IMG/VR virus record: IMGVR_UViG_3300043399_000877
Span: 248,001 to 312,000 of that record
Length of the DNA: 64,000 nucleotides
Reading direction: 5' to 3' (one strand)
Shown here: piece after piece, positions 1 to 64,000 of the stretch
How the letters are laid out: every line of letters begins with the position of its first letter
Position numbering within the stretch: the first letter of the stretch is position 1
Notes under the pieces: model-generated
Database searches by the model: none
The model's input: the letters and a program-made list of their open reading frames with translations, nothing else
What the model was told of the DNA's origin: nothing
Program-made: the position numbers and the translations under genes

Positions 1-135
1 AAAATGACAATCTTTTATGTTATCAAGTATCATACACAATTCTATTGCGTGAGTACAGCAATCGGTTGATACGGCATATTTTGCACCAGAAAACTCAGCA
101 AGTTCATCTTCAAATTTTTTAATTTTTTCAAACAT
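1..135 (-). CDS. DegT/DnrJ/EryC1/StrS-family PLP sugar aminotransferase, 5' part only (runs off the window)
   Basis: Not in the ORF track. Manual translation from ATG at 135 gives MFEKIKKFEDELAEFSGAKYAVSTDCCTHAIELCM..., matching the FExxxAxxxGxKYAVxxxxxTxAL N-terminal motif of the DegT family. Confidence 0.75.
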   Translation of the reverse strand, partial: MFEKIKKFEDELAEFSGAKYAVSTDCCTHAIELCMILDNIKDCHF

Positions 136-192
136 ACCATATTTAATACCATAAAATAACACAGTCATAAATAAATGAAAAGGATTTTACAC

Positions 193-1419
193 ATGGATAT
201 AGGGTTTATAGGTCTTGGAAAATTAGGCAAGGCCTGTGCAGAAGTTATTGCAAAAAAAGGATATAATGTAGCTGGTTATGATATAGCGCCGGTTACTAGC
301 GAAGTTGTGGCAGTAAAAAACACCATTAAAGACTGTGTGACTGACCGCGATATAGTATTTGTTGCAGTACCTACACCACATAGTCCAGAATACGATGGTA
401 GATATCCTACAATGCATTTGCCGCCTAAAGATTTTGATTATTCTATTGTAAAGTCGGTGATAACAGAAGCCACCAGTCACATGAATAAAAATCAAATACT
501 GGTGTTAATATCAACAGTGCTTCCCGGAACAGTTCGTAGAGAATTTCAACAATTAGTAAAAAATGTAAAATTCGTGTACAACCCATATTTAATTGCAATG
601 GGGTCTGTCGAGTGGGACATGGTAAATCCAGAGATGGTTATTATTGGAACTGACCACGGGTCGATTACTGATGAAGCTGCGGATCTTATTGATTTTTACA
701 AAAATATTATGGAAAATGACCCGAAGTACCATGTTGGGACCTGGGACGAAGCAGAATGTATAAAGATTTTTTATAATACATGGATTAGCACTAAAATCGG
801 GCTTTCTAATATGATAATGGATGTATCAGAAAGACTTGGAAATATAAATGTAGATATAGTAACAACTGCACTGTCACAAGCATCAATGCGCATTACTGGC
901 CCGCAGTACATGAAAGCTGGTATGGGCGACGGCGGCGCATGTCATCCACGTGACAACATTGCATTGCGTTATTTGGCAAAAGAGCTTGATTTAAAGTACG
1001 ATCTTTTTGACGCCATTATGGGCGCCAGAGAACAACAAGCGTTTAATTTAGCAAATGAGTTAGTAACACACTCACAAAAAAATGGCTATCCAATTTATAT
1101 TCATGGTAAAGCATATAAGCCAAAAGTTTCATATGAAGATGGTAGTTACAGTATTTTGATTGGTGAATATTGTAAAAAATTAGGTGTTGAGCCCAGCTAT
1201 ATTGATCCGTTGACTGGTGACAACAACGTTCCTGTTGGTCCCTGTGTTATTCTGTTGGCCCATTCGCCAAGCACTACCTACAAATATACTAGACAAAACA
1301 ATACTGATGTGTTATATTGTGAAATACCCGATGGCAGTATCGTAGTTGATCCATGGAGATCTTATTATAATGATAGCTGCACAGTTATTCATTATGGAAA
1401 CACTCGAAAAGATGTATGA
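193..1419 (+). CDS. UDP-glucose/GDP-mannose dehydrogenase family protein
   Basis: GFIGLGKLG Rossmann motif, VAVPTP, STVLPGT, KIFYN, catalytic-Cys motif GGACHPRD and GKAYKP. AAGGA RBS precedes ATG 193. Confidence 0.88.
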   Translation: MDIGFIGLGKLGKACAEVIAKKGYNVAGYDIAPVTSEVVAVKNTIKDCVTDRDIVFVAVPTPHSPEYDGRYPTMHLPPKDFDYSIVKSVITEATSHMNKNQILVLISTVLPGTVRREFQQLVKNVKFVYNPYLIAMGSVEWDMVNPEMVIIGTDHGSITDEAADLIDFYKNIMENDPKYHVGTWDEAECIKIFYNTWISTKIGLSNMIMDVSERLGNINVDIVTTALSQASMRITGPQYMKAGMGDGGACHPRDNIALRYLAKELDLKYDLFDAIMGAREQQAFNLANELVTHSQKNGYPIYIHGKAYKPKVSYEDGSYSILIGEYCKKLGVEPSYIDPLTGDNNVPVGPCVILLAHSPSTTYKYTRQNNTDVLYCEIPDGSIVVDPWRSYYNDSCTVIHYGNTRKDV

Positions 1420-3370
1420 TATTTTTTATGTAAGTGAACACGCTCCTTCAGAAGAATACCGTAAGTTAAAACAACGATTCCCTTTTACAAAACTTGTAGC
1501 ATCGTTTGATGATGCAAGGCAACAGTCACTTACTGACTTTTTTTGGGTAGTATGGGACGACTTGATCCCTCTTGAAACTTTTAACTTTGACTACGCCCCA
1601 GATGAGTGGAGCAAGAATTATATTCACTTATTTTTAAATTCGGAACATTATGATGGTATTTCGTTAATTCCAAAACATGCGCAAATAACCAATAAAGAAA
1701 TACAGCATAGATTTTTTATAAATCATAAAAAGGTTGAAATAATTGCAAGTATGCCCAAACCTTTTGACGTGTTTGTAATTGAAGACTACTCAGAGTACGA
1801 ACTTGCTTTTGAAACAACTACGACAGAAATGTTTTGGATGGTTAGTAATAACTTAACATATGACCATCAATTTGTTGAATCTTTCTATATAAGTCATCAC
1901 AACAGGTATGATAGAAATGAAAACCATGCCTTTGTACACGAAGCAAACGAGCAACGATTATACAATGGTATTTTTTTATTATCAAAGAATAAAAAAATAA
2001 GCAAAAGAGAAGTAGATTATCGTTTTTTAATATCTAGAAAAGAATGGGACACAACCGCAAGTGGCCCAGTGCAATATGACATTTTTGAAATAACCACTTA
2101 TGATGATTACCTAAACGCGATGAAAAACTCTAAAACAGAAATGTTTTGGGCAACGCATCCAAGTATACAATTTGTAGACGATTTTGAATTTTTGTATTTT
2201 AGTCATGACAACGACTATGACAGATCGGAAAATCATGCATTTATACACAAAAATGGTGATCAAGAAAGCTACAGCGGGGTCTTTTTGTTCAGTAAAAGGC
2301 GCCCAGTTTCAAATCGTGAAATAACCTATAGATTTTTAATAAATGCAAAGCAATGGGATTTGGTGGCAAGTGAACCAAAAATATATGACAGTTTTTATAC
2401 AAAATCTTACAAAGATTATCTAAATGCACTAGAATCAACAAAAACTGAAATGTTTTGGATAATCCCACCACATGTAGAGTTGCCATCTACTTTTGATTTT
2501 AAGTATTTTGTTGATTTAAAAAACGAGCACTCTCGAACAAACACCCATGTATTCTTAAATGGAAAATATTATGATGGGGTTATGTTGTCAACCAAACATA
2601 GGCCATTAACTCAACATGAATATGATTATAATTTTGTAGCAAATAGGATTGAAGTAGAGCATCCTAAGCTACAGACTACCCCGAAGTCTTTTGATATAAT
2701 TTTCATAAGTTACCAAGAACCTAATGCAGATGAGAATTATAAAAATTTAAAATCCAGATTTCCGCATGCAAAACGAGTACACGGCGTAAAAGGCATCCAC
2801 CAAGCTCATATTGAAGCTGCGAAATTGTGTGAAACTGACATGTTTTGGATTGTGGACGGTGATGCAATTGTTGTAGATGATTTCAATTTTGATTATCAAG
2901 TTCCAAAATGGGAATTTGATACGGTTCATGTTTGGAGATCGGTAAACCCAATAAATGATTTGGTATACGGCTACGGTGGCATAAAGCTATTTCCAAGAAA
3001 ATTAACTATAGAAATGGACACGTCAAAGCCAGACATGACTACTAGCATAAGTAAAAAATTCAAAGCTATGAGTTATATTTCAAATATAACCGGATTTAAC
3101 ACTGACCCGTTTAACACCTGGAAGAGTGCGTTTAGGGAATGTTGTAAATTGGCTAGCAGAACTATTGATAGACAAAAAGAAGATGAAACGTCACAAAGAT
3201 TAGCCACGTGGTGCTCAGTTGGAACCGATAAACCTTATGGCAAATATGCGTTGGACGGTGCAAGGTTGGGATCTATGTATGGAACTCAAAATTCAAATAA
3301 TACTGAGCTTTTGAAAAAAATTAATGATTTTGAATGGTTAAAAGAGCAATTTGATGCTAGAAATTTATGA
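1412..3370 (+). CDS. Tandem-repeat GT-A-like glycosyltransferase (4 degenerate repeats plus an intact C-terminal domain)
   Basis: Five ~100-115 aa units (YDIF...TEMFW...H.F...Y.G..L..K). The last unit has WIVDGD (DxD) and GYGGIKLFP. Confidence 0.65.
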   Translation: MYDIFYVSEHAPSEEYRKLKQRFPFTKLVASFDDARQQSLTDFFWVVWDDLIPLETFNFDYAPDEWSKNYIHLFLNSEHYDGISLIPKHAQITNKEIQHRFFINHKKVEIIASMPKPFDVFVIEDYSEYELAFETTTTEMFWMVSNNLTYDHQFVESFYISHHNRYDRNENHAFVHEANEQRLYNGIFLLSKNKKISKREVDYRFLISRKEWDTTASGPVQYDIFEITTYDDYLNAMKNSKTEMFWATHPSIQFVDDFEFLYFSHDNDYDRSENHAFIHKNGDQESYSGVFLFSKRRPVSNREITYRFLINAKQWDLVASEPKIYDSFYTKSYKDYLNALESTKTEMFWIIPPHVELPSTFDFKYFVDLKNEHSRTNTHVFLNGKYYDGVMLSTKHRPLTQHEYDYNFVANRIEVEHPKLQTTPKSFDIIFISYQEPNADENYKNLKSRFPHAKRVHGVKGIHQAHIEAAKLCETDMFWIVDGDAIVVDDFNFDYQVPKWEFDTVHVWRSVNPINDLVYGYGGIKLFPRKLTIEMDTSKPDMTTSISKKFKAMSYISNITGFNTDPFNTWKSAFRECCKLASRTIDRQKEDETSQRLATWCSVGTDKPYGKYALDGARLGSMYGTQNSNNTELLKKINDFEWLKEQFDARNL

Positions 3371-4199
3371 ACTATTAGACAGATTTGAGATACTGTATCC
3401 CAATAATTCAAAAATTATTGACTTACGTCGATCCTACATCGATCGTGACTTGTCAAGTATTTTTAGGATTGTAACAGATTCGAATAAAGAAGATTTGCGA
3501 AAACTAATATTAGAAAATAATATCTGGAAGTTATGGAATATATTATATGAATTTAAAGACACGCAGTTTGTAAGTGCATTTAAGCAATTAACCATATCCG
3601 AAACTGCCTACGACAAAGACTGTTTTAGTCGCGGCCAGTTGCAAAGTAAGCAATGGTTAGTATCAGAAATCAAAAATCTTAATTTGGATTTGGGTACAGT
3701 TTTTTTGTGTGCTGGGTGGTATGCAACTCTTGCTGTCATGATTTTTGAAAGCGGAATAAAAGTAGACAAGATAAGAAGTTTCGATATAGACCCAACGACT
3801 GTTGCAATAGCAGAAGTTTTTAATAAACCGTGGTTTGTTGATCAATGGAGGTTTAAAGCAATAGTTGATGACATATTTAACATAAATTATGATTCGCATA
3901 CTTGGCAATTTTGGAGCAATGCAAATAACCGTATGAGCTATCCAATAACTGACGTTCCGGATACAATAATAAATACCAGTTGCGAACACATTAAAGATTT
4001 TGATTTATGGTATAAAAAGATACCAGAAAACAAATTAATAATTCTGCAAGGAAACAATTATTTTGAGGTTGAAGAGCACGTAAATTGTTCAAAAGACTTA
4101 GCCGAGTTTAGTAAAAAAGCACCTATGAATAAAGTATTATACGAGGGTGAGCTTGAGCTTCCAAAATATAAAAGGTTTATGAAAATTGGATTTAAGTAA
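3354..4199 (+). CDS. Class I SAM-dependent methyltransferase-like protein
   Basis: FLCAGWYA motif I-like loop, IRSFDIDP acidic strand, INTSCEH. Confidence 0.6.
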   Translation: MLEIYELLDRFEILYPNNSKIIDLRRSYIDRDLSSIFRIVTDSNKEDLRKLILENNIWKLWNILYEFKDTQFVSAFKQLTISETAYDKDCFSRGQLQSKQWLVSEIKNLNLDLGTVFLCAGWYATLAVMIFESGIKVDKIRSFDIDPTTVAIAEVFNKPWFVDQWRFKAIVDDIFNINYDSHTWQFWSNANNRMSYPITDVPDTIINTSCEHIKDFDLWYKKIPENKLIILQGNNYFEVEEHVNCSKDLAEFSKKAPMNKVLYEGELELPKYKRFMKIGFK

Positions 4200-4410
4200 A
4201 TTATCATTAAGAGAATTGCAAAAAGAAAGCGCAAGGGCCTTGATGACTATGCAAGCTACAAATAACAATATATGGAAGTTTAACTCCCAAGCACATCATA
4301 ATAGCCAAAATTGGTACTGTGCAGTAATTAATTGGTACGTTGAGCAATATGGTGACTTGCCCAGTCGAGTTGGCCCTGGAAAGGACATAAAGTTAATACA
4401 AGATGTATGA
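4186..4410 (+). CDS. Small hypothetical protein (74 aa), Trp/Asn-rich
   Basis: ORF overlaps both neighbours, as in an operon. No family recognised. Confidence 0.6.
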   Translation: MDLSKLSLRELQKESARALMTMQATNNNIWKFNSQAHHNSQNWYCAVINWYVEQYGDLPSRVGPGKDIKLIQDV

Positions 4411-5479
4411 TTATAAAAATATAAAAACAATTCACTTGGAAGTTACTCAAAATTGCCAAGCAAGTTGCCCTATGTGCGATCGCAATCAAAACGGTGGAGC
4501 ATTAAATCCACATATAGATTTATCCGAGTTAACACTAGAAGACTGTAAAAACATATTTCTTCCTGATTTCGTAAAACAATTAAAGACCATGTACATGTGT
4601 GGGAATCTGGGCGATCCTATTGTTGCTCGCGATACCTTAGAAATATTTAGGTATTTTAGACAGCATAATCCCACTATGTGGCTGTCAATGAATACAAATG
4701 CAGGAGCAAGAGATGCCGATTGGTGGAAGGAACTTGCTAACATTTATGGACGCATGGGAACAGTTATTTTTAGTGTAGATGGATTATCAGACACAAATCA
4801 TATTTATAGGCAGGGAGTAAACTGGAATGCAGTTCAGCGATCCATGCAAAGTTTTATCGGTGCTGGTGGTAGAGCCAGGTGGGATTTTTTAATTTTTGAT
4901 CATAACCAACATCAGGTTGAAGAAGCTGAAGCATTATCAAAGCAATGGGGTTTTGAAAAATTCGTTGCTAAAAAAACTGGAAGATTTGTAACTTCTAACG
5001 TGCAACCGAAAGAAACTCATCAAGCAGTTAATCGAAAAGGCGAAACAACTGTTGAACTTAAAAAACCCGAAGAAAAATTTGTAAATTCCGCTTTAAAAAA
5101 ACAAGATTCTATTATTAGCAAATATGGAAGCATGGAAGAATATTATGATGCTGCACCTATTGTTTGCAAAGTAAAAGACGAGGGAAGTTTGTTTATCACT
5201 GCTGAGGGGTTGGCCCTACCGTGTTGCTGGACAGCCGGTCGGATGTATAAATGGTGGCACAAAGATCCCCACGTTGAACAAATATGGGATTTTATAAATG
5301 CAGTTGGCGGAAAATCAGCACTCGATGCTAAAAATGGATTAGAGAACGTTTTTAAAACAGGCATATTTGATCTAATAGAAAACAGTTGGAGCAAGCCAAG
5401 TTGTAAAGATGGAAAGTTAAAAGTGTGTTCAGTAAAATGTGGTACTGAGTTCGATCCTTTTAGTGAACAGTTTAAATAA
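4403..5479 (+). CDS. Radical SAM enzyme with C-terminal twitch/SPASM-type Cys cluster
   Basis: CQASCPMC, MCGNLGDP, TNAG, FSVDG. C-terminal C...PCC...CSVKC. Confidence 0.92.
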   Translation: MYDYKNIKTIHLEVTQNCQASCPMCDRNQNGGALNPHIDLSELTLEDCKNIFLPDFVKQLKTMYMCGNLGDPIVARDTLEIFRYFRQHNPTMWLSMNTNAGARDADWWKELANIYGRMGTVIFSVDGLSDTNHIYRQGVNWNAVQRSMQSFIGAGGRARWDFLIFDHNQHQVEEAEALSKQWGFEKFVAKKTGRFVTSNVQPKETHQAVNRKGETTVELKKPEEKFVNSALKKQDSIISKYGSMEEYYDAAPIVCKVKDEGSLFITAEGLALPCCWTAGRMYKWWHKDPHVEQIWDFINAVGGKSALDAKNGLENVFKTGIFDLIENSWSKPSCKDGKLKVCSVKCGTEFDPFSEQFK

Positions 5480-5489
5480 TGGATACACA

Positions 5490-6500
5490 ATGGCAAAGTA
5501 TTATGATTACAATGATATAAATTTTATTGATCTTGAAATGACAAATTTTTGCAATGCGTCATGTGGTGCTTGTGATAGAAATATTAATGGTGGTGAAGTT
5601 AGGCAAGGTCTCAAATTAAGCCATATGACTGACGGCACGTGGGATGCTTTTATTTCTAATGATAATTTAAAAAATATTAAAAAAATAACACTCGATGGTA
5701 ATGTGGGTGATGCTAGTATGCATCCAAATTTAATTAACATGCTAGACAAACTTGCTGGCGTCAATCCAAATTTATTTTTAGAAGTAAGAACAAACGGGGG
5801 AGCAAGAACTCCGCAATTTTGGAAAGACCTTTCTGCTGTTTTAAAAAGATTTAAAAGTCATAGGGTAACATTTGCAATTGACGGGCTAGAAGATACAAAT
5901 CACATTTATAGAAGAAACGTAAATTGGGAAAAACTTATAGAAAATGTAAACGCTTTTAATGAAGACCCCAGCAGTGTATCAATTTGGAGATGCATTATTT
6001 TTGATCATAACAAGCATCAAATAGATGATATGATAAATTTAGCAAATAACTTGGGATTTTCAGGATATAAAACTCAAAGAAATAGGGTAACTCCAATAAC
6101 CCTTCAGTCATACAAAAAATTACCTGGCGGTGTTATTACTTCGCCAACCCGCGCCGAATTTATAGAAAAATACAATTTATATAAACAATTTAAAGATAAT
6201 TATAAAATAACAGAAATTGAAAATGTATACGACACAGCATATGATTGCCCATTTGGTCAACAAAGATTAGTATCGATGGATGTAGATGGAAAAGTGTGGC
6301 CTTGTTGCCACATATACAGTAATTATATCGTTAAATATACTAAATTCCCGTGGGAAGTATGGGAAGATAACATTGACATAAACACTAGAGATTTAAAACA
6401 AATTTTGCAGTTCATACAGGAAACACTTTATGACAACTGGGAAAAAGACGAAAATGTAATATGTAAAAACTGTTCAAGTAGGACAAATTCTGCTTTATAA
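5490..6500 (+). CDS. Radical SAM enzyme with C-terminal twitch/SPASM cluster
   Basis: CNASCGAC, GNVGD, TNGG, FAIDG. C-terminal CPFG...PCC...CKNC. Confidence 0.92.
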   Translation: MAKYYDYNDINFIDLEMTNFCNASCGACDRNINGGEVRQGLKLSHMTDGTWDAFISNDNLKNIKKITLDGNVGDASMHPNLINMLDKLAGVNPNLFLEVRTNGGARTPQFWKDLSAVLKRFKSHRVTFAIDGLEDTNHIYRRNVNWEKLIENVNAFNEDPSSVSIWRCIIFDHNKHQIDDMINLANNLGFSGYKTQRNRVTPITLQSYKKLPGGVITSPTRAEFIEKYNLYKQFKDNYKITEIENVYDTAYDCPFGQQRLVSMDVDGKVWPCCHIYSNYIVKYTKFPWEVWEDNIDINTRDLKQILQFIQETLYDNWEKDENVICKNCSSRTNSAL

Positions 6501-6508
6501 TTAAAAAT

Positions 6509-7528
6509 ATGATAAATCTTTACAAATTTGAAACAATAAAAAAAATTGAAATTGACTGCACATCATTTTGTAATGCGTTTTGCGGCGCATGTGACAGGAA
6601 CATTCGTGGTGGACGAAACGTAGACGAGATAACCCTGGCACACTTGTCATTAGATAATTGGTATAAGTTAATTACTAAGGAAAATTTACAATTTGTTAAT
6701 GAAATAATTTTCAATGGAAATTTTGGAGATTTTAGTATGCATCCAAAATTTATAGAAATGATGGAGTATCTTGCTACTGTTAAAACTGACATTTATATTA
6801 ATTTAAACACAAATGGCGGCGCCCGCGATCCCGTATTTTGGAGTAATTTGGCAACTGTATTACAAAAATTTTCTAAACATGATGTTAAGTTTGGTATTGA
6901 TGGGTTAGAAGATACTCATGATTTGTATCGTAGGGGGATACTTTGGAAAAAACGAGTTGAAAATTTAAAAGCATTTAATGATTGTGGTGGTAATAGTATA
7001 TGGAAATGTATAGTGTTTGACTATAATATTAGCCAATTAGACGACATCAGCAACTTTGCAAAAAATATAGGATGTATGGCTTTTCAGACAAATCGTAATA
7101 GATCAATACCACTCGAGATGGACGAATACAAATCTTTCCCCAAAATGTCGCTAACATCGCCAACCTTAAGTGAATTTAACGAAAAATATAAAAGAAAAGA
7201 TGTTTTTAAAAAACAAGTGAGTACGCCGATTACGGGAGCAACACCCACTGCGTATGGGAAATTTCATTGTCCGTATGCATCAGAGGGAATGATACAAGTT
7301 GACCCTTGGGGTAATATTTGGCCTTGTTGCTATATAAGTGGTAGACAAATAGATAGAAAAACTAATTTTGATTATAATAAGTATTTTGAAAAAAATAATA
7401 TTTCGACATCAACCTTTATAGAAATATTAGATATTTTTAGAGAAGATTTGTACAATGCCTGGGAACAACAGTCTATTGACGTATGTAATAATTGTTCTGG
7501 CATTAAAAAACCAACACCGGTATATTAA
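6509..7528 (+). CDS. Radical SAM enzyme with C-terminal twitch/SPASM cluster (paralog of 5490-6500)
   Basis: CNAFCGAC, GNFGD, TNGG, FGIDG. C-terminal CPYA...PCC...CNNC. Confidence 0.92.
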   Translation: MINLYKFETIKKIEIDCTSFCNAFCGACDRNIRGGRNVDEITLAHLSLDNWYKLITKENLQFVNEIIFNGNFGDFSMHPKFIEMMEYLATVKTDIYINLNTNGGARDPVFWSNLATVLQKFSKHDVKFGIDGLEDTHDLYRRGILWKKRVENLKAFNDCGGNSIWKCIVFDYNISQLDDISNFAKNIGCMAFQTNRNRSIPLEMDEYKSFPKMSLTSPTLSEFNEKYKRKDVFKKQVSTPITGATPTAYGKFHCPYASEGMIQVDPWGNIWPCCYISGRQIDRKTNFDYNKYFEKNNISTSTFIEILDIFREDLYNAWEQQSIDVCNNCSGIKKPTPVY

Positions 7529-7530
7529 AA

Positions 7531-8655
7531 ATGAACACATATTGTAATTTAGCAAATACGGGACTTTATGTTTCTATAAAGGGAGATATAAGTCATTGTT
7601 GTATACAAAAAAACAGACAAAAAATCGACCTTGGCAATTATACTGATGCAAGCGAATTTTATAAAGAAAACTCGCATCTGTCATCAATACGACAGGACTT
7701 AAATCATAAAAATATAAAAAACTCTGCATGTCAAAATTGCTGGAAGGTCGAAGAATCTGGGTTAGCAAGCAAACGACAGCGCGAAAATGAATTAGAAACA
7801 ACTTCTGAAACAGAACTGCGTCACTTAGACTTAAGACTTACAAATAAGTGTAATTTGCAATGTAGAATGTGTTCTCCTACCGAAAGCAGTCAAATTGAAA
7901 AATTGGCTTACGAGTTAAACGATCCCATATTAATGCAATTTTCAAAAAATAAATTAACTGATTATGTTGATTTGTCAACTTTTCTAAATAGCTTTTTAAA
8001 CGTTAAAACATTAAAAACGATTCGGTTTGCAGGTGGTGAGCCATTTATAATGGAAGAAGTTAATGAGTTTTTGTCAAAGTTAATTGAAAATAACATGACA
8101 GATCTTGAAATTGAGTTTATAACCAATTGTACTAGTGCAAGAACGCAAGTAATTAATAAGTTGGAAAAATTTAAAAGAGTTGTGTTGGGTTGCAGTATCG
8201 ACGGTGTGGAAGATGAATTCGAGTATCAAAGGTATCCTGCAAAGTGGTCATCAGTTGAAAAAAACTTTATAAAATTTTATAATAGCAAGCTTCATGTAAA
8301 CATAACACCGTGTATAAGCTTTCTTACATATCAGACTTTGGATAAATTTTTTAATTGGGCCAATCAGTTTCCTAACGCAAGGGTTTTTTATAACGAAGTT
8401 GAACAAAGTTTTATGGACTTTAGGCTGATCCCAATTGAGCATAGACAAGATTTTATAAGTAAATTTAAAGATATAAAATTTGCAAATGCGCAAAATAATT
8501 GGATACAATTTCAAAAAAAATTAATGTATGAAGAAAAAACATTGACCGACGAAGATAAAAAACTTTTAATACACTATATTAAGATATGGGATTACAAGAC
8601 AAACAAGAAATTTTTAGAATCGTATCCGTGGGCAGAAAAATTAATAAATGAATAA
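7531..8655 (+). CDS. Radical SAM enzyme with N-terminal twitch/SPASM-like cluster
   Basis: N-terminal YC...HCC...CQNC, then CNLQCRMC, GGEPF, TN, SIDG. Confidence 0.92.
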   Translation: MNTYCNLANTGLYVSIKGDISHCCIQKNRQKIDLGNYTDASEFYKENSHLSSIRQDLNHKNIKNSACQNCWKVEESGLASKRQRENELETTSETELRHLDLRLTNKCNLQCRMCSPTESSQIEKLAYELNDPILMQFSKNKLTDYVDLSTFLNSFLNVKTLKTIRFAGGEPFIMEEVNEFLSKLIENNMTDLEIEFITNCTSARTQVINKLEKFKRVVLGCSIDGVEDEFEYQRYPAKWSSVEKNFIKFYNSKLHVNITPCISFLTYQTLDKFFNWANQFPNARVFYNEVEQSFMDFRLIPIEHRQDFISKFKDIKFANAQNNWIQFQKKLMYEEKTLTDEDKKLLIHYIKIWDYKTNKKFLESYPWAEKLINE

Positions 8656-9604
8656 ACTCTATAAGATAGAAACAGTAAACAATATTTTAGTAGTAGATTG
8701 GATATTATCCAATGTGTGTAACTACAAGTGTAGCTACTGCGGTCCCGACAGTAATGGTGGCGACCAGTATTGGCCGGATATTGAAAATTGCGAAATAGCA
8801 ATAAAGAAAATAACAGAGCAAAGCACTCACGATTACCGAATTTACACAATACTCGGCGGAGAACCAACCGTATGGAAAAATTTTACTAAATTAGCACAGA
8901 TAATAAAAGAAAACGACCCAAATAGTTTAGTAAACATTTTAACGAATGCCTCAAGAACTATAAATTGGTGGAATAGAACAAAGCCGTTTTTAGATAAAGT
9001 ATCAATAAGTTTTCATCACGAGAGTGCAAATGTAGACCACGTAATCGATGTGGTTAATAATATAAAAACCGATTGTCAAACAAACATACAATTGCTGATG
9101 GACATAAATCATTTTGATAAGTGTGTTGGAATTTTTGAAAAACTCAGAGACAACACCGACGTTCCAATTCAAATAAAAAAGTTACAGATTGAGTTTGGTA
9201 AGCATCAATGGATGCCATATACTGAAGATCAAAAAAAACTAATGATAGAATTGCATATGCAAACGTCCGGTAGACCAACCTCAAAAAGAAATAAGACAAG
9301 TTTGGGAATAAATTGTTTTTATGATGATGGTACAGTTGTGCGACAGGGAAACCATGAGTTGATACAGAAAGGTTTAAATAAATTTTATAACTGGAAGTGC
9401 AACATTGGGCAAGACTTGCTTGTGATAAAACCTAATGGAAATATAATACCAGCAAATGCCTGTAATAATCACATGGTGATAGGAAACATTAAGACAGACC
9501 CTGAAAACATCAAGTTGCTTACTGAAAGTGTTATTTGCAAATATAATGAATGCACTTGTGGTAGTGATATTGAAATAACAAAAATTGCACCCTCTATCAT
9601 ATAA
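8648..9604 (+). CDS. Radical SAM enzyme with C-terminal Cys cluster
   Basis: CNYKCSYC, LGGEPT, ISFH. C-terminal WKCNIG...C...CKYNECTC. Confidence 0.92.
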   Translation: MNKLYKIETVNNILVVDWILSNVCNYKCSYCGPDSNGGDQYWPDIENCEIAIKKITEQSTHDYRIYTILGGEPTVWKNFTKLAQIIKENDPNSLVNILTNASRTINWWNRTKPFLDKVSISFHHESANVDHVIDVVNNIKTDCQTNIQLLMDINHFDKCVGIFEKLRDNTDVPIQIKKLQIEFGKHQWMPYTEDQKKLMIELHMQTSGRPTSKRNKTSLGINCFYDDGTVVRQGNHELIQKGLNKFYNWKCNIGQDLLVIKPNGNIIPANACNNHMVIGNIKTDPENIKLLTESVICKYNECTCGSDIEITKIAPSII

Positions 9605-9638
9605 CAATATCTAAAAATAGCTAAACAATAAATATTGC

Positions 9639-11054
9639 ATGTCCGATAAATTACCTTCAGAAACATTTTGTATATTACCCTGGGTTCATTTGAGCACCCG
9701 TCCCGATGGATCAATGAGAGTTTGCTGTACAGCAAACGCGAGCAGCGTGGGTCCCACAAACGATAAAGAGTATGGTGGTCAAGTTGGTATTTTAAAAACC
9801 GACGATGGGAAGCCAAATAACTTAAATGTGAGCGACTTTTTGTCCAGTTGGAACAGCAACTATATGAAAAATGTTCGCAAACAAATGCTAAATGGAGAAA
9901 AACCCCCGAGTTGCTTGAAATGCTATAAAGAAGAAGCGGCTGGCCATCGAAGTAAGAGAATGTGGGAAACTGATTATTGGAAGCAGCGTGTAGACTTGGA
10001 TAAAATATTGTCCGAAACAAACGATGACGGCAGTGTACCACCACAGCTTGCATACATAGATCTTCGATTTGGTACTAAATGTCAACTTGCCTGTGTCATG
10101 TGCAGCCCACATGACAGCAGTGGGTGGATAAAAGATTGGAAGGCAATTTTTCCAGAAGTTGAAAATGCAAGTCTTAGAGAAATTATGCAATGGGAAAACA
10201 AAGGCAGTACCAACGGTAGCAGCTATAATTGGCATAAGCAAAATCCCAGATTTTGGAAACAGTTTTACGAACAAATTCCAAATATGCAACAGATTTATTT
10301 TGCAGGAGGTGAAAGCCTCATTATTGAAGAACATTACGAAATTCTTGAAGAGTGCATTCGTCAAGGATATGCTAAAAATTTGGAACTTAGATACAACTCA
10401 AACGGAGTTGAGTGGAGAGAAGATCTTTTTGACTTGTGGAAAGAATTTAAACTTGTACGGTTTCACTATAGTATAGATAGTATTAAAGAAATGAACGACT
10501 ACATTCGGTATCCTAGTAAATGGAAACGACAAGAGGAAGTATTTCATATACTGGATAGTGAAACTAGTGATAACGTAGAAATCACCATAGCCTGTGCAGT
10601 ACAGGCACTTAATGTATATTACTTGCCTGATTTTATACAATGGAAATTAGAACAAGGATTTAAAAAAGTCAATATGTGGCCGTTTGGCGCTGGTGGAATT
10701 AGCCAGCATTTTGTGTACTGGCCAGCACATTTGAATGTTAAAGTATTACCTAAGTGGTTTAAAGAAAAATGTCGAAAAAAATACGAATCATGGTATCCCT
10801 GGTGGGAAGCAAACTGGGAAAAAGGTATACCCGCCTGGCACAAGGATACTGTTACTTTTGAACAATGGCGTAATGCTGAATATGGAATTAAACGCCTGAA
10901 TGGGATACTTAGCTTTATGGAAAGCGAAGACTGGAGCCAAAGGCTTCCTGAAATGGAAGAATTTTTAAATCTTTGTGATAAGCAACGTGGTGTTAGCTTT
11001 TCAGAAACATTCCCAGAAATGAAGGACATATTTGGCAATGACGAATCGTCTTGA
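9639..11054 (+). CDS. Radical SAM enzyme with N-terminal twitch/SPASM-like cluster
   Basis: FCILPW...VCC...CLKC, then CQLACVMC, AGGES, SNG, SIDS. Confidence 0.92.
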   Translation: MSDKLPSETFCILPWVHLSTRPDGSMRVCCTANASSVGPTNDKEYGGQVGILKTDDGKPNNLNVSDFLSSWNSNYMKNVRKQMLNGEKPPSCLKCYKEEAAGHRSKRMWETDYWKQRVDLDKILSETNDDGSVPPQLAYIDLRFGTKCQLACVMCSPHDSSGWIKDWKAIFPEVENASLREIMQWENKGSTNGSSYNWHKQNPRFWKQFYEQIPNMQQIYFAGGESLIIEEHYEILEECIRQGYAKNLELRYNSNGVEWREDLFDLWKEFKLVRFHYSIDSIKEMNDYIRYPSKWKRQEEVFHILDSETSDNVEITIACAVQALNVYYLPDFIQWKLEQGFKKVNMWPFGAGGISQHFVYWPAHLNVKVLPKWFKEKCRKKYESWYPWWEANWEKGIPAWHKDTVTFEQWRNAEYGIKRLNGILSFMESEDWSQRLPEMEEFLNLCDKQRGVSFSETFPEMKDIFGNDESS

Positions 11055-12501
11055 TATACTAATATGCATTGTACCTAAAATTTTTCCAGATGCGCCCACA
11101 GTGGGCCCAGCAGTGTTAAAAGCTCATATTGAATCTGCTGGGTTTTCTTGTGAAGTTGTTGATTTAAACGTAAAATTATACAATGAGTTTAAAAAACACG
11201 GAGATGAAGATCAGTTTTTTGAAAAAGACAGTGCATTCAGATGCCGCGATGTTGAAAAAGTAGATGAAGTTTTCGGAGAAAACTATAAAAAATACAAATA
11301 CGTTTTTGATGAGTGGATTGATTTCTTTAAAGAGAAAAACCCAAAATGGATAGGCTTGAGTTTGTTAACAGTGATGAGCAGTGCTGTTGCAATAAAACTA
11401 AGTAAACTTATTAGAGAACATTTACCAGAAACAAAAATAGTGTGGGGTGGCGCCGAAGTTACAAGAGGCCGAACCATGCAGTATTTTGAAAAGGGTTTAA
11501 TAGATCATTGGATAAGTGGTGACGGGGAAGTTCCCATTGTTAAATTGTTAAACGGTGATTTAGACAATAATGGAATAGATGATCGTCCCCCGTTTCAGTT
11601 AATCAACATAAACGAAGTGTTGGTGCCCAACTATGATGATATAGAATGGAACGAATACCCGTTTATTAATCAACCCAAACCTGCATATATTACAGGAAGT
11701 CGGGGGTGTGTTAAACGCTGTGATTTTTGTAATGTTTATGAAATTTGGCCACAGTATGTTTTTAGAAGCGGTGCGCATATAGCCAATGAAATAATACAAG
11801 TTAAACAGAAGTATGATAGAACTACTTTTAAATTTACAGACAGTTTAATTAATGGTAGTATGAAAGCATTTAGGGAAATGCTGCAAATATTAGCAGATTA
11901 TAATAAAACACGAAAAACAGATGACGAAAAAATAAGATGGCATAGTCAATGGATAGTTAGAAATTTTAGACAAAGCCCTGAAGAGGATTATCGTCTCATG
12001 AAGGAAAGTGGGTGTTACGGTCTTGACGTTGGTGTTGAAAGTTTTAGCCAAAATGTAAGATTTGAGTTGGGGAAAAAATTTACAGACGACGATATGTGGT
12101 GGTGTTTTGAAATGCTACAAAAGTATGAGATACACCATACACTATTAATGTTTGTTGGGCACCCATTTGAAACAGACGCCGATCACCAAATTACTTTGCA
12201 AACTATTAGACAGTTATACGAAAAAGGATATGCTGGAAAAAAGACTGATGAAAAACGGTTAATGTATATTAGTATGGCAAACACTATGATGCTTTCTGAT
12301 GATACTCCAGTATGGAATAAAGTAAAAGATGAACTAGAGTATTGGCATAACGACTGGAATTGGAAATTTCGTGATAACACGCTTGAAGTAAGATTGCGAC
12401 GCCTCGAGGAAGCAAACGATCTGTTATCTGAACTTGCGGGTCAAGAAAGATCTTGGATGGTACGTAAAAAGATTGAGATGATAAAGAAAAGTTTTGGATA
12501 A
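11032..12501 (+). CDS. B12-binding (class B-like) radical SAM enzyme
   Basis: N-terminal cobalamin-domain motifs (PTVGPAVLKA, WIGLS, IVWGG), then SRGCVKRCDFC, FTDSLING, GVES. Confidence 0.88.
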   Translation: MAMTNRLDILICIVPKIFPDAPTVGPAVLKAHIESAGFSCEVVDLNVKLYNEFKKHGDEDQFFEKDSAFRCRDVEKVDEVFGENYKKYKYVFDEWIDFFKEKNPKWIGLSLLTVMSSAVAIKLSKLIREHLPETKIVWGGAEVTRGRTMQYFEKGLIDHWISGDGEVPIVKLLNGDLDNNGIDDRPPFQLININEVLVPNYDDIEWNEYPFINQPKPAYITGSRGCVKRCDFCNVYEIWPQYVFRSGAHIANEIIQVKQKYDRTTFKFTDSLINGSMKAFREMLQILADYNKTRKTDDEKIRWHSQWIVRNFRQSPEEDYRLMKESGCYGLDVGVESFSQNVRFELGKKFTDDDMWWCFEMLQKYEIHHTLLMFVGHPFETDADHQITLQTIRQLYEKGYAGKKTDEKRLMYISMANTMMLSDDTPVWNKVKDELEYWHNDWNWKFRDNTLEVRLRRLEEANDLLSELAGQERSWMVRKKIEMIKKSFG

Positions 12502-13565
12502 TGCCGTTTTGTAGTGCTCTAACAAATCATATGTGTATTACAGTGGCGGCAAGTTGGCGCCCTTGTTGTCGTTTTAATAACTTTCCGTCTGTAGACATAA
12601 ATCAAGTTGATTTCAAGTCTTATCAGGAAAGCAGTTTTTATAAGTCTATTAAGACAGACATGGAATCTGGTTGGGCAGCTGGATGTAAAAAATGCAAAGA
12701 AGAAGAAGAGCGCGGTCAAACAAGTTTACGCGAAGTTTTGAATAAAACTTTATCAGGAAGCTCGGATATTGAATACATTGAAATTAGTTTAAGTAATAAA
12801 TGTAATCTTGCTTGTAAAATGTGCTCACCCACATACAGTACTTTTTGGAATAAGTTAGTATCTGACACACCATCGTTAACTGAATATTACAGTACAGTTA
12901 CGCAACCAAAAATCAGTGTAGAAAAGATTTTTTCATCTGTTGACTTGTCTAAGTTAAAAAAAATTAAATACCTTGGCGGAGAACCATTTATAACTCCAGA
13001 AATAAAAGAATTGTTTGATTTTTTAGAGGCAAAGGGAGTAATACAGAATATTGAATTTGAATGTAATACAAATTGTACGCTGTTCCCCACTAAATGGTTA
13101 ACCTACTTAGATAAATTTAAAAACGTAATAATAGAGTTGAGCATTGATGGTATTGGAACTGTTAACGATTATATTAGATACGGGAAAACTTGGGATGTTA
13201 TTGAAAAAAATATTGTAAAATGGTCCAAAACCAATTATAATGTAAGCATTTATAGCACTGTGCAGGCATATAATTTACATGATATGAAAAATGTTAAAGA
13301 ATTTGCAAGTAGTTTGTCATTAAAACATTATAGCAGCCTATTAGTGGTACCTGAGTTTCTAAGTGTACATGCCTTGCCGCCGGAATATTTAGAAATAGTT
13401 AAAGACGATTATAACCAAAAGTATTTTAAAAGTATAAAACACAACAACAGATTTTCTGAATTAACTAAATTTACAAAGACGATGGATATTTCCACCGGAT
13501 TGTATTTAAAAGATGTAATACCGTTATTACACACATTTATGGAGAATAAAAATGAGCCAACTTGA
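12501..13565 (+). CDS. Radical SAM enzyme with N-terminal twitch/SPASM-like cluster
   Basis: FC...PCC...CKKC, then CNLACKMC, LGGEPF, SIDG. Confidence 0.92.
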   Translation: MPFCSALTNHMCITVAASWRPCCRFNNFPSVDINQVDFKSYQESSFYKSIKTDMESGWAAGCKKCKEEEERGQTSLREVLNKTLSGSSDIEYIEISLSNKCNLACKMCSPTYSTFWNKLVSDTPSLTEYYSTVTQPKISVEKIFSSVDLSKLKKIKYLGGEPFITPEIKELFDFLEAKGVIQNIEFECNTNCTLFPTKWLTYLDKFKNVIIELSIDGIGTVNDYIRYGKTWDVIEKNIVKWSKTNYNVSIYSTVQAYNLHDMKNVKEFASSLSLKHYSSLLVVPEFLSVHALPPEYLEIVKDDYNQKYFKSIKHNNRFSELTKFTKTMDISTGLYLKDVIPLLHTFMENKNEPT

Positions 13566-14445
13566 CGAGCCCGGTTACTACCAGTTACCGATGGACCACC
13601 CAATCGCAATTGAAAATGTGCGCAGGCATTCAAGCAAAGCAGAGTGTGTTGAAAACATGTGGGATCAAACAGAACTTGAGTGGCTTTGGAAGAATGCATT
13701 TACGGCAGATTACAATGTTCCGAGATTGAATAGAAATGGAACAGTAATTATCGATGTTGACATGGGTAAAATATATCAACGTTACAAAGAAAAATTTGAT
13801 GAAGCGTTAGGCCCGCTTGCCGAAAAGACTCCGGTAATCGGAGGAAATTATTTTATCACACCACAGCAATATGGTTTGCATCAAGATGCAATGCGTGAAA
13901 AAGGCTACAAAAATATGCTACAGCACGTACCGTTAAATCATCCTCAACGAAAATACACAACTTGGAAGAACATTATTACCCCGCTGTGGATAGGTACTCA
14001 CCTTGACACTGTTGATGGTGGACAAATAGTTTTTTTTGAAGAACGCGATATAGGTTGGGCTAAAGTTTACAACGGTGGTGCTGAAACAAAAAACATTGCT
14101 AGTATATACGAGATTGTAACTGATTACAAACATCTACAATTTTACGACAGACATGGCAATCCAATGCCACCATCTGACGAGCCATTTGACAAAGATTTTT
14201 ATAATAAGTATATGAATACTCCCTATCGCAGGTTGCAAGGGTTAAATCCTGAAACAGTGTTTGATTGGGTCCCAGGTTCACCTTGTATTTTTGATGCAGT
14301 TCAATTACATGCAACAAACGAAGGCACAAAGGGTAGTGAACACAAAAAGACTTGGAATAGTAAAATGGGTCTTTTAATGACATTTATGATTGAATTGGAC
14401 GAAGACTTGTTAATAGAATGGCGCAAAGAACAGGAACAAATGTAA
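13552..14445 (+). CDS. 2OG-Fe(II) dioxygenase-like protein
   Basis: HxD (LHQD) and a distal His (FDAVQLH) with double-stranded beta-helix spacing. Confidence 0.6.
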   Translation: MSQLDEPGYYQLPMDHPIAIENVRRHSSKAECVENMWDQTELEWLWKNAFTADYNVPRLNRNGTVIIDVDMGKIYQRYKEKFDEALGPLAEKTPVIGGNYFITPQQYGLHQDAMREKGYKNMLQHVPLNHPQRKYTTWKNIITPLWIGTHLDTVDGGQIVFFEERDIGWAKVYNGGAETKNIASIYEIVTDYKHLQFYDRHGNPMPPSDEPFDKDFYNKYMNTPYRRLQGLNPETVFDWVPGSPCIFDAVQLHATNEGTKGSEHKKTWNSKMGLLMTFMIELDEDLLIEWRKEQEQM

Positions 14446-15051
14446 ATGATAATAAACGATGCAATGGAGATACCCGGGCAAACCGATGAGAAACAGCATC
14501 TCTGGTATCAAAAAATTATTGAGTGGTTCCATTATCCTCCTGCGGTGTTGGAAATAGGGTGTGCTTGGGGTAGAAGTTCATGGGCATGGTTGGATTGTAT
14601 GAACATGGATGGAAGTTATTTAGAAATTTTAGATAACTGGTCATATTCAAAAAATTTTAAACAACTTAACGGATTTAAACTATCTAATGAAACCTATTAT
14701 AAATTTATAAGTGATGTATCCCCCAATTACGATCAAAAAGAAATATTACTATATAATTTAAAGCAACATAAAAATTTTCAAAAAATTAAAAAAATTCATA
14801 CAGGCGTATATTCGGATGCATCAAAACATTATGATATTGTTTATTTAGACGATGATCATAGTCAAAAAAATGTATCAAATGAACTAGAGCATTTTAATGG
14901 TGTTCCAGTTATGTGTGGTGATGATTTTGAAAATACTCATCCAGGTGTTATAAAAGCAATTTGTAAATTTTATCACAATAATTTTAACAAATACAAGTTA
15001 TATATAGATCCTGATGCTAGGTTTTGGGCGTTAAAAAGAACGGACATGTAA
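14446..15051 (+). CDS. Class I SAM methyltransferase (Methyltransf_24-like)
   Basis: LEIGCAWGRSS, DIVYLDDDHS, MCGDDF. Confidence 0.8.
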   Translation: MIINDAMEIPGQTDEKQHLWYQKIIEWFHYPPAVLEIGCAWGRSSWAWLDCMNMDGSYLEILDNWSYSKNFKQLNGFKLSNETYYKFISDVSPNYDQKEILLYNLKQHKNFQKIKKIHTGVYSDASKHYDIVYLDDDHSQKNVSNELEHFNGVPVMCGDDFENTHPGVIKAICKFYHNNFNKYKLYIDPDARFWALKRTDM

Positions 15052-16208
15052 TGAGCAAAAATTTATATTGTAGTGAGCCTTACAAGCAAGTGCATTTTGA
15101 TAGCAGGGGGAATTTAGGTCCATGTTGTCAGTATGTGGGCAACCGTATGGATTTTAATACTTTAAATGAATACCTAGCAAGTGAGTGGTTGGATGATCTA
15201 AAAACCCGACTAAACTCTGGTGAAAAAGTAACCGGATGTAGTTTCTGCTGGAAACAAGAGAACGATGGCGCCAAAAGCATGCGTCAAAAACGTAACGAAT
15301 ATTACAAAAACAAACCCAATAATGGTATTGAACATATAATGATTACATATGGCAATCAATGCAACACTGCATGCCGCATATGTAATGCAAGTAGAAGCAG
15401 TTTAATTGAAAAACAATACAAAGAGATGAAAGATCATGTAACTGATCCGGATACTTTAAATTTAATAAGCAAAAAACATACTTGGAACAAAACAAAAACT
15501 TGGTACCGAAATATAAACAATGATATAATATCAATTGCAGATACTATTCGCAAAATTGAAATCAGTGGTGGTGAACCCTTCATAAACGTTCATTTTGATA
15601 GACTTATTGACGGTTTGATAGAATCTGGTAAAAAACTACCAGGACTTAATATTACAACTAACGGTAGTTTTACTGAAGACCAAATTGTTAAATTAGAAAA
15701 GTTTGACCACCTACATATAAATTTTAGTATTGATGGCGTGGGAAAAGAATTTTACGAGTATATAAGATGGCCGCTAAAATGGGACGACGTTCTTTCTAAA
15801 ATTGATATTTTAAAAAAATACCCCTGGATAACCTGTGAATTTGTTATAGTACCACATAATTTAAATTTATTAAATCTTACCGATAGCATTGTCTGGCTTA
15901 AAGAATATACTGAATATGACAGTAGATTCAAGATAGGATTCAGTTGGCTTAACGGCGCTCCGTGGTACAGTCTTGATAATAGTCCAAAATGGGCAAGAGA
16001 TAAAGTAATAGCAGAACTTGAAAGTGTTATACTTGTTGATTATACTGCTGATGAACAAGAACAAATATTAGAACTAATACATATTCTTAAAAATGCAAAC
16101 TCGCCAAAAAACTTGGAAATGTTTGTAAATCATATAGCACTTACCGACAAATATCGTGGGTGTGACACTTTTAAAACCTTGGGTTGGACTGTTGACGAGA
16201 TACAATAA
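15051..16208 (+). CDS. Radical SAM enzyme with N-terminal twitch/SPASM-like cluster
   Basis: YC...PCC...CSFC, then CNTACRIC, SGGEPF, TTNG, FSIDG. Confidence 0.92.
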   Translation: MSKNLYCSEPYKQVHFDSRGNLGPCCQYVGNRMDFNTLNEYLASEWLDDLKTRLNSGEKVTGCSFCWKQENDGAKSMRQKRNEYYKNKPNNGIEHIMITYGNQCNTACRICNASRSSLIEKQYKEMKDHVTDPDTLNLISKKHTWNKTKTWYRNINNDIISIADTIRKIEISGGEPFINVHFDRLIDGLIESGKKLPGLNITTNGSFTEDQIVKLEKFDHLHINFSIDGVGKEFYEYIRWPLKWDDVLSKIDILKKYPWITCEFVIVPHNLNLLNLTDSIVWLKEYTEYDSRFKIGFSWLNGAPWYSLDNSPKWARDKVIAELESVILVDYTADEQEQILELIHILKNANSPKNLEMFVNHIALTDKYRGCDTFKTLGWTVDEIQ

Positions 16209-16249
16209 TTTACTATTTTTAAAAATTAAATATAACAAAAAGGTGTATA

Positions 16250-17227
16250 ATGGACTGGAATGCTGTAGTAATTATTAGAACAAATGCTAAGTCTATTGCA
16301 GAATCTGTAACAAATGAAATAAAGAACGAGTTCCCATACAGAACTTCTGAATTTTATAAATGTACTAGAGATTTGGAATTTATATTGCAAGCATTGTCGA
16401 CATGCATACAATTAGACAATACGCAAGCTGTTGATGATGTAATACGCATGTTCTACAAAGGTGGCAAACTTAGGTTAAAGTCGATCGATGTTGAGTTAAT
16501 AGCATATGATAAACTTAAATTAAAACTTTTTGAGCTATTGTCTAAAAATGAAATAAAAGATTCTACTAAAGAAATTATTTCAAATTGCATTATTTTATTA
16601 AAAACTTCGCTGAACAGTGGGTATATTGGTGTCGAACAATCCTGGGAATATAGAAAAAATTATAAAATTTTTACATCAGACCCTGTGCCTAAATATTTAG
16701 AAAATGTGATAGATAATATATTGATACATTGTCCTATGCAGGATTCTAAAACCACAGAATTTGTAATATTAAAAACAACTTATGATGACATAAAGTTGCG
16801 AGAAAACTTAACAAAACATATTTTTAAAAATGATGCTAGTGGATTTCATGAAATAGCTCCCATAACTGCACCGTTGGTTTATTATTGCTGTAATAAAACC
16901 AATCCTGAATCTAATTCTTTTTTGAACATAGGTTTGCACGGCGGCGCAGCACTTGCAGAAATTAGAAATAATGGTTTTGATTTTAGTTTTATAGGCTGCA
17001 CATCTGATAATGTTTCTAACAAAACAGAGAAGGAACTTATTAAACGCATTCAATCTCGATTTAATTTAGATTTTGATATATGCTTGCCGTGCGTTGCGTT
17101 TTGCATCGGAAAAGCAAACAGGGAAGTTAATACTATCAATGTATACAAATGTAAAGATGGGACTGAATTAAGATATAGAACAACACTTGAACCATCGGTA
17201 ATAAAACCAAAGGTTCTTTTTACTTAA
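16250..17227 (+). CDS. Fusion of an N-terminal helical (KCxRD) domain and a nitroreductase-like domain
   Basis: KCTRDLEFIL in the N-terminal half. The C-terminal half has RKNYKIFTSDPVP...HCP, TAPLV, GFDFSFIGC and FCIGK, resembling the nitroreductase fold. Confidence 0.55.
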   Translation: MDWNAVVIIRTNAKSIAESVTNEIKNEFPYRTSEFYKCTRDLEFILQALSTCIQLDNTQAVDDVIRMFYKGGKLRLKSIDVELIAYDKLKLKLFELLSKNEIKDSTKEIISNCIILLKTSLNSGYIGVEQSWEYRKNYKIFTSDPVPKYLENVIDNILIHCPMQDSKTTEFVILKTTYDDIKLRENLTKHIFKNDASGFHEIAPITAPLVYYCCNKTNPESNSFLNIGLHGGAALAEIRNNGFDFSFIGCTSDNVSNKTEKELIKRIQSRFNLDFDICLPCVAFCIGKANREVNTINVYKCKDGTELRYRTTLEPSVIKPKVLFT

Positions 17228-18074
17228 TATTATTTTTTAAAAACCTTAGTAATGGCCTAACGCCCACTGGCCGGTCATCGAACGTTTTAGCCAAATGGAT
17301 TGCTTTTGTAGGTTTTAAATTAAAATCTTTTAAAACTTGCTGATATTCTTTTTCATAAGTCCTCCAAAAATATTCGGGACCAAAGTATTCCATAAATTTT
17401 ATGCCCATGCTTACGATAGCCTGACTATTCATATTAAAATCGTTCATTATAGTAATCGGGCCATTCTGGGTGCCCCTTGCAAATCTTAGGCCAATTCTGT
17501 TTCCGCCCAGTCCGCCCTTGCTGAGGCTTATGCAAAACGTATCTATTGCTGGGTGTGAAAAATCAAATTCTATATCTCGTATACAACTTATCCACGCTCC
17601 GTCAATGTGTACTTTTATCCCTAAATTATGACAGGCGTCCAATATTTCTTTCATTTGAGGGTGAATATCACCAAAGAACGGAAATGGCATAGCTATTAGT
17701 AGTTCTTTATTTGGGTCCAATGTTTCAACGGTTGTATACACAATGTTGGGATTTAACCTCCAATGATATTTGTAATCATTTTCAAATATCATCAAGTTGC
17801 CTTTTCGTTGATATAAATCGTCTATGTATTGAGTACATCCCTGTGTAATGTCGAGACGACTAAATTTATCTAAACCCGAAAACGTGCTGTATTTGTGGTC
17901 TTTAATCCATTTTACAAAATTTTCTTTAAATATCTCATCTAAATTACTAGTATGTATTGGATTTTCTACATAAAATTTATCATAAAATTTGTTTATGTTA
18001 GAGTCGTACATTGGTTGTGGACGATCATACTGCAACCATTCTTCTGTGTATTGTCTATGTGTGCTGTCTCTCAT
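17220..18074 (-). CDS. PLP-dependent fold-type I enzyme (aminotransferase-like)
   Basis: VHIDGAW (PLP-binding DxA) and SLSKG...NRIG (Schiff-base Lys). It is the only inverted gene inside the + strand island. Confidence 0.75.
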   Translation of the reverse strand: MRDSTHRQYTEEWLQYDRPQPMYDSNINKFYDKFYVENPIHTSNLDEIFKENFVKWIKDHKYSTFSGLDKFSRLDITQGCTQYIDDLYQRKGNLMIFENDYKYHWRLNPNIVYTTVETLDPNKELLIAMPFPFFGDIHPQMKEILDACHNLGIKVHIDGAWISCIRDIEFDFSHPAIDTFCISLSKGGLGGNRIGLRFARGTQNGPITIMNDFNMNSQAIVSMGIKFMEYFGPEYFWRTYEKEYQQVLKDFNLKPTKAIHLAKTFDDRPVGVRPLLRFLKNNIK

Positions 18075-18086
18075 ATAAATATTTAT
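18074..18086. promoter_or_regulatory. Back-to-back ATAAATA late-promoter-like motifs (palindrome ATAAATATTTAT)
   Basis: TATAAATA on + (18074-18081) and ATAAATA on - (18080-18086) lie between divergent genes. The T4 late consensus is TATAAATA. Confidence 0.55.
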
Positions 18087-18131
18087 GTGTACTTTATAAT
18101 GCAAATAATAATGTGATTTTCGGAGAAATTA

Positions 18132-19229
18132 ATGAAAAAAAAGCCATTTTGCTATGCTCCATGGGTTTCTGTAAGATATCGGAATACGACAGATAATAGA
18201 GTGTCACCATGTTGCCAATGGAACGATGAACACTTTACAGGTAACATAACAGAATATTATAATTCTAAATTTTTAAAAAATGTAAAATCAAATATGATTA
18301 AACATAACATGAATGAAATATCCAAAACATGTATAGAATGTATAAATGCAGAAAAACATAATGTTGAATCCTCACGAGAATATTACAATAATGCTGTGCG
18401 CATGGGAACGTTTGTTCCTGGACAACTTAACAAACTAGATCTTAGACCAGATACTCTATGCAATTTAAAGTGCATTATGTGCAGTCCAAAAAGTTCTAGT
18501 TTAATTGAAGAAGAGTTAATAAAACACGAAAATTTTCAACCATTTGAGTACTCTGATACAACTGACGTTGTCGACTTAGATCTATCAAATTTAAAAGCTT
18601 TAAAATTAGTTGGTGGTGAGCCTACAATAAGTAAAAAAATGTTTTACATCATGGATCATTTAATAGAAAAAGATATCGCAAAAAATATAAGCATTGAATA
18701 TATAACAAATTGCACAAGTGTTAATAAAAAATGGTTATCTCGTGTTGAACAATTTAAAAAACATATGGTTACAATGTCAGTAGACGCAACTGGTAAGTGT
18801 TTTGAGTACATTCGTCATGGTACTTCATGGGAACTAGTTGAAAGAAATATATTAAAGTTAACGGAAATAGCAGACGATTATGATTTTAATATAGTTGCAC
18901 AAGCAACAAACTTTGCAGTAATTGAAGATTGGTTTGAATATTTTATTCAATATGACATTCAGCATATCAGAATGTCGCATTTTTACGGAGATTATCCATT
19001 GGGCCTTAATGTTATACCTGATTACCTAAAACAAGAAAAAATAAATTATCTTGAAAAATTTGATCATCCACTTGCAACTCAGGCAATCACTTATCTTAAA
19101 AATTCTAAGTTTAGTAAAAAAACATTTGACTTATTTTGGAAAAATACTGAAATACGCGACAAAAGAAGAAATGTAAGCATTTTTGATGTGAGTCCGGTAT
19201 TTGAAAAAATGAAAAATAGTCACATGTAA
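18132..19229 (+). CDS. Radical SAM enzyme with N-terminal twitch/SPASM-like cluster
   Basis: FCYAPW...PCC...CIEC, then CNLKCIMC, GGEPT, SVDA. Confidence 0.92.
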   Translation: MKKKPFCYAPWVSVRYRNTTDNRVSPCCQWNDEHFTGNITEYYNSKFLKNVKSNMIKHNMNEISKTCIECINAEKHNVESSREYYNNAVRMGTFVPGQLNKLDLRPDTLCNLKCIMCSPKSSSLIEEELIKHENFQPFEYSDTTDVVDLDLSNLKALKLVGGEPTISKKMFYIMDHLIEKDIAKNISIEYITNCTSVNKKWLSRVEQFKKHMVTMSVDATGKCFEYIRHGTSWELVERNILKLTEIADDYDFNIVAQATNFAVIEDWFEYFIQYDIQHIRMSHFYGDYPLGLNVIPDYLKQEKINYLEKFDHPLATQAITYLKNSKFSKKTFDLFWKNTEIRDKRRNVSIFDVSPVFEKMKNSHM

Positions 19230-19276
19230 CCGGATAGGCAAGATACTAGAATAAATATGTTAAATTGGGGATCAAC

Positions 19277-20008
19277 ATGGATAACAAGTTCTTTATACCT
19301 GACAATGTAACAGGTATAGTTATAAAATTGTCAGGTGGTGCTGACAGTTCTATACTATATTATGGGTTATGTAAACACATAGTTGAGAACAATTTAAGTA
19401 TACCTATATATGTAACATCTATGGACACAAATAGAAAACCTTGGTACAGCCATTATGCAAAAAAAGTCATAAATTTTACAAAACAAGAAACTGGAATATC
19501 ACCCGTAGAGCATAGAATTCATTTCTTAGACGGCAACTGGACTATGGATGATTATGTACAAACTCAACATGATTTAATGATGTCAGTTATTGATGACAAA
19601 CTTGCAAATGTGGCGTATAGCGGGTTAACTCAAAATCCAACTAGAAAAGATTTACACAGAACTCGAAAACATAAAGATTTTAACAAAAACGGTTTAAAAT
19701 ATCTTGATGAAAATCTAAACGGAACAGATTCTAGTAGAAATGATCATTCAAATAAAAAAGTAGTAAATTACAACGGGCACTTCATAATGATCAATCCGTT
19801 TATACACAAAACAAAAAAAGAAGTATTTAACTGGTATAAACATTATAATGTACTAGATACTCTTTTTCCATTAACTTATAGTTGTGAAGAATCAGATAAT
19901 GAATACAAGAAGTTAATTAAAGTTGAAGACGGGTTTGCAGAAATGTCGCACTGTGGATTTTGTTGGTTTTGCATGGAACGTATATACGCATTTGGAAGAC
20001 TCGTATGA
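19277..20008 (+). CDS. QueC-like PP-loop ATPase
   Basis: KLSGGADS PP-loop, NPF..TK, TYSC...HCGFCWFCMER Zn site. Confidence 0.8.
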   Translation: MDNKFFIPDNVTGIVIKLSGGADSSILYYGLCKHIVENNLSIPIYVTSMDTNRKPWYSHYAKKVINFTKQETGISPVEHRIHFLDGNWTMDDYVQTQHDLMMSVIDDKLANVAYSGLTQNPTRKDLHRTRKHKDFNKNGLKYLDENLNGTDSSRNDHSNKKVVNYNGHFIMINPFIHKTKKEVFNWYKHYNVLDTLFPLTYSCEESDNEYKKLIKVEDGFAEMSHCGFCWFCMERIYAFGRLV

Positions 20009-21228
20009 CACCATGTATTTTGCCTTGGATAAATTTTAGTACTAATACATTTGGTAGACCAAGAACTTGCGGTTATGCCGATCAAGCTGTAGTCAAAAGA
20101 GCACAAGTTAAATTAAAAGGCAGTAGTATAGAAGACGAATGGAATAACGATTATTTTAAAAAGATACGCAGAGACTTTTTACAAGGCGAGTGGCCTGAAA
20201 ATTGCAAACGATGTGAGTACGTGGAACAACTAAATGGTTCCAGTAAGCGTATAGAAGAAAACAAATATCATTATGAGTCAAATAAACATTTAATTGATTC
20301 TACAGCGCCAGACGGTAGCGTCCCATATTATCCGCCCAATATTGATATTAGAGTGGGTACAATATGTAATTTAAAGTGCATTCATTGCGGAACTGGTGCA
20401 AGCAGCAAGTGGAATGAAGACAAATCCTTATTAAATAAATACCCAAATACTGAATTTTATAACATTGACAACAAATGGATAGAACAAGATAGCTTTATTT
20501 GGGATAACATAAAAGAAAACTTGAGTAGTACCCGTAAGTTTAATTTCTTAGGAGGCGAACCGTTTGCAAATAAGCAACATAACCGGTTTATTAAAGAAGT
20601 ATGTGACACTGATGCTGCTAAAGAAATAACACTGACATATGTGAGCAACGGAACACTGTTAACAGACACCATTTTTCAGCAACTTGTGAAATTTAAAGAA
20701 GTCATTATCAGACTAAGTTTAGATGCTATCGGAATTCCGGGAGAATATTTTAGATTTCCGATATCATGGAAAACATTTAAAACAAAACTAGAATTAATGC
20801 AAAAATATGCAAACAATAATCCGCATGTTGACATTGGGGTCCAGTGGACTTGTAGCAATATAAGCATGTTCTATCTAGTTGAAACATATGATTTTATAAA
20901 ACAGCATTATCCTAATATTAAGTTTATTTTTGCGAATCATGTTGAGTGGCCAATTCATATGAGTGCGCAAGTTTTGCCGCATGAATTAAAAAAAATAACT
21001 CAAGATAAAATTGAGTCATATAATTTTGAAAATAACTCCCAGTACGTTCCATTTTATATAAGCCATATGTGCGAAAAAGATTTATGGGGTACTCACGGAA
21101 ATACATTTATGAATTATTTAGATGACCTAGACGCAGCCAGAAAAATAAGTTGGAAAGACAGTTTTAAAGAAATGGAATTACAGAAATATGATCCCAGATG
21201 CAACAACCATATGAATGAAATGAAATAA
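20005..21228 (+). CDS. Radical SAM enzyme with N-terminal twitch/SPASM-like cluster
   Basis: PCILPW...TC...CKRC, then CNLKCIHC, LGGEPF, SNGT, SLDA. Confidence 0.92.
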   Translation: MTPCILPWINFSTNTFGRPRTCGYADQAVVKRAQVKLKGSSIEDEWNNDYFKKIRRDFLQGEWPENCKRCEYVEQLNGSSKRIEENKYHYESNKHLIDSTAPDGSVPYYPPNIDIRVGTICNLKCIHCGTGASSKWNEDKSLLNKYPNTEFYNIDNKWIEQDSFIWDNIKENLSSTRKFNFLGGEPFANKQHNRFIKEVCDTDAAKEITLTYVSNGTLLTDTIFQQLVKFKEVIIRLSLDAIGIPGEYFRFPISWKTFKTKLELMQKYANNNPHVDIGVQWTCSNISMFYLVETYDFIKQHYPNIKFIFANHVEWPIHMSAQVLPHELKKITQDKIESYNFENNSQYVPFYISHMCEKDLWGTHGNTFMNYLDDLDAARKISWKDSFKEMELQKYDPRCNNHMNEMK

Positions 21229-21270
21229 AATAAATGTTTGTGTAATCTGGCGAGTTGGTATATATATAAT

Positions 21271-22395
21271 ATGAAAATTAATATGTCTGAAGATTTAAAA
21301 TGGAGTGAATATGATTTTACAAAAATCCCATTTGACGATATCGTACAAGTAGGTCAAAGAACTCTTTTGTATCGAGATCTTTTTACCGTTAGTTGGTTGC
21401 TTGGTCGCTTTTGCAATTACCGGTGTAGCTATTGTTGGCCATATGCAAGATCAAATACAAAAGATCATCGACCAACCGACCTATGCCTCAAAACAATTGA
21501 TGAGATCAAACGACAAGCTAGAGAAAACGGATTCAATAGTTTCCATTTCAGTCTCTCAGGAGGAGAACCAACGTTTCATCCCGGATACCTCGAGATATTA
21601 AAGTATCTTGCCGACGACACTCCGAATACAAATTATACTAGCATACACATGACCAGTAATTGTAGTAGAAATATGGCATGGTTTGAGCAATATGTTGAAT
21701 ATGCAAAACCATTTCATAGAGCAAGTATCACAGCTAGTTTACACACCGAGCATGTAAACACTCCTGAGCGAATGCAAGAATTCGCAGACAAGTTGATTTT
21801 TTGTCAAGAACATGACGTCCAGGTCACTATTAACATGGTAATGGTACCTGAGTGGTTTGAGCGTGATTGGGAAAATGCTCTATTTTTTCATGAGCAAGGC
21901 ATAAATGTAACGCTAAAACCACAAAGTGATCCCACTGCCAGTCGAGTAGTAGATGGGTATTCACAAGACATGCTTAATCGTTTATGGAACGGTATGCCAC
22001 AGCGGGCGTATACTGAAAGTAAAAGAAAATGGGCTAGTCGCCCTCAACCCAAGTTTGTAGTGCCAGTAGTTAATGGTGTTGACGACAAATCTGTACCTGC
22101 ACATATGCAGATTGAATTTGTAGACAAAAACGGAAAAAAATGGTATATGGACCAAGCAGAGCGGTTCAACGCATTTGGATTTAACAAGTTTAAAGGTTGG
22201 AGTTGCAACAGTGGTTATCAGGGAATAATCATACGCGAGCCCGACGGGAGTATAAAAAGATCATACAGTTGCCACGATGTTCCACTTGGCAATATAGAGA
22301 CTGGATTTAAATTGTTTAAATCCCCCATGCCGTGTACTACTGAAAGCTGTGTGAGTAGTGCGGATAGTAAAATACCAAAACAAAGGAAGGATTAA
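21271..22395 (+). CDS. Radical SAM enzyme with C-terminal Cys cluster (same subtype as 8648-9604)
   Basis: CNYRCSYC, SGGEPT, ASLH. C-terminal WSCNSG...SC...CTTESC. Confidence 0.92.
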   Translation: MKINMSEDLKWSEYDFTKIPFDDIVQVGQRTLLYRDLFTVSWLLGRFCNYRCSYCWPYARSNTKDHRPTDLCLKTIDEIKRQARENGFNSFHFSLSGGEPTFHPGYLEILKYLADDTPNTNYTSIHMTSNCSRNMAWFEQYVEYAKPFHRASITASLHTEHVNTPERMQEFADKLIFCQEHDVQVTINMVMVPEWFERDWENALFFHEQGINVTLKPQSDPTASRVVDGYSQDMLNRLWNGMPQRAYTESKRKWASRPQPKFVVPVVNGVDDKSVPAHMQIEFVDKNGKKWYMDQAERFNAFGFNKFKGWSCNSGYQGIIIREPDGSIKRSYSCHDVPLGNIETGFKLFKSPMPCTTESCVSSADSKIPKQRKD

Positions 22396-22399
22396 AAAC

Positions 22400-23464
22400 A
22401 TGCCAATATGTAAAGCACTCTATAACCAAGTATGTGTTGAAATCGGTGGAGTTTATAAACCATGCTGTTCATATGTTGGGGACAGTGGTATATCAGTAAA
22501 CGACATGACCCCAAATGAATTTTTAAAATCTGATTATATAGAAAATATAAGAAAAAACATGGAAGGGGATTTATGGGATTCCGGTTGCGTTGGATGCAAA
22601 GTGCGTAGTGAATCTGGGCTCCACACGTTGAAAGATACCTATGACTTTTATTGTAAATCTGATATAGGTACTTTTGAAATGATTGAAATTTCAGTAAGTA
22701 ACAAGTGTAATAACCAATGCAGAATGTGCGATTCTAGGCACAGTAGTTTATGGCAAAATACTTTGGGTTTTGGTAATTCTCCTAAATCTTATTATGATTT
22801 GCAAGCATTAATGAATAATCTAGACGGCAGTGATATAAAGGTAATAAAATATTTAGGTGGTGAACCATTAATAACTGATGAAATAAATCAAGTCTTCGAT
22901 TTTATCAAAAAAAATAAAGAAAATAAAATTTCATTTTATTTTAATACTAACCTATCAGTACCTCCAGAAAAATATCTTAGCGAATTTGAAAATATAGAAA
23001 AATTTGTGATTGGGTATAGCATTGACGGTGTAGGCGCAACTAATGAATATATAAGAGATGGAAGCAATTGGGACACTGTTGTTAGGAATTTAGATAAATG
23101 GGAAAAATTCTTTGAATCCAGATCCGATCAGAGTGAAAGATACGTCCACACCGTATTACAAGCATACAACTATCATGATATTGAAAATATATATAAGTTT
23201 AGTAGTTCGTATGGGTTAGAGCATTTTACACCTCCTATAATTGCGCCACATGAGTTTACATTAAATGCATTGCCTAAAGAGTATATAGAAAAGTATGCCA
23301 CCAGTAGAACGGCAAAATATGTTGATAACCATTCATATAATGCATCGTTGTACGATAAATTAGTAAAAACAACAATTTATCATGATAAGTTATTTCAAAA
23401 ATCAATAAATAATTTTATACCTGAATTGTATTTTTTAAGTAAGAGCAATAATGATACACCATGA
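22400..23464 (+). CDS. Radical SAM enzyme with N-terminal twitch/SPASM-like cluster
   Basis: IC...PCC...CVGC, then CNNQCRMC, LGGEPL, SIDG. Confidence 0.92.
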   Translation: MPICKALYNQVCVEIGGVYKPCCSYVGDSGISVNDMTPNEFLKSDYIENIRKNMEGDLWDSGCVGCKVRSESGLHTLKDTYDFYCKSDIGTFEMIEISVSNKCNNQCRMCDSRHSSLWQNTLGFGNSPKSYYDLQALMNNLDGSDIKVIKYLGGEPLITDEINQVFDFIKKNKENKISFYFNTNLSVPPEKYLSEFENIEKFVIGYSIDGVGATNEYIRDGSNWDTVVRNLDKWEKFFESRSDQSERYVHTVLQAYNYHDIENIYKFSSSYGLEHFTPPIIAPHEFTLNALPKEYIEKYATSRTAKYVDNHSYNASLYDKLVKTTIYHDKLFQKSINNFIPELYFLSKSNNDTP

Positions 23465-24104
23465 AATATACGAAGGAATAAACTTTAATATATACGACGG
23501 TACGTTGGGTGTTAGTGTAAGTGGTGGCGCAGATAGTGCGCTGGTATTATTCTTTTTATTAAAATTTAATAAAAGAAAAATTCATATATTTACATTTGCA
23601 GATCAGCAAAAACACATGATAAACACTAAATCAGCAATTGATGTGGTAAACACCTGCATACAGCTAACTGGCAATAGTAATTTAGAACATCACATAGATT
23701 ATGGTGAAATAAAAGACATAGATACACTATTTAGAAATCATGATTTGTACTTGCAAAATGGAATAGTAGATTATGTGTATACGGGAATAACAAAAAACCC
23801 ACCAAAAGAAGTGACAGACACTTTTTCAGAGCCAGTGCCGGTAACTATACCACGTGATCCAACTGTGGTACGTGATGTACTATGGGATAATACGTGGTAC
23901 AGACCTTGGACAAATTTAAATAAACGTGATTTATACAATATATACAAACAGCATAACTTGTTAGACACGTTGTTTCCAAAAACAAGGAGTTGTGAATTTT
24001 ACAGTACTGATGTTCAAGAAATGGAAGAATTTATAAAAACTCACAAACAGTGTGGAACTTGTTGGTGGTGTGAAGAACGCAAATGGGGATTTGGAAAAAT
24101 ATAA
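23451..24104 (+). CDS. QueC-like PP-loop ATPase (second copy)
   Basis: SVSGGADS, TRSC...QCGTCWWCEER. Confidence 0.8.
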   Translation: MIHHEIYEGINFNIYDGTLGVSVSGGADSALVLFFLLKFNKRKIHIFTFADQQKHMINTKSAIDVVNTCIQLTGNSNLEHHIDYGEIKDIDTLFRNHDLYLQNGIVDYVYTGITKNPPKEVTDTFSEPVPVTIPRDPTVVRDVLWDNTWYRPWTNLNKRDLYNIYKQHNLLDTLFPKTRSCEFYSTDVQEMEEFIKTHKQCGTCWWCEERKWGFGKI

Positions 24105-24947
24105 ATGACAGTTAAACCTTTTTTTATAAGTTTGCCTAGATCGAGATCTACAATACTTTATGACAGGATGGAAGGATATGCGCTTACAAAGTTGGGGATG
24201 TCTAGGATAGTTGGGCATCCTGAATTCTTTTTAGAATTTTCTCACACTGACATGTATTTTAACACAAAAACACAGCGGTATGATGACTTAGAATTATACC
24301 CTATTCCTAATGATAATAGAATTGATATGCATTTTATATATCCACATGTATTCAATAATTCTATTGATAGAATACGACATAAAATGAATGTGCTCAAACA
24401 TGAAAAAGACAACGGTAGAGATTACTACTTCAAGGGTACTATGAATATTTTTGATAGTTATCAAGAAATAATTGATTTTTTTGCTGACAGAAAAATTATA
24501 ATTACCAGAAGGCATGATATAGTTGAAATGGCAATATCATATCTTTATGCAAGAAATGTAAAGTTGTTCCACGCAAAAGGTAACAATTATGACTATTATA
24601 CTTCTGTACTGGCAAAGGGAACAGAGATTAATGAATCTGAATTAGAAGATATGCCCGAATACATAAAGTATTTGACATTTGTTGATAACGTTGAACATTA
24701 CATAAAAGATAAAAATTACAATTATTGTGTTACATACTATGAAGATATGGAAACTGATGACATGATAAACTCAAAGATAGATGAAATATACGAAACAACT
24801 GAATGGCGAAATAGCGTAAAAACAACGGAGGCATCTACACCTATAAAGGTTGAAAAAAAATATTCAAATGTAATTAAGAATTATACAGACGTTAGATCAC
24901 ATTTAGAAAATATAGTTAAGGAAATAAGAAGTGAAAAACTTTTATGA
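24105..24947 (+). CDS. Sulfotransferase-like protein (PAPS-dependent, Stf0-like)
   Basis: N-terminal SLPRSRST resembles the PRSGST 5'-PSB loop. Also R...S (TRRHDIVEMAIS) and YED. Confidence 0.6.
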   Translation: MTVKPFFISLPRSRSTILYDRMEGYALTKLGMSRIVGHPEFFLEFSHTDMYFNTKTQRYDDLELYPIPNDNRIDMHFIYPHVFNNSIDRIRHKMNVLKHEKDNGRDYYFKGTMNIFDSYQEIIDFFADRKIIITRRHDIVEMAISYLYARNVKLFHAKGNNYDYYTSVLAKGTEINESELEDMPEYIKYLTFVDNVEHYIKDKNYNYCVTYYEDMETDDMINSKIDEIYETTEWRNSVKTTEASTPIKVEKKYSNVIKNYTDVRSHLENIVKEIRSEKLL

Positions 24948-25515
24948 AATTAATGACTTGCCCATTTTGGATTTAACAAGTGAGTACGACAACCTAATAA
25001 AAGAAGGTAGAATATGGTATTCTGAAAGAGAACCAAATCAAATATGTTTAAATTCAACAATCAATAAACTTAATGATATGCATTACGGTGCTGGCAGCTT
25101 GGTGTTTGATTGGGACTTGGTTGGAACACTTGACGATTCGGGAAACGTCATAACGTCGCCGACGTTAAGAGAAACTCCATTAGAGGAAAGTGATTTTACA
25201 GAATTATGCTCTCAGTTTAAAGGAACGTTATTCGAGGATGCATATGTTGCATTACAAAAAAAATACAATCTTGGTAGAGTAAGGATAATGCGATCAAAAC
25301 CTAAAACTTGTTTATCTTGGCATTACGACTATGATGTCAGAGTACATTATCCATTAAAAACGTATGAGGGGTGTTTGATGGTTATAGAAGATGAAGTTTG
25401 CCACCTTACTGCTAATAAATGGTGGTATACAGAAACTCAAAAAATGCATACTGCATTCAACGCAAGTGCCCAGGAGAGAATACATTTAGTAGCTACAGTC
25501 ATTTCTAGTAAGTGA
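24931..25515 (+). CDS. Aspartyl/asparaginyl beta-hydroxylase-like 2OG-Fe(II) oxygenase
   Basis: RVRIM, WHYD, RVHYPL, HTAFN, RIHLV. Confidence 0.8.
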   Translation: MKNFYEINDLPILDLTSEYDNLIKEGRIWYSEREPNQICLNSTINKLNDMHYGAGSLVFDWDLVGTLDDSGNVITSPTLRETPLEESDFTELCSQFKGTLFEDAYVALQKKYNLGRVRIMRSKPKTCLSWHYDYDVRVHYPLKTYEGCLMVIEDEVCHLTANKWWYTETQKMHTAFNASAQERIHLVATVISSK

Positions 25516-25533
25516 TTACTCACTTACTAGAAA
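25502..25533. repeat. Perfect 14-bp inverted repeat at the convergent operon junction
   Basis: TTTCTAGTAAGTGA-TTAC-TCACTTACTAGAAA. Confidence 0.9.
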
Positions 25534-26874
25534 ATTAACGAATTGACATTTTTCGTCAAATTTAAAATCTGATTTCACAAAAATATAATTTCCCAAATAT
25601 GGTTTTGCATATTCTAAAATTATATCATGTGGTAATTCGTCTGGTTCAAGAATACCACAGTTGGGATTGTCATTAATCCAAATCATGGCAGCAAACAGCG
25701 GGGCAACTACTTGAAGACTAGTTGCATTGTTATGGTTTATAAGTGACCGAGTTTCGTCAATACTCAATTGACTTCCTAGCCAATATGAGCCAAAGTCTCC
25801 CATAAACAAAACACCCAACTCATCCATCCCGCCAACAAGGGAATCTGTCATGATCCTCGCAGCATCTTGGCCTTTAAGTCCCCTGCTGACAAGCTCTTCA
25901 AGGCTCTCTACAGCCACGTCGCATGGGTGATATGCGTAATGCACAGTGGGCCTATAATCATCAGTTGACAAGTACTCTGCAATAGATATGGATTCTTGGT
26001 GTGTTATTAGAAATCCAATTATTTCCTTATGCGTGGGAGTCCAAGTCTTTACTTTGGTTGCGCAACCTGGTTTGTTTAAAAAGATAGCACTTTTAGAACC
26101 GTATGCGTGTTCTTCACCCAGCGGCGGAAGACCGGCTTCGTGTGTACCCCATCCAAGTTCTGCTGGAAGTATTCCCTCGGCTATAAATCCGTCGACACTC
26201 CACGTATTCACAAATTGATTAGATTTTTTGGGCTCCAGGTCAAATTGTGAATCTCTTTCTGAAACATGTATCGTCTTAAGTCCTATTCTTTTTGCAAGTT
26301 CCGCCCACTGAGATTTGTTAGATGGTATATCGAATTCTATATTTAATTCATTTGCAATTTTAACTATACCATCTTTTACTATGTGATTTACCATTCCTGG
26401 ATTAGCACCATGCGATACAACCGCAGTTGGTCCATTGGTTTTTGTTTTCCGATAGTTTAACAGTGAGTGTCGTAGTGCATAGTTAGATCGTTCGCTATTT
26501 GAAAGTTTAAAATTGTCAAAAAACCCGACCCACGGCTGGATACAAGTATCAATATAGTTCATATTTCTTGATGAACAGTAATCTATCAAATCCTGTGATG
26601 ACACGTCGACTGTTAAATTAACTATAAAATCACCGGGTAAAGTATGTTCGTCTAAGATTGAAACATAGTTGTCCTTTTGTAGGGTTTTCTCAATACGTGT
26701 TAAATTGTATTGAGAAGTTACGTCGTTATTTCTCAAATCTTCCGATATTATTTTAACATTTGGATTTTTTAAATGCTTGAATAATAGTGGAATAAGAGCC
26801 ACTGAGATGCTTCCCGCTCCCAAAATAACTATATTTTTTTTAAAATTCTCAAATATCGTAGTAATCTTTGTCAT
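25516..26874 (-). CDS. hss: Homospermidine synthase
   Basis: ILGAGSI, NLTVDVSS, SNYALR, HGANPG, NTWSVDGF..EG..PAELGWGTHE, YRPTVHYAY, NATSLQV. Confidence 0.93.
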   Translation of the reverse strand: MTKITTIFENFKKNIVILGAGSISVALIPLLFKHLKNPNVKIISEDLRNNDVTSQYNLTRIEKTLQKDNYVSILDEHTLPGDFIVNLTVDVSSQDLIDYCSSRNMNYIDTCIQPWVGFFDNFKLSNSERSNYALRHSLLNYRKTKTNGPTAVVSHGANPGMVNHIVKDGIVKIANELNIEFDIPSNKSQWAELAKRIGLKTIHVSERDSQFDLEPKKSNQFVNTWSVDGFIAEGILPAELGWGTHEAGLPPLGEEHAYGSKSAIFLNKPGCATKVKTWTPTHKEIIGFLITHQESISIAEYLSTDDYRPTVHYAYHPCDVAVESLEELVSRGLKGQDAARIMTDSLVGGMDELGVLFMGDFGSYWLGSQLSIDETRSLINHNNATSLQVVAPLFAAMIWINDNPNCGILEPDELPHDIILEYAKPYLGNYIFVKSDFKFDEKCQFVNFLVSE

Positions 26875-28117
26875 CTTCTTTAAATCCTCTCGCTAAGAAG
26901 TCGTTAGTAGTTGTTCTTATAACTTGCCAATTCGCAAATGATTTATCAGTTACGATATCTTTTATAGGATGAATAAATTGGCTCATGGGTTTTTTACGCC
27001 AGTCAATATCTTGTATTGTGGCGATAGTTAATTCATGAAGTTCTTTGTTATGGTGTTTAAATAATGCTTCTTTAACAAACTCATATCCAGTTACTTTTTC
27101 GTAAAAATTTAAATGTTTTGAACCATATTTCATACTTATACGCCGTTTAAAATCGTAGTCAACAGTAGTGGTGTTCAACACTTCTGGTATTGAAATATAA
27201 GAAAACACTTGTTCGGGGCTATACATAAAAAAATCATAAACGCATACGTTATTAGTTAAATGCACCCATGTGGGGGCTGACAGACCTATTGAATACGAGC
27301 AATCTCCTATACACACTTCATTTTTTGAATTCATCTTCATTTCTACTTGATCAGACGCCATAATTGGAACGCCGCCTATCGAGTTTATGTATTCTATCAT
27401 GTATTGCTGTGTATAAAGATATGGTAGTAAAAAATAGGTTTCGTAAATTCCTTTTATAAAATAGTCCCTGTGCCGATTGTCATAAAGGTCATTTAAAATG
27501 TAAACATCTTTTGTTCTCAGTGTCAAATCAAATCGTTTACATAAATCCACAGCAGTTTTTATATCGTGTTCGTTTAACACCTCATCATTGTGTTTATATA
27601 CCATAGTAAATGGTATAAAATCTACTCCCGCTTCTATAAAAGCCAATGCCATGAGTTCTGAATCTAAACCACCGCTTAGGCATAGGTAGATATCACCGTA
27701 TCTATTTTTAATGTCAACAGCACTCTTTTTGCATTCGTCCCACCAACTTCCAATGTTTTCAGTTTCGGGAATTTTAAATTTTTCTATAAATGGTAATTCT
27801 GGTATTTTTGGAAGTGCTGTAAGCCCGTACCCAAACTCCAAATGTGAATTTTTTGAAAATCTGCAAATATTGGGTGATTTGAAATTTTTGTTTACTAGGT
27901 AATAGTTGCAAATTTCAGAACCCACCATCACCTTTACTGCCTTGTGCGAATCTGTTTTTTTAATAGTTATGGATTCATAAGGGTCACAAACCTTATACGG
28001 TATACTGGAGAGATTGTATTTGCCAGGCGGGACATAGACAGCGGGGTGTGGTATCAGTGGCTTCTTGAATTGTTTGTAAAGAAAATTCTCCACATCTGAA
28101 ATGTACAATTTTGACAT
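26849..28117 (-). CDS. PP-loop (asparagine-synthetase-like) adenine nucleotide alpha-hydrolase
   Basis: LCLSGGLDSE PP-loop. Confidence 0.6.
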   Translation of the reverse strand: MSKLYISDVENFLYKQFKKPLIPHPAVYVPPGKYNLSSIPYKVCDPYESITIKKTDSHKAVKVMVGSEICNYYLVNKNFKSPNICRFSKNSHLEFGYGLTALPKIPELPFIEKFKIPETENIGSWWDECKKSAVDIKNRYGDIYLCLSGGLDSELMALAFIEAGVDFIPFTMVYKHNDEVLNEHDIKTAVDLCKRFDLTLRTKDVYILNDLYDNRHRDYFIKGIYETYFLLPYLYTQQYMIEYINSIGGVPIMASDQVEMKMNSKNEVCIGDCSYSIGLSAPTWVHLTNNVCVYDFFMYSPEQVFSYISIPEVLNTTTVDYDFKRRISMKYGSKHLNFYEKVTGYEFVKEALFKHHNKELHELTIATIQDIDWRKKPMSQFIHPIKDIVTDKSFANWQVIRTTTNDFLARGFKEDDKDYYDI

Positions 28118-29503
28118 TTATTCTACGTTGTTTACTAATTCTTGTCTTTTTATTTTTCCGTTATAAGATACTGGAATTCTTTTTATTTTAACAAACTTAC
28201 ACTCATAAATCAAGTAGTTTTTTTTCAAAATGTTCAATATTTCAGGATACAATTGTTCGGCAACATTCAAGCATAGTACAACTATTTCTTCATTTTTTTG
28301 ACTAACCAACACATCAATATTAAGTTGTTCTTTTATTTTACGTTCTATGGTGTGTGGAAACAACATGGTATTTTTCACAGTTATGGCGTCTTTTTCACGG
28401 CCCATCAATACCAAATCATTATTTTTTGTAAGATATCCATAATCCCCAGTGTTAAACCAGCCATCGATCGACAGCGGGGTAATTCCATTTTGTGGAGTAT
28501 AGTAACCTTTCGCGATAGTGGGGCCTGACAAATGCACAACACCCTCAACGTTGTTAAACGCATCATTTTTTAGAAATGTTAGATTTAACGAGTCTATTAT
28601 TTTTCCAACTCCTTCTTCGTAACCATTGTTTATGCTTATAGTGGCTGTAGTTTCAGTCATACCATAACCATTTACTAACGGTAATTTAAAAAAGTCTGTT
28701 ATAAACTCGTGGTCTTCTTTTTTAATAGAATCTCCACCATAAGAAATGTATCTTATGCTTTTTGCATTAAACTTTTTTTCTTTCATAATAGTGGTAAGTC
28801 TAACCAATCCTACAGGTGTAAACGAAACCATAGAGATGTTATATTTTTTAAAATCTTTTAACTGAGACATACTAAATTTGTTGCTAACATAAATGCATGC
28901 CTCTGAAAATATAATACCTAGCGACAAGTTTAAACCAAAAACAAATGTGGCTGGTAATATGAGATACAATACGTCGTTACTTGATACATTTCGGTTTTTT
29001 TTGGTAAGTGCTGCTCCGTGTAACAAATTGGAATCTGTTAGAAATGCTATTTTTATTTTTCCACTGGTTCCTGATGTGTGCAGCATTATTCCCTCTTCTT
29101 GGAGAGATGGATCAACAGTTGTATTAATTTTAGCAAATTTAAAATTTTCTAACTTATCAAATTTAGCATCTAACAACAGTTTACTTTTGGAAGTTGTAAA
29201 AATAAAATTTGGAAGAGAACTATGTAGAATACTGTCTAATTCAGAGTCAGTTATGTTCTCGTTCACCAGTATCGGAATAGCACCGATTTTTTTAAGAGCA
29301 AAAAATAAAACAAAAAAATCTATCGAGTTACCACCGATGTACATAACTTTGTGGAATTTTTTAATACCGACGCTGTCAAGCGTAACAGAAAGGTCGTCAA
29401 CATGTGTATAAAAATCGAAATACGTTAGGACTCTTTTCGAGTCAATTAACGCTTTTGATAAAAGATTCTTTTTATTTTCCAATAAGTCATATACACGATT
29501 CAT
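28118..29503 (-). CDS. ANL-superfamily adenylate-forming enzyme (acyl-CoA ligase-like)
   Basis: HTSGTSGKIK, GYGMTET, GWFNTGDYG, GREKD, NGKIKR. Confidence 0.9.
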   Translation of the reverse strand: MNRVYDLLENKKNLLSKALIDSKRVLTYFDFYTHVDDLSVTLDSVGIKKFHKVMYIGGNSIDFFVLFFALKKIGAIPILVNENITDSELDSILHSSLPNFIFTTSKSKLLLDAKFDKLENFKFAKINTTVDPSLQEEGIMLHTSGTSGKIKIAFLTDSNLLHGAALTKKNRNVSSNDVLYLILPATFVFGLNLSLGIIFSEACIYVSNKFSMSQLKDFKKYNISMVSFTPVGLVRLTTIMKEKKFNAKSIRYISYGGDSIKKEDHEFITDFFKLPLVNGYGMTETTATISINNGYEEGVGKIIDSLNLTFLKNDAFNNVEGVVHLSGPTIAKGYYTPQNGITPLSIDGWFNTGDYGYLTKNNDLVLMGREKDAITVKNTMLFPHTIERKIKEQLNIDVLVSQKNEEIVVLCLNVAEQLYPEILNILKKNYLIYECKFVKIKRIPVSYNGKIKRQELVNNVE

Positions 29504-30069
29504 TCTTCTAACATTTTCCATTCATCAACAGTTATAGTGTCGAAAGGCAACGTCGATCCATTAAAAGATTTAAACATTACTTTTTGATAAGCTGATTTTT
29601 TAAATGATGTGGGAACTACCCGGATCATATTTTCCATTATAACCCAGTCATGATAGAACTCAAGTTTGCTTTTTGCTTTTTTGAAATATAATTCTGACTT
29701 GTAGTGTTCTCTTGAATTAAACACGATAGATATGTCGTCTTTGTGTTTATTCACTTGATGTGGTACAATATACATTGGATTGTAAAAATCATATATTTTA
29801 TTTCTAAATTTTGGATTTACAAATGTTCTATTAGAACTTCTGTATATTCCCTGACCCCATCCCGGCCTAGAATACAGTCCACTAAAACACACTATTTCAT
29901 CATCTTCATTAGTAAGTAAGTCAAAAGAAAGATGGTTTTTCAAATCCATCTTTTCATAAGTATAGTTTTCTGCACGTTTGTCATCCACAGCCGATAGCAT
30001 ATCAAACATCTTTTTAAGCGAGGTGCTGTCTGTCACCTCGCCATGTGATACAACATTTACAATTTTCAT
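29500..30069 (-). CDS. GNAT-like acyltransferase (tentative)
   Basis: IVCFSGL strand and RTFVNPKFR motif-A-like segment. Confidence 0.45.
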   Translation of the reverse strand: MKIVNVVSHGEVTDSTSLKKMFDMLSAVDDKRAENYTYEKMDLKNHLSFDLLTNEDDEIVCFSGLYSRPGWGQGIYRSSNRTFVNPKFRNKIYDFYNPMYIVPHQVNKHKDDISIVFNSREHYKSELYFKKAKSKLEFYHDWVIMENMIRVVPTSFKKSAYQKVMFKSFNGSTLPFDTITVDEWKMLEE

Positions 30070-31202
30070 TTTAATACTACTACTTTTAATTTATCAAAAC
30101 CGTTAAATTGTGTAGAATACACACTGGTATATGCACCAGTATTGTGTATTAGTATTTTGTCCCCTGCCTTGACTTTAGACGGAAGCTTTGGTTTATAGCG
30201 CTCGTATAGAATGTCACCACTGTGTAATGTTGGTCCAGCGACAATAAACTCTTCCGATTCTCCTGTTACGTTTGGGACAGACAGTCCATATTTGAATACT
30301 TCGCCATCTGTGCTGTATAGACCTCCAAAGCGGCCAATATTTAAATACAACCATCTATGAGAATCATTGTCGTCTTTTTTACTAGCTAAAATGACCTCAG
30401 CTGCAATTATACCGCAATTTGCAACCATTGCCCGACCAGGCTCGGCTATCAAGTGTTCGACGGTTCCAAATTTTTGGGTTATTGTGTTTTTTAGTACCCG
30501 GCAATACTCTGGAATTTCGGTTATAGCTTCATCATATTCAGAAGGGAAGCCGCCACCTATGTTGAGTAAATTCATGGTATGACCGTATTCTTTAGCAGTA
30601 TTCCATAGGTCAGAAATAGTGTCTAAACTTTCGAACCATTGTTGTGGATGCAGGGTCTGCGACCCTATATGAAAACTTAAACCAACAATTTTAACGTTTA
30701 ACGTTTTACTTTTTTCAAGTATTGACAGTGCCATGTTTGGACTGCATCCAAATTTTTTACTAAGTGGGCGTTTTGCTCCAGTATCTCCTAGAAGTACTCT
30801 CAAAAAAACATTACCGCCGGGAGCATAATTTGATATTTTTTCTACTTCTTCCACAGCGTCAGCAGCAAACAAGTTCACTCCCATCTTGTGTGCATACTTT
30901 ACATCTCGTATAGTTTTTATGGTACTTCCATAACTTATTGATGAAGGAGACGCCCCTGCTTCTAAACACATTTTTATTTCGTTAGCACTCGCAGCGTCAA
31001 AATTACTGCCAAGAGCTACCAGAGTTTTAAGAACTTCTTTGTTCGGATTTGCTTTTATAGCATAGTGAATTTTAAAATTGGGGAGATTATTTTTAAAAAC
31101 TTCAAAGTTTTCTTTTACTTTATCTAAATCTAAAATAAGGGTGGGTTTTTTAAAAGTTTTGTCTAATGCGTATTTGTGAAGTTTTTCCATCTTACTATCC
31201 AT
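30066..31202 (-). CDS. Ornithine/lysine/arginine decarboxylase, fold-type III PLP
   Basis: YAIKANP, FDAAS, KKFG, FHIGSQ, NIGGGFP, EPGR, GAY. The exact start is uncertain (31226 GTG, 31202 ATG or 31190 ATG). Confidence 0.92.
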   Translation of the reverse strand: MDSKMEKLHKYALDKTFKKPTLILDLDKVKENFEVFKNNLPNFKIHYAIKANPNKEVLKTLVALGSNFDAASANEIKMCLEAGASPSSISYGSTIKTIRDVKYAHKMGVNLFAADAVEEVEKISNYAPGGNVFLRVLLGDTGAKRPLSKKFGCSPNMALSILEKSKTLNVKIVGLSFHIGSQTLHPQQWFESLDTISDLWNTAKEYGHTMNLLNIGGGFPSEYDEAITEIPEYCRVLKNTITQKFGTVEHLIAEPGRAMVANCGIIAAEVILASKKDDNDSHRWLYLNIGRFGGLYSTDGEVFKYGLSVPNVTGESEEFIVAGPTLHSGDILYERYKPKLPSKVKAGDKILIHNTGAYTSVYSTQFNGFDKLKVVVLK

Positions 31203-31242
31203 GTTGGGTGGGTGTTTATAGCCCACCCTTCATAGATATTTA

Positions 31243-32358
31243 TTATGACGCAGCTACCCCAGTGTCCAAGTTGATCCAACCACCATTTTGGTATCCTTCA
31301 AACTTGTTGTTTGTAGTGTTGTATATAACCATTCCATTTACTGGAGTTAGTGCATCTCTCTGGACTGTGGTCAAGTTTCCAAATTGTACAAAACCCGATG
31401 CTTTTACGTTACCCCTCACATCGAGTTTTTCAGAAGGAGTAAACGTGCCTACGCCTAAGTTTGAATTCTTGGAAAAAACAACATATGTTGACTCGTCAAA
31501 AGTGACACCATACTGACCGTATGCTATGAATATACCACCGTTGTCAGCACCGATTGTTGCCTTTGTTGAACTACCCTCGGCGTCGTGTTTTTCAAAATCA
31601 AGTCTTCCATATAGCATTGAGTCGTCAACAACTCCAGTCTGGTGTCTTTGGAGTTTAATAGTTGACAAATTGTTATTGCCTTTTATGATTACTTTGGTTA
31701 AACTGGAGTCATCGTTGTCTAAAATTAATGATTCTGTAAAATTAATTAGTCCAACGTTTACTGAATTGTTTGAAGAATCTACTATAATAGAGCTGTCTGC
31801 ACCAACAATGTTTATATTATACGAACCGCCACTTACGATCCCGACATTAGTAAGCAAACTGCCGTCACCTATAAATTTTCCATAAATTTCATTAGTAGCA
31901 GAATTTACTATAATAGAACTGTCATCGCCAAAGACTGAACCACGCAGGCTTCCGGTCAAATCTCCAACAAAGTTTCCAGTAACCGTATTTGTATCACGGT
32001 TTAAAATGATACTGCTATCAGCGCCAACCACGTTTATGCTGTAAAATCCACCATCAACTATGTCACTGACATTTGGTAAATTAACAAGCTGGCTACCATC
32101 ACCGACAAATTTGGTAGCAGTTACTATCCCAGTGATAGTTATGTCACCGGTTCCAGTAATATCATAATTGTTTAAATTCATGTTCCTCGTAAGGACATCT
32201 GGAGACTCGGTTAAGTCTCCGCTTATTAGTATGCCACCAAGAGTTACACCGTCGCCCACAAATAAAGATTTTGTGTCGGTTGTGTATACAAGTTCGCCTT
32301 CTGCAAATATGACTGCCTGTCTTTCAAGGTCAGTTCCACGTCGCAATCTTAAAGCCAT
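31243..32358 (-). CDS. Virion structural/fibre protein with Mtd_N-like N-terminus and internal GxDSSII repeats
   Basis: MALRLRRGT...AEGEL.YTTDTK.LFVGDG. Three G[AD]DSSII repeats. C-terminal NGMVIYNTTNNKFEGY. Confidence 0.75.
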   Translation of the reverse strand: MALRLRRGTDLERQAVIFAEGELVYTTDTKSLFVGDGVTLGGILISGDLTESPDVLTRNMNLNNYDITGTGDITITGIVTATKFVGDGSQLVNLPNVSDIVDGGFYSINVVGADSSIILNRDTNTVTGNFVGDLTGSLRGSVFGDDSSIIVNSATNEIYGKFIGDGSLLTNVGIVSGGSYNINIVGADSSIIVDSSNNSVNVGLINFTESLILDNDDSSLTKVIIKGNNNLSTIKLQRHQTGVVDDSMLYGRLDFEKHDAEGSSTKATIGADNGGIFIAYGQYGVTFDESTYVVFSKNSNLGVGTFTPSEKLDVRGNVKASGFVQFGNLTTVQRDALTPVNGMVIYNTTNNKFEGYQNGGWINLDTGVAAS

Positions 32359-32387
32359 TCAAATTCTCCTGGATATATTATTCGATG

Positions 32388-32395
32388 TATTTATA
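32388..32395 (-). promoter_or_regulatory. T4-type late promoter TATAAATA
   Basis: Exact TATAAATA about 30 nt upstream of the structural gene, followed by an AGGAG RBS. Confidence 0.65.
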
Positions 32396-32422
32396 CAATA
32401 TAACCAAAAGGAATGCCAAAAA

Positions 32423-32737
32423 TCATTTATTGTGCTTAAGAAAATAACCAACTCTGCGTGTTAGATACTTTTTAATTTTTTCTAAATCTAATTGGAAATC
32501 TACGTTTTCAATTTCACCCTCAAACTCGCTAAAAAGATCGTCGAGTGATTGCTCTATTTTTTCTTCTGGTTGGGATTTTCTACTTTCAGCCAAGTCGATT
32601 TCCCAAACAGTATCGTCTTCAAAAGTTATGGTTATGTTTTTTAAATACTCTAATGGAAGAAATTTTAGATCAATTTCTTCTAAAATTTCTTCCCATTTTT
32701 CGTTAGTATTTTCTGGATTTGATTTGCGGTTTTTCAA
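32423..32737 (-). CDS. Hypothetical acidic phage protein
   Basis: 104 aa ORF in operon context. Confidence 0.6.
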   Translation of the reverse strand: MKNRKSNPENTNEKWEEILEEIDLKFLPLEYLKNITITFEDDTVWEIDLAESRKSQPEEKIEQSLDDLFSEFEGEIENVDFQLDLEKIKKYLTRRVGYFLKHNK

Positions 32738-32754
32738 CTCTCCATCTTCCTAAC

Positions 32755-33402
32755 TTACTCTTCTAGAGTTTTTACAACACTCTTTTTCTTAGTTGGAGAG
32801 AGTTGTTCAGCTTCGTCACGTAAACGCTTTGCTTCTTTGTACAGTGCATCTGCCTGCCCGCGTAGTTTTCGTGCGATATCCTCGTCGCTGAGGGGCTGCT
32901 CTACCGCAGCGGGTGCAGCATACACGGCAGCAGGGTCAGCTGTCTGCGGGGCTGTCTGAGCCTGTACGGCAGCAGGGCGCTGCCCAGGCACTCCTACTGG
33001 AGGCTGCGAGCCATCAGCACGTAATGCCAAATCGTGTATAGTAACGTTGCGTTGCTCGGCAATGACTTCATTAAGCTTGTCAAGAGCAATAGCTGTATTT
33101 GTGTTAGGAGTCATTTCAATATCCGAAGTAGCAATTTTGAAAAGACGCCCAGTCATATGGAATCCAGCAAGCATAACTCTGCCGTCCGGAAGTCTTGCTC
33201 TAGCCATAGCTTCTGCAAGTTCATAAGCTTCCTGTCCAGCAGCAGACTCAACTAACGATATGAGCGCATCGTGTTCGTCTGCCGGCAGTGAGTCAGTAAA
33301 CACAACCAACGAATGATACGGGTCGTTTGGCAATGTCCGGTATGCAACAATGGCTCTTCTTCGATTGTTTTTCAATCTACCAACGTGTTTTAAATTAATC
33401 AT
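32755..33402 (-). CDS. Hypothetical phage protein (Pro/Ala linker, C-terminal coiled coil)
   Basis: Long ORF overlapping the upstream gene. Confidence 0.7.
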   Translation of the reverse strand: MINLKHVGRLKNNRRRAIVAYRTLPNDPYHSLVVFTDSLPADEHDALISLVESAAGQEAYELAEAMARARLPDGRVMLAGFHMTGRLFKIATSDIEMTPNTNTAIALDKLNEVIAEQRNVTIHDLALRADGSQPPVGVPGQRPAAVQAQTAPQTADPAAVYAAPAAVEQPLSDEDIARKLRGQADALYKEAKRLRDEAEQLSPTKKKSVVKTLEE

Positions 33403-33640
33403 TAGCGGCACCGTTAGTTGGTTCCGCAGCGGCAGCTTCGGCTGCCTTAGCTGCCTTTTGCTGCTCTTCTACAGCCCTTAAAAATGCATCTAATTTGTTA
33501 TATACGATGCCCACAGCAGCCATTTCGCCAGGTTTAAAAGAACTTCTTTCACTTGCGAGTTCAATAATTTGCTTCATTACTGCAAGATCTTGAATAGTCA
33601 AATCCTGTGGATTCGGTTGTGGTTGATTTTGTTCAGACAT
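33395..33640 (-). CDS. Hypothetical phage protein
   Basis: AGGAG RBS before MSEQNQ. Confidence 0.7.
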   Translation of the reverse strand: MSEQNQPQPNPQDLTIQDLAVMKQIIELASERSSFKPGEMAAVGIVYNKLDAFLRAVEEQQKAAKAAEAAAAEPTNGAAND

Positions 33641-33679
33641 CTTTAACTCCTTTACCAATTATATAGTCATAAAATGTTT

Positions 33680-33970
33680 TTAGTATTTCAAATATGGACA
33701 AGCTAAAAGAAAATAACTCAAGTCTTTGCTATTTTCAAAAGCTATGTTTGTTGAATATTTAACTTTGCCGCCGCCAAATCCTTTGAAAGACGGATCGAGT
33801 TTTGATCCGATAAAATATCGGCCAGTTGTGTGTTCATCTATCCATGATTGTAACGCTCTGCTCATATTGTAAGTTAAGTCAACATTCACAGACTCAAAAT
33901 GAGGCGGGCAAAATTTTGCCCGCCTCATTCCAAAAACGTTAAGTGGATTTATTTTTATCTTTTTATCCAT
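33680..33970 (-). CDS. Hypothetical phage protein
   Basis: ATG overlaps the end of the VWA gene. Confidence 0.65.
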   Translation of the reverse strand: MDKKIKINPLNVFGMRRAKFCPPHFESVNVDLTYNMSRALQSWIDEHTTGRYFIGSKLDPSFKGFGGGKVKYSTNIAFENSKDLSYFLLACPYLKY

Positions 33971-35228
33971 GCTTTTCGTCATAATGTGCTGTAACACCAA
34001 ACGGTGCTTGAAGGTTCTTGTCGCGGTTACTGTGGATGATAAACACAGTGTCGCAGTAGTTTTCGTCACCCCAACTTCCAAAAGGATATCCGTCGGTAAA
34101 CATGATAAACTTCTTGGGCTGGATGTCGTGATTTTTCATGTATTCCCAGTTACAGTCAAAGTCAGTACCACCACCGCCGTGGATCTGATAATCCATCAAC
34201 TCGTTTCCGCCGTCAGCAGTAAAGTCCTGCTCATTATATACCCGAGTATCAAAACACCACAGCTTAATGCGATAATCTTTATACTCGTCCATAATGCCTT
34301 TGACTTCGCTCAAGAAGTCTTTTGCCTGATCGTTACCAATAGAACCGCTCATGTCAATGCTTACGGCAATATCGATAGTCTCATCAAACTGCATACCCGG
34401 CAGCACAGCGCCCATATGCCAACCTTTGCGGTTAGGACGAGCAAACGTATAGTCGCTCTTAATGGTGCTCTGGATTTGCTGACGCAGCAATTGACGCCAG
34501 TTCATCTTGGGCTCGGTCAGTTCCTTGATCAGTCGCTGCACACCTGCCGGAGTGTTGCCAGCACCAGCAGCTTGCGAAGCTTGAATCATGGCTTCCTTGA
34601 TCTCGTCACGGATCTTTTGCAGTTCTTCCTTGCTATAACGCGGACGCCCTTTACCCTTGCCATCCTTGTCACCATCACCGTCACCATCACCATCGTCACC
34701 CCAGTCGAGGTGCTCGTCAAGCAAATCACCGAGTTCGTCAATGTTGATCTTCTTAGCATTTTTAAACAGGTCGTCATAAACTGCTTCACTGCTCCAGCCT
34801 TCATACTTGAAGTCTTGGAAGCAATCAACCAGTGTGGGCTTCTGTCCGATGCGGTCACGAACCAGCATGTTGTTGACGATGTAGTCAGCTGCAATGTTAT
34901 ACAGCTTGGGGTCACGATCTTCACGACGAGTCAAGTGGTCAAAAACACAGTGCAGGATTTCGTGAGCAATAACAAACTCAATCTCTTTGTTGTTCATTGC
35001 GTTGAAAAACTGCGTGTTGTAGTACAAATGACGTCCGTCAGTCGCAGCAGTCGTGCACCAATCGTCGCATTCTTGAACACGAAGACGGGTTGCCATGTTA
35101 CCGAAGAACGGATGCTTTAGCAGAAGACCAATACGTGCAGTAACCACACGTTCGTGGACATCTGCTCGCATACGCTCGAGTTCTTCTTTGCTGAGTTGCT
35201 TGGGCTGATACTTGGGCTTCTTTGCCAT
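33963..35228 (-). CDS. Zincin metallopeptidase plus VWA domain protein (MoxR partner, DUF2201-like)
   Basis: TAATDG, HEILH zincin motif, IDMSGS MIDAS, GGGGTDF, FTDG. Confidence 0.9.
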   Translation of the reverse strand: MAKKPKYQPKQLSKEELERMRADVHERVVTARIGLLLKHPFFGNMATRLRVQECDDWCTTAATDGRHLYYNTQFFNAMNNKEIEFVIAHEILHCVFDHLTRREDRDPKLYNIAADYIVNNMLVRDRIGQKPTLVDCFQDFKYEGWSSEAVYDDLFKNAKKINIDELGDLLDEHLDWGDDGDGDGDGDKDGKGKGRPRYSKEELQKIRDEIKEAMIQASQAAGAGNTPAGVQRLIKELTEPKMNWRQLLRQQIQSTIKSDYTFARPNRKGWHMGAVLPGMQFDETIDIAVSIDMSGSIGNDQAKDFLSEVKGIMDEYKDYRIKLWCFDTRVYNEQDFTADGGNELMDYQIHGGGGTDFDCNWEYMKNHDIQPKKFIMFTDGYPFGSWGDENYCDTVFIIHSNRDKNLQAPFGVTAHYDEKHG

Positions 35229-35253
35229 GTGCTTAATCCTCTATTGCGCCTTA

Positions 35254-35282
35254 ACAATAGCAAATGTGCTAAGGCAAGTCAA
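35254..35282 (-). promoter_or_regulatory. Sigma70-type early promoter
   Basis: TTGACT-17 bp-TATTGT. Confidence 0.7.
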
Positions 35283-35283
35283 G

Positions 35284-35309
35284 AAAAAAAAGGGGGCGTT
35301 TCCGCCCCC
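35284..35309 (-). terminator. Rho-independent terminator
   Basis: GGGGGCG-GAAA-CGCCCCC followed by T8, just after the ATPase stop. Confidence 0.9.
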
Positions 35310-35316
35310 AGTAGTT

Positions 35317-36399
35317 TTACGAGTTACGGGCGTTCTTGATGTATTTACCGTAACGATTGTGGAACTCATCGAAGCACTCAACAGCGTCCGGGTCAATGTT
35401 CAATTGGTACTTGGTCAGTGCCAACACAATGCCCATGACAACCATCTCAGTGTCGAAGTTGTCCATTGCGAAGCGGAAGAAGTTGTTGACTTTTTCGTCA
35501 AACTGTTTGTCCTTGTGGTCTTCTGCTTCTTTGAGCTCGTAGCAAAGAGCAACAGTGAGCGAGTACATCGCGCTGATCTCCTTGGTCTTGAGCTCCTTAA
35601 CTTTGCCAGCAAGAATGTCGGTAGGATCCGGCATGCTGCTGGCAACCTTGCGGTGCGCCATAAACTTGACTGCTAACCCTTCGCCGATGGCGCCGGCCAC
35701 AAGATCAGTAATAGTCGACTCGTCCACATCGTCTTCCAACAGTTCGCTAACGAACGACCAGCTGCGCGGGGTAGCAAAGCTACGGGTTGCGCTCTTGGGG
35801 TCAAAGTCGTAAAGGTCTTTCTTGCTGAAAGTAAGGAAACCAACGACGTCTTTGTGGACGCGATTCTGCGTAGCCCAGTCGAACCAGTCGTCAAAGTCTA
35901 CACGCATTTCAAGGTGGATAAAGCGGTTTGCAAGCGGCGCCGGCATACGATACGTGACACCTTTGTCAGCTTCGCGGTTACCAGCGGCGATAATGAACAC
36001 GTTTTCCGGCAAGTGGTAAGTACCAACACGGCGGTTGAGAATCAGCTGATACGCAGCAGCCTGCACAGCCGGAGCAGCGGAGTTCATCTCGTCAAGGAAC
36101 AAGATAATCTTTTCATGCTTTGCAGCCATTTCAGCATCCGGCAGTTCGACCGGCGGCGCCCAAACCATCTTGCTGTCGTTGCTGTCAAAATACGGAATGC
36201 CTTTGATGTCAGTCGGCTCCCAAAGCGACAGACGCACGTCAATAACGTGGGCGTTGAGGTTTTCACCAATCTGGTGAACGATGTCGGATTTACCGATACC
36301 GGGCGGGCCCCAAAGGAAGATCGGGCGCTTCTTAAGCATTGCGTGACGAATGCTTTTCTTTGCAGTCTTGGCGGTAACAGTACGGTTAGCAGTATCCAT
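35317..36399 (-). CDS. MoxR-type AAA+ ATPase
   Basis: Walker A GPPGIGKS, Walker B LFLDE, AAGN, PLANRF, TPRSW. Confidence 0.92.
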   Translation of the reverse strand: MDTANRTVTAKTAKKSIRHAMLKKRPIFLWGPPGIGKSDIVHQIGENLNAHVIDVRLSLWEPTDIKGIPYFDSNDSKMVWAPPVELPDAEMAAKHEKIILFLDEMNSAAPAVQAAAYQLILNRRVGTYHLPENVFIIAAGNREADKGVTYRMPAPLANRFIHLEMRVDFDDWFDWATQNRVHKDVVGFLTFSKKDLYDFDPKSATRSFATPRSWSFVSELLEDDVDESTITDLVAGAIGEGLAVKFMAHRKVASSMPDPTDILAGKVKELKTKEISAMYSLTVALCYELKEAEDHKDKQFDEKVNNFFRFAMDNFDTEMVVMGIVLALTKYQLNIDPDAVECFDEFHNRYGKYIKNARNS

Positions 36400-36434
36400 G
36401 TCAAACTCCTTGGACGTTTTTAAGTTATGTTGTT

Positions 36435-36463
36435 ACTATAGCTTCTAAGTTTCGCGCTGTCAA
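36435..36463 (-). promoter_or_regulatory. Sigma70-type early promoter
   Basis: TTGACA-17 bp-TATAGT, then an AAGGAG RBS. Confidence 0.8.
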
Positions 36464-36477
36464 CGCATAAAAAACTG

Positions 36478-36873
36478 TTATTTCATATCTTTTATTTTTT
36501 TAGAGCGTGTCATTGCTTTTACGAGTCCGTATTTTCTCACGTCACCGCTAAACAGGCTGAGCTCTACAGCCTTCCGTTCACTTGTGACCACAATGCTTCT
36601 GCTGTTGAGAAAATACGGACAATCTATAAATTGATCCAAGAAAACTATAACCTGTGGTGTTAAGGCCATTTCTTTAGGATAAGGAATATCCCAGTGTTCT
36701 ATTCCGACTTTCTTTAAGACTTCGTAGCCATCTTCAGTTAGTCGTAATCCACCAACATTTTTATTTCTTGTGTTTTGCCACCATAGTTGGATAGAACTTT
36801 TGATGTTTTCAGAAGAAGTAGACATGCCCATCTCTTTAAGAAAGATTTTGGTGTATACTTCTTTCGGAGTCAT
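36478..36873 (-). CDS. Hypothetical phage protein
   Basis: ORF abuts its neighbours. Confidence 0.7.
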   Translation of the reverse strand: MTPKEVYTKIFLKEMGMSTSSENIKSSIQLWWQNTRNKNVGGLRLTEDGYEVLKKVGIEHWDIPYPKEMALTPQVIVFLDQFIDCPYFLNSRSIVVTSERKAVELSLFSGDVRKYGLVKAMTRSKKIKDMK

Positions 36874-37155
36874 TTATTCCAAATCTCCAGTGGTTAATCT
36901 GTAAACCTGAAACTTGTCAGTTTTAAACATTTTATTGAGTTTTTTGGCTAGATTGTGTGCGTGTCCACGATTACTAAAACTTGTTTTTTTGTATTTTGGG
37001 CCAGGATGGTTTGTTAAACTGTTTGAGTTTTTAAGATTAAAAGGCTTGCCTTGATAAAAGACAGCCCATATGGCTTCAGCACTTAAAACTTGCTCACATC
37101 GGTATGTGGCTTTATCAGTATATTCCATCAAAACTTTTGGTTTTGGTCGGCTCAT
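36874..37155 (-). CDS. Hypothetical basic phage protein
   Basis: TATAAATA (37184-37191) and AGGAG upstream. Confidence 0.75.
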   Translation of the reverse strand: MSRPKPKVLMEYTDKATYRCEQVLSAEAIWAVFYQGKPFNLKNSNSLTNHPGPKYKKTSFSNRGHAHNLAKKLNKMFKTDKFQVYRLTTGDLE

Positions 37156-37194
37156 TATGCATACTCCTAATTATGTACGCATATATTTATACTA

Positions 37195-37434
37195 TCACCA
37201 ACCAGAACCAGCGTCTAGATTAACAATTATCGGTTCTTCCTGAGCTGTTTTGTTTTCAGCTACAAGTTTTTCTAGTTCACCTTCTAATCTTGACATAACC
37301 ATACCGAGTGTAAACGCAAGATTTTTAGCGGTTGCTATGTCAAGTCTCACGTCCGGTTGTTTAGAGCTGTCGGCAGTTTTGACGGCTTGTATAAATTGTT
37401 GTATCGGAAATGTATTTAATGGTGTTACTAACAT
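37195..37434 (-). CDS. Hypothetical phage protein
   Basis: Operon context. Confidence 0.65.
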   Translation of the reverse strand: MLVTPLNTFPIQQFIQAVKTADSSKQPDVRLDIATAKNLAFTLGMVMSRLEGELEKLVAENKTAQEEPIIVNLDAGSGW

Positions 37435-37892
37435 AGTTTTAACATAGCTTTCATTTCTATTTCTGTCTTAAATGGGCCCTTGTAGTCGTTCTCTTCCAAA
37501 GTTATGAGCTTTGGGCAAAATGCTTTAAGCCACGTAACATTAAATTTAATCAAGTAATATCCGGCACAATAGATACTCTTGCTGTTTTCACTCTTTGTAA
37601 AAAGCGGAAGTTTTTTCTTTATATCAAACATTTGATTGTAAGGGATAACTTTAGTAGGGTATCCGTTTACAAAGAGGTCGTCTTCTTTTCTTTCCGGCGG
37701 CGTAATTTTTGCTATGAGAAAGTCAGAACCAAATTGTGTTACCAATTGTGAGCGACTGTCATATAAACTTATTTTTCCTTTTTGATTAAGAACAAACGAG
37801 TCGTCTTCTTTAACCAATGTTCCAATTCTTATGCCGTTGTCTTCAATTATCCAAAATTTATCATCAAGTACTGGTTTGGCTTTGATGCTCAT
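37428..37892 (-). CDS. Hypothetical phage protein
   Basis: Operon context, GAGG RBS. Confidence 0.7.
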   Translation of the reverse strand: MSIKAKPVLDDKFWIIEDNGIRIGTLVKEDDSFVLNQKGKISLYDSRSQLVTQFGSDFLIAKITPPERKEDDLFVNGYPTKVIPYNQMFDIKKKLPLFTKSENSKSIYCAGYYLIKFNVTWLKAFCPKLITLEENDYKGPFKTEIEMKAMLKLC

Positions 37893-38874
37893 TTATATAC
37901 CTCGCGTTTAATGCCTCTGCGTATCCTTCAACCTGTTCGCCAATTTTGACTAGGTTCCACTTTGCGCAGAATTTCATAAGTTTTAGTCCAACTTGCTGGA
38001 CTTCTTTTCCCGGGTTGTTGCGTATTACTTCGTCAAGTCGTTGTCTAATGTGATCGGGCTGCGCAGTTAAGTCACACAGCATCACGTTACGCTGATAATC
38101 GTCCATTACTCTATGTTCGTCACCGTTGTGATCCACCCAACGCTGCAACATAAGGTTGTTCCAATAAAATCCTTTGTTTTTGCGGTCGTTAAAAGCTTCA
38201 GTAAGGCCTACCTTGTTTTTAGTTCCTTTAACACGGACACCCGGGTATGCACTAAAGACGTTGTCACCGCTATCACCGCGCATGCATTTTTCGAACAGCA
38301 ACCATTCAGGATCCGGAGCCGGCTTTACTATTCCGGTCTTTTTATCCTTAACAGGTTTTCCACGATCGTCAAAATAACCCTCATGGGTTGTTACAACACC
38401 GGCAACTCCGTTGTATTGTTTCACATTTGGAGAAATCAATTGTGCAAAGTCGCCATCAGTGCTAATTATCACATGATTGTCATTGGGATGGTTTTGAATC
38501 CATCCAGCGATAAGATCGTCAGCTTCAAGAACCGGATCTTGCAATACCGAGCAGTTTGTTTTATCTTTAATAAAAGAAAGAAACTCGTCATAAACTTCCC
38601 AGAATACCTTATCTTCTTCGACTTCGTTAACAGTCATCGCCGCCCGAGTTTCAGCACGATTTGCCTTATAAGGTTTGTAAAAGTCCTTGCGCCAACTACG
38701 TCCTTCAAGCATAAAAACCACATGAGTGCCTTTAAAGTCGCGCCATGCCTTTTTAATGCTGTTGAGGGTAACGTGGAGAGCCATGCCAACTTTTGTATCC
38801 AAATCGCCGCGCACACTATGGCGGGCTCGGAAAAAAGTGTTCATAGTATCAATTAGTATGTATGTGTTCATCAT
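37864..38874 (-). CDS. rnh: T4 RNase H-like 5'-3' exonuclease/flap endonuclease
   Basis: LIDTMNTFFR, SWRK..Y..YK.NR, EADDLI, STDGDF.QL, GDSGDNV. Confidence 0.9.
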   Translation of the reverse strand: MMNTYILIDTMNTFFRARHSVRGDLDTKVGMALHVTLNSIKKAWRDFKGTHVVFMLEGRSWRKDFYKPYKANRAETRAAMTVNEVEEDKVFWEVYDEFLSFIKDKTNCSVLQDPVLEADDLIAGWIQNHPNDNHVIISTDGDFAQLISPNVKQYNGVAGVVTTHEGYFDDRGKPVKDKKTGIVKPAPDPEWLLFEKCMRGDSGDNVFSAYPGVRVKGTKNKVGLTEAFNDRKNKGFYWNNLMLQRWVDHNGDEHRVMDDYQRNVMLCDLTAQPDHIRQRLDEVIRNNPGKEVQQVGLKLMKFCAKWNLVKIGEQVEGYAEALNARYINEHQSQTST

Positions 38875-39083
38875 GCTGCCATTAAAAGTAGTAAGAATTT
38901 CTTACGATCGTGTATTTCAAAAAAAGCACCCTTGGCGGTTACTTCCACGCAAAACCCGTATTGATCCAATGTCCAGTGTTCATACGAACGATACTTTTGT
39001 TTTAAGGAAGCTATGTTTTCCAACCATGCTTCATACAACACTGAAAGATCTACATTGTAATTAGATACGGGTTCGTATGTCAT
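38871..39083 (-). CDS. Hypothetical protein
   Basis: ATGA overlaps on both sides. Confidence 0.6.
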   Translation of the reverse strand: MTYEPVSNYNVDLSVLYEAWLENIASLKQKYRSYEHWTLDQYGFCVEVTAKGAFFEIHDRKKFLLLLMAA

Positions 39084-39550
39084 GAAACCTCAGATTTGCC
39101 TTTGCTGATAGGTACAACATTAATATAACCTGCGCCACGTGAAGTGTCAAGCCCTTCTTCAGCAAACATATTAAATACAATCTCTCTAAACCAACGATCA
39201 ACTATCTCTTCTTCAGCATCGCCGTCAGCACCGTAACCGTTTAGTTTAAGTTCTTGAATAAAAAACTCGTTCCAGTCTAGTTCAAAGAATCCGTTTCGTA
39301 CATTATCTGGATTAACTCGGGTATCCAATACTGCAACATACGGTTCACCTTTTTTGGTGGCGCGTTCTTTGGGACTTAATCTCGCAAGTTCGGCTTCCTC
39401 GGTAGCCTGCCGTGCAGCTTCTTCCGCTTCCAGCCGTTCTTTGCGTAATCGCGCAATCTCTTGCTCTTCTTGTTCACGGCGAGCGGCGGCCTCGACAGCC
39501 GCCTGCTCTAATTCAGCAACTCCAGTAATTCTTTTAAGCCATTGCTTCAT
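39080..39550 (-). CDS. Hypothetical phage protein
   Basis: ATGA overlaps. Coiled-coil N-terminus. Confidence 0.7.
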   Translation of the reverse strand: MKQWLKRITGVAELEQAAVEAAARREQEEQEIARLRKERLEAEEAARQATEEAELARLSPKERATKKGEPYVAVLDTRVNPDNVRNGFFELDWNEFFIQELKLNGYGADGDAEEEIVDRWFREIVFNMFAEEGLDTSRGAGYINVVPISKGKSEVS

Positions 39551-39891
39551 ACCGGTATAATCCTTTTTTCAACTTTAAACCCTGCAAGTCGTTGTAGATT
39601 TTCAGGATCCTTCATTTCTTCTTCTATTTCATCTAGACGCTTTTTAATTCCTGTCGGATCAAGCATGTAATCCGACTCTTCCTCTGTAAGGGGAGGCATG
39701 TCTTTTTCGGCAAGCAAATGATTGCATTGATCAATAAGATCCTGTTGCTCTCGAGTATACTTAGACTTAGTTGGCTCTAGTGGTTTAGAGTTATGCAAAA
39801 CCACACTACCATCATCCATTTTTTCTCTCAGCTCAATCATTACTTCAAATGACTCTGGAACTATTCTTTTTATTAGCGCAATCTTTCTCAT
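39547..39891 (-). CDS. Hypothetical protein
   Basis: Operon context. Confidence 0.6.
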   Translation of the reverse strand: MRKIALIKRIVPESFEVMIELREKMDDGSVVLHNSKPLEPTKSKYTREQQDLIDQCNHLLAEKDMPPLTEEESDYMLDPTGIKKRLDEIEEEMKDPENLQRLAGFKVEKRIIPV

Positions 39892-39892
39892 T

Positions 39893-40765
39893 TTATGTCC
39901 CCCATGCATTACCAAATAGTGTTATATGGAGTCTTGGTGTGAATCTCCATCCTTTTTCCATCGCGAGGCGCGCCACTTGTTGAACTGTGAGATCGTATCC
40001 CTCAGTCCTACCTCCAAGCGGCATAAGATATACTGGACACTCAAGACCAGCGGCTCGGAATTCGGCGACGGCACGCTCAACTTCGTCCACATCAATTTGA
40101 TCTGCGACCACAAACTTGAGATAAGTGTCTGAGTTATTAATCCTACTATACTCAAGAGCAATTTCAGGATTGATAGCATCTTCCCAGCGCTCGCCCGATA
40201 CGGAAAGCTTCGGACTGCAACTCCAAGTAACCTTAAATCTTGTTTGATTGTTGAGATAATCTCGGAACTCTTCGTGTAGATGTTGTGTAGTATTTGTTTC
40301 AAACGTAACATTCTTTAAATCCTGCATCCCAGGATGTTCAAAAAGCTCTACATACAGTCGTTGCCATGCAAGCAACGGCTCACCACCGGTCATAATCAAA
40401 TGTATGTCTTGCCCGTTGTCCTGGGTCCATTTTCCGTTAGGTATTAAACTTAGAAGATGTTCCACAACTTCATCAACTGTGCGATCTTTCATCAAGTGCT
40501 TAAATTCCGGATAGATGCTTGCATAAGTATCACAGCCAGTATGAACCAGTGGTAGGTCTTCAAATCTATTTACCTTTTCTGGAACACCATCTTCGATAAG
40601 TTTCTTAACTTCTGGATTATATCTACTTTTGTTTGATCCGCGAGGTAAACCAAAGTTTTGACAACGGAAGTTACACCCGAATGTTCTTAAAAACAAGCTG
40701 GGAACACCCACAAACTTGCCTTCACCTTGAATGCTGTAAAACGCTTCACTATAGCGCAACTTCAT
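39893..40765 (-). CDS. queE: 7-carboxy-7-deazaguanine synthase (radical SAM)
   Basis: EAFYSIQGEG..GVPS.FLR..GCNFRC...GCDT, TGGEPL, ETN, SPKL, TPRLH. Confidence 0.9.
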   Translation of the reverse strand: MKLRYSEAFYSIQGEGKFVGVPSLFLRTFGCNFRCQNFGLPRGSNKSRYNPEVKKLIEDGVPEKVNRFEDLPLVHTGCDTYASIYPEFKHLMKDRTVDEVVEHLLSLIPNGKWTQDNGQDIHLIMTGGEPLLAWQRLYVELFEHPGMQDLKNVTFETNTTQHLHEEFRDYLNNQTRFKVTWSCSPKLSVSGERWEDAINPEIALEYSRINNSDTYLKFVVADQIDVDEVERAVAEFRAAGLECPVYLMPLGGRTEGYDLTVQQVARLAMEKGWRFTPRLHITLFGNAWGT

Positions 40766-41052
40766 TTTAACATCTCCATATTTACTATTCTCGCAACACG
40801 TTCACCAATGTCGTCTTCTTTAGGAATTACATACAATTGAACTTGCGTTTGGTCAACTCTTCTATCGTAACGTCTGAATTCCATAACATGGCCGCCGGTT
40901 GCAGAATATATTCTAAAACTCAAATCACTTTCTGCATCAATACCGCTGCGCGTTGCCGGGTATACACCGGAATCAACTTTTACTGCGTTTCTTCCAGCGT
41001 ATTCCCATGCCTCACGACACTTTTTCTCAAACCATCTATCAAACCATTTCAT
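40762..41052 (-). CDS. Hypothetical phage protein
   Basis: ATGA overlaps between folE and queE. Confidence 0.7.
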   Translation of the reverse strand: MKWFDRWFEKKCREAWEYAGRNAVKVDSGVYPATRSGIDAESDLSFRIYSATGGHVMEFRRYDRRVDQTQVQLYVIPKEDDIGERVARIVNMEMLK

Positions 41053-41735
41053 CTTGGTGCAAAGTCCTGTTGTAGTTTAATATTATGGAAAAACTCTTCT
41101 TTGGTGCTAGCATCGTTCATAAAGCGACCTTTGAGCACAGTAGTTTGTGTAAGACTGCTGTGCGCCATAATTCCGCGGTTTTCGCAGCAGCCGTGTTGTG
41201 CTTGGATGTAAACACCCACGTTTTCACTACCAGTTGCTGACATAATTTCTCTGGCAATGTCCATTGCCAGTTCTTCTTGCAGTGTACCGCGACGCGCACA
41301 CCATTGTGCGATACGAGTGTATTTGCTCAACCCAATGAGGGTATCAGCGGCGATAATACCGATGTAAGCAACTCCTGTAACTGGCTGGTGGTGATGACTG
41401 CAAACACTTTTTAATTCGCTACGAACAACCAACATGCCAGTGTAAGGCTCGTTCGTGTGATTTGGGAATGCTGTAGCATTCGGTTTAGGATAATAGCGCC
41501 CGCGCATGAGCTCATTCACGTACATTTTAGCCAAACGACGACCGGTATCTTGGCTGTTGGGATCGTTATCTCGATCTATAATCAGGCTGTCTAATACTTC
41601 ATTAAACTTGCCAGTTAGTTCGTCAATGAGTTGTTCTTTTTCACCATCCATGATGAAATCAGATATATTATCAGATGCCCAAAATCTTGCGCCAGCGTCT
41701 TCTATTCGTCCCTTGATTGTTTTTGAAATGTCCAT
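41049..41735 (-). CDS. folE: GTP cyclohydrolase I
   Basis: T.RRLAKMY, SVCSHH, IGLSK..R, LQE, H.C...RG, T....G.F, EEF. Confidence 0.93.
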   Translation of the reverse strand: MDISKTIKGRIEDAGARFWASDNISDFIMDGEKEQLIDELTGKFNEVLDSLIIDRDNDPNSQDTGRRLAKMYVNELMRGRYYPKPNATAFPNHTNEPYTGMLVVRSELKSVCSHHHQPVTGVAYIGIIAADTLIGLSKYTRIAQWCARRGTLQEELAMDIAREIMSATGSENVGVYIQAQHGCCENRGIMAHSSLTQTTVLKGRFMNDASTKEEFFHNIKLQQDFAPR

Positions 41736-41768
41736 GTTGTCTCCGAGCTTGTTATTTAGAAAAGAAAA

Positions 41769-41819
41769 GGTACAATACACTTTTAAATGTATTGTACCAC
41801 GTATTTAGGTTTTTGTCAA
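41769..41819 (-). promoter_or_regulatory. Sigma70 promoter overlapped by an 11-bp hairpin/terminator upstream of folE
   Basis: TTGACA-17 bp-TACAAT. The -10 box lies in one arm of GGTACAATACA-N8-TGTATTGTACC, which is followed by a T-rich run. Confidence 0.65.
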
Positions 41820-42208
41820 GCAGTTTGTATGAGTTCTTTACCAACAGCATACAATGCGGCAGCAACAACTAGGTTTTTAAGGACACTGGTCAATTCCGGT
41901 GTAATAAGTTCTCCACCAACCAGCGGAACGTGGAACATCACCGTTGCCAATAGTGTAAACGCAAGCAGTGCGTAGGCGACATAACCTTGCTGGGTCTGTG
42001 ACAGAACCGGGACAATCAAAGCCAACCCTAGTAGGATTTCAACTGCAACGGCCGCAGCCACCAGCACTGTGGCAAACGGATATCCCATCACAGTACCAAC
42101 AAAACCAACGGTTCCGGCAAAACCATAACCAAAACCTAAAATCGGGACAATCTTAGTAATACCAAAAATTACAAAAAATAGTCCGAGTACATATCTTAAA
42201 ACTTGCAT
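41816..42208 (-). CDS. DoxX-family membrane protein
   Basis: R..LG.FF..G..K, EI..GL.L, FH, KNL. Four hydrophobic helices. AAGGAG RBS. Confidence 0.8.
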   Translation of the reverse strand: MQVLRYVLGLFFVIFGITKIVPILGFGYGFAGTVGFVGTVMGYPFATVLVAAAVAVEILLGLALIVPVLSQTQQGYVAYALLAFTLLATVMFHVPLVGGELITPELTSVLKNLVVAAALYAVGKELIQTA

Positions 42209-42271
42209 CAATTTCTCCTTTTCGTCAAGTATGTATGTTATATAGCACACAGATATAGTTAAATCAAGCAA

Positions 42272-42297
42272 TAGTTGTGTGCAACTGCACACAACTA
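42272..42297 (-). terminator. 12-bp hairpin (probable terminator) followed by a TTGATT-17-TATATA promoter-like element
   Basis: TAGTTGTGTGCA-AC-TGCACACAACTA. Confidence 0.6.
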
Positions 42298-42304
42298 CTC
42301 TGCA

Positions 42305-42517
42305 TTAACTTTTAAAGTACTTGTTGAGGATTTCTAGATGATCCTCATATTCAGCCATGTGGGCTAATTCTTTTTCAATAGCATCCATAATATCGCTGTG
42401 TTCACCGATACCTGCAGGATTACGAAGATACACTTCGATGTTAACGCGATGCTTTTCGACGTGAGCCTTGGCATGCTTGCGTACAGCTTGCAGCATCATC
42501 TCTCGCATTTCGTCCAT
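42305..42517 (-). CDS. Small hypothetical phage protein (NPAGIGEH motif)
   Basis: TAATG coupling to the upstream mini-ORF. Confidence 0.75.
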   Translation of the reverse strand: MDEMREMMLQAVRKHAKAHVEKHRVNIEVYLRNPAGIGEHSDIMDAIEKELAHMAEYEDHLEILNKYFKS

Positions 42518-42633
42518 TACTGTTTTTCCTTACGCTCGTTATACTCTTTGAGCTTTAAAGAGTATTGTTCTTCAGTTAATGCATGCCAACCAACACATTT
42601 GCCAGTCGGTGATCTTCCACATCCACAAGTCAT
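42517..42633 (-). CDS. 38-aa CDGSH-like [2Fe-2S] mini-protein
   Basis: Not in the ORF track. MTCGCGRSPTGKCVGWHALTEEQYSLKLKEYNERKEKQ. ATGA and TAATG coupling to both neighbours. Confidence 0.7.
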   Translation of the reverse strand: MTCGCGRSPTGKCVGWHALTEEQYSLKLKEYNERKEKQ

Positions 42634-43202
42634 TTTTCATCCTTTCTTAACCATGAATCCTGTTCCCAGGGATAGACAAGCCATTGATCTTTTTCACGCT
42701 TGTCAACTTCGTGCCACCAATAGTCTGGCTCGAAAGAACTGCCCCAGTTTTGCGTCATTACAGCGAAACGAACGTTTTCCTTCCATACGCTGTTCCACAT
42801 GTCTTGTTCGTTAGGAAAACAACTGCCTTCCCAATCTTTCTTAATCCAATTAAACGTGTTACCACTGTCGTTTATGTCGTCTACGATAAGGATTTTTTTG
42901 CGTTTTTTAATATCCCAGCGGCTTTTGACATACTCACGTTCGCCTTCGTCAACATAACCGACAGCCATTTCCGGGAGCCAGCAGTTGGTTTCAGTATCAG
43001 CATTTGGTTCGCCATCACGCAGTTGCACCTTAACAGTGTGCATCGGAATGCCGATACGGTGACTTAAAATTAAAGCTAATGGCAATCCGCCACGTGTTAT
43101 TCCCACTACGCAGTCAGGTAGCCATTTGTCCTTCAGCAAATTCATTATAATGCAATCTGCTGCGGTTTCCACGTCTCGCCAAGTGTAATATACTTTATCC
43201 AT
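42630..43202 (-). CDS. Type I purine phosphoribosyltransferase (Gpt/Hpt-like)
   Basis: VGITRGGL, ILIVDDINDSGNT PRPP loop, WLVYPWE. Confidence 0.9.
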   Translation of the reverse strand: MDKVYYTWRDVETAADCIIMNLLKDKWLPDCVVGITRGGLPLALILSHRIGIPMHTVKVQLRDGEPNADTETNCWLPEMAVGYVDEGEREYVKSRWDIKKRKKILIVDDINDSGNTFNWIKKDWEGSCFPNEQDMWNSVWKENVRFAVMTQNWGSSFEPDYWWHEVDKREKDQWLVYPWEQDSWLRKDEK

Positions 43203-43542
43203 TGCTTACCATCGCTTTTATAAGTTCATAATTCTCTTTTGCCGCCTTTAACGTTGGGTATTTTTCCACCATTTCGGCTAATTTTTTCTCTTCATCCATC
43301 TTCCGCTCAGCCCATTCCACAATGTAATCAAGTCTAGGCCCGAGTGAAACAGTTATGTCAGCACCACCGCATGGCATCCAGCATCCAGTGCGCCCATCCC
43401 AATACTCGAACTTACCATAATTAATGCGTATATTTCCGTCGTTTGGGATAGTGTCACTGGGTTGATACCTTGGTGTATGATTGTTTAAGTGTAGCATTAT
43501 GTTGGCATCGTATGAGCCCACGTTGTCTATAAAAGCGCTCAT
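43195..43542 (-). CDS. Hypothetical protein
   Basis: Operon context. C-terminal KYPTLK motif. Confidence 0.65.
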   Translation of the reverse strand: MSAFIDNVGSYDANIMLHLNNHTPRYQPSDTIPNDGNIRINYGKFEYWDGRTGCWMPCGGADITVSLGPRLDYIVEWAERKMDEEKKLAEMVEKYPTLKAAKENYELIKAMVSNG

Positions 43543-43859
43543 TTCAGCCTCTCGAATGTACGATACTTTTCCATCTCTTGTTCATATTGATCTTTGAGTT
43601 CCTTTAGACGTGGATATTTCGATTCCATATCCACATCACGCTTTAACAACATCAAAGCATCGCGCATTTCGTCAATTTCTCTCATAACATCTCTACCATT
43701 TACTGTTAATGCAGCAGAAATGCTAACAGTGCGGTCTTTGCCACCACTTACGATTATGGAAGCATCTCCATATCCAGTGCTTGTATAAGACGTATCAATC
43801 TCGTAGACTGATACGCCCGGTGATGTAATGGAACTTTTAGGAATGTTTACGAAGGTCAT
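43539..43859 (-). CDS. Hypothetical protein
   Basis: Operon context. C-terminal KYPRLK motif. Confidence 0.65.
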   Translation of the reverse strand: MTFVNIPKSSITSPGVSVYEIDTSYTSTGYGDASIIVSGGKDRTVSISAALTVNGRDVMREIDEMRDALMLLKRDVDMESKYPRLKELKDQYEQEMEKYRTFERLK

Positions 43860-44853
43860 TTTCCATCATCTCGCTAACCAAGTCGTCAAACGAGTAATTT
43901 CTATGCCACTTTAAGACAGTTTCTGCCTTCTTGGGATCACCAATTAACAGGTCAACTTCTGCAGGACGATAAAAATTCGGATTAACCTTGACAACAACTT
44001 TGCCATCAATTCGACCAACTTCGTTAACATCGTTGCCTTCCCAGATAATGGTTTTGTTTACGTGACGAACAGCCGATTCCACAAACTCGCGGATTGTGCG
44101 GGTTTCACCAGTTGCAAGCACATAGTTATCAGGCTCTTTATGCTGCAACATCTGCCACATGCCATAAACATAGTCTTTCGCATGACCCCAGTCGCGACGT
44201 GCATTCAAGTTACCTAATTCAACATGCGAACGCTCTCCACGGAACACTTCTGACAATTGATATGTAATCTTTCTAGTCACAAACTCCAACCCACGACGCG
44301 GGCTTTCGTGATTGAAAAGGATACCGTTGCAACCAAACAGTCCATATGACTCTTTGTAGTTTTCAACCGACCAATATGCGAACAACTTGCCAACACCATA
44401 TGGCGATCTCGGATGGAACGGAGTCTTTTCCGATTGTGGAATTTCATGCACCTTGCCGTACAGTTCCGATGTTGAAGCTTGATAGAACTTGGTGTGTGGA
44501 ATCATGTCCAACTGACGTAAAATATCCAAAATTCTCAGTGTACCAAGTGCATTAATGTCGCATGTTTCAACTGGATTTTCAAAGGATACTTTAACGTGAC
44601 TCTGAGCAGCCAAGTTGTAAACTTCATCTGGCTGCGCAATTTTAATAATTTGATACAACGCAGCAGTATCAGTTAAACTTCCGTTATGCAAGTTTAATCT
44701 TGGATGATTAAGAATATTCTTAAGATGATGGCGCTTTTCAAGTGCTCCGCGACGTATAATGCCGTGGACACTGTAACCCTTATCTAGCAGAAGTTCTGCT
44801 AGATAAGAGCCATCTTGTCCGTTTATTCCTGTAATAAGTGCTGACTTCTTCAT
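43837..44853 (-). CDS. gmd: GDP-mannose 4,6-dehydratase
   Basis: ITGINGQDGSYLAE, NLAAQSHV, QASTSELYG, SPYGVGK, LFNHESPRRG, RDWGHAKDY. Confidence 0.96.
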   Translation of the reverse strand: MKKSALITGINGQDGSYLAELLLDKGYSVHGIIRRGALEKRHHLKNILNHPRLNLHNGSLTDTAALYQIIKIAQPDEVYNLAAQSHVKVSFENPVETCDINALGTLRILDILRQLDMIPHTKFYQASTSELYGKVHEIPQSEKTPFHPRSPYGVGKLFAYWSVENYKESYGLFGCNGILFNHESPRRGLEFVTRKITYQLSEVFRGERSHVELGNLNARRDWGHAKDYVYGMWQMLQHKEPDNYVLATGETRTIREFVESAVRHVNKTIIWEGNDVNEVGRIDGKVVVKVNPNFYRPAEVDLLIGDPKKAETVLKWHRNYSFDDLVSEMMENDLRKHS

Positions 44854-44855
44854 TT

Positions 44856-45932
44856 TTACCTCAATATTTCTCTAACCATTTCAGTCGGGTAAGTATAGTT
44901 TTTCACAATGTGCTCGCATTGAGCCTTATACTCGGCTTCGCGAATATTGTCATAATTATACATGAGATCAGTCAAATAGTCAACAAGTTGTTGCCGATGT
45001 TTCAGATAGGAGTCAAAACTTTCAGTCCATTCTGATGGATACTTAAAACAATCCAAGTAAATTTCCGAATAACAAGCACGATCCGGTACTGCTGGTAATG
45101 CACCGCACATGGTGCCTTCAAGTTGACCATAGCCAAAGTTTTCGTGCAGCGAGCAACTGAACACAATCTTTGATTCTCCCAGCATACGGAAGTAATCATC
45201 CTTGGAAAGTTTCTGATCCTGAGTGATCACATACTCCCAGTCTTGGGGCAGATAGTTAACTAAATCACGGAAAATTTCCGGTTGCTTGTCTGAATTTAGA
45301 CGATGGGTAAACACGATCTGTTTTTTGCGATCGGTGTTGTTCTGGAACGGACGGCACTTCTCTTCAAGGTGTATTGACGGATGGGCTGATTTAACAGCAC
45401 GATCAAAATGCTCCACGGGTATGCCCAGGTTATGCAAGAACATGTCTTTATGGAAATGGCTTGCAAAGTAATTTTGTTTACAAGCATAATACCACGCACG
45501 TTCCTGGTTAAAACTCCATTCCTTGCCAACCTTCATACCCAAAATGTCAGTTGGGTCGTGAGCACCTGCTTCCCAAATGCCGTGAATCTCGACGTCGATA
45601 TCGAGCAACTCGCTCATGTAAATGATCGGGGTGATTACAAAGTTCCATGCGTCCGTAATTAAGAAACGGTCACCGTCCTTTACTTGGTTGGTAGAAAACA
45701 GCCGGCTTATAGCAACCGCTTGAGAACCTTTGTAAATATTTGTTTGTGCAAAATCTAAAAATGCACCTTTTGTAGTCTGGTCAGCAACAGCTTCACCATC
45801 GATAGTTTTTACTTGGAAGTTTTTACCAAGTCTTTGAATTTCTTCGTTGAGGATTTTTGGAATATCCTCATACCATATTGCAGTATAGCGATTAGAAAGC
45901 GGTTCAATAGGTACTACCCAAATTGTGTTCAT
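44856..45932 (-). CDS. GT-B (GT4-like) glycosyltransferase
   Basis: FTHRLNSDKQP and SLHENFGYGQLEG (EX7E). Confidence 0.8.
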   Translation of the reverse strand: MNTIWVVPIEPLSNRYTAIWYEDIPKILNEEIQRLGKNFQVKTIDGEAVADQTTKGAFLDFAQTNIYKGSQAVAISRLFSTNQVKDGDRFLITDAWNFVITPIIYMSELLDIDVEIHGIWEAGAHDPTDILGMKVGKEWSFNQERAWYYACKQNYFASHFHKDMFLHNLGIPVEHFDRAVKSAHPSIHLEEKCRPFQNNTDRKKQIVFTHRLNSDKQPEIFRDLVNYLPQDWEYVITQDQKLSKDDYFRMLGESKIVFSCSLHENFGYGQLEGTMCGALPAVPDRACYSEIYLDCFKYPSEWTESFDSYLKHRQQLVDYLTDLMYNYDNIREAEYKAQCEHIVKNYTYPTEMVREILR

Positions 45933-45954
45933 ATAAATTTTCCTTAAAGAAGAA

Positions 45955-45982
45955 TTGGAGGTTATAAGAATATAACCTCCAA
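45955..45982 (-). terminator. 12-bp hairpin, probable terminator
   Basis: TTGGAGGTTATA-N4-TATAACCTCCAA followed by TTCTTCTTT on the - strand. Confidence 0.6.
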
Positions 45983-45992
45983 GTAAAAGTTT

Positions 45993-46199
45993 TTAGTGCT
46001 GCTTGTGGTTGTGGCGCTTGTTTCGTTCTTTGTAAGCAGCCTTATTTTGGAATTTCAAGTAAGCCTGCCAGTTATAGTCACGGTTGTTGTAAAGAGCCTT
46101 TTCATCAAAAACTCTACCGTCACCTTCAAACCTGCAAAAGTTTCGATAAGCATCGAGATCGTCGAAAATCTTTTTCACTACAGGATTGGTAATAGCCAT
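45993..46199 (-). CDS. Hypothetical phage protein
   Basis: Has its own promoter-like element and a GGGGA RBS. Confidence 0.7.
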   Translation of the reverse strand: MAITNPVVKKIFDDLDAYRNFCRFEGDGRVFDEKALYNNRDYNWQAYLKFQNKAAYKERNKRHNHKQH

Positions 46200-46250
46200 T
46201 GTATTTCCCCATTTAGGTTAGATGTTGAATGTAACCTTTGTTACCCTTAC

Positions 46251-46279
46251 AAGCTAACACATTGCTATTAAATTGTCAA
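46251..46279 (-). promoter_or_regulatory. Sigma70-type promoter
   Basis: TTGACA-17 bp-TAGCTT. Confidence 0.6.
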
Positions 46280-46297
46280 CTAAAATAACGATCAAGT

Positions 46298-46720
46298 TTA
46301 TTCTGGAATATACTTGATAATACCATCAGACTCGCCGTCTTCTGACACCACAATAGTGTATTCACGATCCGCACCGTAAAGCGGAATAAGATGCTGTTCT
46401 AAAATTTCATTTGCTATCATTTCACAACTTTTATGATCCATGTTTCCGTTTTTAATGAAATCACGCAGAGCCCATTTTACTAAGAAAAATTCTAACTCTC
46501 GATCATGGTGTGTAACCGATGCAGTTACTTCTACTTTAAACATGTGCCTGTGATCAACTTCTAGAAATTTAATTCTAGGATCAATTTCTCCTGCATTTGG
46601 GTAACGATGGAAGCCTTCAAATTCAGTTCTTACTGTTATATAACTCTTTATCATACTTAACTCTTTTAATTTTCTTAAAATATATGCATGGTAACGCTCT
46701 TGATGTTGTTCACCATGCAT
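46298..46720 (-). CDS. QueD-like (6-carboxytetrahydropterin synthase) T-fold protein
   Basis: F..FH, HRH Zn motif, SCEMIA, VSEDGE. Context with folE and queE. Alternative start at 46654. Confidence 0.7.
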   Translation of the reverse strand: MHGEQHQERYHAYILRKLKELSMIKSYITVRTEFEGFHRYPNAGEIDPRIKFLEVDHRHMFKVEVTASVTHHDRELEFFLVKWALRDFIKNGNMDHKSCEMIANEILEQHLIPLYGADREYTIVVSEDGESDGIIKYIPE

Positions 46721-46725
46721 AACTA

Positions 46726-46932
46726 TTACTCGCTTGACGTACCCATTTTGCTCATAATGCGATGAATTTCATCCTTGAGCCAAAGTTTTTGAGTTTTTAA
46801 CTTATATACTTCCGGAGAAGTATTAAGGTTTCCGTACTCACGTTCGATATATTCATCTAATTCTCGGTGTTTACGAATTAGTTCTTCAAGATGTGTACTG
46901 TCTTTATCAATCTGCGCAGCGTAATTGCTCAT
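46726..46932 (-). CDS. DUF465/YdcH-like small coiled-coil protein
   Basis: L...HRELD..I......LK..KL.LKDEI. Confidence 0.7.
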   Translation of the reverse strand: MSNYAAQIDKDSTHLEELIRKHRELDEYIEREYGNLNTSPEVYKLKTQKLWLKDEIHRIMSKMGTSSE

Positions 46933-48595
46933 TTTCCAATGCCTCAAGGTTTTCAATTTCGTCGTCATCAAAGTCTTCTGAATGGCTTTCAGTTTCCACT
47001 TCTTCCACCTTGGGAGGTTCGATGACGTTAAACAATGCACTAAAGCTGGTTCTAGCGTTAATGCTTTTAATTCCAGTTTTACCACGAGCAGCGTTCCCTG
47101 GGATACCCATCCAATAACGATTGTGCTCGTCTATGAGCTCAAGTGCTCGGTCACGATCTGATGTAGCAAATATATCCTCAACAATATCTTTAAAGAACTT
47201 TTGATCAAACTTGCTACCAGACAACATGCTCGGATAAATTCCGTTATCGTATTGTCTGTTTGCTTCCTGAACTGCGTTAATGTGCATCCAGATGTTATGA
47301 CCCATTTGTATTGCATAACTGAAGCTATCCCAACTTGTTCTACCAATCTTATCGATTTTGTTAAAGTCAGGTAGCACGTTGTAATGCTCTGGGTTACGGA
47401 GATCGAACGGTACGCCACCGAGTTCAGCATCAGTTTTTCTAACACCTGGTTTGTAATGACAGATGTCACTTACTTTGAGACCGGCGCTTATGGGGCTGTC
47501 TTCAAATACTTTAAAATAGTTGTCTTGAAGAACTGCGTCTCTGTACAAACGATTGTCAAGGGCATACTTTTTGTCATCAACAGCCTTAAGCATCCTATAC
47601 AACCACTTGGAATTCGGTGGAGTTTCTGTTTGAAGATAAATCTGCCCGTTTGCAGTTGCAAGGAATGGACTTGCACAGTCAAAAGTTATAAGGAAATTTT
47701 CGTTGTGATATTTTCTAATAGCTCGTTGAATGTCAGTAAAAGCAACAGCCCACTCAAGCCTACTGGTTCCCAGGAAGTGTACAACATCTTGGTATCCCTT
47801 TTCTAGCAGACCATCAAAGCGCATCATAACCAGACGCTTTAGTGCAAGGTGCAAATCACAAGTGTGTTGACCACCCATACTCCAACCATTAAAGTGATTG
47901 TTTGGATATATCTTGGGATCAGCATAACGCTTCATGATGTTGTACCAGTTGTCGGCGTCAGCGTGGTTTTCACCCTGTAAAACAGTCAAAAACTTACAGT
48001 TACCGTTTCTTCTACGGATCCAGTCTTCGTTGTTGTACATAGTAGCTGAGACGGCTTCCTGATAGGTGGTAATACCAGTTTTCTCTTTACCCTTGGTTGA
48101 ACGTGTAAGGATCCAGGTCGGAGTATCGAGTGTCATTCCGTAATCCATATAAGTGTCCATCCACTCCAACACCTGTGTGCGTTTTGCGTGTGCTTTTGGA
48201 CAATTGGGATCCTTCCAGTCAGCTTCCCAAACACCTTGACCGATCTGATAGCCACCACTATCACCCAGTAGCCAACTATTTTGACGGTCGCGGTTGCGAA
48301 TCATATCCTCTCTCGCATCAAACTTGTTGATGTCCAGGTTTGCATGACCTGCTGAGTACAGGCTCCATTTGTAATTAAACATTCCCTCTTTGGGGTTTAG
48401 ATAATTTAGACTTTCGACACCGTTGGGAAAGTTAGATGGTATTCTTGCAGGATCTACGTATTGTTCGTGACGCTGCTTGCCCACATACGTTGCATAAAAT
48501 CCACTAAGTGCCGGCAAAAATACGGCATAGTCTTTTTGAGCAGTGGTCAAGTCAGTATTCATTACTCTCTGCTCGTTATTGTTTTCATTTGTCAT
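46907..48595 (-). CDS. dpdA: DpdA-like / TGT-fold 7-deazaguanine DNA transglycosylase
   Basis: TGT-fold motifs GDSGGYQ, TLD.P, VLQG, GWSMGG, HFLG, TFDCAS. Lies next to queD, folE and queE. Confidence 0.72.
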   Translation of the reverse strand: MTNENNNEQRVMNTDLTTAQKDYAVFLPALSGFYATYVGKQRHEQYVDPARIPSNFPNGVESLNYLNPKEGMFNYKWSLYSAGHANLDINKFDAREDMIRNRDRQNSWLLGDSGGYQIGQGVWEADWKDPNCPKAHAKRTQVLEWMDTYMDYGMTLDTPTWILTRSTKGKEKTGITTYQEAVSATMYNNEDWIRRRNGNCKFLTVLQGENHADADNWYNIMKRYADPKIYPNNHFNGWSMGGQHTCDLHLALKRLVMMRFDGLLEKGYQDVVHFLGTSRLEWAVAFTDIQRAIRKYHNENFLITFDCASPFLATANGQIYLQTETPPNSKWLYRMLKAVDDKKYALDNRLYRDAVLQDNYFKVFEDSPISAGLKVSDICHYKPGVRKTDAELGGVPFDLRNPEHYNVLPDFNKIDKIGRTSWDSFSYAIQMGHNIWMHINAVQEANRQYDNGIYPSMLSGSKFDQKFFKDIVEDIFATSDRDRALELIDEHNRYWMGIPGNAARGKTGIKSINARTSFSALFNVIEPPKVEEVETESHSEDFDDDEIENLEALENEQLRCAD

Positions 48596-49034
48596 CGCTG
48601 TCGATGGACTCCTTATAATTCCAAGATTGTAACCTTGAGCTCAACAACTTTTTAAGATCTTCTTCAGTAATACTTGAAGAAATAGGAGTTGTTGAAGATG
48701 AAGATATGCCAGTGGTACTTGTCACAACCCAAGGTGCATACGTGGTACCCGGGAACGACGGATACGTGTTAGGTGATGTCGGGTATGACGGATATGATGT
48801 ATTCGGAGTTTGACGAATGACGGCAATTTCACTACGCATCACTGCCACCTGCATTTTCAAATCATCTATCATTCTTTTAAGGTCATGAAGAGGACCTTTG
48901 TTGGGTTTTTCTTCTTGTGGCTCGACAATGCTAACCACAAGAAGAAGGTTCTTAAGTGCCTTTTTGACTGCTGGATTATCGGACGACAACGCATAATCAA
49001 AAAGCTTTAGTAAATCTTCAAAGTCCTCGTTCAT
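48585..49034 (-). CDS. Hypothetical protein with Ser/Thr/Pro/Tyr-rich segment
   Basis: AGGAG RBS, low-complexity central region. Confidence 0.65.
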   Translation of the reverse strand: MNEDFEDLLKLFDYALSSDNPAVKKALKNLLLVVSIVEPQEEKPNKGPLHDLKRMIDDLKMQVAVMRSEIAVIRQTPNTSYPSYPTSPNTYPSFPGTTYAPWVVTSTTGISSSSTTPISSSITEEDLKKLLSSRLQSWNYKESIDSDDK

Positions 49035-49044
49035 GCAACTCTCC

Positions 49045-49776
49045 TTACTTTTGTGCAGCAGGTATAATAAAATCGTATTTAATCAATTGTGAGTCAACAG
49101 TAATTTTAATAGCACCGCTGTCAGTTATATACATCTGCTTGTCGCCGTCCAGTTGGAGAATTGAAAGCAAGTGCGAAATAGGCCAATAAAAATTGTTGTT
49201 TGTGGTGCCTTCGATATTGGGTTCAAAGACAAATTCACCAGCGTGGCTAGTTGCATCACCAAAGTAAAAAACCAAGTTTCCGTCTTTTACTTTAAGTTGG
49301 CAAAAAGTTTCGCCAGTGTGTGCGCCAGCCATGTTCTTCAGCCTGTTAATTGATGCAAGACTGGGAGTAAATTCCAAGTTCCACTTTGCACCCTTGAACT
49401 CAACCTTCTTGAGCTTTTCGTCAAGAACGTTCTTGTTTACAAAGCGATAAGTGTTGGTAAAGTCGCCAGCCTTGTTTTCAAACTTTGCATAAACTGGAAC
49501 AACCACACCGTTACGCTCTTCACTCTTAATAGTGATCTTAGCGTCTTCGCGGTATTCGTTATTCTTAACCAAATAAGCCAGTTTGCCGAGATCTGCAATA
49601 CCAAAAACTCCGGTAAAGTCAGGAACAGTCTCGTGTGTTTTTGCAAGCAAGATAAGAGACAGGTCTTCAGAAACACTGTCAATAGAAACACCGTCGGTTT
49701 CGTGAGTTAATCTCAGCATGTTTAAAACGCCCACAGGCTGAGCATGTGTGACGATATCAGTTAAAATAGAAAGCAT
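49045..49776 (-). CDS. DNA polymerase sliding clamp (gp45/PCNA-like)
   Basis: 243 aa with a two-domain beta/alpha pattern, FGI.DL..L, and C-terminal G.I.I.V......Y.FIIPA. Close to polB. Confidence 0.65.
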   Translation of the reverse strand: MLSILTDIVTHAQPVGVLNMLRLTHETDGVSIDSVSEDLSLILLAKTHETVPDFTGVFGIADLGKLAYLVKNNEYREDAKITIKSEERNGVVVPVYAKFENKAGDFTNTYRFVNKNVLDEKLKKVEFKGAKWNLEFTPSLASINRLKNMAGAHTGETFCQLKVKDGNLVFYFGDATSHAGEFVFEPNIEGTTNNNFYWPISHLLSILQLDGDKQMYITDSGAIKITVDSQLIKYDFIIPAAQK

Positions 49777-49799
49777 ATATAAATCTCCGTTATATTCTT

Positions 49800-49827
49800 A
49801 TAGTAAATTAAAGTTGCGAAAAGTCAA
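49800..49827 (-). promoter_or_regulatory. Sigma70-type promoter
   Basis: TTGACT-16 bp-TACTAT. Confidence 0.5.
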
Positions 49828-49835
49828 GTAATAAG

Positions 49836-50597
49836 TTATTTTCGTATCGTTTTGTTATAATCGACAGCCGCTCTAAGTGTATTTAGATCGACACCTTTTT
49901 TCTCTGCCATATTTAGAAGAGCAGCAGTATCTTTGGGGAAGCAATATCCACCCCAACCACGAAAACCAAGCTCTGGATGAACAAAAGTGTGGCTGTCACC
50001 AATTCTTGGATCTTTTATCAAACCGTCGCGCACAGCATAGAAGTCTAATCCAGATGCATTACAAAAATCAAACATTTCGTTAAAAAAACTTAACTTGGTT
50101 GCAAGAAAAGAGTTTTCAAAATATTTGATAGCAATACAATTTTCTATGCTGTATTCATAAAAGATTAAATCAGGATATACTCGTATGAAAAAATCCTTCC
50201 AAAAATCGCACATAGGCCCATTAGACAGTATAGTGTATTTTAGATTTTGCATATCTTCCACTGCGCTCTCTGCTCTTAAAAATTCTGGAGAGAACGTTAT
50301 CGAATGATCGGGGAATTGGTCACGTATTGTTTGTAATCCTTCAAGATCAATCGTGCTTTTTATTAATATCGGAACTGAAGCAGGGGTGTCGTTTATGACA
50401 TCGATCACGTTACTGATATCGCAACTGCCATCCGAAGACGGCGGAGTTGATACACAACAAATTACACCATCGATGTGGTGTAAATCGGATATATTATTAA
50501 CGTTGTATTTTGGATCAACAATAAAAAGATTATAATGATCTTTTAGCGATTCAAAAAACGCCTGGCCAACAAAGCCATAACCAGCAATTACATACAT
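49836..50597 (-). CDS. UDP-glucose 6-dehydrogenase-like protein lacking the C-terminal domain
   Basis: IAGYGFVG, CVSTP, IKST, SPEFLR, KYFENSFLATK, GWGGYCFPKD. Only 253 aa. Confidence 0.85.
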   Translation of the reverse strand: MYVIAGYGFVGQAFFESLKDHYNLFIVDPKYNVNNISDLHHIDGVICCVSTPPSSDGSCDISNVIDVINDTPASVPILIKSTIDLEGLQTIRDQFPDHSITFSPEFLRAESAVEDMQNLKYTILSNGPMCDFWKDFFIRVYPDLIFYEYSIENCIAIKYFENSFLATKLSFFNEMFDFCNASGLDFYAVRDGLIKDPRIGDSHTFVHPELGFRGWGGYCFPKDTAALLNMAEKKGVDLNTLRAAVDYNKTIRK

Positions 50598-50600
50598 TGA

Positions 50601-51344
50601 TTATTCCGCTATTTTTGCTTCCACAAGGTATTGTAGTGTTTCAAAAGTATCCCGCCAGTCCTTAACACTAAAAGTACGACCGTTTTGCAGCTTTTCTACT
50701 GCTGATGCGATGGAATGGTCGTTACCACCGGGCTCGGTGCGATCACCAAAAAAGAATATTTTAGATTCTTTTTTAAAGTCATTCAGTACTTGGCTCTTAT
50801 CACAACCTCTTGGGAATATGTCTAGCCCTGTTTCACCACCTATTTGAGCATGCAATTCTGGAAAACGAAGATTAAACTCTTGAGCAATTTGTGCTCGCTC
50901 ACCAGTTTCAATGTCCCACTTACGATACATTAGTCGTTCACCTAGAGTTGCACCCCTGCCCACGATGCTAAAATTAACAGTTCCGGTTCTTATTTCTATG
51001 TGGGTACCGGTCCTAAGTGGAAATTTACTAGCCTTGAGATGCTCAAGTAACCAGCGTTCAACTTCTATTCCCATGCGCCAATCGTTTTGGAATATGCGAT
51101 GCCCTTTGGTCCAGACTTCATTACCAGAACAATTATATACACGTTCAACACTTAGGCATAGATCGATACCCAACTGTTCAATAGTTTTATTATAGTCGCT
51201 TCCGGTTACCAGGTATACTCTATTTCTTCTACAAAAATCAAGGAACCATTCTTCAAAATTTGCATCTATTTTTCCCCTGCTGGGGGTAAGTGTGCCGTCT
51301 ACGTCAAATAAAAAATTATTTGTTGTTTTTGTTTGCTGCGTCAT
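50601..51344 (-). CDS. HAD-IIB phosphomannomutase (eukaryotic PMM-like)
   Basis: FDVDGTLT, VTGSD, G.HIE.R.G..NFS..GR, GG..G.DIFP.G.DK, FFGD....GGND. Confidence 0.85.
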   Translation of the reverse strand: MTQQTKTTNNFLFDVDGTLTPSRGKIDANFEEWFLDFCRRNRVYLVTGSDYNKTIEQLGIDLCLSVERVYNCSGNEVWTKGHRIFQNDWRMGIEVERWLLEHLKASKFPLRTGTHIEIRTGTVNFSIVGRGATLGERLMYRKWDIETGERAQIAQEFNLRFPELHAQIGGETGLDIFPRGCDKSQVLNDFKKESKIFFFGDRTEPGGNDHSIASAVEKLQNGRTFSVKDWRDTFETLQYLVEAKIAE

Positions 51345-51759
51345 TGTCAATCTCACTTTCCACTACACGCTTTCTGAGGTCACTGCTGCTAAAACGATGA
51401 TCCCGTTTGTTAAAATATAAGTCAATTCCACGTTTTTTGCATATATCACGCCCGGTAAACTCTTTTTCTCTGTACTCTTCACCGAGTATTCTCACATCAA
51501 TTCTATACAAATTTAAAATGTCTTCAAGATCACGTTCAGATGCATAAGGTATTATTTCGTCAACATACTTTACGCCCTTGAGCTGTGTATATCTTTCAAC
51601 AATACTCTGGACCGGAGAGTTTTTATTCCTCCGGTCCAAGCTAGGATCTAGTTGCAATCCGCAAATCAAGTAATCACACTGTTCTTTTGCTTCGCGTAGC
51701 ATTTGAACATGTCCAGCATGCAACAAATCAAATGCAGAGGCAGTAAATCCCACTCTCAT
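51316..51759 (-). CDS. Glycerol-3-phosphate cytidylyltransferase-like protein (TagD family)
   Basis: FDLLHAGH, ER...L..VKYVDEI, R.H.FSSS.LR. Confidence 0.85.
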   Translation of the reverse strand: MRVGFTASAFDLLHAGHVQMLREAKEQCDYLICGLQLDPSLDRRNKNSPVQSIVERYTQLKGVKYVDEIIPYASERDLEDILNLYRIDVRILGEEYREKEFTGRDICKKRGIDLYFNKRDHRFSSSDLRKRVVESEIDNDAANKNNK

Positions 51760-51760
51760 T

Positions 51761-54427
51761 TTAGACGATCCTGAACAAACTGGTAAAGGTTTCATTTTGT
51801 TTTGTGCTTTCTAAGTCATATTCCAGAACGCCAATAAGGTTGTCTAGCTTATTGTCAATGATTGTTTCTTCCATTGCAGCATCATCAAAAGGCAATTCCT
51901 TAAACCAGTCAGGAAGTCTAAGTTCGTCAGTCGGATATGCAACACTTGTAAATCCCATCGGGTTATTTTTTAATTTACAAACAATAACCTTCATTCCATC
52001 AACGATTTCAATGCTGTATTTGTCGCCGTTCATTCGTTTTAATGTATTCCAGTTAATACTTGCCCGAACGTGTCCGGGTAAAACTGCTTTACTGCCTTTT
52101 TTCTTTTCTTCACGTTCGTAATGCTGAATGTTGTTTGCACGTTTTGGAGAACCTTTTTCGTAGCCAGGACGGCTCTTAAATTCATTCCTGAATTCTTTAA
52201 CTGATGCAAGTATTTCAGCTTCGGGGCGGCCTTTTAGAACCATAAGTAACACTTCCATTAAGTATTCTTGCATGAATACCGGAGTATCCGAACGCTTTAG
52301 GTCCAATCCCATTGCCTTTACTTTTCCAGGTTTGCCGTCCACGTCTTTTCTCTTACCCTCTTCGTCATATACTAACACAGCATAACGCTTCTTGGTAATA
52401 AAAAGTCCACTTTCACCGACTATTTCTCGACCAGCAGCAATAACTTCTGCTCTGCTCTTTGGACAATGGAAAGCCTGGCCCATGAAATCGGAGAAACTGC
52501 GGTTTACTTCATCAGCTATTTGGTCGTATAGTTCAACAACTGTTTCCTTGGTCCACGGAACCAAGTTCTTTTCAATGTCATCTTTCAATACCGGGTACAT
52601 GCTAAAATACACAGAGTCTGTATCACCGTATATGATAGTTTTTCCAATATGATTGTATTCTCCAGTTGCAATTTCATTAACTTTTGCAGCCATGTGCTTG
52701 GCAATTCCACGACCAGTAAGGGTTGTACTTTGTCCGATGCGCTTATCAAAAAATCTACAACCTGGGTTAAGAATAGCACCATAAAGACTGTTAAGGTTGA
52801 TCTTTTTAACCAGCTGTCGTTTATCCCAAAACTCTATTTCAGATTGTACTCCAGCTTCAACAGCTTTTTTCTTCATAGCTTGAAGCTCTTTACGCTCTTT
52901 GTACCATCTTGCAAGCAATCCGGGTATAACAGCCTCAAACTCAGTCGTAAAAATAGTGCCGTTTGCACTGATCATCCAAGGCTTGTTACTGTCAAATATA
53001 AGTTTAAATGCCTGTGCTGCGCTCATTACTTCGCTATTACCGTTAACCCAGTCAACAGTTACGTCGAAATCGACTCGCTCATCCATAATTGCAGCATATT
53101 CTAGGGTACCAAACAATCCTTCCCATGCAGCACTGAAACTCTTTTTCTTTAGAGTCATCTGATCTTCAATATATTTGTCAGTGGCTGTTGGCCTAACTTG
53201 ACCGATTATACTTTCTGGTGCCATGTTTAATGCACGAATAACCGATGGATACAGGCTGTTCAAGTCCATTGAGCCAATCCAACGATGGAAGCCTTTTTTT
53301 GGATTCGCAACATATGCGCCGGCTGCTTGAGTGTCTTCCTCAAAGTTTCCACGATTCTGGACTTGCATTCCACGTCGATGTGCTTCGTTAATGATTGCCT
53401 GTTCAGTAACAGCCACAGCGCCCATGGTTGTCTGTATTAACACAGTGTTATCATGAGCGATCTCGTTAGCCAGATCAATAAACCGCAGTTTTTTATCTAG
53501 TTTGTCAAGTAGTGCAACGTCCTGTCGGTTATACTCAATGAATGTTCTAAAATCATTGTTGTAGAGTTGATCCAGTGTGCCTTCATATTGCGTTTTACGT
53601 TCGTTTAGTTCATATTCACCGATTGCGTCCAGTCGATAACTGTGTCGTTCTTCGTAAGTATACTTTCTGTAAAGTTCAAGACTGTCTAAATGTATGCGGC
53701 CTACTAAATCGTAAGTTTCGGCAGTCTTACCAAATTTTTCATACTCACGTTTCTTTGGAAACTGATTCCATAAACAAAATCTGCGAGTATCGCTTTTGCT
53801 CATAACTCTTGCTACACGGTTTACCATGTAGGGAATATCGTAGCCTTCGCTGTTCCAACCACTGAGAATGTCTGCATCCTCAATTAAGTTGAAAAACTCT
53901 TCAAGCATTTCAATTTCAGACTCGAATATAAAAGTATTGCTGAAATCTTTAACTAATTCACGAGCATCGGCAACGGATAGCGATTTGGGTGGGATCGCCA
54001 AAGTTACCAAACTGTCCATCCATTGTAAATGCACAGTGATAGCAGTGATTGGCATAAATGGATCGTTTGTTGGAGCAAATCCCCGGTTTGGGTCAAAGTC
54101 AGTTTCAATGTCAAAGAACGCAATATGCAACTTTGGTGCATCTTGGTTGATGTAGTTTTCACTTAAACATTGAAATATAGGATTTATATCACTTTCGAAC
54201 AACCGCTTGTTCTTGTTTATGGCAAGTTCTTTACGATACTCTTTGGTATTTTTACAAACGATCCTGGAAAGCGGATCTCCATAGACGCTGCGAAACTTTC
54301 CACGCTGGTCTTCATAATAAAAAGTATATTTTGTGGGATATTGTTGATACATGCGCTTTCCGTCTTTGCGCTCTACAACATTTATAACGTCAGCATCCCT
54401 ATCAAAAAATGCATCAATGTACGGCAT
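51761..54427 (-). CDS. Family B DNA polymerase (gp43-like)
   Basis: Exo motifs DIET, GWN...YD and YN.QD. Pol motifs DLNSLYPS, K...NSLYG, YGDTDS and KKRY. Confidence 0.96.
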   Translation of the reverse strand: MPYIDAFFDRDADVINVVERKDGKRMYQQYPTKYTFYYEDQRGKFRSVYGDPLSRIVCKNTKEYRKELAINKNKRLFESDINPIFQCLSENYINQDAPKLHIAFFDIETDFDPNRGFAPTNDPFMPITAITVHLQWMDSLVTLAIPPKSLSVADARELVKDFSNTFIFESEIEMLEEFFNLIEDADILSGWNSEGYDIPYMVNRVARVMSKSDTRRFCLWNQFPKKREYEKFGKTAETYDLVGRIHLDSLELYRKYTYEERHSYRLDAIGEYELNERKTQYEGTLDQLYNNDFRTFIEYNRQDVALLDKLDKKLRFIDLANEIAHDNTVLIQTTMGAVAVTEQAIINEAHRRGMQVQNRGNFEEDTQAAGAYVANPKKGFHRWIGSMDLNSLYPSVIRALNMAPESIIGQVRPTATDKYIEDQMTLKKKSFSAAWEGLFGTLEYAAIMDERVDFDVTVDWVNGNSEVMSAAQAFKLIFDSNKPWMISANGTIFTTEFEAVIPGLLARWYKERKELQAMKKKAVEAGVQSEIEFWDKRQLVKKINLNSLYGAILNPGCRFFDKRIGQSTTLTGRGIAKHMAAKVNEIATGEYNHIGKTIIYGDTDSVYFSMYPVLKDDIEKNLVPWTKETVVELYDQIADEVNRSFSDFMGQAFHCPKSRAEVIAAGREIVGESGLFITKKRYAVLVYDEEGKRKDVDGKPGKVKAMGLDLKRSDTPVFMQEYLMEVLLMVLKGRPEAEILASVKEFRNEFKSRPGYEKGSPKRANNIQHYEREEKKKGSKAVLPGHVRASINWNTLKRMNGDKYSIEIVDGMKVIVCKLKNNPMGFTSVAYPTDELRLPDWFKELPFDDAAMEETIIDNKLDNLIGVLEYDLESTKQNETFTSLFRIV

Positions 54428-54575
54428 CTTCGTCCTTCTCCCCTCTGATTTTTGCTACATCTTCATGAATGAATCTGTGCATTACACATTCCCAAACGCA
54501 CCCATCCGGAGCAGGACATTCTTCACATCGTTCAACAGGTTCGTTACAATCAAGTAATTCTCTTTTATTTTTCAT
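54414..54575 (-). CDS. Small Cys-rich hypothetical protein
   Basis: AAGGAG RBS before MKNKREL. Five Cys residues. Confidence 0.55.
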   Translation of the reverse strand: MKNKRELLDCNEPVERCEECPAPDGCVWECVMHRFIHEDVAKIRGEKDEDAVH

Positions 54576-54634
54576 CGATCTCCTTGGTTGCTTTCTGGCC
54601 AACCTACCATCTATATGTTCGTAAGTGAACAACA

Positions 54635-54850
54635 CTAAAACAACAGTCCTATAATATATATCGCAGTTAAACCGCTGTTCATAACAATAAGACTATTTTC
54701 TTTCCATAAGAAACCAACAATAGTCCAGAGGGTATTGCTGAGAATAAAAGCAAATACGTAAAGCGGATATATGTTAAATGCTGCAAGTGCCGCAGCGGCA
54801 AGAAGGCTGGCCGTGCTAATCCACGCCAACCACTGATATGGTTTTTTCAT
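54635..54850 (-). CDS. Small membrane protein
   Basis: Three hydrophobic segments. Confidence 0.7.
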   Translation of the reverse strand: MKKPYQWLAWISTASLLAAAALAAFNIYPLYVFAFILSNTLWTIVGFLWKENSLIVMNSGLTAIYIIGLLF

Positions 54851-55083
54851 TTTGCGTTCTTCATTAAATACAATGTAATTTTTGGATCATCTACGACAAG
54901 AAGATCACTGGGATATTTACGATCAACCCATGAGCGGCCAACCCCTACAACGTTTACCATTTTGGGATTTAGCTTTTTTACTGTGGCTATTTTTAGGGCA
55001 TTATGGTTGGGGTAAACCACTGAGTCCCCAACCTTTATGACATTTCCTAAAATGTCCTTATGCACTATTTCTTGATTACTCAT
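54847..55083 (-). CDS. Hypothetical SH3-like small protein
   Basis: DILG..I.VGD.V motif common in phage proteins. Confidence 0.7.
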   Translation of the reverse strand: MSNQEIVHKDILGNVIKVGDSVVYPNHNALKIATVKKLNPKMVNVVGVGRSWVDRKYPSDLLVVDDPKITLYLMKNAK

Positions 55084-55342
55084 CCTTTGCTACACCAATT
55101 GCTGCAACAAGTGATTCGAGATCTTCAAAGTCGTCAGTGACTCTATCCCAGTCTTTATTTTTAGCAATTTTAATTGCTTTGTTTATTAAGCTGGTTTTAA
55201 TGTTTAATTCTTCGGCAACTGCTTTAACAGTTTCTTTTAATCCACCTTGCAAATCTTCGACTTCTTGAAGAACGCTGACTGCTTCGCGAACAAGACGATC
55301 AAGTTTTGCCTTTTCTTCAGGCCCATAAGTTCTGCTACTCAT
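55076..55342 (-). CDS. T4 DsbA/GapR-like dsDNA-binding protein
   Basis: 88 aa helical protein, L..LV.E....L.E.E.L...LKE......EEL......INK. Preceded by TTGACT-16-TATACT (55364-55391). Confidence 0.6.
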   Translation of the reverse strand: MSSRTYGPEEKAKLDRLVREAVSVLQEVEDLQGGLKETVKAVAEELNIKTSLINKAIKIAKNKDWDRVTDDFEDLESLVAAIGVAKDE

Positions 55343-55394
55343 TAAAAACTCCTTTATATGTAGAGTATACTAGATAACGGACAAAAGTCAATAT

Positions 55395-55994
55395 TTACTT
55401 GACGTACGCACCAATTCTACCATGAACGTCCGGGTATTCACGGTAGCTGTATCCCGGTGGTGGGTTGACGATTTCGCCCTCCCACACTGGAATAAACTCA
55501 CTGATGCCACCGTCAAAGTCTTCATTTTTTCTAAAATGAACTTCTATGAGGCGGCCACCAATGAACTCGCAATTTATATATTCGTATTTTTCTTTGAATG
55601 ATTTTAAGATATCAGGAAATGCGACAACATCATCCGTTTTTTTCCATGATTTCCATCGCGTAAAAGTGTTGTCTGGTTTAAATCCTTCAACACACAATAT
55701 TTGTTCCCCGTTTCTGTAATCCACACTTAGGTGTCTTCCGTCAAACCATTCACACCAAAAAAATCCCAACGGTAAATGATCAGTGTTATCGTCTAACCAA
55801 AGTTTTTGTGCCCCCAATCCAAGCCCCATTAGGTTCACACACGGGCGCACAATATAAAAATCAGGTTTAGGAACATCTAGCCCAGTTGGACCGCAAATGT
55901 ATCCGGATTTTCTTGATAGTATCAGTTTGTCTAAGACCCAGATATGATCTGGGTCTATGTTTTTCCAAGCAATCTCCTCGGCGCTAAGGCTCAT
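55395..55994 (-). CDS. Minimal ATP-grasp-like protein
   Basis: YIVRP..N..G.G.GA, FWCEWF.G.H.SVD, IN.EFI...LIEVHFR. Confidence 0.5.
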   Translation of the reverse strand: MSLSAEEIAWKNIDPDHIWVLDKLILSRKSGYICGPTGLDVPKPDFYIVRPCVNLMGLGLGAQKLWLDDNTDHLPLGFFWCEWFDGRHLSVDYRNGEQILCVEGFKPDNTFTRWKSWKKTDDVVAFPDILKSFKEKYEYINCEFIGGRLIEVHFRKNEDFDGGISEFIPVWEGEIVNPPPGYSYREYPDVHGRIGAYVK

Positions 55995-56917
55995 TGGAAA
56001 TAAAATATCATCCCGGGTTCGTTATTGCCTGCTTTGTTTTTTATATTGTCTTTACGAATCATTCCAAGTTCTCGTAGTGGTTCATAAAACTCTCGCTCTT
56101 TGACTGATGAGCTCATAGCCATTTGTTTAGGCCATGATGGATATGTCACTTTTATAGCTGTAACTGGTTGTTTTGTTACCTGATCTCTGACACGGTGGTT
56201 GATGTAAACAGCTTTTCCACCCAACGTTTTATCAATAAAAGCGGCAGCTTTTTTGACTCTTCTAAGATGATCTGCATTAAAAAACTCTGGCATACGTTCA
56301 ATAGCTTGTGCATTTTTATCAGCAGCATCGTCTGACCACGCTTTAGCTTGTAGTGGGCTCACGGCGCGTCGCCCGCCGGTCATTCTCTCATCGTCGTCTT
56401 TTCCAAACCCCGGAGCCTCTTTTACGTGTTCTGGTTTGCCCTTGTGTTTGGTTGCAGCATAATCATGCGCTGCTTTCTTGCTCATGCCTTTGGCTACTTT
56501 AGCAACTTCTGGACTTGCCGGCTCTTCGCCTTTTTTGGCAGCATAAACCATACCCATGAACTTTTGTTGTGCTTTTGACTTTGCTTTTTCAAGAAGTGCC
56601 TTGTATTCAAGTTCTTCTGACTCACTCATTGCAGCCTTTGGTTTGCGGTTTTCCGGCATAACAGTGGCAGTGGTCATTTGATCATAACTTAAACTTTTGT
56701 AAACACTGTCAATGTATTCAGCAGCTTTGGTTATTTTTGCCTGTTGCCACCCTTCAAGACCCTTTTCTTCGCTTATGCCTTTTAGCAGTGCATGAAGTTT
56801 TATGGCGTTGTCTGCAAGATGATACAAGTCGGCACGTGCCATCTGCACTTCGTGATCCCAGTCGGCACTTCCAGCAAGCTCTGATAGTCCTTCGGATAAT
56901 TTGTTTTTCTTAGTCAT
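55991..56917 (-). CDS. Multi-module putative internal head protein containing a DUF3008-like module
   Basis: KAKSKAQQKFMG.V.A.KKGE...ATKHKGKPEH. Also a LEGWQQAKITKA module. Confidence 0.6.
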   Translation of the reverse strand: MTKKNKLSEGLSELAGSADWDHEVQMARADLYHLADNAIKLHALLKGISEEKGLEGWQQAKITKAAEYIDSVYKSLSYDQMTTATVMPENRKPKAAMSESEELEYKALLEKAKSKAQQKFMGMVYAAKKGEEPASPEVAKVAKGMSKKAAHDYAATKHKGKPEHVKEAPGFGKDDDERMTGGRRAVSPLQAKAWSDDAADKNAQAIERMPEFFNADHLRRVKKAAAFIDKTLGGKAVYINHRVRDQVTKQPVTAIKVTYPSWPKQMAMSSSVKEREFYEPLRELGMIRKDNIKNKAGNNEPGMIFYFQ

Positions 56918-56944
56918 AGGTATCTCCAAAAGTATTTTAAATAT

Positions 56945-57154
56945 TTATCGTTTTATGGGTCCACCGAATATATTTGTTGTCATATCAAGTGCGTTTTTAA
57001 CGGTTCCGTCTGGATTCGTTGCTTGTTGAGCCCGCGGCAATCCGTTCTTACTTTTACCTATTTTGCGCTTAACTGCCGGCATCGGTGCTGATGCTATTGA
57101 CCCGGCTCCGGTTCCGCCTGCTGTTGCAGATTCTAAAATTTCACGTATTTTCAT
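56945..57154 (-). CDS. Small putative internal head protein
   Basis: MKIREILE N-terminus. Confidence 0.6.
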   Translation of the reverse strand: MKIREILESATAGGTGAGSIASAPMPAVKRKIGKSKNGLPRAQQATNPDGTVKNALDMTTNIFGGPIKR

Positions 57155-57174
57155 TTTTAATACTGTTTGTCCCT

Positions 57175-58335
57175 TTAAAAAAAATCTACACTAAAAGCAT
57201 CATCATAAAAAGCATCCACTGCTCGGTCGTATTCATCTTTGCTAAGGTATTGGTTATGTGTCAAATCAGTTAGACCTGGTTCAGTAACTACGGCATATGC
57301 AAACTTTCTCCGCAAATCCTTATATTCGGGGAGTAGGTTTGTTATTTTCAATGTCCATTTTGGATTTCTTTTTATTAATTTATGCTGAAGATCATAAGGA
57401 ACCGGGTGTCTAGTGGGATCCTTGAGGTCGAGCTTGGGCATAAAACTGGGTTTTTTTGCTATAAGATCCGATACCGCTTCATCACTTAAATCTAACAAAT
57501 CAAAGTTTTTATGTGCCTCATATCCACCACCTTTTATTCCCGTTATGAAATCTTGCAGTAATAAGTCTACTATATACGGATGATATTTAGCAGCAGGCTT
57601 TTCATTAGCACGACCTTTCATCTCTCCTAGCTTCCCATTTTTATCTAAAATGAAAGTTAGGTGAGGTTTTTGTTTTTCACCTTCAATAGTTCTAAAACTA
57701 AGTATTCGATCACCGGCTTTTTCACTAGGGACGTTGCCGCAGTGCCCCATGGCATCTGCTTCGTCACTGCATGCTCCGCGGGCAAGCATGACCCATGCAT
57801 ATTTCCCATATTTTAGTATGATTTTATCATTTTCTTTTGGATTAACCCATTGTTTTTGTTTAGCATTGTGCTCTGCCTCTAAACTTTTTAGTTTGTCCGT
57901 CATCTGACGCGGCAGCATGTTAGCGTCCCAAGTCAGTTGATCCAATAAAGGTATGCTCAACGAATATGTTAGATGCTCTAGTGCATCGGGATTTTGCCAG
58001 CGCAAACTAAAATAGCTGACATCAGCTGTGCGAGTTTCGTCGTAGTCTACTTTGGTAATACGCCGGAAAAGCTGTTTAAGTTCTGCTGTTCTAGATTCAA
58101 ACTTTGGATCGGCCAGTATAGCTGATACTTTTTTATGTGTTTCACTAATTCTGAACCAACGCAGATACCAAACAATTCTGTCTTGACGTTTTAGCGTATT
58201 GCGCAGTTTTCGAACTACACTGTCAGCGCGCCCAGCATCTATGATGTCATTGTTAACCATGGGTTCAAGCATTTGCTTATATTGCGCTTGGTTCTCATCA
58301 AGTCTCAATATTGTTCTAAATTCCAAAAATTTCAT
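57175..58335 (-). CDS. Putative internal head protein with PcfJ-like domain
   Basis: MKFLEF N-terminus. EADAMGHCG...ILSFR...PHLT.....E.KG..N. Confidence 0.6.
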   Translation of the reverse strand: MKFLEFRTILRLDENQAQYKQMLEPMVNNDIIDAGRADSVVRKLRNTLKRQDRIVWYLRWFRISETHKKVSAILADPKFESRTAELKQLFRRITKVDYDETRTADVSYFSLRWQNPDALEHLTYSLSIPLLDQLTWDANMLPRQMTDKLKSLEAEHNAKQKQWVNPKENDKIILKYGKYAWVMLARGACSDEADAMGHCGNVPSEKAGDRILSFRTIEGEKQKPHLTFILDKNGKLGEMKGRANEKPAAKYHPYIVDLLLQDFITGIKGGGYEAHKNFDLLDLSDEAVSDLIAKKPSFMPKLDLKDPTRHPVPYDLQHKLIKRNPKWTLKITNLLPEYKDLRRKFAYAVVTEPGLTDLTHNQYLSKDEYDRAVDAFYDDAFSVDFF

Positions 58336-59066
58336 TATGTCCCCCCAACCAGTTTGCCATGCAAAGGATGCCGAGTTCGACCGGGCTTTGCTTTTGGCAT
58401 AGGCCCGCCGCCCCGTGCCTGGCCTTTGACGCCAGTTGCGTATTCTTCATTTGATTTTTTATTGCGACCGCTTTTCATGTTTGCAAGCCAGTGTGCCATA
58501 CGTTGTTTTTCGCCTGAGCTATTTTTAGCAGTTTTTCGTAAACTACTCACGCTGGCCTTGGTGTTTACTCCCATCCGTTTGGATAATCCTCGTCTTCCCG
58601 GGTTCCGCCCGTCTTTGAAGTTTTCATTTTTTTGATTTATTAATTCTGAATTTATAAATCTGTCAGCAGACACAGGGTTTGCTATAAGCAAATGCCCATT
58701 TTCACTGTATGCCCTGTAAATCTTGTCTTGTGGTAATATTTTAAAAGAAATTTCGTCTCCAAACCAATTTCCAGACGATGTGCTTACAAAAATTCCTTTT
58801 GGAGTACGCCAGTCTTTTCCAGCTCTTAAATCGTATAAGGCAAATTCTCGTTCTCCCGAAACGTCGGCCCTAGGGCGTAATCCACCTGATTTTAAAATTT
58901 CAGCCATTTTTTTGGTTTGGTGATAGACTGTTGTTCCGTTTAGCTTTTCTCGCTCTTCTGGAGAAAGTTCAAAAACATTAAGTCCAACAGTATTTCCAGG
59001 AGGACTTATGATTTTTCCGGATTGATTGTTGTTTTCGTTTATGTTTGAAAATTCACTAAATCGCAT
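58335..59066 (-). CDS. Putative internal head protein with ADP-ribosyltransferase-like domain
   Basis: MRFSEF N-terminus. VYHQT...IL..GGL.P...GIFVSTS. Confidence 0.55.
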   Translation of the reverse strand: MRFSEFSNINENNNQSGKIISPPGNTVGLNVFELSPEEREKLNGTTVYHQTKKMAEILKSGGLRPRADVSGEREFALYDLRAGKDWRTPKGIFVSTSSGNWFGDEISFKILPQDKIYRAYSENGHLLIANPVSADRFINSELINQKNENFKDGRNPGRRGLSKRMGVNTKASVSSLRKTAKNSSGEKQRMAHWLANMKSGRNKKSNEEYATGVKGQARGGGPMPKAKPGRTRHPLHGKLVGGT

Positions 59067-59085
59067 ACCTGACCCAATCTTTATA

Positions 59086-60540
59086 TTATTTATTCAACCA
59101 GTCAAATAACCTTTTTGGTGGGTCAGAGTCAAGTGTATGCCCGCCTTGAATAGCAGCCCATTCAAGTGCAGTATATTTTTCCGGCAACCCTTTTGTAAAC
59201 TTATCCAAATCAAGAACATCTGCTTCTATTGTAGTTTCGCCTCGCAATTTGGCGGCAAATACCGCATGATGCCCGTCACGAACAAACAGTCGATTTTTAT
59301 ATTTTACTATGGGAATACGTTTGTTAGTTTTTACTTTGTCGCGCAACGTGTCTTCGTCTTCTATTCGCACAAACGGTTGTGTTGGCGTAAGTTTTTGGAT
59401 ATCGACTGTTTGGGGGACCGAATTGCTCAATAATTTTTTAGTTGCTGCTGAACGATAACGGTCTGTTGGGTCTGTGTGTAGATGTTTTACTACGTCGTAA
59501 AATGCCGATTCCATCTCGTCAACTAGGTCATCGCTAAATCCCTTTAGTGGAACATACTGACCGGGAACGGTTCCACTACGATCGTACCCGTAGTTTTTTT
59601 CTTTACCGTAAATTTTGGCGGTACGTTTTGCAAGATCAACTGGATCTGCCCTGCGTTCTTCTATGGTCTGCCGCTTGCCGTCACTTCTTAATGCTGGCGG
59701 AAATCCGTCACGAGTTACACGGTTTCCAAATTTTGCCGCTTCGATTCGTGTTTGGTCTACCCCAACATCAACGGTCGTGTTTACGCCCCGAACAATTCTA
59801 CCATCTTCGTTCATATTGGTTTTCATACGAGTTGCAGTGGCAGCTATGCGTATTTCTTCGTCATCGCCCAAATATGCTTCGTGGAAGTTTTCGGCAGTTG
59901 CCGGTCGAACGGTCTCTTCGTATTCGTCTATGATATAGGTGTATATATTTGGATGTTTTGTTACTAACTCGTACCATAGTTTTTTGGAACCGGGGGTTTG
60001 TTGATTATCACTTATGACCTTAATTTTGTATTTGAGTATGGCTATTGAATACAACTGTGATGCAAGGCCGCGTCCACGTAGTTCTTTACTAAAACGAACT
60101 GTACTTTCGTAAAATCCGTTTTCGTATGGAGACATGGTCAAATCTCCGAGTATTCTTATTGGCTTGCTTTTATCATCAATTATGTTAAAAGTGTGTTCTT
60201 GATTTAAGAATCTGTGATAAACAGCGAATCCACCCACAGTGTAGGGAGTTTTTTCTAGAGATTTTAAGTACTGTTGGTTTTGGCTGTCCTGGGTAAAATC
60301 AATGTCGTCCGGGACCCCGGCAATCATTCTTATTTCTTTTATTCGTCCGTGCTTTCCACGAGCGCCGCCCTGCCACCACTTGCACCATCCTTCAGGACTT
60401 ATTTTACCAGCAACTGCGGTACACCGATCAGGATCTCGCCACATAGTGCAATAAATGCACTTTTGCCCAGCATGCGGTTTAGCCTGATAGCCGGCCTCAC
60501 TTTTGCTACTTTTAGATTCCGAAAGGTCGTCCAGCCTCAT
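59086..60540 (-). CDS. Multidomain protein: HiPIP + GNAT + ParB/Srx-like
   Basis: YQ..P..GQKC..C..W....C..V.G.I.P.GWC..W, then LRGRGLASQLY...SD..QT.G...LW, then L.PTQ...DGHH. Confidence 0.7.
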   Translation of the reverse strand: MRLDDLSESKSSKSEAGYQAKPHAGQKCIYCTMWRDPDRCTAVAGKISPEGWCKWWQGGARGKHGRIKEIRMIAGVPDDIDFTQDSQNQQYLKSLEKTPYTVGGFAVYHRFLNQEHTFNIIDDKSKPIRILGDLTMSPYENGFYESTVRFSKELRGRGLASQLYSIAILKYKIKVISDNQQTPGSKKLWYELVTKHPNIYTYIIDEYEETVRPATAENFHEAYLGDDEEIRIAATATRMKTNMNEDGRIVRGVNTTVDVGVDQTRIEAAKFGNRVTRDGFPPALRSDGKRQTIEERRADPVDLAKRTAKIYGKEKNYGYDRSGTVPGQYVPLKGFSDDLVDEMESAFYDVVKHLHTDPTDRYRSAATKKLLSNSVPQTVDIQKLTPTQPFVRIEDEDTLRDKVKTNKRIPIVKYKNRLFVRDGHHAVFAAKLRGETTIEADVLDLDKFTKGLPEKYTALEWAAIQGGHTLDSDPPKRLFDWLNK

Positions 60541-60917
60541 TAGACACCATACCGATTTCTTTTTGGTTTTGCAACCGGGCTAGTTTTGTTTATAGTATCA
60601 AGTTCTTTGCTTTTCATATCGCCTTTGTTTAAGTCAGTATGGCTTGCCCCGGCTGCCTTGTAAGCATGTTTTAGCATTTCTGCTTCTAACTCTGAATATG
60701 GATGCGCCGATTTTCTCTTACCGATCCAACTTTTGCGATCAATATCAATAGGATTAGTACCATCAGCACACGCTAATGCCATCATAAGACGGTATTGTAC
60801 GTAGTCGCTGTTCATATGTTCAGCATCGCTGTATGTGTGTACACCACGAGTAGGCATTTGTTGACGTTTAGTTAGCTTGCCTTCAGTTCGTTCTGTTATT
60901 AATTCTCTTAATCTCAT
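60540..60917 (-). CDS. Putative internal head protein
   Basis: MRLRELITE N-terminus. Confidence 0.65.
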   Translation of the reverse strand: MRLRELITERTEGKLTKRQQMPTRGVHTYSDAEHMNSDYVQYRLMMALACADGTNPIDIDRKSWIGKRKSAHPYSELEAEMLKHAYKAAGASHTDLNKGDMKSKELDTINKTSPVAKPKRNRYGV

Positions 60918-61129
60918 TTTGTTCGACCTCTAAATTGCACTGGTCCGTTGAGGTAAGGCAAGCTAAACCACAACTTAAACCATTCAGGATCACCGGGTTT
61001 TAGACCCATTTCTTTTTCTAAACGTTTCTTTTCCATACCAGTAACTGATATGTTTGAACCGTCGTATAGACTATATCCTTTAAATTCGTTAATGCCAGCT
61101 AGTTTTTTAATGTAATCAAGTTCGTCCAT
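60914..61129 (-). CDS. Small phage protein (IKKLAGI motif)
   Basis: ATGA coupling. Confidence 0.65.
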   Translation of the reverse strand: MDELDYIKKLAGINEFKGYSLYDGSNISVTGMEKKRLEKEMGLKPGDPEWFKLWFSLPYLNGPVQFRGRTK

Positions 61130-61668
61130 TATCGTATAAACTCACTTAATTTATTAAAAAGCCTGTCCGTATACTTATCGTCTGGTACTCCGCGAGCAAA
61201 ACCCGCACGATCGCCGATGCGAACAAGATGTCGTTGTGTGCTTGCACTCATGCCAGAAACATCAGCGGCATCCGGATCACGATCTCCAGCACTGATTACT
61301 GATATAGTGTCGAAGCTATATTCATGGTTATTATATTTTTTTAAAAGTATATCAAAAGATTCTACACGATCCGATCCCACAACCATCACAATGTCAGTAT
61401 AACCTTTTGATTCCAAAAGTTTTAACACGTCAATAATGTTTGATGCGTGGTCGTCACCCACAACTACACCCTTAAAAAACTCAGCAGCAAATTCTTTTTT
61501 TATGTTATACGGTAACGGGTCAGTTCTTGGATGTGTTTTGTGACTTAAAAAAACATAGTGGTCGCCGGGCTGCTTGCATAGAAATTCTACAAGTCGCAAA
61601 TGCCCGGTAGTGGGAGGGTTCATTCTCCCGAACGTAAATACTGCTGTTTTTTTAAGTCTTACGGTCAT
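61129..61668 (-). CDS. HxGH nucleotidyltransferase (cytidyltransferase-like)
   Basis: FGRMNPPTTGH, VVGSDR, GMSAS. Confidence 0.85.
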   Translation of the reverse strand: MTVRLKKTAVFTFGRMNPPTTGHLRLVEFLCKQPGDHYVFLSHKTHPRTDPLPYNIKKEFAAEFFKGVVVGDDHASNIIDVLKLLESKGYTDIVMVVGSDRVESFDILLKKYNNHEYSFDTISVISAGDRDPDAADVSGMSASTQRHLVRIGDRAGFARGVPDDKYTDRLFNKLSEFIR

Positions 61669-62006
61669 GGGTTCTCCAGTGGTGGCATACTTGACTCAGG
61701 GTTGAGTAGTGCATTAATTACTTGCATCTTAGTATGTTTGTCAAATATTTTTTCAGGATCATGTGGAATATTAAATTTTTTGCAATATACTTTTATTCCA
61801 TGATCCACGATTGGAAGTAGTGACTGGGTGTTTATTTCTCTGTTTGTCTTCTTCATATTTTGAAGAGACAACAATGCTGGATACAAGTGCTTGCGATAAA
61901 ACATACGGTCGTTTTGCATGAATATAACTAAATCTTGGCCAGGGTCGTAATTCAACACCGGTTCGTCTTCGCGAGTATTACCGAAAAACTCGTTTATTTT
62001 TACCAT
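61665..62006 (-). CDS. Hypothetical phage protein
   Basis: MVKINEF N-terminus, operon context. Confidence 0.65.
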   Translation of the reverse strand: MVKINEFFGNTREDEPVLNYDPGQDLVIFMQNDRMFYRKHLYPALLSLQNMKKTNREINTQSLLPIVDHGIKVYCKKFNIPHDPEKIFDKHTKMQVINALLNPESSMPPLENP

Positions 62007-62566
62007 TTCTTACAACTCCAAAATCTGGCTTTATGGCGTGGTCCCGGATTATCGCAATTGTGTCTTGCTCTAAAACTCCGGCGTCTCGCCGGGTTGGACT
62101 TTTTAATTCTCATGTTTGGATCACCAAAGTTAACCTTTACAACATTGCCACCGGGTTTCCGCACATACACTTTGAATTTTTTTACGTCGCCACGCATGGG
62201 TTTACCTAACGGGACTGAGCGACCTTGGTATTCTGCCTCGTCGAGAGTTTCATCTTCATTAAACCACATTACACCGTATTCGGCAAAAAAGTCGTCACCC
62301 TCGTATGTTTCTTCTTCGATATCTTCATCCATGTCTGTACTAAATTCAATATCAAAGTCATTAAATCCGCTATCAAAAAGGTAAGTGCTTAGTTTGTTTG
62401 CATACTCGTCGCTTTCGGTTTCGCTTAATGCTCTTGGTAACGGAATATAAAAACACTGGGCTCCTTGATCAGTTTCAAATAGTTGACTTTCCGGAAATAT
62501 AGAACTGTCTATATTCTCAGTCAGTGTATCTTTTTTCTCAAATATAACTCTTACAAAATGTTCCAT
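62000..62566 (-). CDS. Two-module phage protein (acidic N-terminal module, basic C-terminal FRARHNC module)
   Basis: C-terminal AEYQGR.V.L.KP...V.FGD...RRSFRARHNC...FWSC..W. Confidence 0.65.
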   Translation of the reverse strand: MEHFVRVIFEKKDTLTENIDSSIFPESQLFETDQGAQCFYIPLPRALSETESDEYANKLSTYLFDSGFNDFDIEFSTDMDEDIEEETYEGDDFFAEYGVMWFNEDETLDEAEYQGRSVPLGKPMRGDVKKFKVYVRKPGGNVVKVNFGDPNMRIKKSNPARRRSFRARHNCDNPGPRHKARFWSCKKW

Positions 62567-62584
62567 GTCAAGCCTTTTCGTTAT

Positions 62585-63250
62585 TTACCAGGTGTCGCCA
62601 GACCAAGCAACTCTTTTCCATATGTCAGCCACACCGTCAACATAATCCGCAGTGCAATAATAAAAATATGACGAGTCAAATGCTATTGTTCCAACCTTAT
62701 CGTTAACACTACCCTTACTCGTAACCGGAGCAGGCGAGATACGAACCGATCCTCCGTTTGGAAACAACATGGACCCGTCTGCAGAAAACTGCCAGGTATT
62801 CCCATTCGCTGCAATATTCACCGGGGGGTTTGAACCGCTTAAAACCCTAAAATGACTTGTTTCTCCACCTAGGAAGAGATCGGCTATGCTGTTATCTTGA
62901 GAACCGCCTGCGCGAATATGTATGTGGTTCGGGAAAGTAGGTTCTATTATTATGTATTGATCTGTATTATTATTGTTGTATAGTTCGGAGTCTGGAACTA
63001 GTCGTATGGTATCTAGACCAGATTGATCAGCACTGTTAGCATTGCTTCCGTATAAAATCCCCGGACCTAACACTTTGCTTTTAACATGAGTCCTCAGTCC
63101 ATCAAACATAAGCATAACCAGCTTATTTGGATTAGCATTAGTGTCTATAAAAAACCCAACTTCTCCAAACGGTCTTACTTCGTCTGTAGCGTTTGCATTA
63201 GCGTCATTTCCGTCTATTTGGCTTACGTTAATTCTTCTTATGGTGGTCAT
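62585..63250 (-). CDS. Probable virion structural protein
   Basis: Gly/Asn/Ser-rich. C-terminal P.TS.G..G...A.D..Y.Y.C...WKR motif typical of fibre/collar proteins. Confidence 0.6.
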   Translation of the reverse strand: MTTIRRINVSQIDGNDANANATDEVRPFGEVGFFIDTNANPNKLVMLMFDGLRTHVKSKVLGPGILYGSNANSADQSGLDTIRLVPDSELYNNNNTDQYIIIEPTFPNHIHIRAGGSQDNSIADLFLGGETSHFRVLSGSNPPVNIAANGNTWQFSADGSMLFPNGGSVRISPAPVTSKGSVNDKVGTIAFDSSYFYYCTADYVDGVADIWKRVAWSGDTW

Positions 63251-63262
63251 ATTTAACTCCTA

Positions 63263-64000
63263 TTAATCCCAGAACTCTGAACCGTAGAAAACTTTAGCAG
63301 TCCAGTGAACTTTGAGAGTTTTTGCTTCCCCGTCAATCCTACGATAACTGATAGTGCCTTCGTTTTGAACTAACCACAAATCGTCATTTTCTGCGTCAGT
63401 GCTACCACTGCTTACTTCGGTGTGACTTATATGTTCTTCACCACTGTCGTCTACAATGTGTATGGTTCCAATCCATGTTGCCTCTCCAGAATACGCATGG
63501 TAGTCTATGACTGCTCCTCTAAAATCAGCAGCCCCACCCGGTAGGTCAGCTTTATTCCACCATACTACCGGTTCTGCTCCGGTGCTTACTCTATAATAAA
63601 TAGGATCGTTTGTATTAATCGTAACCGAACGATCTCCCACGAGATATATTTGTAACCAGTTATTGGTGCTGGACCCTACCACTCTGGCTGGGTACCAGGT
63701 GATGTCATCCAAACTTATTTCAAGTTCAAAATTTGTTGGACCATCATACAAGTTATATAAATCTTGATCCCATATCAAATAGATGTAATAATCAAATCTG
63801 CTATCAAAACTAGCGCCTTGTACAACCGGTTGCGTTATTCTTTCTGTTACTGAAATAGTTTTATTACCAGATACCTCTTCAATTCTTCGGTTACCACTGG
63901 CTGTAGATTTTACTCTTCCGATTCCGGTAGCTGTTTTGAGTACTGTACCATCCGAAAATTTAACTCCCTCGTTGACTTTTGTAATGTCAATTTCTCTGCG
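63263..64000 (-). CDS. Probable virion structural protein, 3' part (5' end beyond the window)
   Basis: Frame stays open to position 64000 and includes VKFSDGT..KTA. Confidence 0.6.
   Translation of the reverse strand, partial: RREIDITKVNEGVKFSDGTVLKTATGIGRVKSTASGNRRIEEVSGNKTISVTERITQPVVQGASFDSRFDYYIYLIWDQDLYNLYDGPTNFELEISLDDITWYPARVVGSSTNNWLQIYLVGDRSVTINTNDPIYYRVSTGAEPVVWWNKADLPGGAADFRGAVIDYHAYSGEATWIGTIHIVDDSGEEHISHTEVSSGSTDAENDDLWLVQNEGTISYRRIDGEAKTLKVHWTAKVFYGSEFWD

Follow-up and report, generated by a model that had tools for sequence, protein, structure and literature searches.

Arrays of radical SAM genes have been reported in large T4-related phages before, namely in the Campylobacter T4-like phages CP220 and CPt10 (Timms et al., 2010, PMC2853527) and in the marine T4-like genome TARA_ERS488813_N000010 (Nishimura et al., 2017, PMC5332604). 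These phages carry 11-12 radical SAM genes, which in CP220/CPt10 include an "interchangeable module" of five, but in neither case was the array explained. Outside phages, twitch-type radical SAM enzymes with an auxiliary cluster include the sugar- and nucleoside-tailoring enzymes BtrN and BlsE of the butirosin and blasticidin S pathways, the logic of which combines a nucleotide sugar or uronate, a glycosyltransferase (GT), a radical SAM enzyme, an aminotransferase and methyltransferases, as well as the RiPP radical SAM/SPASM maturases (TvgB, SkfB, PapB and ScfB-like), whose clusters also stack several tailoring enzymes. Virus-encoded glycosylation machineries, as in chloroviruses, Megavirinae and mycobacteriophages (virion glycosylation), use virus-borne GTs and nucleotide-sugar enzymes to produce lineage-specific virion glycans, although a radical SAM array is not known from any of them.

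The locus described here lies in a roughly 382-kb uncultured aquatic jumbo phage (IMG/VR record IMGVR_UViG_3300043399_000877), in a 64,000-nucleotide stretch (positions 248,001 to 312,000 of that record) referred to as the window. Phage origin is supported by a T4-type PolB with 45-50% identity to those of jumbo phages. A preliminary description, made from the sequence alone, had reported 13 intact radical SAM genes of four architectures within window positions 4403-23464, and this observation was confirmed. All 13 ORFs carry CX3CX2C and hit PF04055, 12 of them above the gathering score; the exception, o5439 (ORFs are named by their first window position), scores 28.2 against 29.5 but is related to o6509 (Table 1). 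The split of architectures is exactly as had been claimed, with seven enzymes bearing an N-terminal C..CC..CxxC cluster, three (o4403, o5439 and o6509) a C-terminal C..CC..CxxC cluster, two (o8648 and o21238) a different C-terminal Cys cluster, and one combining B12-binding and radical SAM domains. The seven N-terminal-twitch proteins pass the curated cut-off of NCBIfam NF033640 (N_Twi_rSAM) over their full length, the four-Cys domain preceding the CX3CX2C core; however, no characterized member of this family could be found, such that membership does not indicate function. The paralogues are old, at 21-41% identity, and the genes overlap or abut on one strand, with a single exception.

Table 1. 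Predicted features of the island within the window; cut-offs are those of the respective family models, and counts out of 80 refer to the related IMG/VR loci compared.
Position (strand)	Predicted product	Supporting observations
1..168 (-)	5' part of a 206-aa DegT/DnrJ/EryC1-like gene, cut by the window edge and divergent from o175	Full ORF at L247:18678-19298(-); weak precomputed PF01041 hit; co-occurs with o175 in 24 other viral loci
175..1419 (+)	Nucleotide-sugar dehydrogenase (UDP-glucose/GDP-mannose dehydrogenase family)	PF00984 and PF03721 above cut-off; TIGR03026 145.8 bits, below cut-off 189.8; inside the island in 10 of 80 loci
1346..3370 (+)	Conserved anchor, five tandem GT-A-like repeats	Only repeat 1 (WDD) and repeat 5 (DGD) keep the acidic motif; C-terminal domain AF2 pLDDT 88.9; no Pfam or NCBIfam hit; D68 and D70 invariant
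3351..4199 (+)	Conserved anchor, class-I (Rossmann) SAM-methyltransferase-like protein, by motif only	G-rich motif I and FDIDP motif; no Pfam or NCBIfam hit; in 43 of 80 loci; positional equivalent in related locus L060 gives a weak Spermine_synth hit
4186..4410 (+)	Conserved 74-aa predicted three-helix-bundle protein, translationally coupled to o3351 and o4403	68-82% identical in 69 of 80 loci; 1680 homologues, at least 120 of them 73-91 aa and mostly 74 aa; AF2 pLDDT 90.2; no PDB fold match; differences by codon position 1051/537/2442
4403..5479 (+)	Core radical SAM, C-terminal twitch-like cluster	PF04055; orthologue in 74 of 80 loci at 48-79% identity and in the minimal module of contig L084
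5439..7528 (+)	Two variable paralogues of o4403 (5439-6500 and 6509-7528)	41% identical to each other, 27-32% to o4403; PF04055 plus weak SPASM
7531..8655 (+)	N-terminal-twitch radical SAM (variable)	NF033640 224.8 bits, cut-off 170
8648..9604 (+)	Radical SAM, paralogue of o21238 (variable)	PF04055 45.3 bits; 24% identical to o21238
9639..11054 (+)	Core N-terminal-twitch radical SAM, best-conserved gene of the island	NF033640 425 bits; 80-92% identity in at least 80 of 247 IMG/VR relatives; 4521 metagenome relatives; only 6 scattered MAG hits in GTDB
11032..12501 (+)	B12-binding radical SAM (class B)	PF02310 and PF04055 above cut-off; no NCBIfam subfamily cut-off reached (PhpK family 76.5 against 600)
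12501..13565 (+)	N-terminal-twitch radical SAM (variable)	NF033640 237.4 bits
13552..14445 (+)	Unknown protein, possible 2OG/Fe oxygenase	HxD motif only (HQD and a later H); no family hit; in 16 of 80 loci
14446..15051 (+)	Methyltransferase-like protein (weak)	Methyltransf_24 19.7 bits, cut-off 26.3
15024..16208 (+)	N-terminal-twitch radical SAM (variable)	NF033640 218.6 bits
16250..17227 (+)	Cys-rich protein of unknown function	No Pfam or NCBIfam hit
17220..18104 (-)	Possible fold-type-I PLP enzyme, only reverse-strand gene inside the island	27-bit hit to valine-pyruvate transaminase; SLSK motif; in 7 of 80 loci
18132..19229 (+)	N-terminal-twitch radical SAM (variable)	NF033640 222.3 bits
19265..20008 (+)	PP-loop ATPase, QueC-like	SGGADS and C-terminal CxxCxxC; QueC E 2.6e-4, below cut-off
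19960..21228 (+)	N-terminal-twitch radical SAM (variable)	NF033640 296.7 bits
21238..22395 (+)	Core radical SAM with its own C-terminal Cys cluster	PF04055 56.2 bits; orthologue at 73-85% identity in 46 of 80 loci and at 67% in the L084 minimal module
22358..23464 (+)	N-terminal-twitch radical SAM (variable)	NF033640 195 bits
23451..24104 (+)	PP-loop ATPase, QueC-like	PF06508 32 bits, above cut-off 22; SGGADS and CxxCxxC
24105..24947 (+)	Sulfotransferase-like protein (weak)	Sulfotransfer_3 E 0.0095, below cut-off
24931..25515 (+)	Asp/Arg-hydroxylase-family 2OG/Fe oxygenase; last gene of the island	PF05118 43.2 bits, above cut-off; family in 12 of 80 loci; three tandem copies in island variant L278

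Of the accessory functions that had been proposed from the sequence, the NDP-sugar dehydrogenase, the two QueC-like PP-loop ATPases, the oxygenase o24931 and the repeat GT o1346 are well supported, whereas the sulfotransferase, both methyltransferases, the second 2OG oxygenase (o13552), the PLP enzyme and the DegT-like gene rest on weak evidence, and the "nitroreductase-like" assignment of o16250 was without any hit. The preliminary description had also overlooked the 74-aa gene and the true extent of the island, which runs at least 10 kb beyond the left edge of the window, where a 14th radical SAM gene is found; the region in the window is the right-hand 25 kb of a one-strand accessory island of at least 36 kb. 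Late-type promoters had been inferred from ATAAATA motifs, but this was not supported, since ATAAATA occurs 15 times against 27.9 expected and TATAAATA four times against 6.9, i.e., the motif is depleted rather than enriched, and several copies lie 1-8 nt from start codons.

The island is not unique, as had been implied, but belongs to a widespread, uncharacterized family found in hundreds of viral contigs from uncultured aquatic phages. Related loci share the anchors o1346, o3351, the 74-aa protein, o4403, o9639 and o21238, the last three being radical SAM enzymes of three different architectures, and between these anchors the content turns over rapidly. In 80 loci, 638 of 1503 ORFs carry CX3CX2C and form 117 clusters at 40% identity or more. 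The exchanged shell consists mostly of twitch-type radical SAM paralogues, accompanied by B12-radical SAM enzymes, PP-loop ATPases, 2OG/Fe oxygenases, methyl- and sulfotransferase-like proteins, aminotransferase-like proteins and an NDP-sugar dehydrogenase. A minimal module of two single GT-like domains plus the three core radical SAM enzymes was detected in a distant contig (L084). The closest isolate homologues are only 22-28% identical, and the core, the N-twitch expansion and the synteny with tail-fibre-like genes were not described for CP220/CPt10 or the TARA genome. With respect to this synteny, tail-fibre-like genes (a 4522-aa protein with CBM_5_12 and a Collar-domain protein) directly precede the island on the same strand, here and in at least 16 other contigs.

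Several of these features suggest a sugar-derived product. A Foldseek search with the AF2 model of the o1346 C-terminal domain places it in the GT-A/GT2 fold (RmlT, CgT, SunS, WrtF, GtrB), and BFVD fold matches include giant-virus and mycobacteriophage GTs, although TM-scores to solved GTs are low (0.3-0.46). GT-A enzymes use nucleotide-sugar donors, and the island contains the NDP-sugar dehydrogenase, with its DegT-like neighbour. In a profile search, the N-terminal Cys domain aligned to the twitch domain of the sugar-type dehydrogenase BtrN (E 5e-4), and the profile also hit the cytosylglucuronate decarboxylase BlsE (E 2.4e-4); these similarities are weak, the BlsE model scoring 20.8 bits against a cut-off of 400, and there are no orthologues of the other butirosin or blasticidin S pathway genes. 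No flippase, polymerase or other glycan-assembly genes were seen, and PF05118 enzymes hydroxylate proteins or lipids as well as other substrates. The enzyme set (uronate-forming dehydrogenase, GT, twitch radical SAM, aminotransferase, methyltransferases and amide-forming ATPases) resembles sugar/nucleoside antibiotic tailoring and could instead make a free natural product similar to a nucleoside or aminoglycoside antibiotic, produced during infection to manipulate the host or kill competitors and not attached to the virion. Island variants carry a Trp halogenase, an AMP-binding enzyme and a fatty-acid-desaturase-family protein, which do not point to sugars. The first two of these speak for a free product, as do a MenE-like ligase, a LysA-like decarboxylase and a saccharopine-dehydrogenase-like gene next to the island. 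However, this reading appears unlikely, as no exporter or self-resistance gene was seen, the locus keeps its position after the tail-fibre-like genes, and no known cluster was matched above the family cut-offs.

The nearest relatives of the twitch enzymes among solved or curated families are mostly peptide maturases, including TvgB (8VPO, E 3e-14), SkfB and the PapB, ScfB-like and WgkB families, raising the possibility that the array, with the Asp/Arg-hydroxylase-type oxygenases, directly modifies a ribosomal product, i.e., the adjacent tail-fibre proteins or the 74-aa protein, by cross-links, epimerization, methylation or hydroxylation, and that the GT-A domain glycosylates it. The coupling of this strongly conserved small protein to the first core radical SAM gene, the PF05118 protein-hydroxylase family, the position after tail-fibre-like genes and the presence of the peptide glycosyltransferases SunS/ThuS and ppGalNAc-T among the structural neighbours of the GT-A domain are consistent with this view. 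Nevertheless, it remains doubtful. No PqqD/RRE domain, leader peptidase or exporter appeared in any Pfam scan of the island, no precursor or leader was recognizable, the C-twitch enzymes begin with CX3CX2C at residues 18-38, leaving no room for an RRE, and the auxiliary cluster domain of the N-twitch enzymes is N-terminal rather than C-terminal as in the RiPP maturases. The 74-aa protein, predicted with confidence to be a folded helical bundle without conserved Cys, is 70-82% conserved while the enzyme set changes completely, unlike a precursor matched to its maturases.

Two further readings are also less likely than protein or peptide maturation. Hypermodification of a DNA base, for example a 7-deazapurine or a pyrimidine adduct, to evade host restriction would make the variable content a reflection of an arms race. 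Two QueC-like ATPases with the Zn motif lie in the island, FolE and a QueE-like radical SAM lie elsewhere in the window, and there is precedent for a radical SAM enzyme acting on phage DNA and for combinatorial hypermodification clusters (PMC8989533). However, no 5-hmU DNA kinase, aGPT-Pplase or TGT/DpdA family hit appeared in the island scans, the QueC-like proteins score far below the QueC equivalog cut-off (27 against 150 bits) and belong to the shell, and the core contains a GT-A-like protein but no recognizable DNA-binding enzyme. Remodelling of host membrane lipids or lipid A by C-C coupling, hydroxylation, desaturation or methylation, the least likely alternative, is suggested by a hit of the N-twitch profile to the tetraether synthase Tes (7TOL, E 4e-8), which has an N-terminal auxiliary cluster (PMC9433317), and by a lipid-biosynthesis B12 radical SAM among the best NCBIfam hits of the B12 enzyme. 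PF05118 includes lipid hydroxylases, and variant L278 has a fatty-acid-desaturase-family (FA_desaturase) gene together with its PF05118 genes. All of these similarities are at superfamily level and far below the family cut-offs, no acyltransferase or other lipid-pathway gene is present in the window island, and the desaturase occurs in only one variant.

The interpretation offered in the preliminary description, an assembly line decorating a glycan, virion proteins or nucleobases, is thus partly supported: the locus is a co-oriented, tightly packed multi-enzyme tailoring locus in a phage, no characterized pathway matches it, and glycan or virion decoration is the best-supported target, although modification of a protein or peptide, of DNA bases, or of lipids remains possible. 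The 13 radical SAM genes and their architectures, phage origin, family-wide anchors with variable content, minimal module, NDP-sugar dehydrogenase inside the island, predicted GT-A fold with its invariant acidic pair, and placement after tail-fibre-like genes were established by the analysis, whereas the substrate, the reactions and the acceptor are inferred. Tentatively, it is proposed that the island encodes a combinatorial pathway in which an NDP-sugar would be oxidized to a uronate by o175 and aminated by the DegT-like or PLP enzymes, remodelled by the three core radical SAM enzymes into a conserved unusual sugar scaffold, and transferred to an acceptor by the GT-A domain. The acceptor may, given the position of the island after tail-fibre-like genes, be a virion (tail-fibre) component, this being the least certain step. 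The shell enzymes would then perform lineage-specific radical C-H chemistry (oxidation, epimerization, deoxygenation, C-methylation), ATP-dependent amidation of carboxylates, hydroxylation, methylation and sulfation, and the outcome would be a different decoration in each phage lineage.

The plus-strand run of genes that makes up the island within the window is almost free of gaps, with most neighboring genes overlapping by 1-74 nt or lying within 0-41 nt of each other, and thirteen of its ORFs carry the CX3CX2C motif and match the radical SAM family PF04055. Twelve of these score above the gathering cut-off of 29.5 bits, whereas the remaining one, o5439, scores 28.2 bits but is 41% identical to the radical SAM protein o6509. 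The central observation of the preliminary description, a set of 13 intact radical SAM genes, is real and statistically secure, and the Cys patterns give exactly the four classes that it proposed, namely seven proteins with an N-terminal C..CC..CxxC cluster, three with the same cluster at the C-terminus, two with a different C-terminal Cys group and one with a B12-binding domain. The paralogs are only 21-41% identical, so that they represent an old, diversified set, and recent duplication as the source of the 13 genes can be rejected. Coordinates of the features considered here are collected in the table below.

Features of the window, the upstream region and related loci
Sequence	Coordinates	Strand	Feature and observations
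Window	1-168	-	Fragment of a 206-aa DegT-like ORF cut by the window edge
Window	175-25515	+	Island as contained in the window; run of 24 genes
Window	4186-4410		74-aa ORF overlapping the stop of o3351 and the start of o4403
Window	4403-23464		Span of the 13 CX3CX2C ORFs
Window	17220-18104	-	Single reverse-strand gene inside the island
Window	25516-31226	-	Convergent five-gene block abutting the island end: saccharopine-dehydrogenase-like protein, 422-aa PP-loop (SGGLDS) protein, MenE/FadD-like adenylating enzyme, unknown 189-aa protein, LysA-like PLP decarboxylase
Window	31243-32358	-	Cys-free tail-fiber-like protein with an Mtd_N domain and a weak Chlorovirus glycoprotein repeat
Window	33966-36399	-	VWA/metallopeptidase-like (DUF2201) plus MoxR-type AAA ATPase pair
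Window	39896-43202	-	QueE-like radical SAM, GTP cyclohydrolase I (FolE), DoxX-family protein, phosphoribosyltransferase
Window	43840-45932	-	Nucleotide-sugar epimerase (phrog_540, E 2e-82) next to a weak glycosyltransferase-like gene; a second sugar module, outside the island
Window	1-33000 versus 33000-64000		G+C steps from about 0.34 in the island (0.315 in the region upstream of the window) to about 0.41 in the replication region
L247 (same contig, upstream of the window)	1-8759 (contig 228.9-237.6 kb)		Tail-fiber-like module: end of a 4522-aa protein (CBM_5_12 weak, FG-GAP faint), then proteins of 208, 687 (Collar, faint), 553, 504 and 296 aa with 0-3 Cys each
L084 (493.6-kb 'Bdellovibrionia' MAG contig)	8225-14826		Minimal module: two single GT-like domains, o9639-like gene, IS1-like ORF, o4403-like gene, o21238-like gene
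L275 (island variant)	19763-21413		Flavin Trp-halogenase-family gene with an AMP-binding enzyme
L278 (island variant)	15021-21389		FA_desaturase-family gene, three tandem Asp/Arg-hydroxylase genes, class-III aminotransferase

All seven N-cluster proteins match the NCBIfam family NF033640 (N_Twi_rSAM, 'twitch domain-containing radical SAM protein') over their full length, scoring 224.8, 425, 237.4, 218.6, 222.3, 296.7 and 195 bits against the curated cut-off of 170. In these proteins a twitch-like auxiliary-cluster domain lies ahead of the radical SAM core; C11, C29(/C30), C92 and C95 are invariant in the alignment, weak PF13186 hits fall at the N-terminus, and in a profile search the domain aligns to the twitch domain of BtrN (E 5e-4). 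The B12-binding enzyme o11032 combines PF02310 and PF04055 in one chain (36.8 and 57.7 bits, both above cut-off), as in class B radical SAM methyltransferases, but does not belong to a characterized subfamily (PhpK, RiPP C-methyltransferase, HpnR and others), its best hit being 76.5 bits against a cut-off of 600. The two proteins with the distinct C-terminal Cys group, o8648 and o21238, do not reach the viperin family cut-off of 180 bits, scoring 42.4 and 40.5 bits over the N-terminal core only. Searches of the literature for the N-twitch family, or for a described phage radical SAM cluster of this type, found no characterization, and one candidate preprint proved irrelevant. Single-sequence PDB searches were empty or returned spurious matches (ubiquitin repeats).

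Among the accessory genes, the NDP-sugar dehydrogenase o175, two PP-loop ATPases with SGGADS and a QueC-type C-terminal CxxCxxC, the Asp/Arg-hydroxylase-family oxygenase o24931 and the repeat protein o1346 are well supported. The sulfotransferase, both methyltransferases, the second oxygenase, the 'nitroreductase-like' protein and the PLP enzyme of the preliminary description are weakly supported or unverified. The o1346 protein consists of five tandem copies of a GT-A-like module, of which only the first and last keep the acidic motif; it is lost in repeats 2-4, whereas the motif in repeat 5 is DGD, with D68 and D70 invariant in 24 sequences. The C-terminal domain models confidently (pLDDT 88.9), and the nearest solved folds of the model are GT2-type GT-A glycosyltransferases, with a Foldseek probability of 1.00 and E 5e-5 to RmlT and further hits to CgT, SunS/ThuS, WrtF and GtrB (E-values to about 1e-3), although TM-scores are only 0.3-0.46. 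Among viral models it matches two uncharacterized 'uncultured Caudovirales' proteins at TM 0.87, and then viral GTs. Membership of a glycosyltransferase sequence family (Pfam GT families) is not supported, since o1346 has no Pfam or NCBIfam hit and its relatives give only sub-threshold Glyco_tranf_2_2 and DUF6492 hits.

Two features were missed by the preliminary description. The first is the 74-aa ORF, which is 68-82% identical in 69 of 80 related loci and has 1680 homologs, the 120 listed being 73-91 aa and mostly 74 aa. Substitutions in this ORF fall mainly on third codon positions (1051/537/2442). The protein is predicted to fold as a confident three-helix bundle with a short tail (pLDDT 90), and the predicted fold has no significant match in the PDB. 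The second is that the island continues to the left of the window, which is bases 248001-312000 of IMGVR_UViG_3300043399_000877, a contig of 381,886 bp; upstream of the window lie a 14th radical SAM, a block of conserved unknown genes and a DegT-like/dehydrogenase block. These are preceded by large Cys-poor proteins of a tail-fiber-like module, including the 687-aa protein, which in addition to its faint tail-Collar hit has tblastn matches to minor tail and tail-fiber proteins; PDB searches of two upstream proteins were uninformative. The same genome was assembled at 381,620 bp from a second sample.

The presence of the small conserved protein, coupled to the first core enzyme o4403 (one of the three radical SAMs with a C-terminal cluster), and the fact that the closest solved or curated relatives of the enzymes are RiPP maturases, could indicate direct maturation of a protein or peptide. 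This alternative is considered unlikely, since no PqqD or RRE family appeared in the Pfam scans of any island ORF, a test of limited sensitivity, no leader peptidase or exporter was found in window positions 1-33000, and the only small conserved ORF is predicted to encode a folded three-helix bundle, not a leader-core peptide.

The remainder of the window identifies the genome as that of a phage. It encodes a T4-type family-B DNA polymerase that is 45-50% identical to those of the jumbo phages Phosso, Atu_ph07 and 121Q, an exonuclease, the MoxR/VWA pair, the QueE-like enzyme, FolE and phosphoribosyltransferase genes, and the tail-fiber-like protein with an Mtd_N domain, which is a candidate acceptor for a virion decoration. 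Pairs homologous to the VWA/MoxR genes lie next to the island in two related loci, L060 and L086, suggesting a shared backbone arrangement. The convergent five-gene block at the island end, which may represent a polyamine or amino-acid-derived pathway, is not found in the related loci examined.

The QueC-like ATPases of the island and the nearby genes, which look like 7-deazaguanine precursor genes, would fit hypermodification of DNA bases, but this reading is considered improbable. The two ATPases score 27.2 and 19.4 bits against a cut-off of 150.3 for the QueC equivalog TIGR00364, although the PP-loop and the Zn motif are present, and no canonical QueC or DpdA/TGT-type transglycosylase was seen among the ORFs scanned, which did not include every ORF of the window or the rest of the 382-kb genome. 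No Pfam family corresponding to the 5-hmU DNA kinase or the aGPT-Pplase (amino acid:DNA transferase) that define the thymidine hypermodification cluster (PMC8989533) appeared among the island ORFs, and none of the defining transferases or kinases of known pathways was seen there.

The island is one member of a large family. The N-twitch radical SAM protein o9639 is 80-92% identical in the 80 best of 247 confirmed IMG/VR relatives and has 4521 relatives in the metagenome protein collection. Among 185,579 GTDB species it is found only in six MAG contigs of unrelated taxa, a pattern that fits mis-binned phage DNA, and a cellular origin of o9639 is rejected. No cultured phage has a close homolog: a nucleotide search of the island against phage isolates found nothing, tblastn of the three core enzymes (o4403, o9639 and o21238) against 50,697 phage records found only hits of 21-28% identity, and a plasmid search found nothing. 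Related loci share the anchors o1346, o3351 (a methyltransferase-like protein assigned by motif only), the 74-aa protein, o4403, o9639 and o21238, in that order, whereas what lies between the anchors differs. Loci with 21 kb available hold 6-13 CX3CX2C ORFs, and across the 80 loci 638 of 1503 ORFs (42%) carry the motif and fall into 117 clusters at 40% identity or more, mostly of the N-cluster and C-cluster types. Pfam searches with ten recurrent unknown island families gave almost nothing. A locus whose o9639 is 92% identical shares nearly the whole island with the window, while loci at 87-88% share only the anchors, and content therefore turns over much faster than the core diverges. By comparison, the closest PolB in IMG/VR (relatives L168-L246) is 77% identical; either the island core is more constrained than the polymerase or it moves between phages, the contigs in the two sets being non-overlapping.

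In a distant version of the island (L084), in which o9639 is 62% identical, the three core radical SAM genes sit together with two single-domain copies of the GT-like module, and this arrangement is taken here as the minimal functional unit. Bacterial-looking MoxR/DUF58 and SppA genes flank this module, and the contig could belong to either a bacterium or a huge phage. In at least 16 further contigs, the same tail-fiber-like genes are followed on the same strand by the left-hand conserved block of the island. Other variants contain further B12 enzymes, in addition to the enzymes of L275 and L278. Lipid remodeling, which rests on Tes-like similarity and on the desaturase in one variant, is the least likely of the alternatives considered.

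The preliminary description had also inferred late-type promoters from ATAAATA motifs, and this claim fails. ATAAATA occurs 15 times against 27.9 expected and TATAAATA 4 times against 6.9 expected, so that neither is enriched, and several copies lie 1-8 nt from start codons, which is too close for a T4-type late promoter with a leader. One of the four copies of TATAAATA lies 30 nt upstream of the start of the Mtd_N tail-fiber-like gene. Generic promoter and terminator scans were near chance, and a search of Rfam found no riboswitch or other RNA family. The statement that no characterized phage pathway of this size was known likewise needs qualifying, since Campylobacter phages CP220 and CPt10 carry 11 and 12 radical SAM genes, including an exchangeable five-gene module (PMC2853527), and a marine T4-like environmental genome carries 12 (PMC5332604), although neither array was explained. 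The island is a multi-enzyme tailoring cluster and phage radical SAM array with a distinctive conserved core and extreme diversity of its shell, and is both bigger and far more widespread than first described.

The interpretation given in the preliminary description is partly supported. While the gene content, the enzyme architectures and the family-wide anchors rest on direct sequence comparison, the manner in which the system works, including its substrate, product and acceptor, is inferred. The only universal non-radical-SAM enzyme of the core has a predicted glycosyltransferase fold with a conserved DxD-type pair, a nucleotide-sugar dehydrogenase and a DegT-like gene belong to the island, and twitch-type radical SAM enzymes include sugar-modifying members. 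A pathway that makes an unusual sugar-derived unit and transfers it to an acceptor is therefore tentatively favored, in which the variable shell would then decorate the unit by radical C-H chemistry, ATP-dependent amidation, hydroxylation, methylation and perhaps sulfation. The constant position after tail-fiber-like genes suggests a virion acceptor, but this link is circumstantial. Synthesis of a free antibiotic-like metabolite is a further, doubtful alternative. A more far-reaching possibility, which appears unlikely on present evidence but is not excluded, is that the island is a phage-borne combinatorial chemistry system, in which a conserved core of a GT plus three radical SAM enzymes installs a scaffold on the tail fiber or virion surface and cassette-like exchange among more than 100 radical SAM families rewrites its chemistry from lineage to lineage. 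This would be a post-translational or glycan counterpart of tail-fiber sequence diversification, and a large untapped pool of new radical SAM reactions.

Whatever its target, the family is a compact and naturally 'shuffled' library of more than 100 uncharacterized twitch-type radical SAM enzymes with a shared core, which makes substrate discovery tractable. It would give the orphan family NF033640 its first biological context, and may explain the radical SAM arrays noted in phage genomes since 2010. If the product is a virion or surface decoration, this would be the first phage system that uses radical chemistry to diversify its exterior, with a bearing on host range, on recognition by hosts, and on phage ecology in oceans and lakes, where the family is abundant.

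What the first reader, a model, noticed from the sequence alone, without database searches (positions are those of the whole stretch)
7531..23464. Seven radical SAM paralogs carry the auxiliary Cys cluster N-terminal to the catalytic core
Seen: the proteins at 7531, 9639, 12501, 15051, 18132, 20005 and 22400 begin with C...(P)CC...CxxC (a single Cys in place of CC at 20005), followed by an (S/T)x(R/K) motif, before CX3CX2C. Known: characterised SPASM/twitch domains are C-terminal. Inference: this is a permuted, biochemically uncharacterised subfamily expanded into highly divergent paralogs, suggesting one reaction type applied to many sites or substrates.
Basis: partly seen in the sequence, partly recalled or inferred. 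Interest (0 to 1): 0.62.

Follow-up and report, generated by a model that had tools for sequence, protein, structure and literature searches.

The report
Phage island of permuted-twitch radical SAM enzymes
Seven neighbouring genes in a 382-kb jumbo phage encode radical SAM enzymes whose extra iron-sulfur ("twitch") domain sits in front of the catalytic core instead of behind it; NCBI already catalogues this family, I found no study of its function, and here it forms a shuffled toolkit that probably tailors a cell-envelope sugar or lipid.

Summary
All seven proteins carry C…(GX4)C(C)…CXXC, then an (S/T)x(R/K) motif, ahead of CX3CX2C. All seven score above the curated cut-off of NCBIfam NF033640, "N_Twi_rSAM, twitch domain-containing radical SAM protein". 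The permuted subfamily is therefore already catalogued. I found no paper or solved structure for it.

Three lines of evidence identify the N-terminal domain as a twitch domain:
- Profile comparison with the C-terminal tails of neighbouring canonical rSAM genes gives 93.5% probability.
- A PDB profile search gives a weak sequence hit to BtrN.
- An AF2 model of the isolated domain has the BtrN twitch domain as its best match among 48,161 PDB chains.

The window lies in a T4-type jumbo phage. Fourteen rSAM genes sit within about 30 kb, and an eighth N_Twi gene lies just outside the window. The paralogs are old lineages, not a local expansion: each is 49-92% identical to an ortholog in other viral contigs but only 24-33% to its neighbours.

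Three rSAM genes recur across loci and are adjacent to one another in two Bdellovibrionota chromosomes. One of those loci lies next to glycosyltransferases.

Best reading: radical tailoring enzymes of an envelope glycoconjugate pathway. The substrate is inferred, not shown.

The parts
7531..8655 (+). N_Twi radical SAM paralog 1 (374 aa)
   Evidence: NF033640 224.8 bits, cut-off 170. Weak Pfam SPASM hit at residues 5-71. Ortholog at 78% identity in L008.
9639..11054 (+). N_Twi paralog 2 (471 aa), the conserved 'anchor' of the island
   Evidence: NF033640 425 bits. More than 4500 relatives, and 80-92% identity in 246 IMG/VR stretches. At least 60% identity in 86 of 87 loci. 61% identity in two Bdellovibrionota chromosomes.
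12501..13565 (+). N_Twi paralog 3 (354 aa), the protein that was modelled
   Evidence: NF033640 237.4 bits. AF2 model with pLDDT 96 and pTM 0.92. The isolated N-terminal domain matches the BtrN twitch domain.
15051..16208 (+). N_Twi paralog 4 (385 aa from the ATG at 15051)
   Evidence: NF033640 218.7 bits. Ortholog at 79% identity in L008.
18132..19229 (+). N_Twi paralog 5 (365 aa)
   Evidence: NF033640 222.3 bits. Best relative among the fetched loci is 49% identical.
20005..21228 (+). N_Twi paralog 6 (407 aa), GX4C with a single Cys
   Evidence: NF033640 296.8 bits. Single Cys seen. Ortholog at 77% identity in L008 and L017.
22400..23464 (+). N_Twi paralog 7 (354 aa), a rare lineage
   Evidence: NF033640 194.7 bits. 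Only 17 relatives by word search. Shares a well-supported clade with paralog 3.
4403..5479 (+). Radical SAM with the same Cys signature at the C-terminus (canonical twitch orientation); second conserved core gene of the island
   Evidence: CX3CX2C at residue 18, and a C-terminal C…GLALPCC…CX3C. NF033640 matches only profile positions 108-357. At least 60% identity in 74 of 87 loci. 49% and 47% identity to the neighbour of the anchor in the two Bdellovibrionota loci.
5439..6500 (+). Radical SAM with a C-terminal twitch (C…GX4CC…CXXC)
   Evidence: Sequence. NF033640 matches the core only, positions 105-356, 66.7 bits.
6509..7528 (+). Radical SAM with a C-terminal twitch
   Evidence: Weak Pfam SPASM hit at residues 254-329. 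C…GNIWPCC…CNNC at the C-terminus.
8648..9604 (+). Radical SAM (318 aa) with a Cys-rich C-terminal tail
   Evidence: PF04055. Sequence.
11032..12501 (+). B12-binding radical SAM, methyltransferase-like
   Evidence: PF02310 plus PF04055. Weak hits to PhpK-type and RiPP C-methyltransferase families, all below cut-off.
21238..22395 (+). Radical SAM (385 aa); third conserved core gene of the island
   Evidence: PF04055. At least 60% identity in 46 of 87 loci. 67% and 62% identity to the neighbour of the anchor in the two Bdellovibrionota loci.
4186..4410 (+). Conserved 74-aa ORF overlapping the start of the 4403 rSAM gene
   Evidence: 75-82% amino-acid identity in 72 of 87 loci. Differences per codon position are 0.21, 0.11 and 0.50. 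Its role is unknown.
3351..4199 (+). Conserved 282-aa protein, class I methyltransferase-like
   Evidence: At least 40% identity in 62 of 87 loci. Nearest named Atlas cluster is Methyltransf_31, score 0.95. No Pfam hit.
1346..3370 (+). 674-aa protein with about four internal repeats; weak glycosyltransferase lead
   Evidence: Repeats visible in the translation. Homologs lie beside GT2 genes in G167. Atlas GT2 lead of 0.86 only.
175..1419 (+). UDP-glucose/GDP-mannose dehydrogenase family gene, near the left end of the low-GC island
   Evidence: PF00984 and PF03721.
17220..18104 (-). 294-aa accessory protein that recurs with N_Twi arrays
   Evidence: Homologs in 15 viral loci and in both Bdellovibrionota arrays. 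A PLP-enzyme reading rests only on my inspection of the sequence.
19265..20008 (+). QueC-like PP-loop protein a
   Evidence: Weak PF06508 hit. SGGADS and CXXCXXC are visible in the sequence.
23451..24104 (+). QueC-like PP-loop protein b
   Evidence: PF06508 32 bits.
24931..25515 (+). Asp/Asn beta-hydroxylase-family (2OG oxygenase-type) protein
   Evidence: PF05118 43 bits. The same family recurs in G003 and L096.

Best explanation
The seven proteins, plus an eighth just upstream of the window, belong to the curated N_Twi_rSAM family. These are radical SAM enzymes of the SPASM/twitch lineage in which the roughly 80-residue twitch domain has moved from the C-terminus to the N-terminus.

Inferred mechanism: the first Cys, the GX4C Cys and the CXXC pair bind an auxiliary [4Fe-4S] cluster, as the four equivalent Cys do in BtrN. 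The CX3CX2C cluster cleaves SAM to a 5'-deoxyadenosyl radical, which abstracts a hydrogen atom from the substrate. The auxiliary cluster serves as electron acceptor or substrate anchor.

The genes lie in a low-GC accessory island of a T4-type jumbo phage, between genes with tail-fibre-type domains. Three conserved rSAM genes (4403, 9639, 21238) and a conserved methyltransferase-like gene form a recurrent core. The remaining N_Twi paralogs, together with a B12-rSAM, 2OG-oxygenase-like, PP-loop and methyltransferase genes, form a variable set reshuffled between related viruses.

The most likely role is stepwise radical tailoring of a non-protein envelope molecule, either a nucleotide-sugar-derived glycan or a glycolipid. 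Different paralogs would give different products.

Shown: family membership, domain homology and order, conservation of the Cys residues, the phage setting, the age of the paralogs, and the shared cassette in bacteria.
Inferred: cluster binding, the chemistry, the substrate, and the benefit to the phage.
For: Family and fold:
- NF033640 is exceeded by all seven proteins and by eight places in the genome.
- The AF2 model has pLDDT 96 and pTM 0.92. It shows an N-terminal hairpin and helices, then the rSAM core from about residue 88.
- The core matches BlsE, viperin, SkfB, NifB, MoaA and anSME at Z 11.2-11.6, over residues 88-317 only.

Identity of the twitch domain:
- The Pfam SPASM model aligns weakly to residues 5-71 and 11-96 of two paralogs.
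- The BtrN C-terminal region aligns to profile positions 4-72, E 1.3e-3.
- The isolated-domain model (pLDDT 92) has BtrN residues 166-241 as top hit of 48,161 chains: Z 3.7, rmsd 2.2 A over 71 residues. The SuiB SPASM domain ranks third.
- hhalign of the N-terminal profile against the C-terminal tails of neighbouring canonical rSAMs gives 93.5-94.2% probability, E about 1e-7. The G-x-v-PCC and CXXC columns align. Reversed-sequence and unrelated controls score below 1%.

Phage setting:
- gp23-type capsid protein at 332 bits.
- T4-type DNA polymerase, closest to jumbo phages Phosso, Atu_ph07 and 121Q.
- Genes with tail-collar and Mtd_N domains flank the island.

Core versus variable genes. Age of the paralogs.

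Glycoconjugate context:
- A UDP-glucose dehydrogenase family gene lies near the left end of the island.
- In Bdellovibrionota genome G167, the three core rSAM genes sit beside four GT2 glycosyltransferases and a PMT_2 (GT-C) protein.
- The G003 array holds a UDPGP-family gene and two Asp/Asn-hydroxylase-family genes.
- Related viral islands carry aminotransferase, SDR, FA_desaturase and Asp/Asn-hydroxylase-family genes.
Against: - No experiment bears on any of this. Cluster binding and activity are inferred from homology.
I could not measure Cys-Cys distances or confirm that the N-terminal domain packs where a C-terminal twitch does.
- The structural match to BtrN is weak in absolute terms (Z 3.7; Foldseek E 3.7).
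- The glycoconjugate assignment rests on gene neighbourhood in three settings only.
- Most characterised SPASM/twitch enzymes act on peptides.
- A conserved 74-aa ORF overlaps the start of one of the three core rSAM genes.
- The phage island itself holds no clear glycosyltransferase. The phage's GT2 genes lie at 150 and 178 kb.
- FA_desaturase and LpxO-like hydroxylases would fit a lipid as well as a sugar.
Confidence: 0.55

Rival explanations
1. The enzymes are peptide or protein maturases (RiPP-like). They would modify a ribosomal product such as the conserved 74-aa ORF at 4186-4410, or a virion protein encoded next to the island, by thioether, C-C, epimerisation or methylation chemistry.
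For: - Secondary NCBIfam hits are mostly to RiPP maturases (PapB, WgkB, CcpM, SCIFF, SkfB), all far below their cut-offs.
- Structural neighbours include SkfB, CteB, SuiB and anSME.
- A real, strongly conserved small gene overlaps the start of the 4403 rSAM gene in many of the 72 loci that carry it.
- A B12-rSAM, a methyltransferase and an Asp/Asn hydroxylase together recall proteusin-type tailoring sets (my own knowledge).
- The island lies between genes with tail-fibre-type domains.
Against: - No RRE/PqqD-type domain was reported by Pfam in any of the seven proteins.
- The 74-aa protein is evenly conserved along its length and shows no variable core.
- That ORF is absent from the Bdellovibrionota loci that keep the three core rSAM genes.
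- The bacterial contexts are rich in glycosyltransferases.
- The similarity to RiPP enzymes does not exceed that to MoaA, BlsE or viperin.
Confidence: 0.2
2. The island makes a hypermodified DNA base or nucleotide, for example a 7-deazaguanine or a polyamine/amino-acid-decorated pyrimidine, to evade host restriction.
For: - Two QueC-like PP-loop genes lie in the island.
- Polyamine-type genes lie beside it (CANSDH-like, an Orn/DAP-decarboxylase fold, AMP-binding).
- Radical SAM and PLP enzymes take part in known thymidine hypermodification pathways (PMC5889632, found; abstract only read).
Against: - The genome has no TGT/DpdA-type transglycosylase.
- The QueC-like matches are weak and partial.
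- The same cassette sits in bacterial chromosomes next to glycosyltransferases.
- No QueD, QueE or FolE equivalog scored above cut-off among the island proteins that were scanned.
Confidence: 0.06
3. The N-terminal Cys residues do not hold an Fe-S cluster. They would bind zinc or form a purely structural knuckle, making these single-cluster rSAM enzymes with a decorative domain.
For: - Four-Cys motifs of the C…C…CXXC type can bind zinc.
- Some twitch-like domains (BlsE, viperin relatives) lack a cluster (my own knowledge).
- No metal analysis exists.
Against: - The motif has the canonical SPASM/twitch spacing CX9-18GX4C…CXXC.
- It aligns with the cluster-binding part of BtrN by sequence and by fold.
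- It is homologous to the C-terminal twitch of sister enzymes.
- All four Cys are invariant or nearly so across 117 sequences that share only 15% mean column identity.
Confidence: 0.08

Closest known systems
NCBIfam NF033640, N_Twi_rSAM (twitch domain-containing radical SAM protein)
   Same: All seven proteins match nearly the full 398-position model above the curated cut-off.
   Different: Nothing structural differs; these are members. The family name carries no function. I found no paper that mentions it. What appears new is the setting: a jumbo phage island.
BtrN (butirosin 2-deoxy-scyllo-inosamine dehydrogenase), the founding twitch enzyme; PDB 4M7S/4M7T
   Same: It has a four-Cys auxiliary-cluster domain with a hairpin followed by a helix. 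It is the best structural match of the isolated N-terminal domain (Z 3.7, rmsd 2.2 A, 71 residues, BtrN 166-241). It also gives a weak profile match. It acts on a carbohydrate-like small molecule (my own knowledge).
   Different: In BtrN the domain follows the core; here it precedes it. There is no detectable orthology: sequence identity is 17%. BtrN's top-level family models do not score here.
The C-terminal-twitch rSAM genes of the same island (window 4403, 5439, 6509)
   Same: They share the core (NF033640 positions 105-357) and the Cys signature G-x4-(P)CC…CXXC. The two domains align profile to profile at 93.5-94.2% probability.
   Different: The domain order is the canonical one. These are the nearest non-permuted relatives and show that both topologies coexist in one cluster.
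anSME, SkfB, CteB, MoaA and BlsE (solved SPASM/twitch-group rSAM enzymes)
   Same: They are the best matches to the catalytic core: Z 11.0-11.6, Foldseek TM 0.39-0.44.
   Different: Only residues 88-317 align. None has an N-terminal twitch domain, so no solved structure has this topology.
LipA, MiaB/RimO and TYW1 (rSAM enzymes whose auxiliary cluster is bound by N-terminal Cys)
   Same: The auxiliary cluster ligands precede the CX3CX2C motif (my own knowledge). They appear only as weak structural matches, Z 8-9.
   Different: Their N-terminal segments are not twitch/SPASM folds, and their Cys spacing is unrelated. The resemblance is in layout, not ancestry.

Membership tests
NCBIfam NF033640 N_Twi_rSAM | Whole-protein HMM score at or above the curated cut-off (170 bits), with near full-length coverage | tested here: met
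   Scores of 224.8, 425, 237.4, 218.7, 222.3, 296.8 and 194.7 bits. Coverage starts at profile position 1-4 and ends at 359-398 of 398. Eight places in the genome exceed the cut-off.
NCBIfam NF033640 N_Twi_rSAM | Twitch-type Cys motif located N-terminal to CX3CX2C | tested here: met
   Alignments A1, A2 and A3 and motif counts in 260 relatives.
Radical SAM superfamily (PF04055) | CX3CX2C cluster motif, GGE SAM-binding motif and a partial TIM-barrel core | tested here: met
   PF04055 is above the gathering score in all seven. C101, C105, C108, G159, G160 and E161 are invariant in 117 sequences. The core fold matches solved rSAM enzymes at Z about 11.
Radical SAM superfamily (PF04055) | Reductive cleavage of SAM | not testable with these tools
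   Needs purified, reconstituted enzyme.
SPASM/twitch subgroup of radical SAM enzymes | Auxiliary-cluster domain with CX9-15GX4C … CXXC, and a hairpin plus helix | tested here: met
   Motif. Hairpin and helices in the models. BtrN twitch domain is the top structural hit. SPASM Pfam and BtrN profile hits are weak.
SPASM/twitch subgroup of radical SAM enzymes | The domain is a C-terminal extension of the core | tested here: not met
   The domain occupies residues 1 to about 85, before the core. These are therefore a permuted variant of the subgroup, not canonical members.
SPASM/twitch subgroup of radical SAM enzymes | The domain binds one (twitch) or two (SPASM) [4Fe-4S] clusters | not testable with these tools
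   Only four to five conserved Cys are present, enough for one cluster. Metal content is unknown.
RiPP radical SAM maturases | RRE/PqqD-like leader-recognition domain, or a cognate precursor peptide | tested here: inconclusive
   No RRE-type Pfam hit in the seven proteins. A conserved 74-aa ORF exists beside one of the three core rSAM genes. The complex prediction gave no verdict.
7-deazaguanine (preQ0/DpdA) DNA-modification systems | DpdA/TGT transglycosylase together with QueC, QueD and QueE | tested here: not met
   No PF01702 match in the genome. The QueC-like hits are weak and partial.

The most novel reading that the evidence does not exclude
Uncultivated jumbo phages and Bdellovibrionota may share a combinatorial biosynthetic system. 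A fixed set of three radical SAM enzymes would build a scaffold. A freely reshuffled library of permuted-twitch rSAM paralogs (at least 63 lineages at 35% identity within 87 loci) would then decorate it by chemically distinct radical reactions. The result would be strain-specific envelope or virion molecules under diversifying selection. That would make N_Twi a large reservoir of undescribed radical chemistry and a new kind of phage host-interaction module.
Probability: 0.25. Interest if true: 0.75.

Novelty: new member of a known kind. Interest (0 to 1): 0.45.

Why it matters
The family does, however, appear to be unstudied: I found no paper, no solved structure and no assigned function.

This window adds three things:
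- Both domain orders coexist side by side in one gene cluster, which gives a natural pair for asking what the position of an auxiliary cluster domain does.
- The family forms large, reshuffled arrays in environmental jumbo phages and in Bdellovibrionota chromosomes, around three conserved rSAM genes.
- The bacterial neighbours point to envelope glycoconjugate chemistry, which gives a starting point for substrate screening.

If the enzymes prove active, they are candidates for new radical sugar or lipid chemistry, and for a phage function placed next to genes with tail-fibre-type domains.

Tried and rejected
- **Literature.** Six searches found nothing on an N-terminal twitch domain, on NF033640, or on phage rSAM arrays.
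- **Bad family id.** One search failed because the id carried a version suffix. It was repeated correctly.
- **MAG labels.** The 77-87% identical hits to the anchor carry Flavobacteria, Crocinitomicaceae and Neisseriaceae MAG labels; a Dojkabacteria MAG contig (58%) was not examined further. These short contigs look like the viral islands, so I treat the labels as unreliable for host assignment.
- **Isolated phages.** Only three hits at 21-23% identity (RsoM2USA, Vibrio K566 and K567).
- **Foldseek on the full model.** It aligns only the core (TM 0.40-0.44). No solved structure with this topology was found.
- **PDB sequence searches of four accessory proteins.** Nothing was found.
- **Complex prediction, 74-aa ORF with the 4403 rSAM.** No verdict (ipSAE 0.00-0.01). 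This is not evidence either way.
- **7-deazaguanine DNA-modification idea.** Rejected because the genome has no TGT/DpdA.
- **DGR idea for the Mtd_N protein.** Not supported; the genome has no reverse transcriptase.
- **First all-against-all BLAST.** It timed out and was rerun on unique sequences.
- ** selection bias.** The first hhalign used sets picked with a Cys regex. It was repeated without that selection and with controls.

Full report
**Observation.** The seven ORFs exist as described. In the seven-way alignment the invariant residues, numbered on the 7531 protein, are C5, C24, C67 and C70, followed by the radical SAM triad C107, C111 and C114. The 20005 protein has one Cys where the others have CC. 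The (S/T)x(R/K) motif is present in all seven, and pairwise identity is only 22-26%. The pattern extends far beyond this genome. In 117 diverse relatives the CXXC and CX3CX2C cysteines are invariant, and the first two Cys, a Glu, a Ser and an Arg are present in at least 90%. Among 260 unique relatives, 174 carry GX4CC, 42 carry CC without the Gly, and 35 carry GX4C with a single Cys. S/T-x-R/K sits nine residues after CXXC in 193 of them. The single-Cys forms keep the canonical GX4C spacing, so the second Cys of the pair is a family trait rather than an obligatory ligand.

**What the proteins are.** All seven score above the curated cut-off of NCBIfam NF033640, "N_Twi_rSAM, twitch domain-containing radical SAM protein": 195-425 bits against a cut-off of 170, over nearly the whole 398-position model. 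Pfam finds the Radical_SAM domain in all seven and a sub-threshold SPASM match on the N-terminal 70-90 residues of two. It is not biochemically characterised as far as I could establish. Six full-text searches found no paper on it. No PDB entry matches beyond the catalytic core.

**Structure.** An AlphaFold2 model of the 12501 protein, built on the 117-sequence alignment, is very confident (pLDDT 96, pTM 0.92). It shows a short hairpin and four helices in residues 1-83, then the rSAM core. Against the PDB only residues 88-317 align. BlsE, viperin, SkfB, NifB, MoaA and anSME are tied at Z 11.2-11.6, and Foldseek TM scores are 0.40-0.44. The N-terminal 90 residues were also modelled alone (pLDDT 92) and compared with 48,161 representative chains. 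Only three chains reached Z 2. The best was residues 166-241 of BtrN, its twitch domain, at Z 3.7 and rmsd 2.2 A over 71 residues. The SPASM domain of SuiB ranked third, and Foldseek also ranked BtrN first, though not significantly. A profile of the seven paralogs aligns its positions 4-72 to the same part of BtrN (E 1.3e-3). Each signal is weak alone, but all point to the same domain.

**Evidence for permutation.** The island also encodes rSAM proteins with the ordinary layout. The 4403, 5439 and 6509 proteins start with CX3CX2C and end with C…G-x4-(P)CC…CXXC (or CX3C). NF033640 matches only their core, profile positions 105-357. A profile of N-terminal segments from 260 N_Twi proteins aligns with a profile of the last 115 residues of 130 such proteins at 93.5% probability (E 2.3e-7, 67 columns). 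The Cys and Gly columns are in register. Reversed tails score 0.6% and an unrelated protein 0.3% (a first version is). The two architectures are thus related by relocation of one homologous domain. I could not obtain model coordinates. Whether the relocated domain packs on the same face of the barrel, and whether the four Cys are within cluster-binding distance, remains unchecked.

**Genomic setting.** The window is bases 248001-312000 of a 381,886-bp IMG/VR virus record that CheckV estimates as complete. The record has a gp23-type major capsid protein. Its T4-type DNA polymerase is closest to those of jumbo phages Phosso, Atu_ph07 and 121Q. Fourteen of the fifteen CX3CX2C-bearing ORFs in the genome lie between 241 and 271.5 kb: eight N_Twi genes, three C-terminal-twitch rSAMs, two other rSAMs and one B12-binding rSAM. 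This stretch has 0.33 GC against about 0.41 downstream. A tail-collar-domain protein lies upstream and an Mtd_N-domain protein downstream. Interspersed are methyltransferase-like genes, two QueC-like PP-loop genes, an Asp/Asn-hydroxylase-family gene and several unknowns. A UDP-glucose dehydrogenase family gene lies near the left end.

**Origin of the paralogs.** The 9639 protein has more than 4500 relatives, and 246 matching IMG/VR stretches encode relatives; the 80 loci kept are 80-92% identical. In 87 fetched loci it is flanked by anywhere from none to ten further rSAM ORFs. Each paralog in the window is closest to an ortholog in another viral contig (49-92% identity) and only 24-33% identical to its neighbours. 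On a maximum-likelihood tree of 119 representatives the eight copies are scattered. Each sits with viral orthologs at SH-aLRT 84-100, and only 12501 and 22400 share a small clade. The 260 unique N_Twi ORFs in these loci fall into 63 clusters at 35% identity. The array is therefore an assembly of old lineages reshuffled between viruses, not an expansion in place. Three rSAM genes are widely retained: 9639 in 86 of 87 loci at 60% identity or more, 4403 in 74, and 21238 in 46. The methyltransferase-like 3351 gene is found in 62 at 40% or more.

**Cellular counterparts.** Those three rSAM genes are adjacent in a Bdellovibrionia MAG contig of 494 kb, at 61%, 49% and 67% identity. They are adjacent again in a 2.9-Mb contig of another Bdellovibrionota genome, at 61%, 47% and 62%. 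In the second locus they lie beside three more N_Twi genes, four further rSAM genes, homologs of the 17220 and 1346 proteins, four GT2 glycosyltransferases, a PMT_2 (GT-C) protein and an FAD oxidoreductase. A third locus holds 14 N_Twi genes in 30 kb, with a UDPGP-family gene, two Asp/Asn-hydroxylase-family genes, and homologs of the 3351 and 17220 proteins. The family passes its cut-off in 45 of 201 sampled Bdellovibrionota genomes, often with eight or more hits. It passes in 3 of 201 Bacteroidota and in none of 14 reference genomes. Other large viral contigs carry 10-12 rSAM genes in 20 kb, with B12-rSAM, QueC-like, Asp/Asn-hydroxylase, FA_desaturase and aminotransferase genes.

**Mechanism.** By homology, the CX3CX2C cluster cleaves SAM and the resulting radical abstracts a substrate hydrogen. 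The N-terminal four Cys most likely hold a second [4Fe-4S] cluster that accepts an electron or positions the substrate, as in BtrN and anSME (established knowledge of those enzymes). Three conserved rSAM genes combine with a variable set of rSAM, methyl-, hydroxyl- and amido-transfer enzymes, and nucleotide-sugar or glycosyltransferase genes recur next to the cassette. This pattern fits stepwise tailoring of an envelope glycan or glycolipid. I put about 0.85 on the structural part and about 0.4 on the glycoconjugate substrate, giving 0.55 for the combined statement.

**Rivals.**
- A peptide or protein substrate remains possible (0.2). Most SPASM/twitch enzymes act on peptides. A genuine, evenly conserved 74-aa gene overlaps the start of the 4403 gene in many of the 72 loci that carry it. 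However, no RRE domain was found, and that ORF is missing where bacteria keep the three core rSAM genes.
- A DNA-modification role is unlikely, because the genome has no TGT/DpdA.
- A non-Fe-S role for the N-terminal Cys cannot be excluded without metal analysis.

**Novelty and verdict.** The proteins are new members of a known, curated, functionally unassigned family. The inference of a permuted subfamily is correct but not new. The inference of an expansion is wrong in its implied history. What appears undescribed is the setting: a widespread, reshuffled rSAM island in uncultivated jumbo phages, sharing its core with Bdellovibrionota glycan-type clusters, with both domain orders side by side. 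Interest is moderate (0.45).

**Limits.**
- Nothing was tested experimentally.
- The neighbourhood evidence comes from three contexts only.
- The taxonomic labels on the short MAG contigs that resemble the viral islands are unreliable.
- The GC content of the virus record is uneven, so a mosaic or partly chimeric assembly is not excluded. The island itself is embedded between phage genes and recurs in many viral contigs.

Noticed in passing
window 4186-4410 (+): A 74-aa ORF between the 3351 and 4403 genes. It is 75-82% identical in 72 of 87 loci, is evenly conserved along its length, and shows a strong third-codon-position bias in its differences. It often overlaps the rSAM start by 4 nt. It is absent from the Bdellovibrionota loci. 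Partner or substrate of the core rSAM? Complex prediction gave no verdict.
   Followed up: partly
whole virus record (genome 70-110 kb versus 210-280 kb): GC content ranges from 0.50-0.58 (70-110 kb) to 0.33-0.36 (the rSAM island and its surroundings), with about 0.41 elsewhere. This suggests a mosaic genome, a large acquired region, or a partly chimeric assembly.
   Followed up: no
window 25516-26874 (-), 28118-29521 (-), 30066-31226 (-): A saccharopine-dehydrogenase-family gene (carboxynorspermidine-dehydrogenase-like), an AMP-binding enzyme and an Orn/DAP/Arg-decarboxylase-fold gene lie on the opposite strand. They look like a polyamine-type module next to the rSAM island. None was found in the 87 related loci.
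   Followed up: partly
window 1346-3370 (+): A 674-aa protein made of about four internal repeats (recurring '…TEMFW…' blocks), of which only the last keeps a DGD motif. Its C-terminal domain is a common ~230-aa unknown of tailed phages. Homologs sit beside GT2 genes in a Bdellovibrionota chromosome. The glycosyltransferase lead is weak.
   Followed up: partly
window 19265-20008 (+) and 23451-24104 (+): Two divergent QueC-like PP-loop proteins (SGGADS plus a C-terminal CXXCXXC), in a genome without a TGT/DpdA gene. They may act as amidotransferase-type tailoring enzymes rather than in preQ0 synthesis. Similar genes recur in related islands (L096).
   Followed up: partly
window 31243-32358 (-): A protein with an Mtd_N (major tropism determinant N-terminal) domain borders the island. 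The genome has no reverse transcriptase, so a diversity-generating retroelement is not evident.
   Followed up: yes
window 33963-35228 (-): An HNH endonuclease (phrog_1314, E 3e-120) lies in a local GC-rich patch (0.49 against about 0.41). It may be a mobile homing-type insertion.
   Followed up: no
G003:C1:745000-775000 (loci L091, L092) and G167:C1:1404001-1440000 (L093, L094): Bdellovibrionota chromosomes carry their own N_Twi arrays. One has 14 copies in 30 kb. The other has four N_Twi genes (the anchor ortholog among them) and six further rSAM genes beside four GT2 genes and a PMT_2 gene. MoxR and DUF58 genes flank the three core rSAM genes in two genomes.
   Followed up: partly
window 13552-14445 (+) and 17220-18104 (-): Two unknowns recur with the arrays. 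By eye, the first has an HxD…H pattern suggestive of a 2OG/Fe(II) oxygenase, and the second an SLSK motif suggestive of a PLP enzyme. Neither has a Pfam or PDB sequence match.
   Followed up: partly

What the first reader, a model, noticed from the sequence alone, without database searches (positions are those of the whole stretch)
19277..24104. Two divergent QueC-like enzymes lie in the radical SAM island while the deazaguanine block lacks queC
Seen: two short SGGADS proteins with SC...CGxCWxCxER Zn sites, each adjacent to radical SAM genes and over 15 kb from folE and queE. Known: QueC adenylates the CDG carboxylate on the way to the amide and nitrile. Inference: they either supply the missing step, possibly using a polyamine or amino sugar instead of ammonia and so linking the three loci, or they are repurposed amide/nitrile synthases for the island's product.
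Basis: partly seen in the sequence, partly recalled or inferred. Interest (0 to 1): 0.6.

Follow-up and report, generated by a model that had tools for sequence, protein, structure and literature searches.

The report
Virus-specific QueC-like enzymes in radical-SAM island
Two real but very divergent relatives of the queuosine enzyme QueC sit inside a 14-gene radical-SAM island of a 382-kb phage; they belong to a large, unstudied, almost purely viral enzyme family that most likely serves the island's unknown product, and they are unlikely to fill a gap in the phage's deazaguanine pathway, which is of a type that needs no QueC.

Summary
Window 19277-20008 (243 aa, subfamily A) and 23451-24104 (217 aa, subfamily B) encode PP-loop proteins with SGGADS and an SCE…HCGxCW[FW]CxER four-Cys site. 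Each is stop/start-coupled to radical-SAM genes. They lie about 16 kb from queE and 17 kb from folE. No canonical queC exists in the complete 381,886-bp phage genome.

The "missing step" reading is not supported.
- Both proteins lack the residues shown to be essential in E. coli QueC (Y35, R99, Y131, Y189).
- They score 19 and 27 bits against a 150-bit QueC cutoff.
- They form their own clade apart from QueC and QatC.
- The deazaguanine block carries a DpdL homologue with the LxxxHRHxF signature. It is therefore the QueC-less FolE/QueD/QueE/DpdL type linked to 7-deazaguanine DNA in phage phiST. The same module occurs in 27 isolated phages, none of which has these proteins.

The family is large: more than 270 protein clusters, 281 IMG/VR contigs, and 5 hits in 185,579 cellular genomes. 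About half of its immediate neighbours are radical-SAM genes.

Best reading: ATP-dependent carboxylate-adenylating amide-forming enzymes of the island's pathway, substrate unknown. A CDG-conjugating role like Cap9 or QatC is not excluded.

The parts
19277..20008 (+). QueC-like PP-loop protein, subfamily A (P0155, 243 aa): SGGADS loop, K180, SCE...HCGFCWFCMER four-Cys site
   Evidence: AF2 model pLDDT 90. Best PDB matches: Cap9 9nto Z 14.2, QueC 3bl5 Z 13.6, QatC 9y02 Z 12.3.
23451..24104 (+). QueC-like PP-loop protein, subfamily B (P0002, 217 aa): SGGADS, LTGN..HH, TKNPP, PWTNLNK, RSCE...QCGTCWWCEER
   Evidence: AF2 model pLDDT 93.5. Best PDB matches: QueC 3bl5 Z 13.2, Cap9 Z 12.4, LarE Z 12.3.
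18132..19229 (+). Radical-SAM gene upstream of A (N-terminal twitch type, NF033640 222 bits, cutoff 170)
19960..21228 (+). Radical-SAM gene downstream of A. The likely start is the ATG at 20005, overlapping A's stop (ATGA). NF033640 297 bits.
21238..22395 (+). Radical-SAM gene, the best-conserved island member (56-73% identity in related islands)
22358..23464 (+). Radical-SAM gene (NF033640 195 bits) whose end overlaps the start of B by 14 nt
24105..24947 (+). 280-aa protein of unknown family. Its start directly follows B's stop. Conserved in the closest relatives (L011, L012).
24931..25515 (+). Asp/Arg beta-hydroxylase-type cupin (PF05118). The same kind of gene follows B in L007-L010, L011-L012, L014 and L018.
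175..18104 (.). Rest of the island inside the window: UDP-sugar dehydrogenase-like gene (175-1419); 674-aa repeat protein with a GT-A-like C-terminal module (1346-3370); Rossmann methyltransferase-like gene (3351-4199); nine further radical-SAM genes (4403, 5439, 6509, 7531, 8648, 9639, 11032 B12-type, 12501, 15024); ORFs without a family match at 13552-14445 and 16250-17227, and a weak SdgA-glycosyltransferase-like ORF at 14446-15051; aminotransferase-like ORF on the minus strand (17220-18104). One more radical-SAM gene lies about 5 kb before the window, at genome 241188-242723.
39893..40765 (-). QueE-like CDG synthase (phrog_2076, E 1e-51). Not part of the island; belongs to the separate deazaguanine block.
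41049..41780 (-). GTP cyclohydrolase I (FolE)
42630..43202 (-). Phosphoribosyltransferase, homologous to the one beside queE in Synechococcus phage BUCT-ZZ01 and to the phiST PRTase
46298..46720 (-). DpdL homologue (proposed CDG decarboxylase) with LEVDHRHMF, which fits LxxxHRHxF. Its presence explains why no queC is needed.
   Evidence: Criteria from bioRxiv 10.1101/2023.04.13.536721, section 15.

Best explanation
The two genes encode paralogous members (subfamilies A and B) of a distinct, almost exclusively viral clade of the QueC branch of PP-loop ATP pyrophosphatases. They keep the ATP-binding SGGxDS loop, the conserved lysine (E. coli K165 position) and a four-cysteine QueC-type metal site. 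The QueC substrate pocket is replaced by their own invariant motifs: G[LI]TxNP, RxP / DxSR, P[FW]xxxDK, [YR]SCE and HCGxCW[FW]CxER.

They are co-transcribed and translationally coupled with twitch-type radical-SAM enzymes. The most likely mechanism is adenylation of a carboxylate on the island's own intermediate, followed by transfer to ammonia or another amine. That would be one or two amide-forming (or further-dehydrating) tailoring steps in a multi-step pathway built from radical-SAM enzymes, a methyltransferase-like protein, an aminotransferase-like protein, a cupin hydroxylase and glycosyltransferase-like proteins.

They are not the phage's QueC. The FolE/QueD/QueE/PRTase/DpdL block is a self-sufficient QueC-independent module of the type associated with 7-deazaguanine DNA.

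Shown here: fold, motifs, clade, gene coupling, distribution, presence of DpdL. Inferred: adenylation/amidation chemistry. Unknown: the substrate. Sugar-nucleotide genes in and beside the island make a uronic-acid or other sugar carboxylate one candidate, and a peptide or protein carboxylate is another.
For: Fold and homology:
- AF2 models have pLDDT 93.5 and 90.
- The top PDB neighbours are QueC, Cap9 and QatC at Z 12-14.
- hhalign against a canonical QueC alignment gives 97.5% probability, E about 6e-12.

Distinct clade:
- In an IQ-TREE of 132 sequences, canonical QueC is a clade (SH-aLRT 96) and QatC-like proteins are a clade (99).
- A, B, the MAG members and the RsoM2USA protein group together (89, or 95 without RsoM2USA).
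- The A and B profiles match each other at E 3e-41.

Active site:
- SGGxDS, K165 and the four Cys are retained.
- Y35, R99, Y131 and Y189 are replaced or deleted in all 23 rows of the A/B clade aligned (10 A, 10 B... 20 A/B sequences plus the window's own two among them, and RsoM2USA_134).

Coupling to radical-SAM genes:
- Junctions overlap.
- 65 of 80 IMG/VR loci have at least one radical-SAM ORF within 10 kb (median 5).
- 15 loci carry both A and B.
- The immediate same-strand neighbour of B is a radical-SAM gene in 37 of 75 cases downstream and 36 of 76 upstream.
- The same island architecture is seen in marine 235-kb and 92-kb contigs and in two MAG contigs.

Independence from the deazaguanine block:
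- DpdL with its signature motif is present.
- The DpdL module occurs in 27 isolates, and none of them has A or B.
- RsoM2USA has a distant member but no QueE.
- In the complete 518-kb relative G002, the island and QueE/DpdL are about 93 kb apart.
- All five cellular genomes that carry an island copy also have a full-length canonical-type QueC match (130-181 bits; two of the five above the 150.3-bit cutoff) elsewhere.
- One viral fragment (G025) has both a B member and a canonical QueC of 167 bits.
Against: - No biochemical data exist for any member, and the substrate is not identified.
- The characterised members with the C...CxxCxxC ribbon that were met in this work (QueC, Gat-QueC, Cap9, QatC) all act on CDG. 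QatC does so despite having lost the canonical motifs (PMC13329287). Motif loss alone therefore does not exclude CDG.
- The window's own lineage always carries FolE/QueE/DpdL where the contigs are long enough: 11-12 of the 25 largest related records, including both complete genomes. A supply of CDG is thus at hand.
- The four Cys could hold an Fe-S cluster rather than Zn. LarE scores as well as QueC for the B model, so sulfur transfer is a live alternative.
Confidence: 0.55

Rival explanations
1. CDG ligases of the Cap9/QatC kind. The enzymes adenylate 7-carboxy-7-deazaguanine made by the phage's FolE/QueD/QueE and attach it through an amide bond to an amine. The acceptor could be a protein N-terminus, a polyamine, an amino sugar or the radical-SAM island's scaffold.
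For: - The closest solved structures include Cap9 (Z 14.2 for A) and QatC (Z 12.3, 20-22% identity).
- The position of QueC's Y189 is Glu (SCE). Cap9's motif is also reported as CE(x)6CxxCxxC (PMC13329287).
- The phage lineage makes CDG and lacks QueC.
- Polyamine-type genes lie next to the island at 25516-31226.
Against: - Cap9 keeps the YxQ, RN and YxDC motifs and QatC has its own motif set. A and B have neither.
- PADLOC Cap9 and QatC models give only 10-20 bits, against 58 bits for E. coli QueC on the Cap9 model.
- NCBIfam QatC gives 22 bits against a 280-bit cutoff.
- No CD-NTase, QatA, QatB or QatD-like neighbour was seen in the Pfam scans of the region.
- The CDG block has its own consumer, DpdL, and exists without A or B in 27 isolates.
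- A family member exists in a phage without QueE.
- The island and the CDG genes are 16 to 93 kb apart and never interleaved.
Confidence: 0.17
2. Functional QueC or ADG synthase. One or both proteins convert CDG to the amide or nitrile, restoring a preQ0 or ADG route for DNA or tRNA modification.
For: - QueC-type fold, PP-loop and Cys4 site.
- Some database sources label homologues as 7-cyano-7-deazaguanine synthase.
- No canonical queC in the genome.
Against: - The four residues whose alanine mutants abolish E. coli QueC function are absent (PMC13329287).
- TIGR00364 gives 19 and 27 bits against a 150.3-bit cutoff.
- phmmer with the phage 9g Gat-QueC finds neither protein at E below 10.
- They form a separate clade.
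- They are not next to queD or queE.
- DpdL is present.
- Canonical-type QueC co-exists with family members in five MAGs and one viral contig.
Confidence: 0.05
3. Not an amide synthase. The proteins would be PP-loop sulfurtransferases or other adenylate-forming enzymes of the LarE/TtuA/ThiI kind. The Cys cluster would bind Fe-S, and the product would be a thiocarboxylate, a thioamide or a thiolated intermediate of the island's pathway.
For: - LarE chains tie with QueC for the B model (Z 12.3 against 13.2). TtuA and NcsA score Z 10-11.6.
- The genes sit among 14 Fe-S enzymes.
Against: - The Cys spacing and the flanking residues (SC...CGxCxxCxxR) match the QueC Zn ribbon, and the C-terminal region is what aligns to QueC profiles.
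- LarE-type members are reported to lack this motif (PMC13329287).
- No sulfur-carrier or cysteine desulfurase gene was seen nearby.
Confidence: 0.15

Closest known systems
QueC, 7-cyano-7-deazaguanine synthase (TIGR00364; PF06508 cluster 1; PDB 3BL5, 2PG3)
   Same: Size of about 220-240 aa, PP-loop SGGxDS, conserved Lys (K165), C-terminal SC...CGxCxxCxxR four-Cys ribbon, overall fold (Z 13-14).
   Different: Lacks YxQxHxxE, VPxRN, YPDC and Y189. Scores 19-27 bits against a 150-bit cutoff. Forms a separate clade. Sits among radical-SAM genes and not with queD/queE. Almost only viral.
Cap9 (type IV CBASS QueC-like CDG-protein ligase; PDB 9NTO; PADLOC PDLC00911)
   Same: Best structural match for subfamily A (Z 14.2). 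Compact single-domain QueC fold. 'CE' at the first Zn cysteine.
   Different: Cap9 retains the QueC pocket motifs, and A and B do not. Model score is 10-20 bits. No CD-NTase or Cap10 neighbour.
QatC (QatABCD defence, NF041925 / PDLC02214; PDB 9Y01/9Y02)
   Same: A QueC-fold enzyme that has remodelled the pocket while keeping the P-loop and Cys site. 20-22% identity over about 180 aligned residues with the A model.
   Different: QatC is about 400 aa with N- and C-terminal extensions and its own motif set. NCBIfam score is 22 against a 280-bit cutoff. It forms a separate clade (SH-aLRT 99). No QatA, QatB or QatD context here.
WbpG/PseA-type N-acetyl-sugar amidotransferases (PF06508 cluster 5 in PMC13329287)
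   Same: QueC-superfamily PP-loop enzymes with a Cys-rich metal site that work on sugar intermediates of glycan pathways. This is a precedent for a non-deazaguanine substrate in a sugar-gene context.
   Different: They are reported to be 300-400 aa with the motifs in a different order. No sequences of this group were compared here.
phiST-type QueC-less deazaguanine module (FolE, QueD, QueE, DpdL; Cui et al. 2023 preprint)
   Same: The window's block has FolE, QueE, a PRTase and a DpdL with the LxxxHRHxF signature, and QueD lies elsewhere in the genome. There is no QueC.
   Different: No DpdA of the 9g (DpdA1), phiST (DpdA3) or ACP17-gp123 type could be detected in this genome. The DpdL function itself is only proposed in the source.

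Membership tests
Canonical QueC (TIGR00364 / PF06508 cluster 1) | SGGxDS ATP-binding loop | tested here: met
   SGGADS in both proteins and in all 20 A/B sequences aligned.
Canonical QueC (TIGR00364 / PF06508 cluster 1) | C-terminal C(x)nCxxCxxC zinc motif | tested here: met
   SCE...HCGxCW[FW]C, with four invariant Cys. Metal identity was not tested.
Canonical QueC (TIGR00364 / PF06508 cluster 1) | YxQxHxxE motif (Y35 essential) | tested here: not met
   The aligned positions read TNRKPWYA in A and DQQKHMIA in B. No Tyr is present at position 35 in any of the 20 A/B sequences, whereas QueC of E. coli, phage 9g and G025 have YGQ/YGC.
Canonical QueC (TIGR00364 / PF06508 cluster 1) | VPxRN motif (R99 essential) | tested here: not met
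   Subfamily A has xxxQ[HDE] and subfamily B has a deletion.
Canonical QueC (TIGR00364 / PF06508 cluster 1) | YPDC motif (Y131 essential) and Y189 | tested here: not met
   The YPDC region is replaced by G[LI]TxNP plus variable residues. Position 189 is Glu in all A/B members.
Canonical QueC (TIGR00364 / PF06508 cluster 1) | HMM score above the curated cutoff | tested here: not met
   TIGR00364 gives 19.4 and 27.2 bits against a 150.3-bit cutoff. For Pfam QueC, P0001 scores 21 bits (below the 22-bit cutoff) and P0002 scores 32 bits, with no single stretch passing in either.
Canonical QueC (TIGR00364 / PF06508 cluster 1) | Gene linkage with queD/queE | tested here: not met
   queE is 15.8 kb away on the other strand. 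queD is at genome 340 kb. The immediate neighbours are radical-SAM island genes.
Canonical QueC (TIGR00364 / PF06508 cluster 1) | Converts CDG to preQ0; complements a queC deletion | not testable with these tools
   Needs a bench assay.
Cap9 (type IV CBASS) | Match to the Cap9 model, retention of QueC pocket motifs, CD-NTase/Cap10 neighbours | tested here: not met
   PDLC00911 gives 20.5 and 9.6 bits, against 58 bits for E. coli QueC. The pocket motifs are absent. No CD-NTase or TGT family appears in the Pfam scans of the neighbours. No Cap9 sequence could be placed in the tree.
QatC (QatABCD) | Match to the QatC model, about 400 aa with extensions, QatA/B/D neighbours | tested here: not met
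   NF041925 gives 22 bits against a 280-bit cutoff and PDLC02214 gives 20 bits. The proteins are 217 and 243 aa. They form a separate clade. No such neighbours are present.
PP-loop ATP pyrophosphatase superfamily, QueC-like branch | Rossmann-like alpha/beta fold with an N-terminal SGGxDS loop, plus a QueC-type C-terminal Cys ribbon | tested here: met
   AF2 models with pLDDT 90-93.5. Z 12-14 to QueC, Cap9 and QatC over 158-180 residues. hhalign 97.5% to a QueC alignment.
DpdL (proposed CDG decarboxylase), for window 46298-46720 | Homology to phiST CGPG_00067 and the LxxxHRHxF motif in place of QueD's CxxxHGH | tested here: met
   phmmer E 8.8e-16 to phiST DpdL and 6e-18 to the ACP17 homologue. 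The motif reads LEVDHRHMF.
DpdA (DNA deazaguanine transglycosylase), anywhere in the genome | TGT-like protein | tested here: inconclusive
   No hit with phage 9g DpdA, phiST DpdA3, phrog_20335, phrog_19058 or the ACP17 gp123 family. The PF01702 search also misses the known 9g DpdA, so that negative result means nothing.

The most novel reading that the evidence does not exclude
The A/B clade is a third, virus-borne repurposing of the QueC scaffold, after Cap9 and QatC. In this reading a jumbo-phage lineage uses two QueC-fold ligases inside a 14-enzyme radical-SAM assembly line to build a heavily tailored molecule, which could be a glycan, a nucleotide or a peptide. The molecule might carry a deazaguanine-derived or other amide-linked unit made from phage-supplied CDG. 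Such a molecule would be unlike any known phage product.
Probability: 0.15. Interest if true: 0.8.

Novelty: new variant of a known kind. Interest (0 to 1): 0.55.

Why it matters
The QueC fold was recently shown to have been re-used twice for protein deazaguanylation in anti-phage defence. This work finds a third large branch that sits on the virus side, has its own conserved pocket, and is not among the ten clusters described in the 2026 PF06508 survey.

The branch is welded to one of the densest radical-SAM gene arrays seen in a phage: 14 genes in about 32 kb. That array recurs in hundreds of marine and freshwater jumbo-phage contigs and makes an unknown product. Finding the substrate of these two small, easily expressed enzymes is probably the most tractable way into that pathway.

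The work also corrects an annotation trap. Automatic pipelines call these proteins '7-cyano-7-deazaguanine synthase', which would wrongly predict preQ0 or archaeosine-type DNA. The phage's deazaguanine genes point instead to the DpdL (7-deazaguanine) type.

Tried and rejected
- **blastn against isolates.** blastn of the region against 50,697 phage records found no match.
- **Sequence search of the PDB.** phmmer against PDB sequences with either protein found nothing at E up to 1.
- **A conserved trio with RsoM2USA.** The 674-aa and 279-aa proteins flanking the RsoM2USA homologue have the same sizes as window genes but are not homologous. Rejected.
- **A precursor peptide.** The only sizeable gap (4200-4402) holds a 56-aa ORF, but it has no conserved counterpart in any fetched locus. 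There is no support for a RiPP precursor there.
- **A third family member.** The 422-aa PP-loop protein (26849-28117) fell inside the A/B clade in the tree on a 3.4-substitution branch. hhalign shows that only the P-loop region aligns, at 9-26% probability. This is a long-branch artefact.
- **Cap9 sequences for the tree.** A search of 401 genomes with the PADLOC model returned two hits that carry the YGQRH motif, so they are ordinary QueC. Cap9 is therefore represented only by structure and HMM score.
- **DpdA.** PF01702 gave no hit, but it also fails on the phage 9g positive control. phiST DpdA3 PHROGs, 9g DpdA and the ACP17 gp123 family also gave no hit. ACP17 gp124 and window 44856-45932 were considered as a DpdA, but this is rejected: they are not TGT-like and look like a GT-B glycosyltransferase.
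- **Literature.** Searches for a description of this island or family found none.
- **Length limit of the word search.** The word-index homologue search sees only proteins of 0.55-1.75 times the query length. Fused or much longer relatives of A and B were therefore not surveyed.

Full report
**Setting.** The window is bases 248001-312000 of a single 381,886-bp virus record that CheckV rates 100% complete. It is therefore a jumbo phage. The left 25.5 kb of the window is one tightly packed plus-strand gene array at about 33% GC. The right part is at about 40% GC.

**Observation.** Both proteins are there.
- ORF A runs from the ATG at 19277 to 20008. The database holds exactly this 243-aa product, P0155. 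The mechanical ORF begins at a TTG at 19265.
- ORF B is 23451-24104, 217 aa.
- Each has SGGADS near the N-terminus and an SCE…HCGxCW[FW]CxER block at the C-terminus.
- They are 29% identical, and their family profiles align end to end (hhalign 100%, E 3e-41).
- A's stop overlaps the ATG of the next radical-SAM gene (ATGA at 20005-20008).
- B's start overlaps the end of the preceding radical-SAM gene by 14 nt, and B's stop is followed at once by the next ATG.
- queE-like (39893-40765) and folE (41049-41780) lie on the other strand, 15.8 and 16.9 kb away.
- A PF06508 search of the whole genome finds nothing above the cutoff. The best matches are these two ORFs, a TilS-like ORF and a 422-aa PP-loop ORF.
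- queD is present but far away, at genome 340,140-340,715.

**What the proteins are.**
- Pfam QueC is hit only weakly (21 and 32 bits).
- NCBIfam QueC gives 19 and 27 bits against a cutoff of 150, and QatC gives 22 against 280.
- The PADLOC Cap9 and QatC models give 10-20 bits, while E. coli QueC scores 58 bits on the Cap9 model.
- AlphaFold models built on family alignments are confident (pLDDT 93.5 and 90).
- For B, the best solved neighbours are B. subtilis QueC (Z 13.2, 165 residues, rmsd 3.2), Cap9 (12.4) and LarE (12.3).
- For A, they are Cap9 (14.2), QueC (13.6, 13.1), TilS/MesJ (12.6) and QatC (12.3).
- hhalign against an alignment of eight canonical QueCs gives 97.5% probability for both families.

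So they are true but remote members of the QueC branch of PP-loop ATP pyrophosphatases.

**Test against the QueC signature.** Libby et al. 2026 (PMC13329287) define the canonical signature as SGGxDS, YxQxHxxE, VPxRN, YPDC, K165 and the Cys ribbon. They show that Y35A, R99A, Y131A and Y189A abolish function in E. coli. I aligned ten A and ten B sequences and the RsoM2USA homologue with QueC from E. coli, phage 9g and a related viral contig.
- SGGxDS, K165 and the four Cys are kept.
- Position 35 is never Tyr.
- The VPxRN arginine is Gln in A and deleted in B.
- YPDC is replaced by G[LI]TxNP plus variable residues.
- Position 189 is Glu.

The families have their own invariant columns instead. 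The same paper notes that Cap9 keeps the QueC pocket, while QatC rebuilt it yet is still proposed to use CDG. Loss of the motifs rules out 'ordinary QueC', but it does not by itself rule out CDG as a substrate.

**Phylogeny.** I built an IQ-TREE tree of 132 sequences. It held 72 A (71 homologues plus the window's own) and 41 B (40 plus the window's own), eight QueC, three QatC or QatC-like proteins, five MAG members, the RsoM2USA protein and two PP-loop outgroups from this genome.
- QueC is one clade (SH-aLRT 96).
- QatC-like proteins are one clade (99).
- Everything A/B-like forms a third group (89, or 95 without RsoM2USA). Within it, the main body of A (71 of 72 rows) and the main body of B (42 rows, including one MAG member) are each supported at 96.
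- The branches are long and Cap9 is missing, so only the separation from QueC and QatC should be taken from this tree.

**Distribution.**
- B has at least 200 and A has 73 cluster representatives in the 5.8-billion-protein index.
- 281 IMG/VR contigs encode a B relative.
- ESM-Atlas clusters of the family are 97-100% viral.
- Among 50,697 isolate phage records, only Ralstonia phage RsoM2USA has a match, at 26% identity and annotated as hypothetical. A has none.
- Among 185,579 cellular species genomes there are five hits. Four are Bdellovibrionota MAGs and one is a Verrucomicrobiales MAG. One of them lies on a 936-kb contig.

**Context.** The association with radical-SAM genes is the family's most constant feature.
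- The 235-kb and 92-kb marine contigs show the same layout as the window.
- Of 80 IMG/VR loci, 65 have radical-SAM ORFs within 10 kb (median 5) and 15 carry both A and B.
- The gene immediately downstream of B is radical-SAM in 37 of 75 cases, and the gene immediately upstream in 36 of 76.
- The MAG copies on L099, L101 and L103 are embedded in the same kind of island.

In this genome there are 14 island-type radical-SAM genes between genome 241,188 and 271,464. Of the ten window radical-SAM proteins scanned against NCBIfam, five pass the model NF033640 (N-terminal twitch-domain radical SAM) and one is B12-dependent.

Other recurring island genes are:
- a UDP-sugar dehydrogenase-like protein;
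- a 674-920-aa protein made of repeated modules whose last copy resembles a GT-A glycosyltransferase (a lead only);
- a Rossmann methyltransferase-like protein;
- an aminotransferase-like protein;
- Asp/Arg-hydroxylase cupins after B.

I could not identify the product. Sugar-nucleotide genes argue for a glycan or nucleotide-sugar. SPASM/twitch enzymes and the cupin would also fit a peptide or protein.

**Why queC is absent.** The ORF at 46298-46720(-) is homologous to CGPG_00067 of Cellulophaga phage phiST (phmmer E 9e-16), to its ACP17 counterpart (6e-18) and, at 62% identity, to a gene of Synechococcus phage BUCT-ZZ01. It carries LEVDHRHMF. This is the LxxxHRHxF signature by which Cui et al. 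(bioRxiv 10.1101/2023.04.13.536721) separate DpdL, their proposed CDG decarboxylase, from QueD. In that work, phiST, phi13:1 and phi19:2 encode FolE, QueD and QueE but no QueC, and their DNA carries 2'-deoxy-7-deazaguanine.
- The window's block also contains a phosphoribosyltransferase next to folE, as in BUCT-ZZ01 and phiST.
- DpdL homologues occur in 27 isolate phages, none of which has an A or B protein.
- Among the 25 largest relatives of this phage, the ten records with DpdL are among those with full-length QueE.
- In the one other complete genome (G002, 518 kb), the island and the QueE/DpdL genes are about 93 kb apart.

The deazaguanine block is therefore a complete module of a known QueC-less kind. 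The caveat is that DpdL's activity is proposed and has not been demonstrated.

**Further dissociation.**
- RsoM2USA, which has a distant family member, has no QueE.
- All five MAGs with an island copy have a full-length canonical-type QueC match (130-181 bits; two above the 150.3-bit cutoff) elsewhere.
- One viral fragment (G025) holds both a B member and a 167-bit QueC.
- No canonical QueC was found in 43 further related fragments, but these are only 3-19% complete.

**Mechanism.** Retention of the P-loop, the lysine and the metal ribbon supports ATP-dependent adenylation of a substrate carboxylate, followed by attack of ammonia or an amine. This is the common chemistry of QueC, Cap9 and QatC. 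That step is inferred, not shown. There is no fused or adjacent glutaminase. Two non-redundant paralogues in one island suggest two such steps, or two substrates. I put 0.55 on 'island-dedicated amide-forming enzymes, not CDG-related', 0.17 on a Cap9/QatC-like CDG ligase, 0.15 on a sulfurtransferase or other PP-loop chemistry, and 0.05 on a true QueC.

**Verdict.** The 'supplies the missing step / links three loci' interpretation is not supported, and the 'repurposed for the island' interpretation is favoured. The family is an undescribed, virus-specific variant of the QueC scaffold. It is not among the ten PF06508 clusters described by Libby et al., has no PHROG of its own (only partial hits to phrog_1550), and has no literature that I could find.

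Noticed in passing
window 39893-46720 (-), plus genome 340140-340715: The deazaguanine block is FolE, QueE, PRTase and DpdL, with QueD elsewhere in the genome. No DpdA of any tested type is detectable. A phosphoribosyltransferase sits beside folE/queE here and in cyanophage BUCT-ZZ01, and phiST also encodes one. The abstract of PMC6112128 reports a PRTase (TubE) that uses CDG in tubercidin synthesis. A nucleotide-level, pre-replicative route to deazaguanine DNA might therefore deserve a look.
   Followed up: partly
window 44856-45932 (-): A 358-aa GT-B-like glycosyltransferase lies next to DpdL. It is homologous to ACP17 gp124 (E 4e-43) and to the BUCT-ZZ01 gene that also flanks DpdL. This is a conserved DpdL-glycosyltransferase pair of unknown meaning. 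It is not TGT-like.
   Followed up: partly
window 25516-31226 (-): A minus-strand cluster abuts the island: saccharopine-dehydrogenase-like gene, a 422-aa PP-loop protein without a Cys ribbon (P0230), an AMP-binding adenylating enzyme, a 189-aa ORF and an Orn/DAP-decarboxylase-like gene. It looks like polyamine or amino-acid conjugate chemistry. In the 92-kb relative (L011) only the first, second and fourth of these are present.
   Followed up: partly
window 1346-3370 (+): A 674-aa protein built from about five degenerate copies of one module (…TEMFW…F.F.Y…H.F…Y.G.FL…). The last copy has a DGD motif and resembles GT-A glycosyltransferases. Relatives of 230-920 aa head most related islands. The family is 95-100% viral in the ESM Atlas and has no Pfam model.
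   Followed up: partly
genome 241188-271464 (window up to 23464): There are 14 paralogous radical-SAM genes in about 32 kb. Of the ten scanned against NCBIfam, five pass NF033640 (N-terminal twitch domain) and one is B12-dependent. This is an unusually dense array for any genome.
   Followed up: partly
L101 (Bdellovibrionia MAG, 936-kb contig) and L103 (Verrucomicrobiales MAG): The same QueC-like plus radical-SAM island occurs in a few cellular assemblies, once on a contig far too long to be a phage. This suggests either a prophage or a cellular origin or use of the island.
   Followed up: no
window 30000-36000: GC content rises from about 0.33 (island side) to about 0.40-0.43, with a local peak of 0.49 at 34-36 kb over the DUF2201/VWA and MoxR-type AAA genes. 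The island may be compositionally foreign to the rest of the genome.
   Followed up: no
window 4200-4402: This is the only sizeable intergenic gap of the island (203 nt). It holds a 56-aa ORF with no conserved counterpart in any fetched locus. It is more likely a promoter region between two transcription units.
   Followed up: yes
method note: The genome-search route with Pfam PF01702 does not detect the experimentally known DpdA of phage 9g. Absence of a PF01702 hit in a phage says nothing about DpdA.
   Followed up: yes
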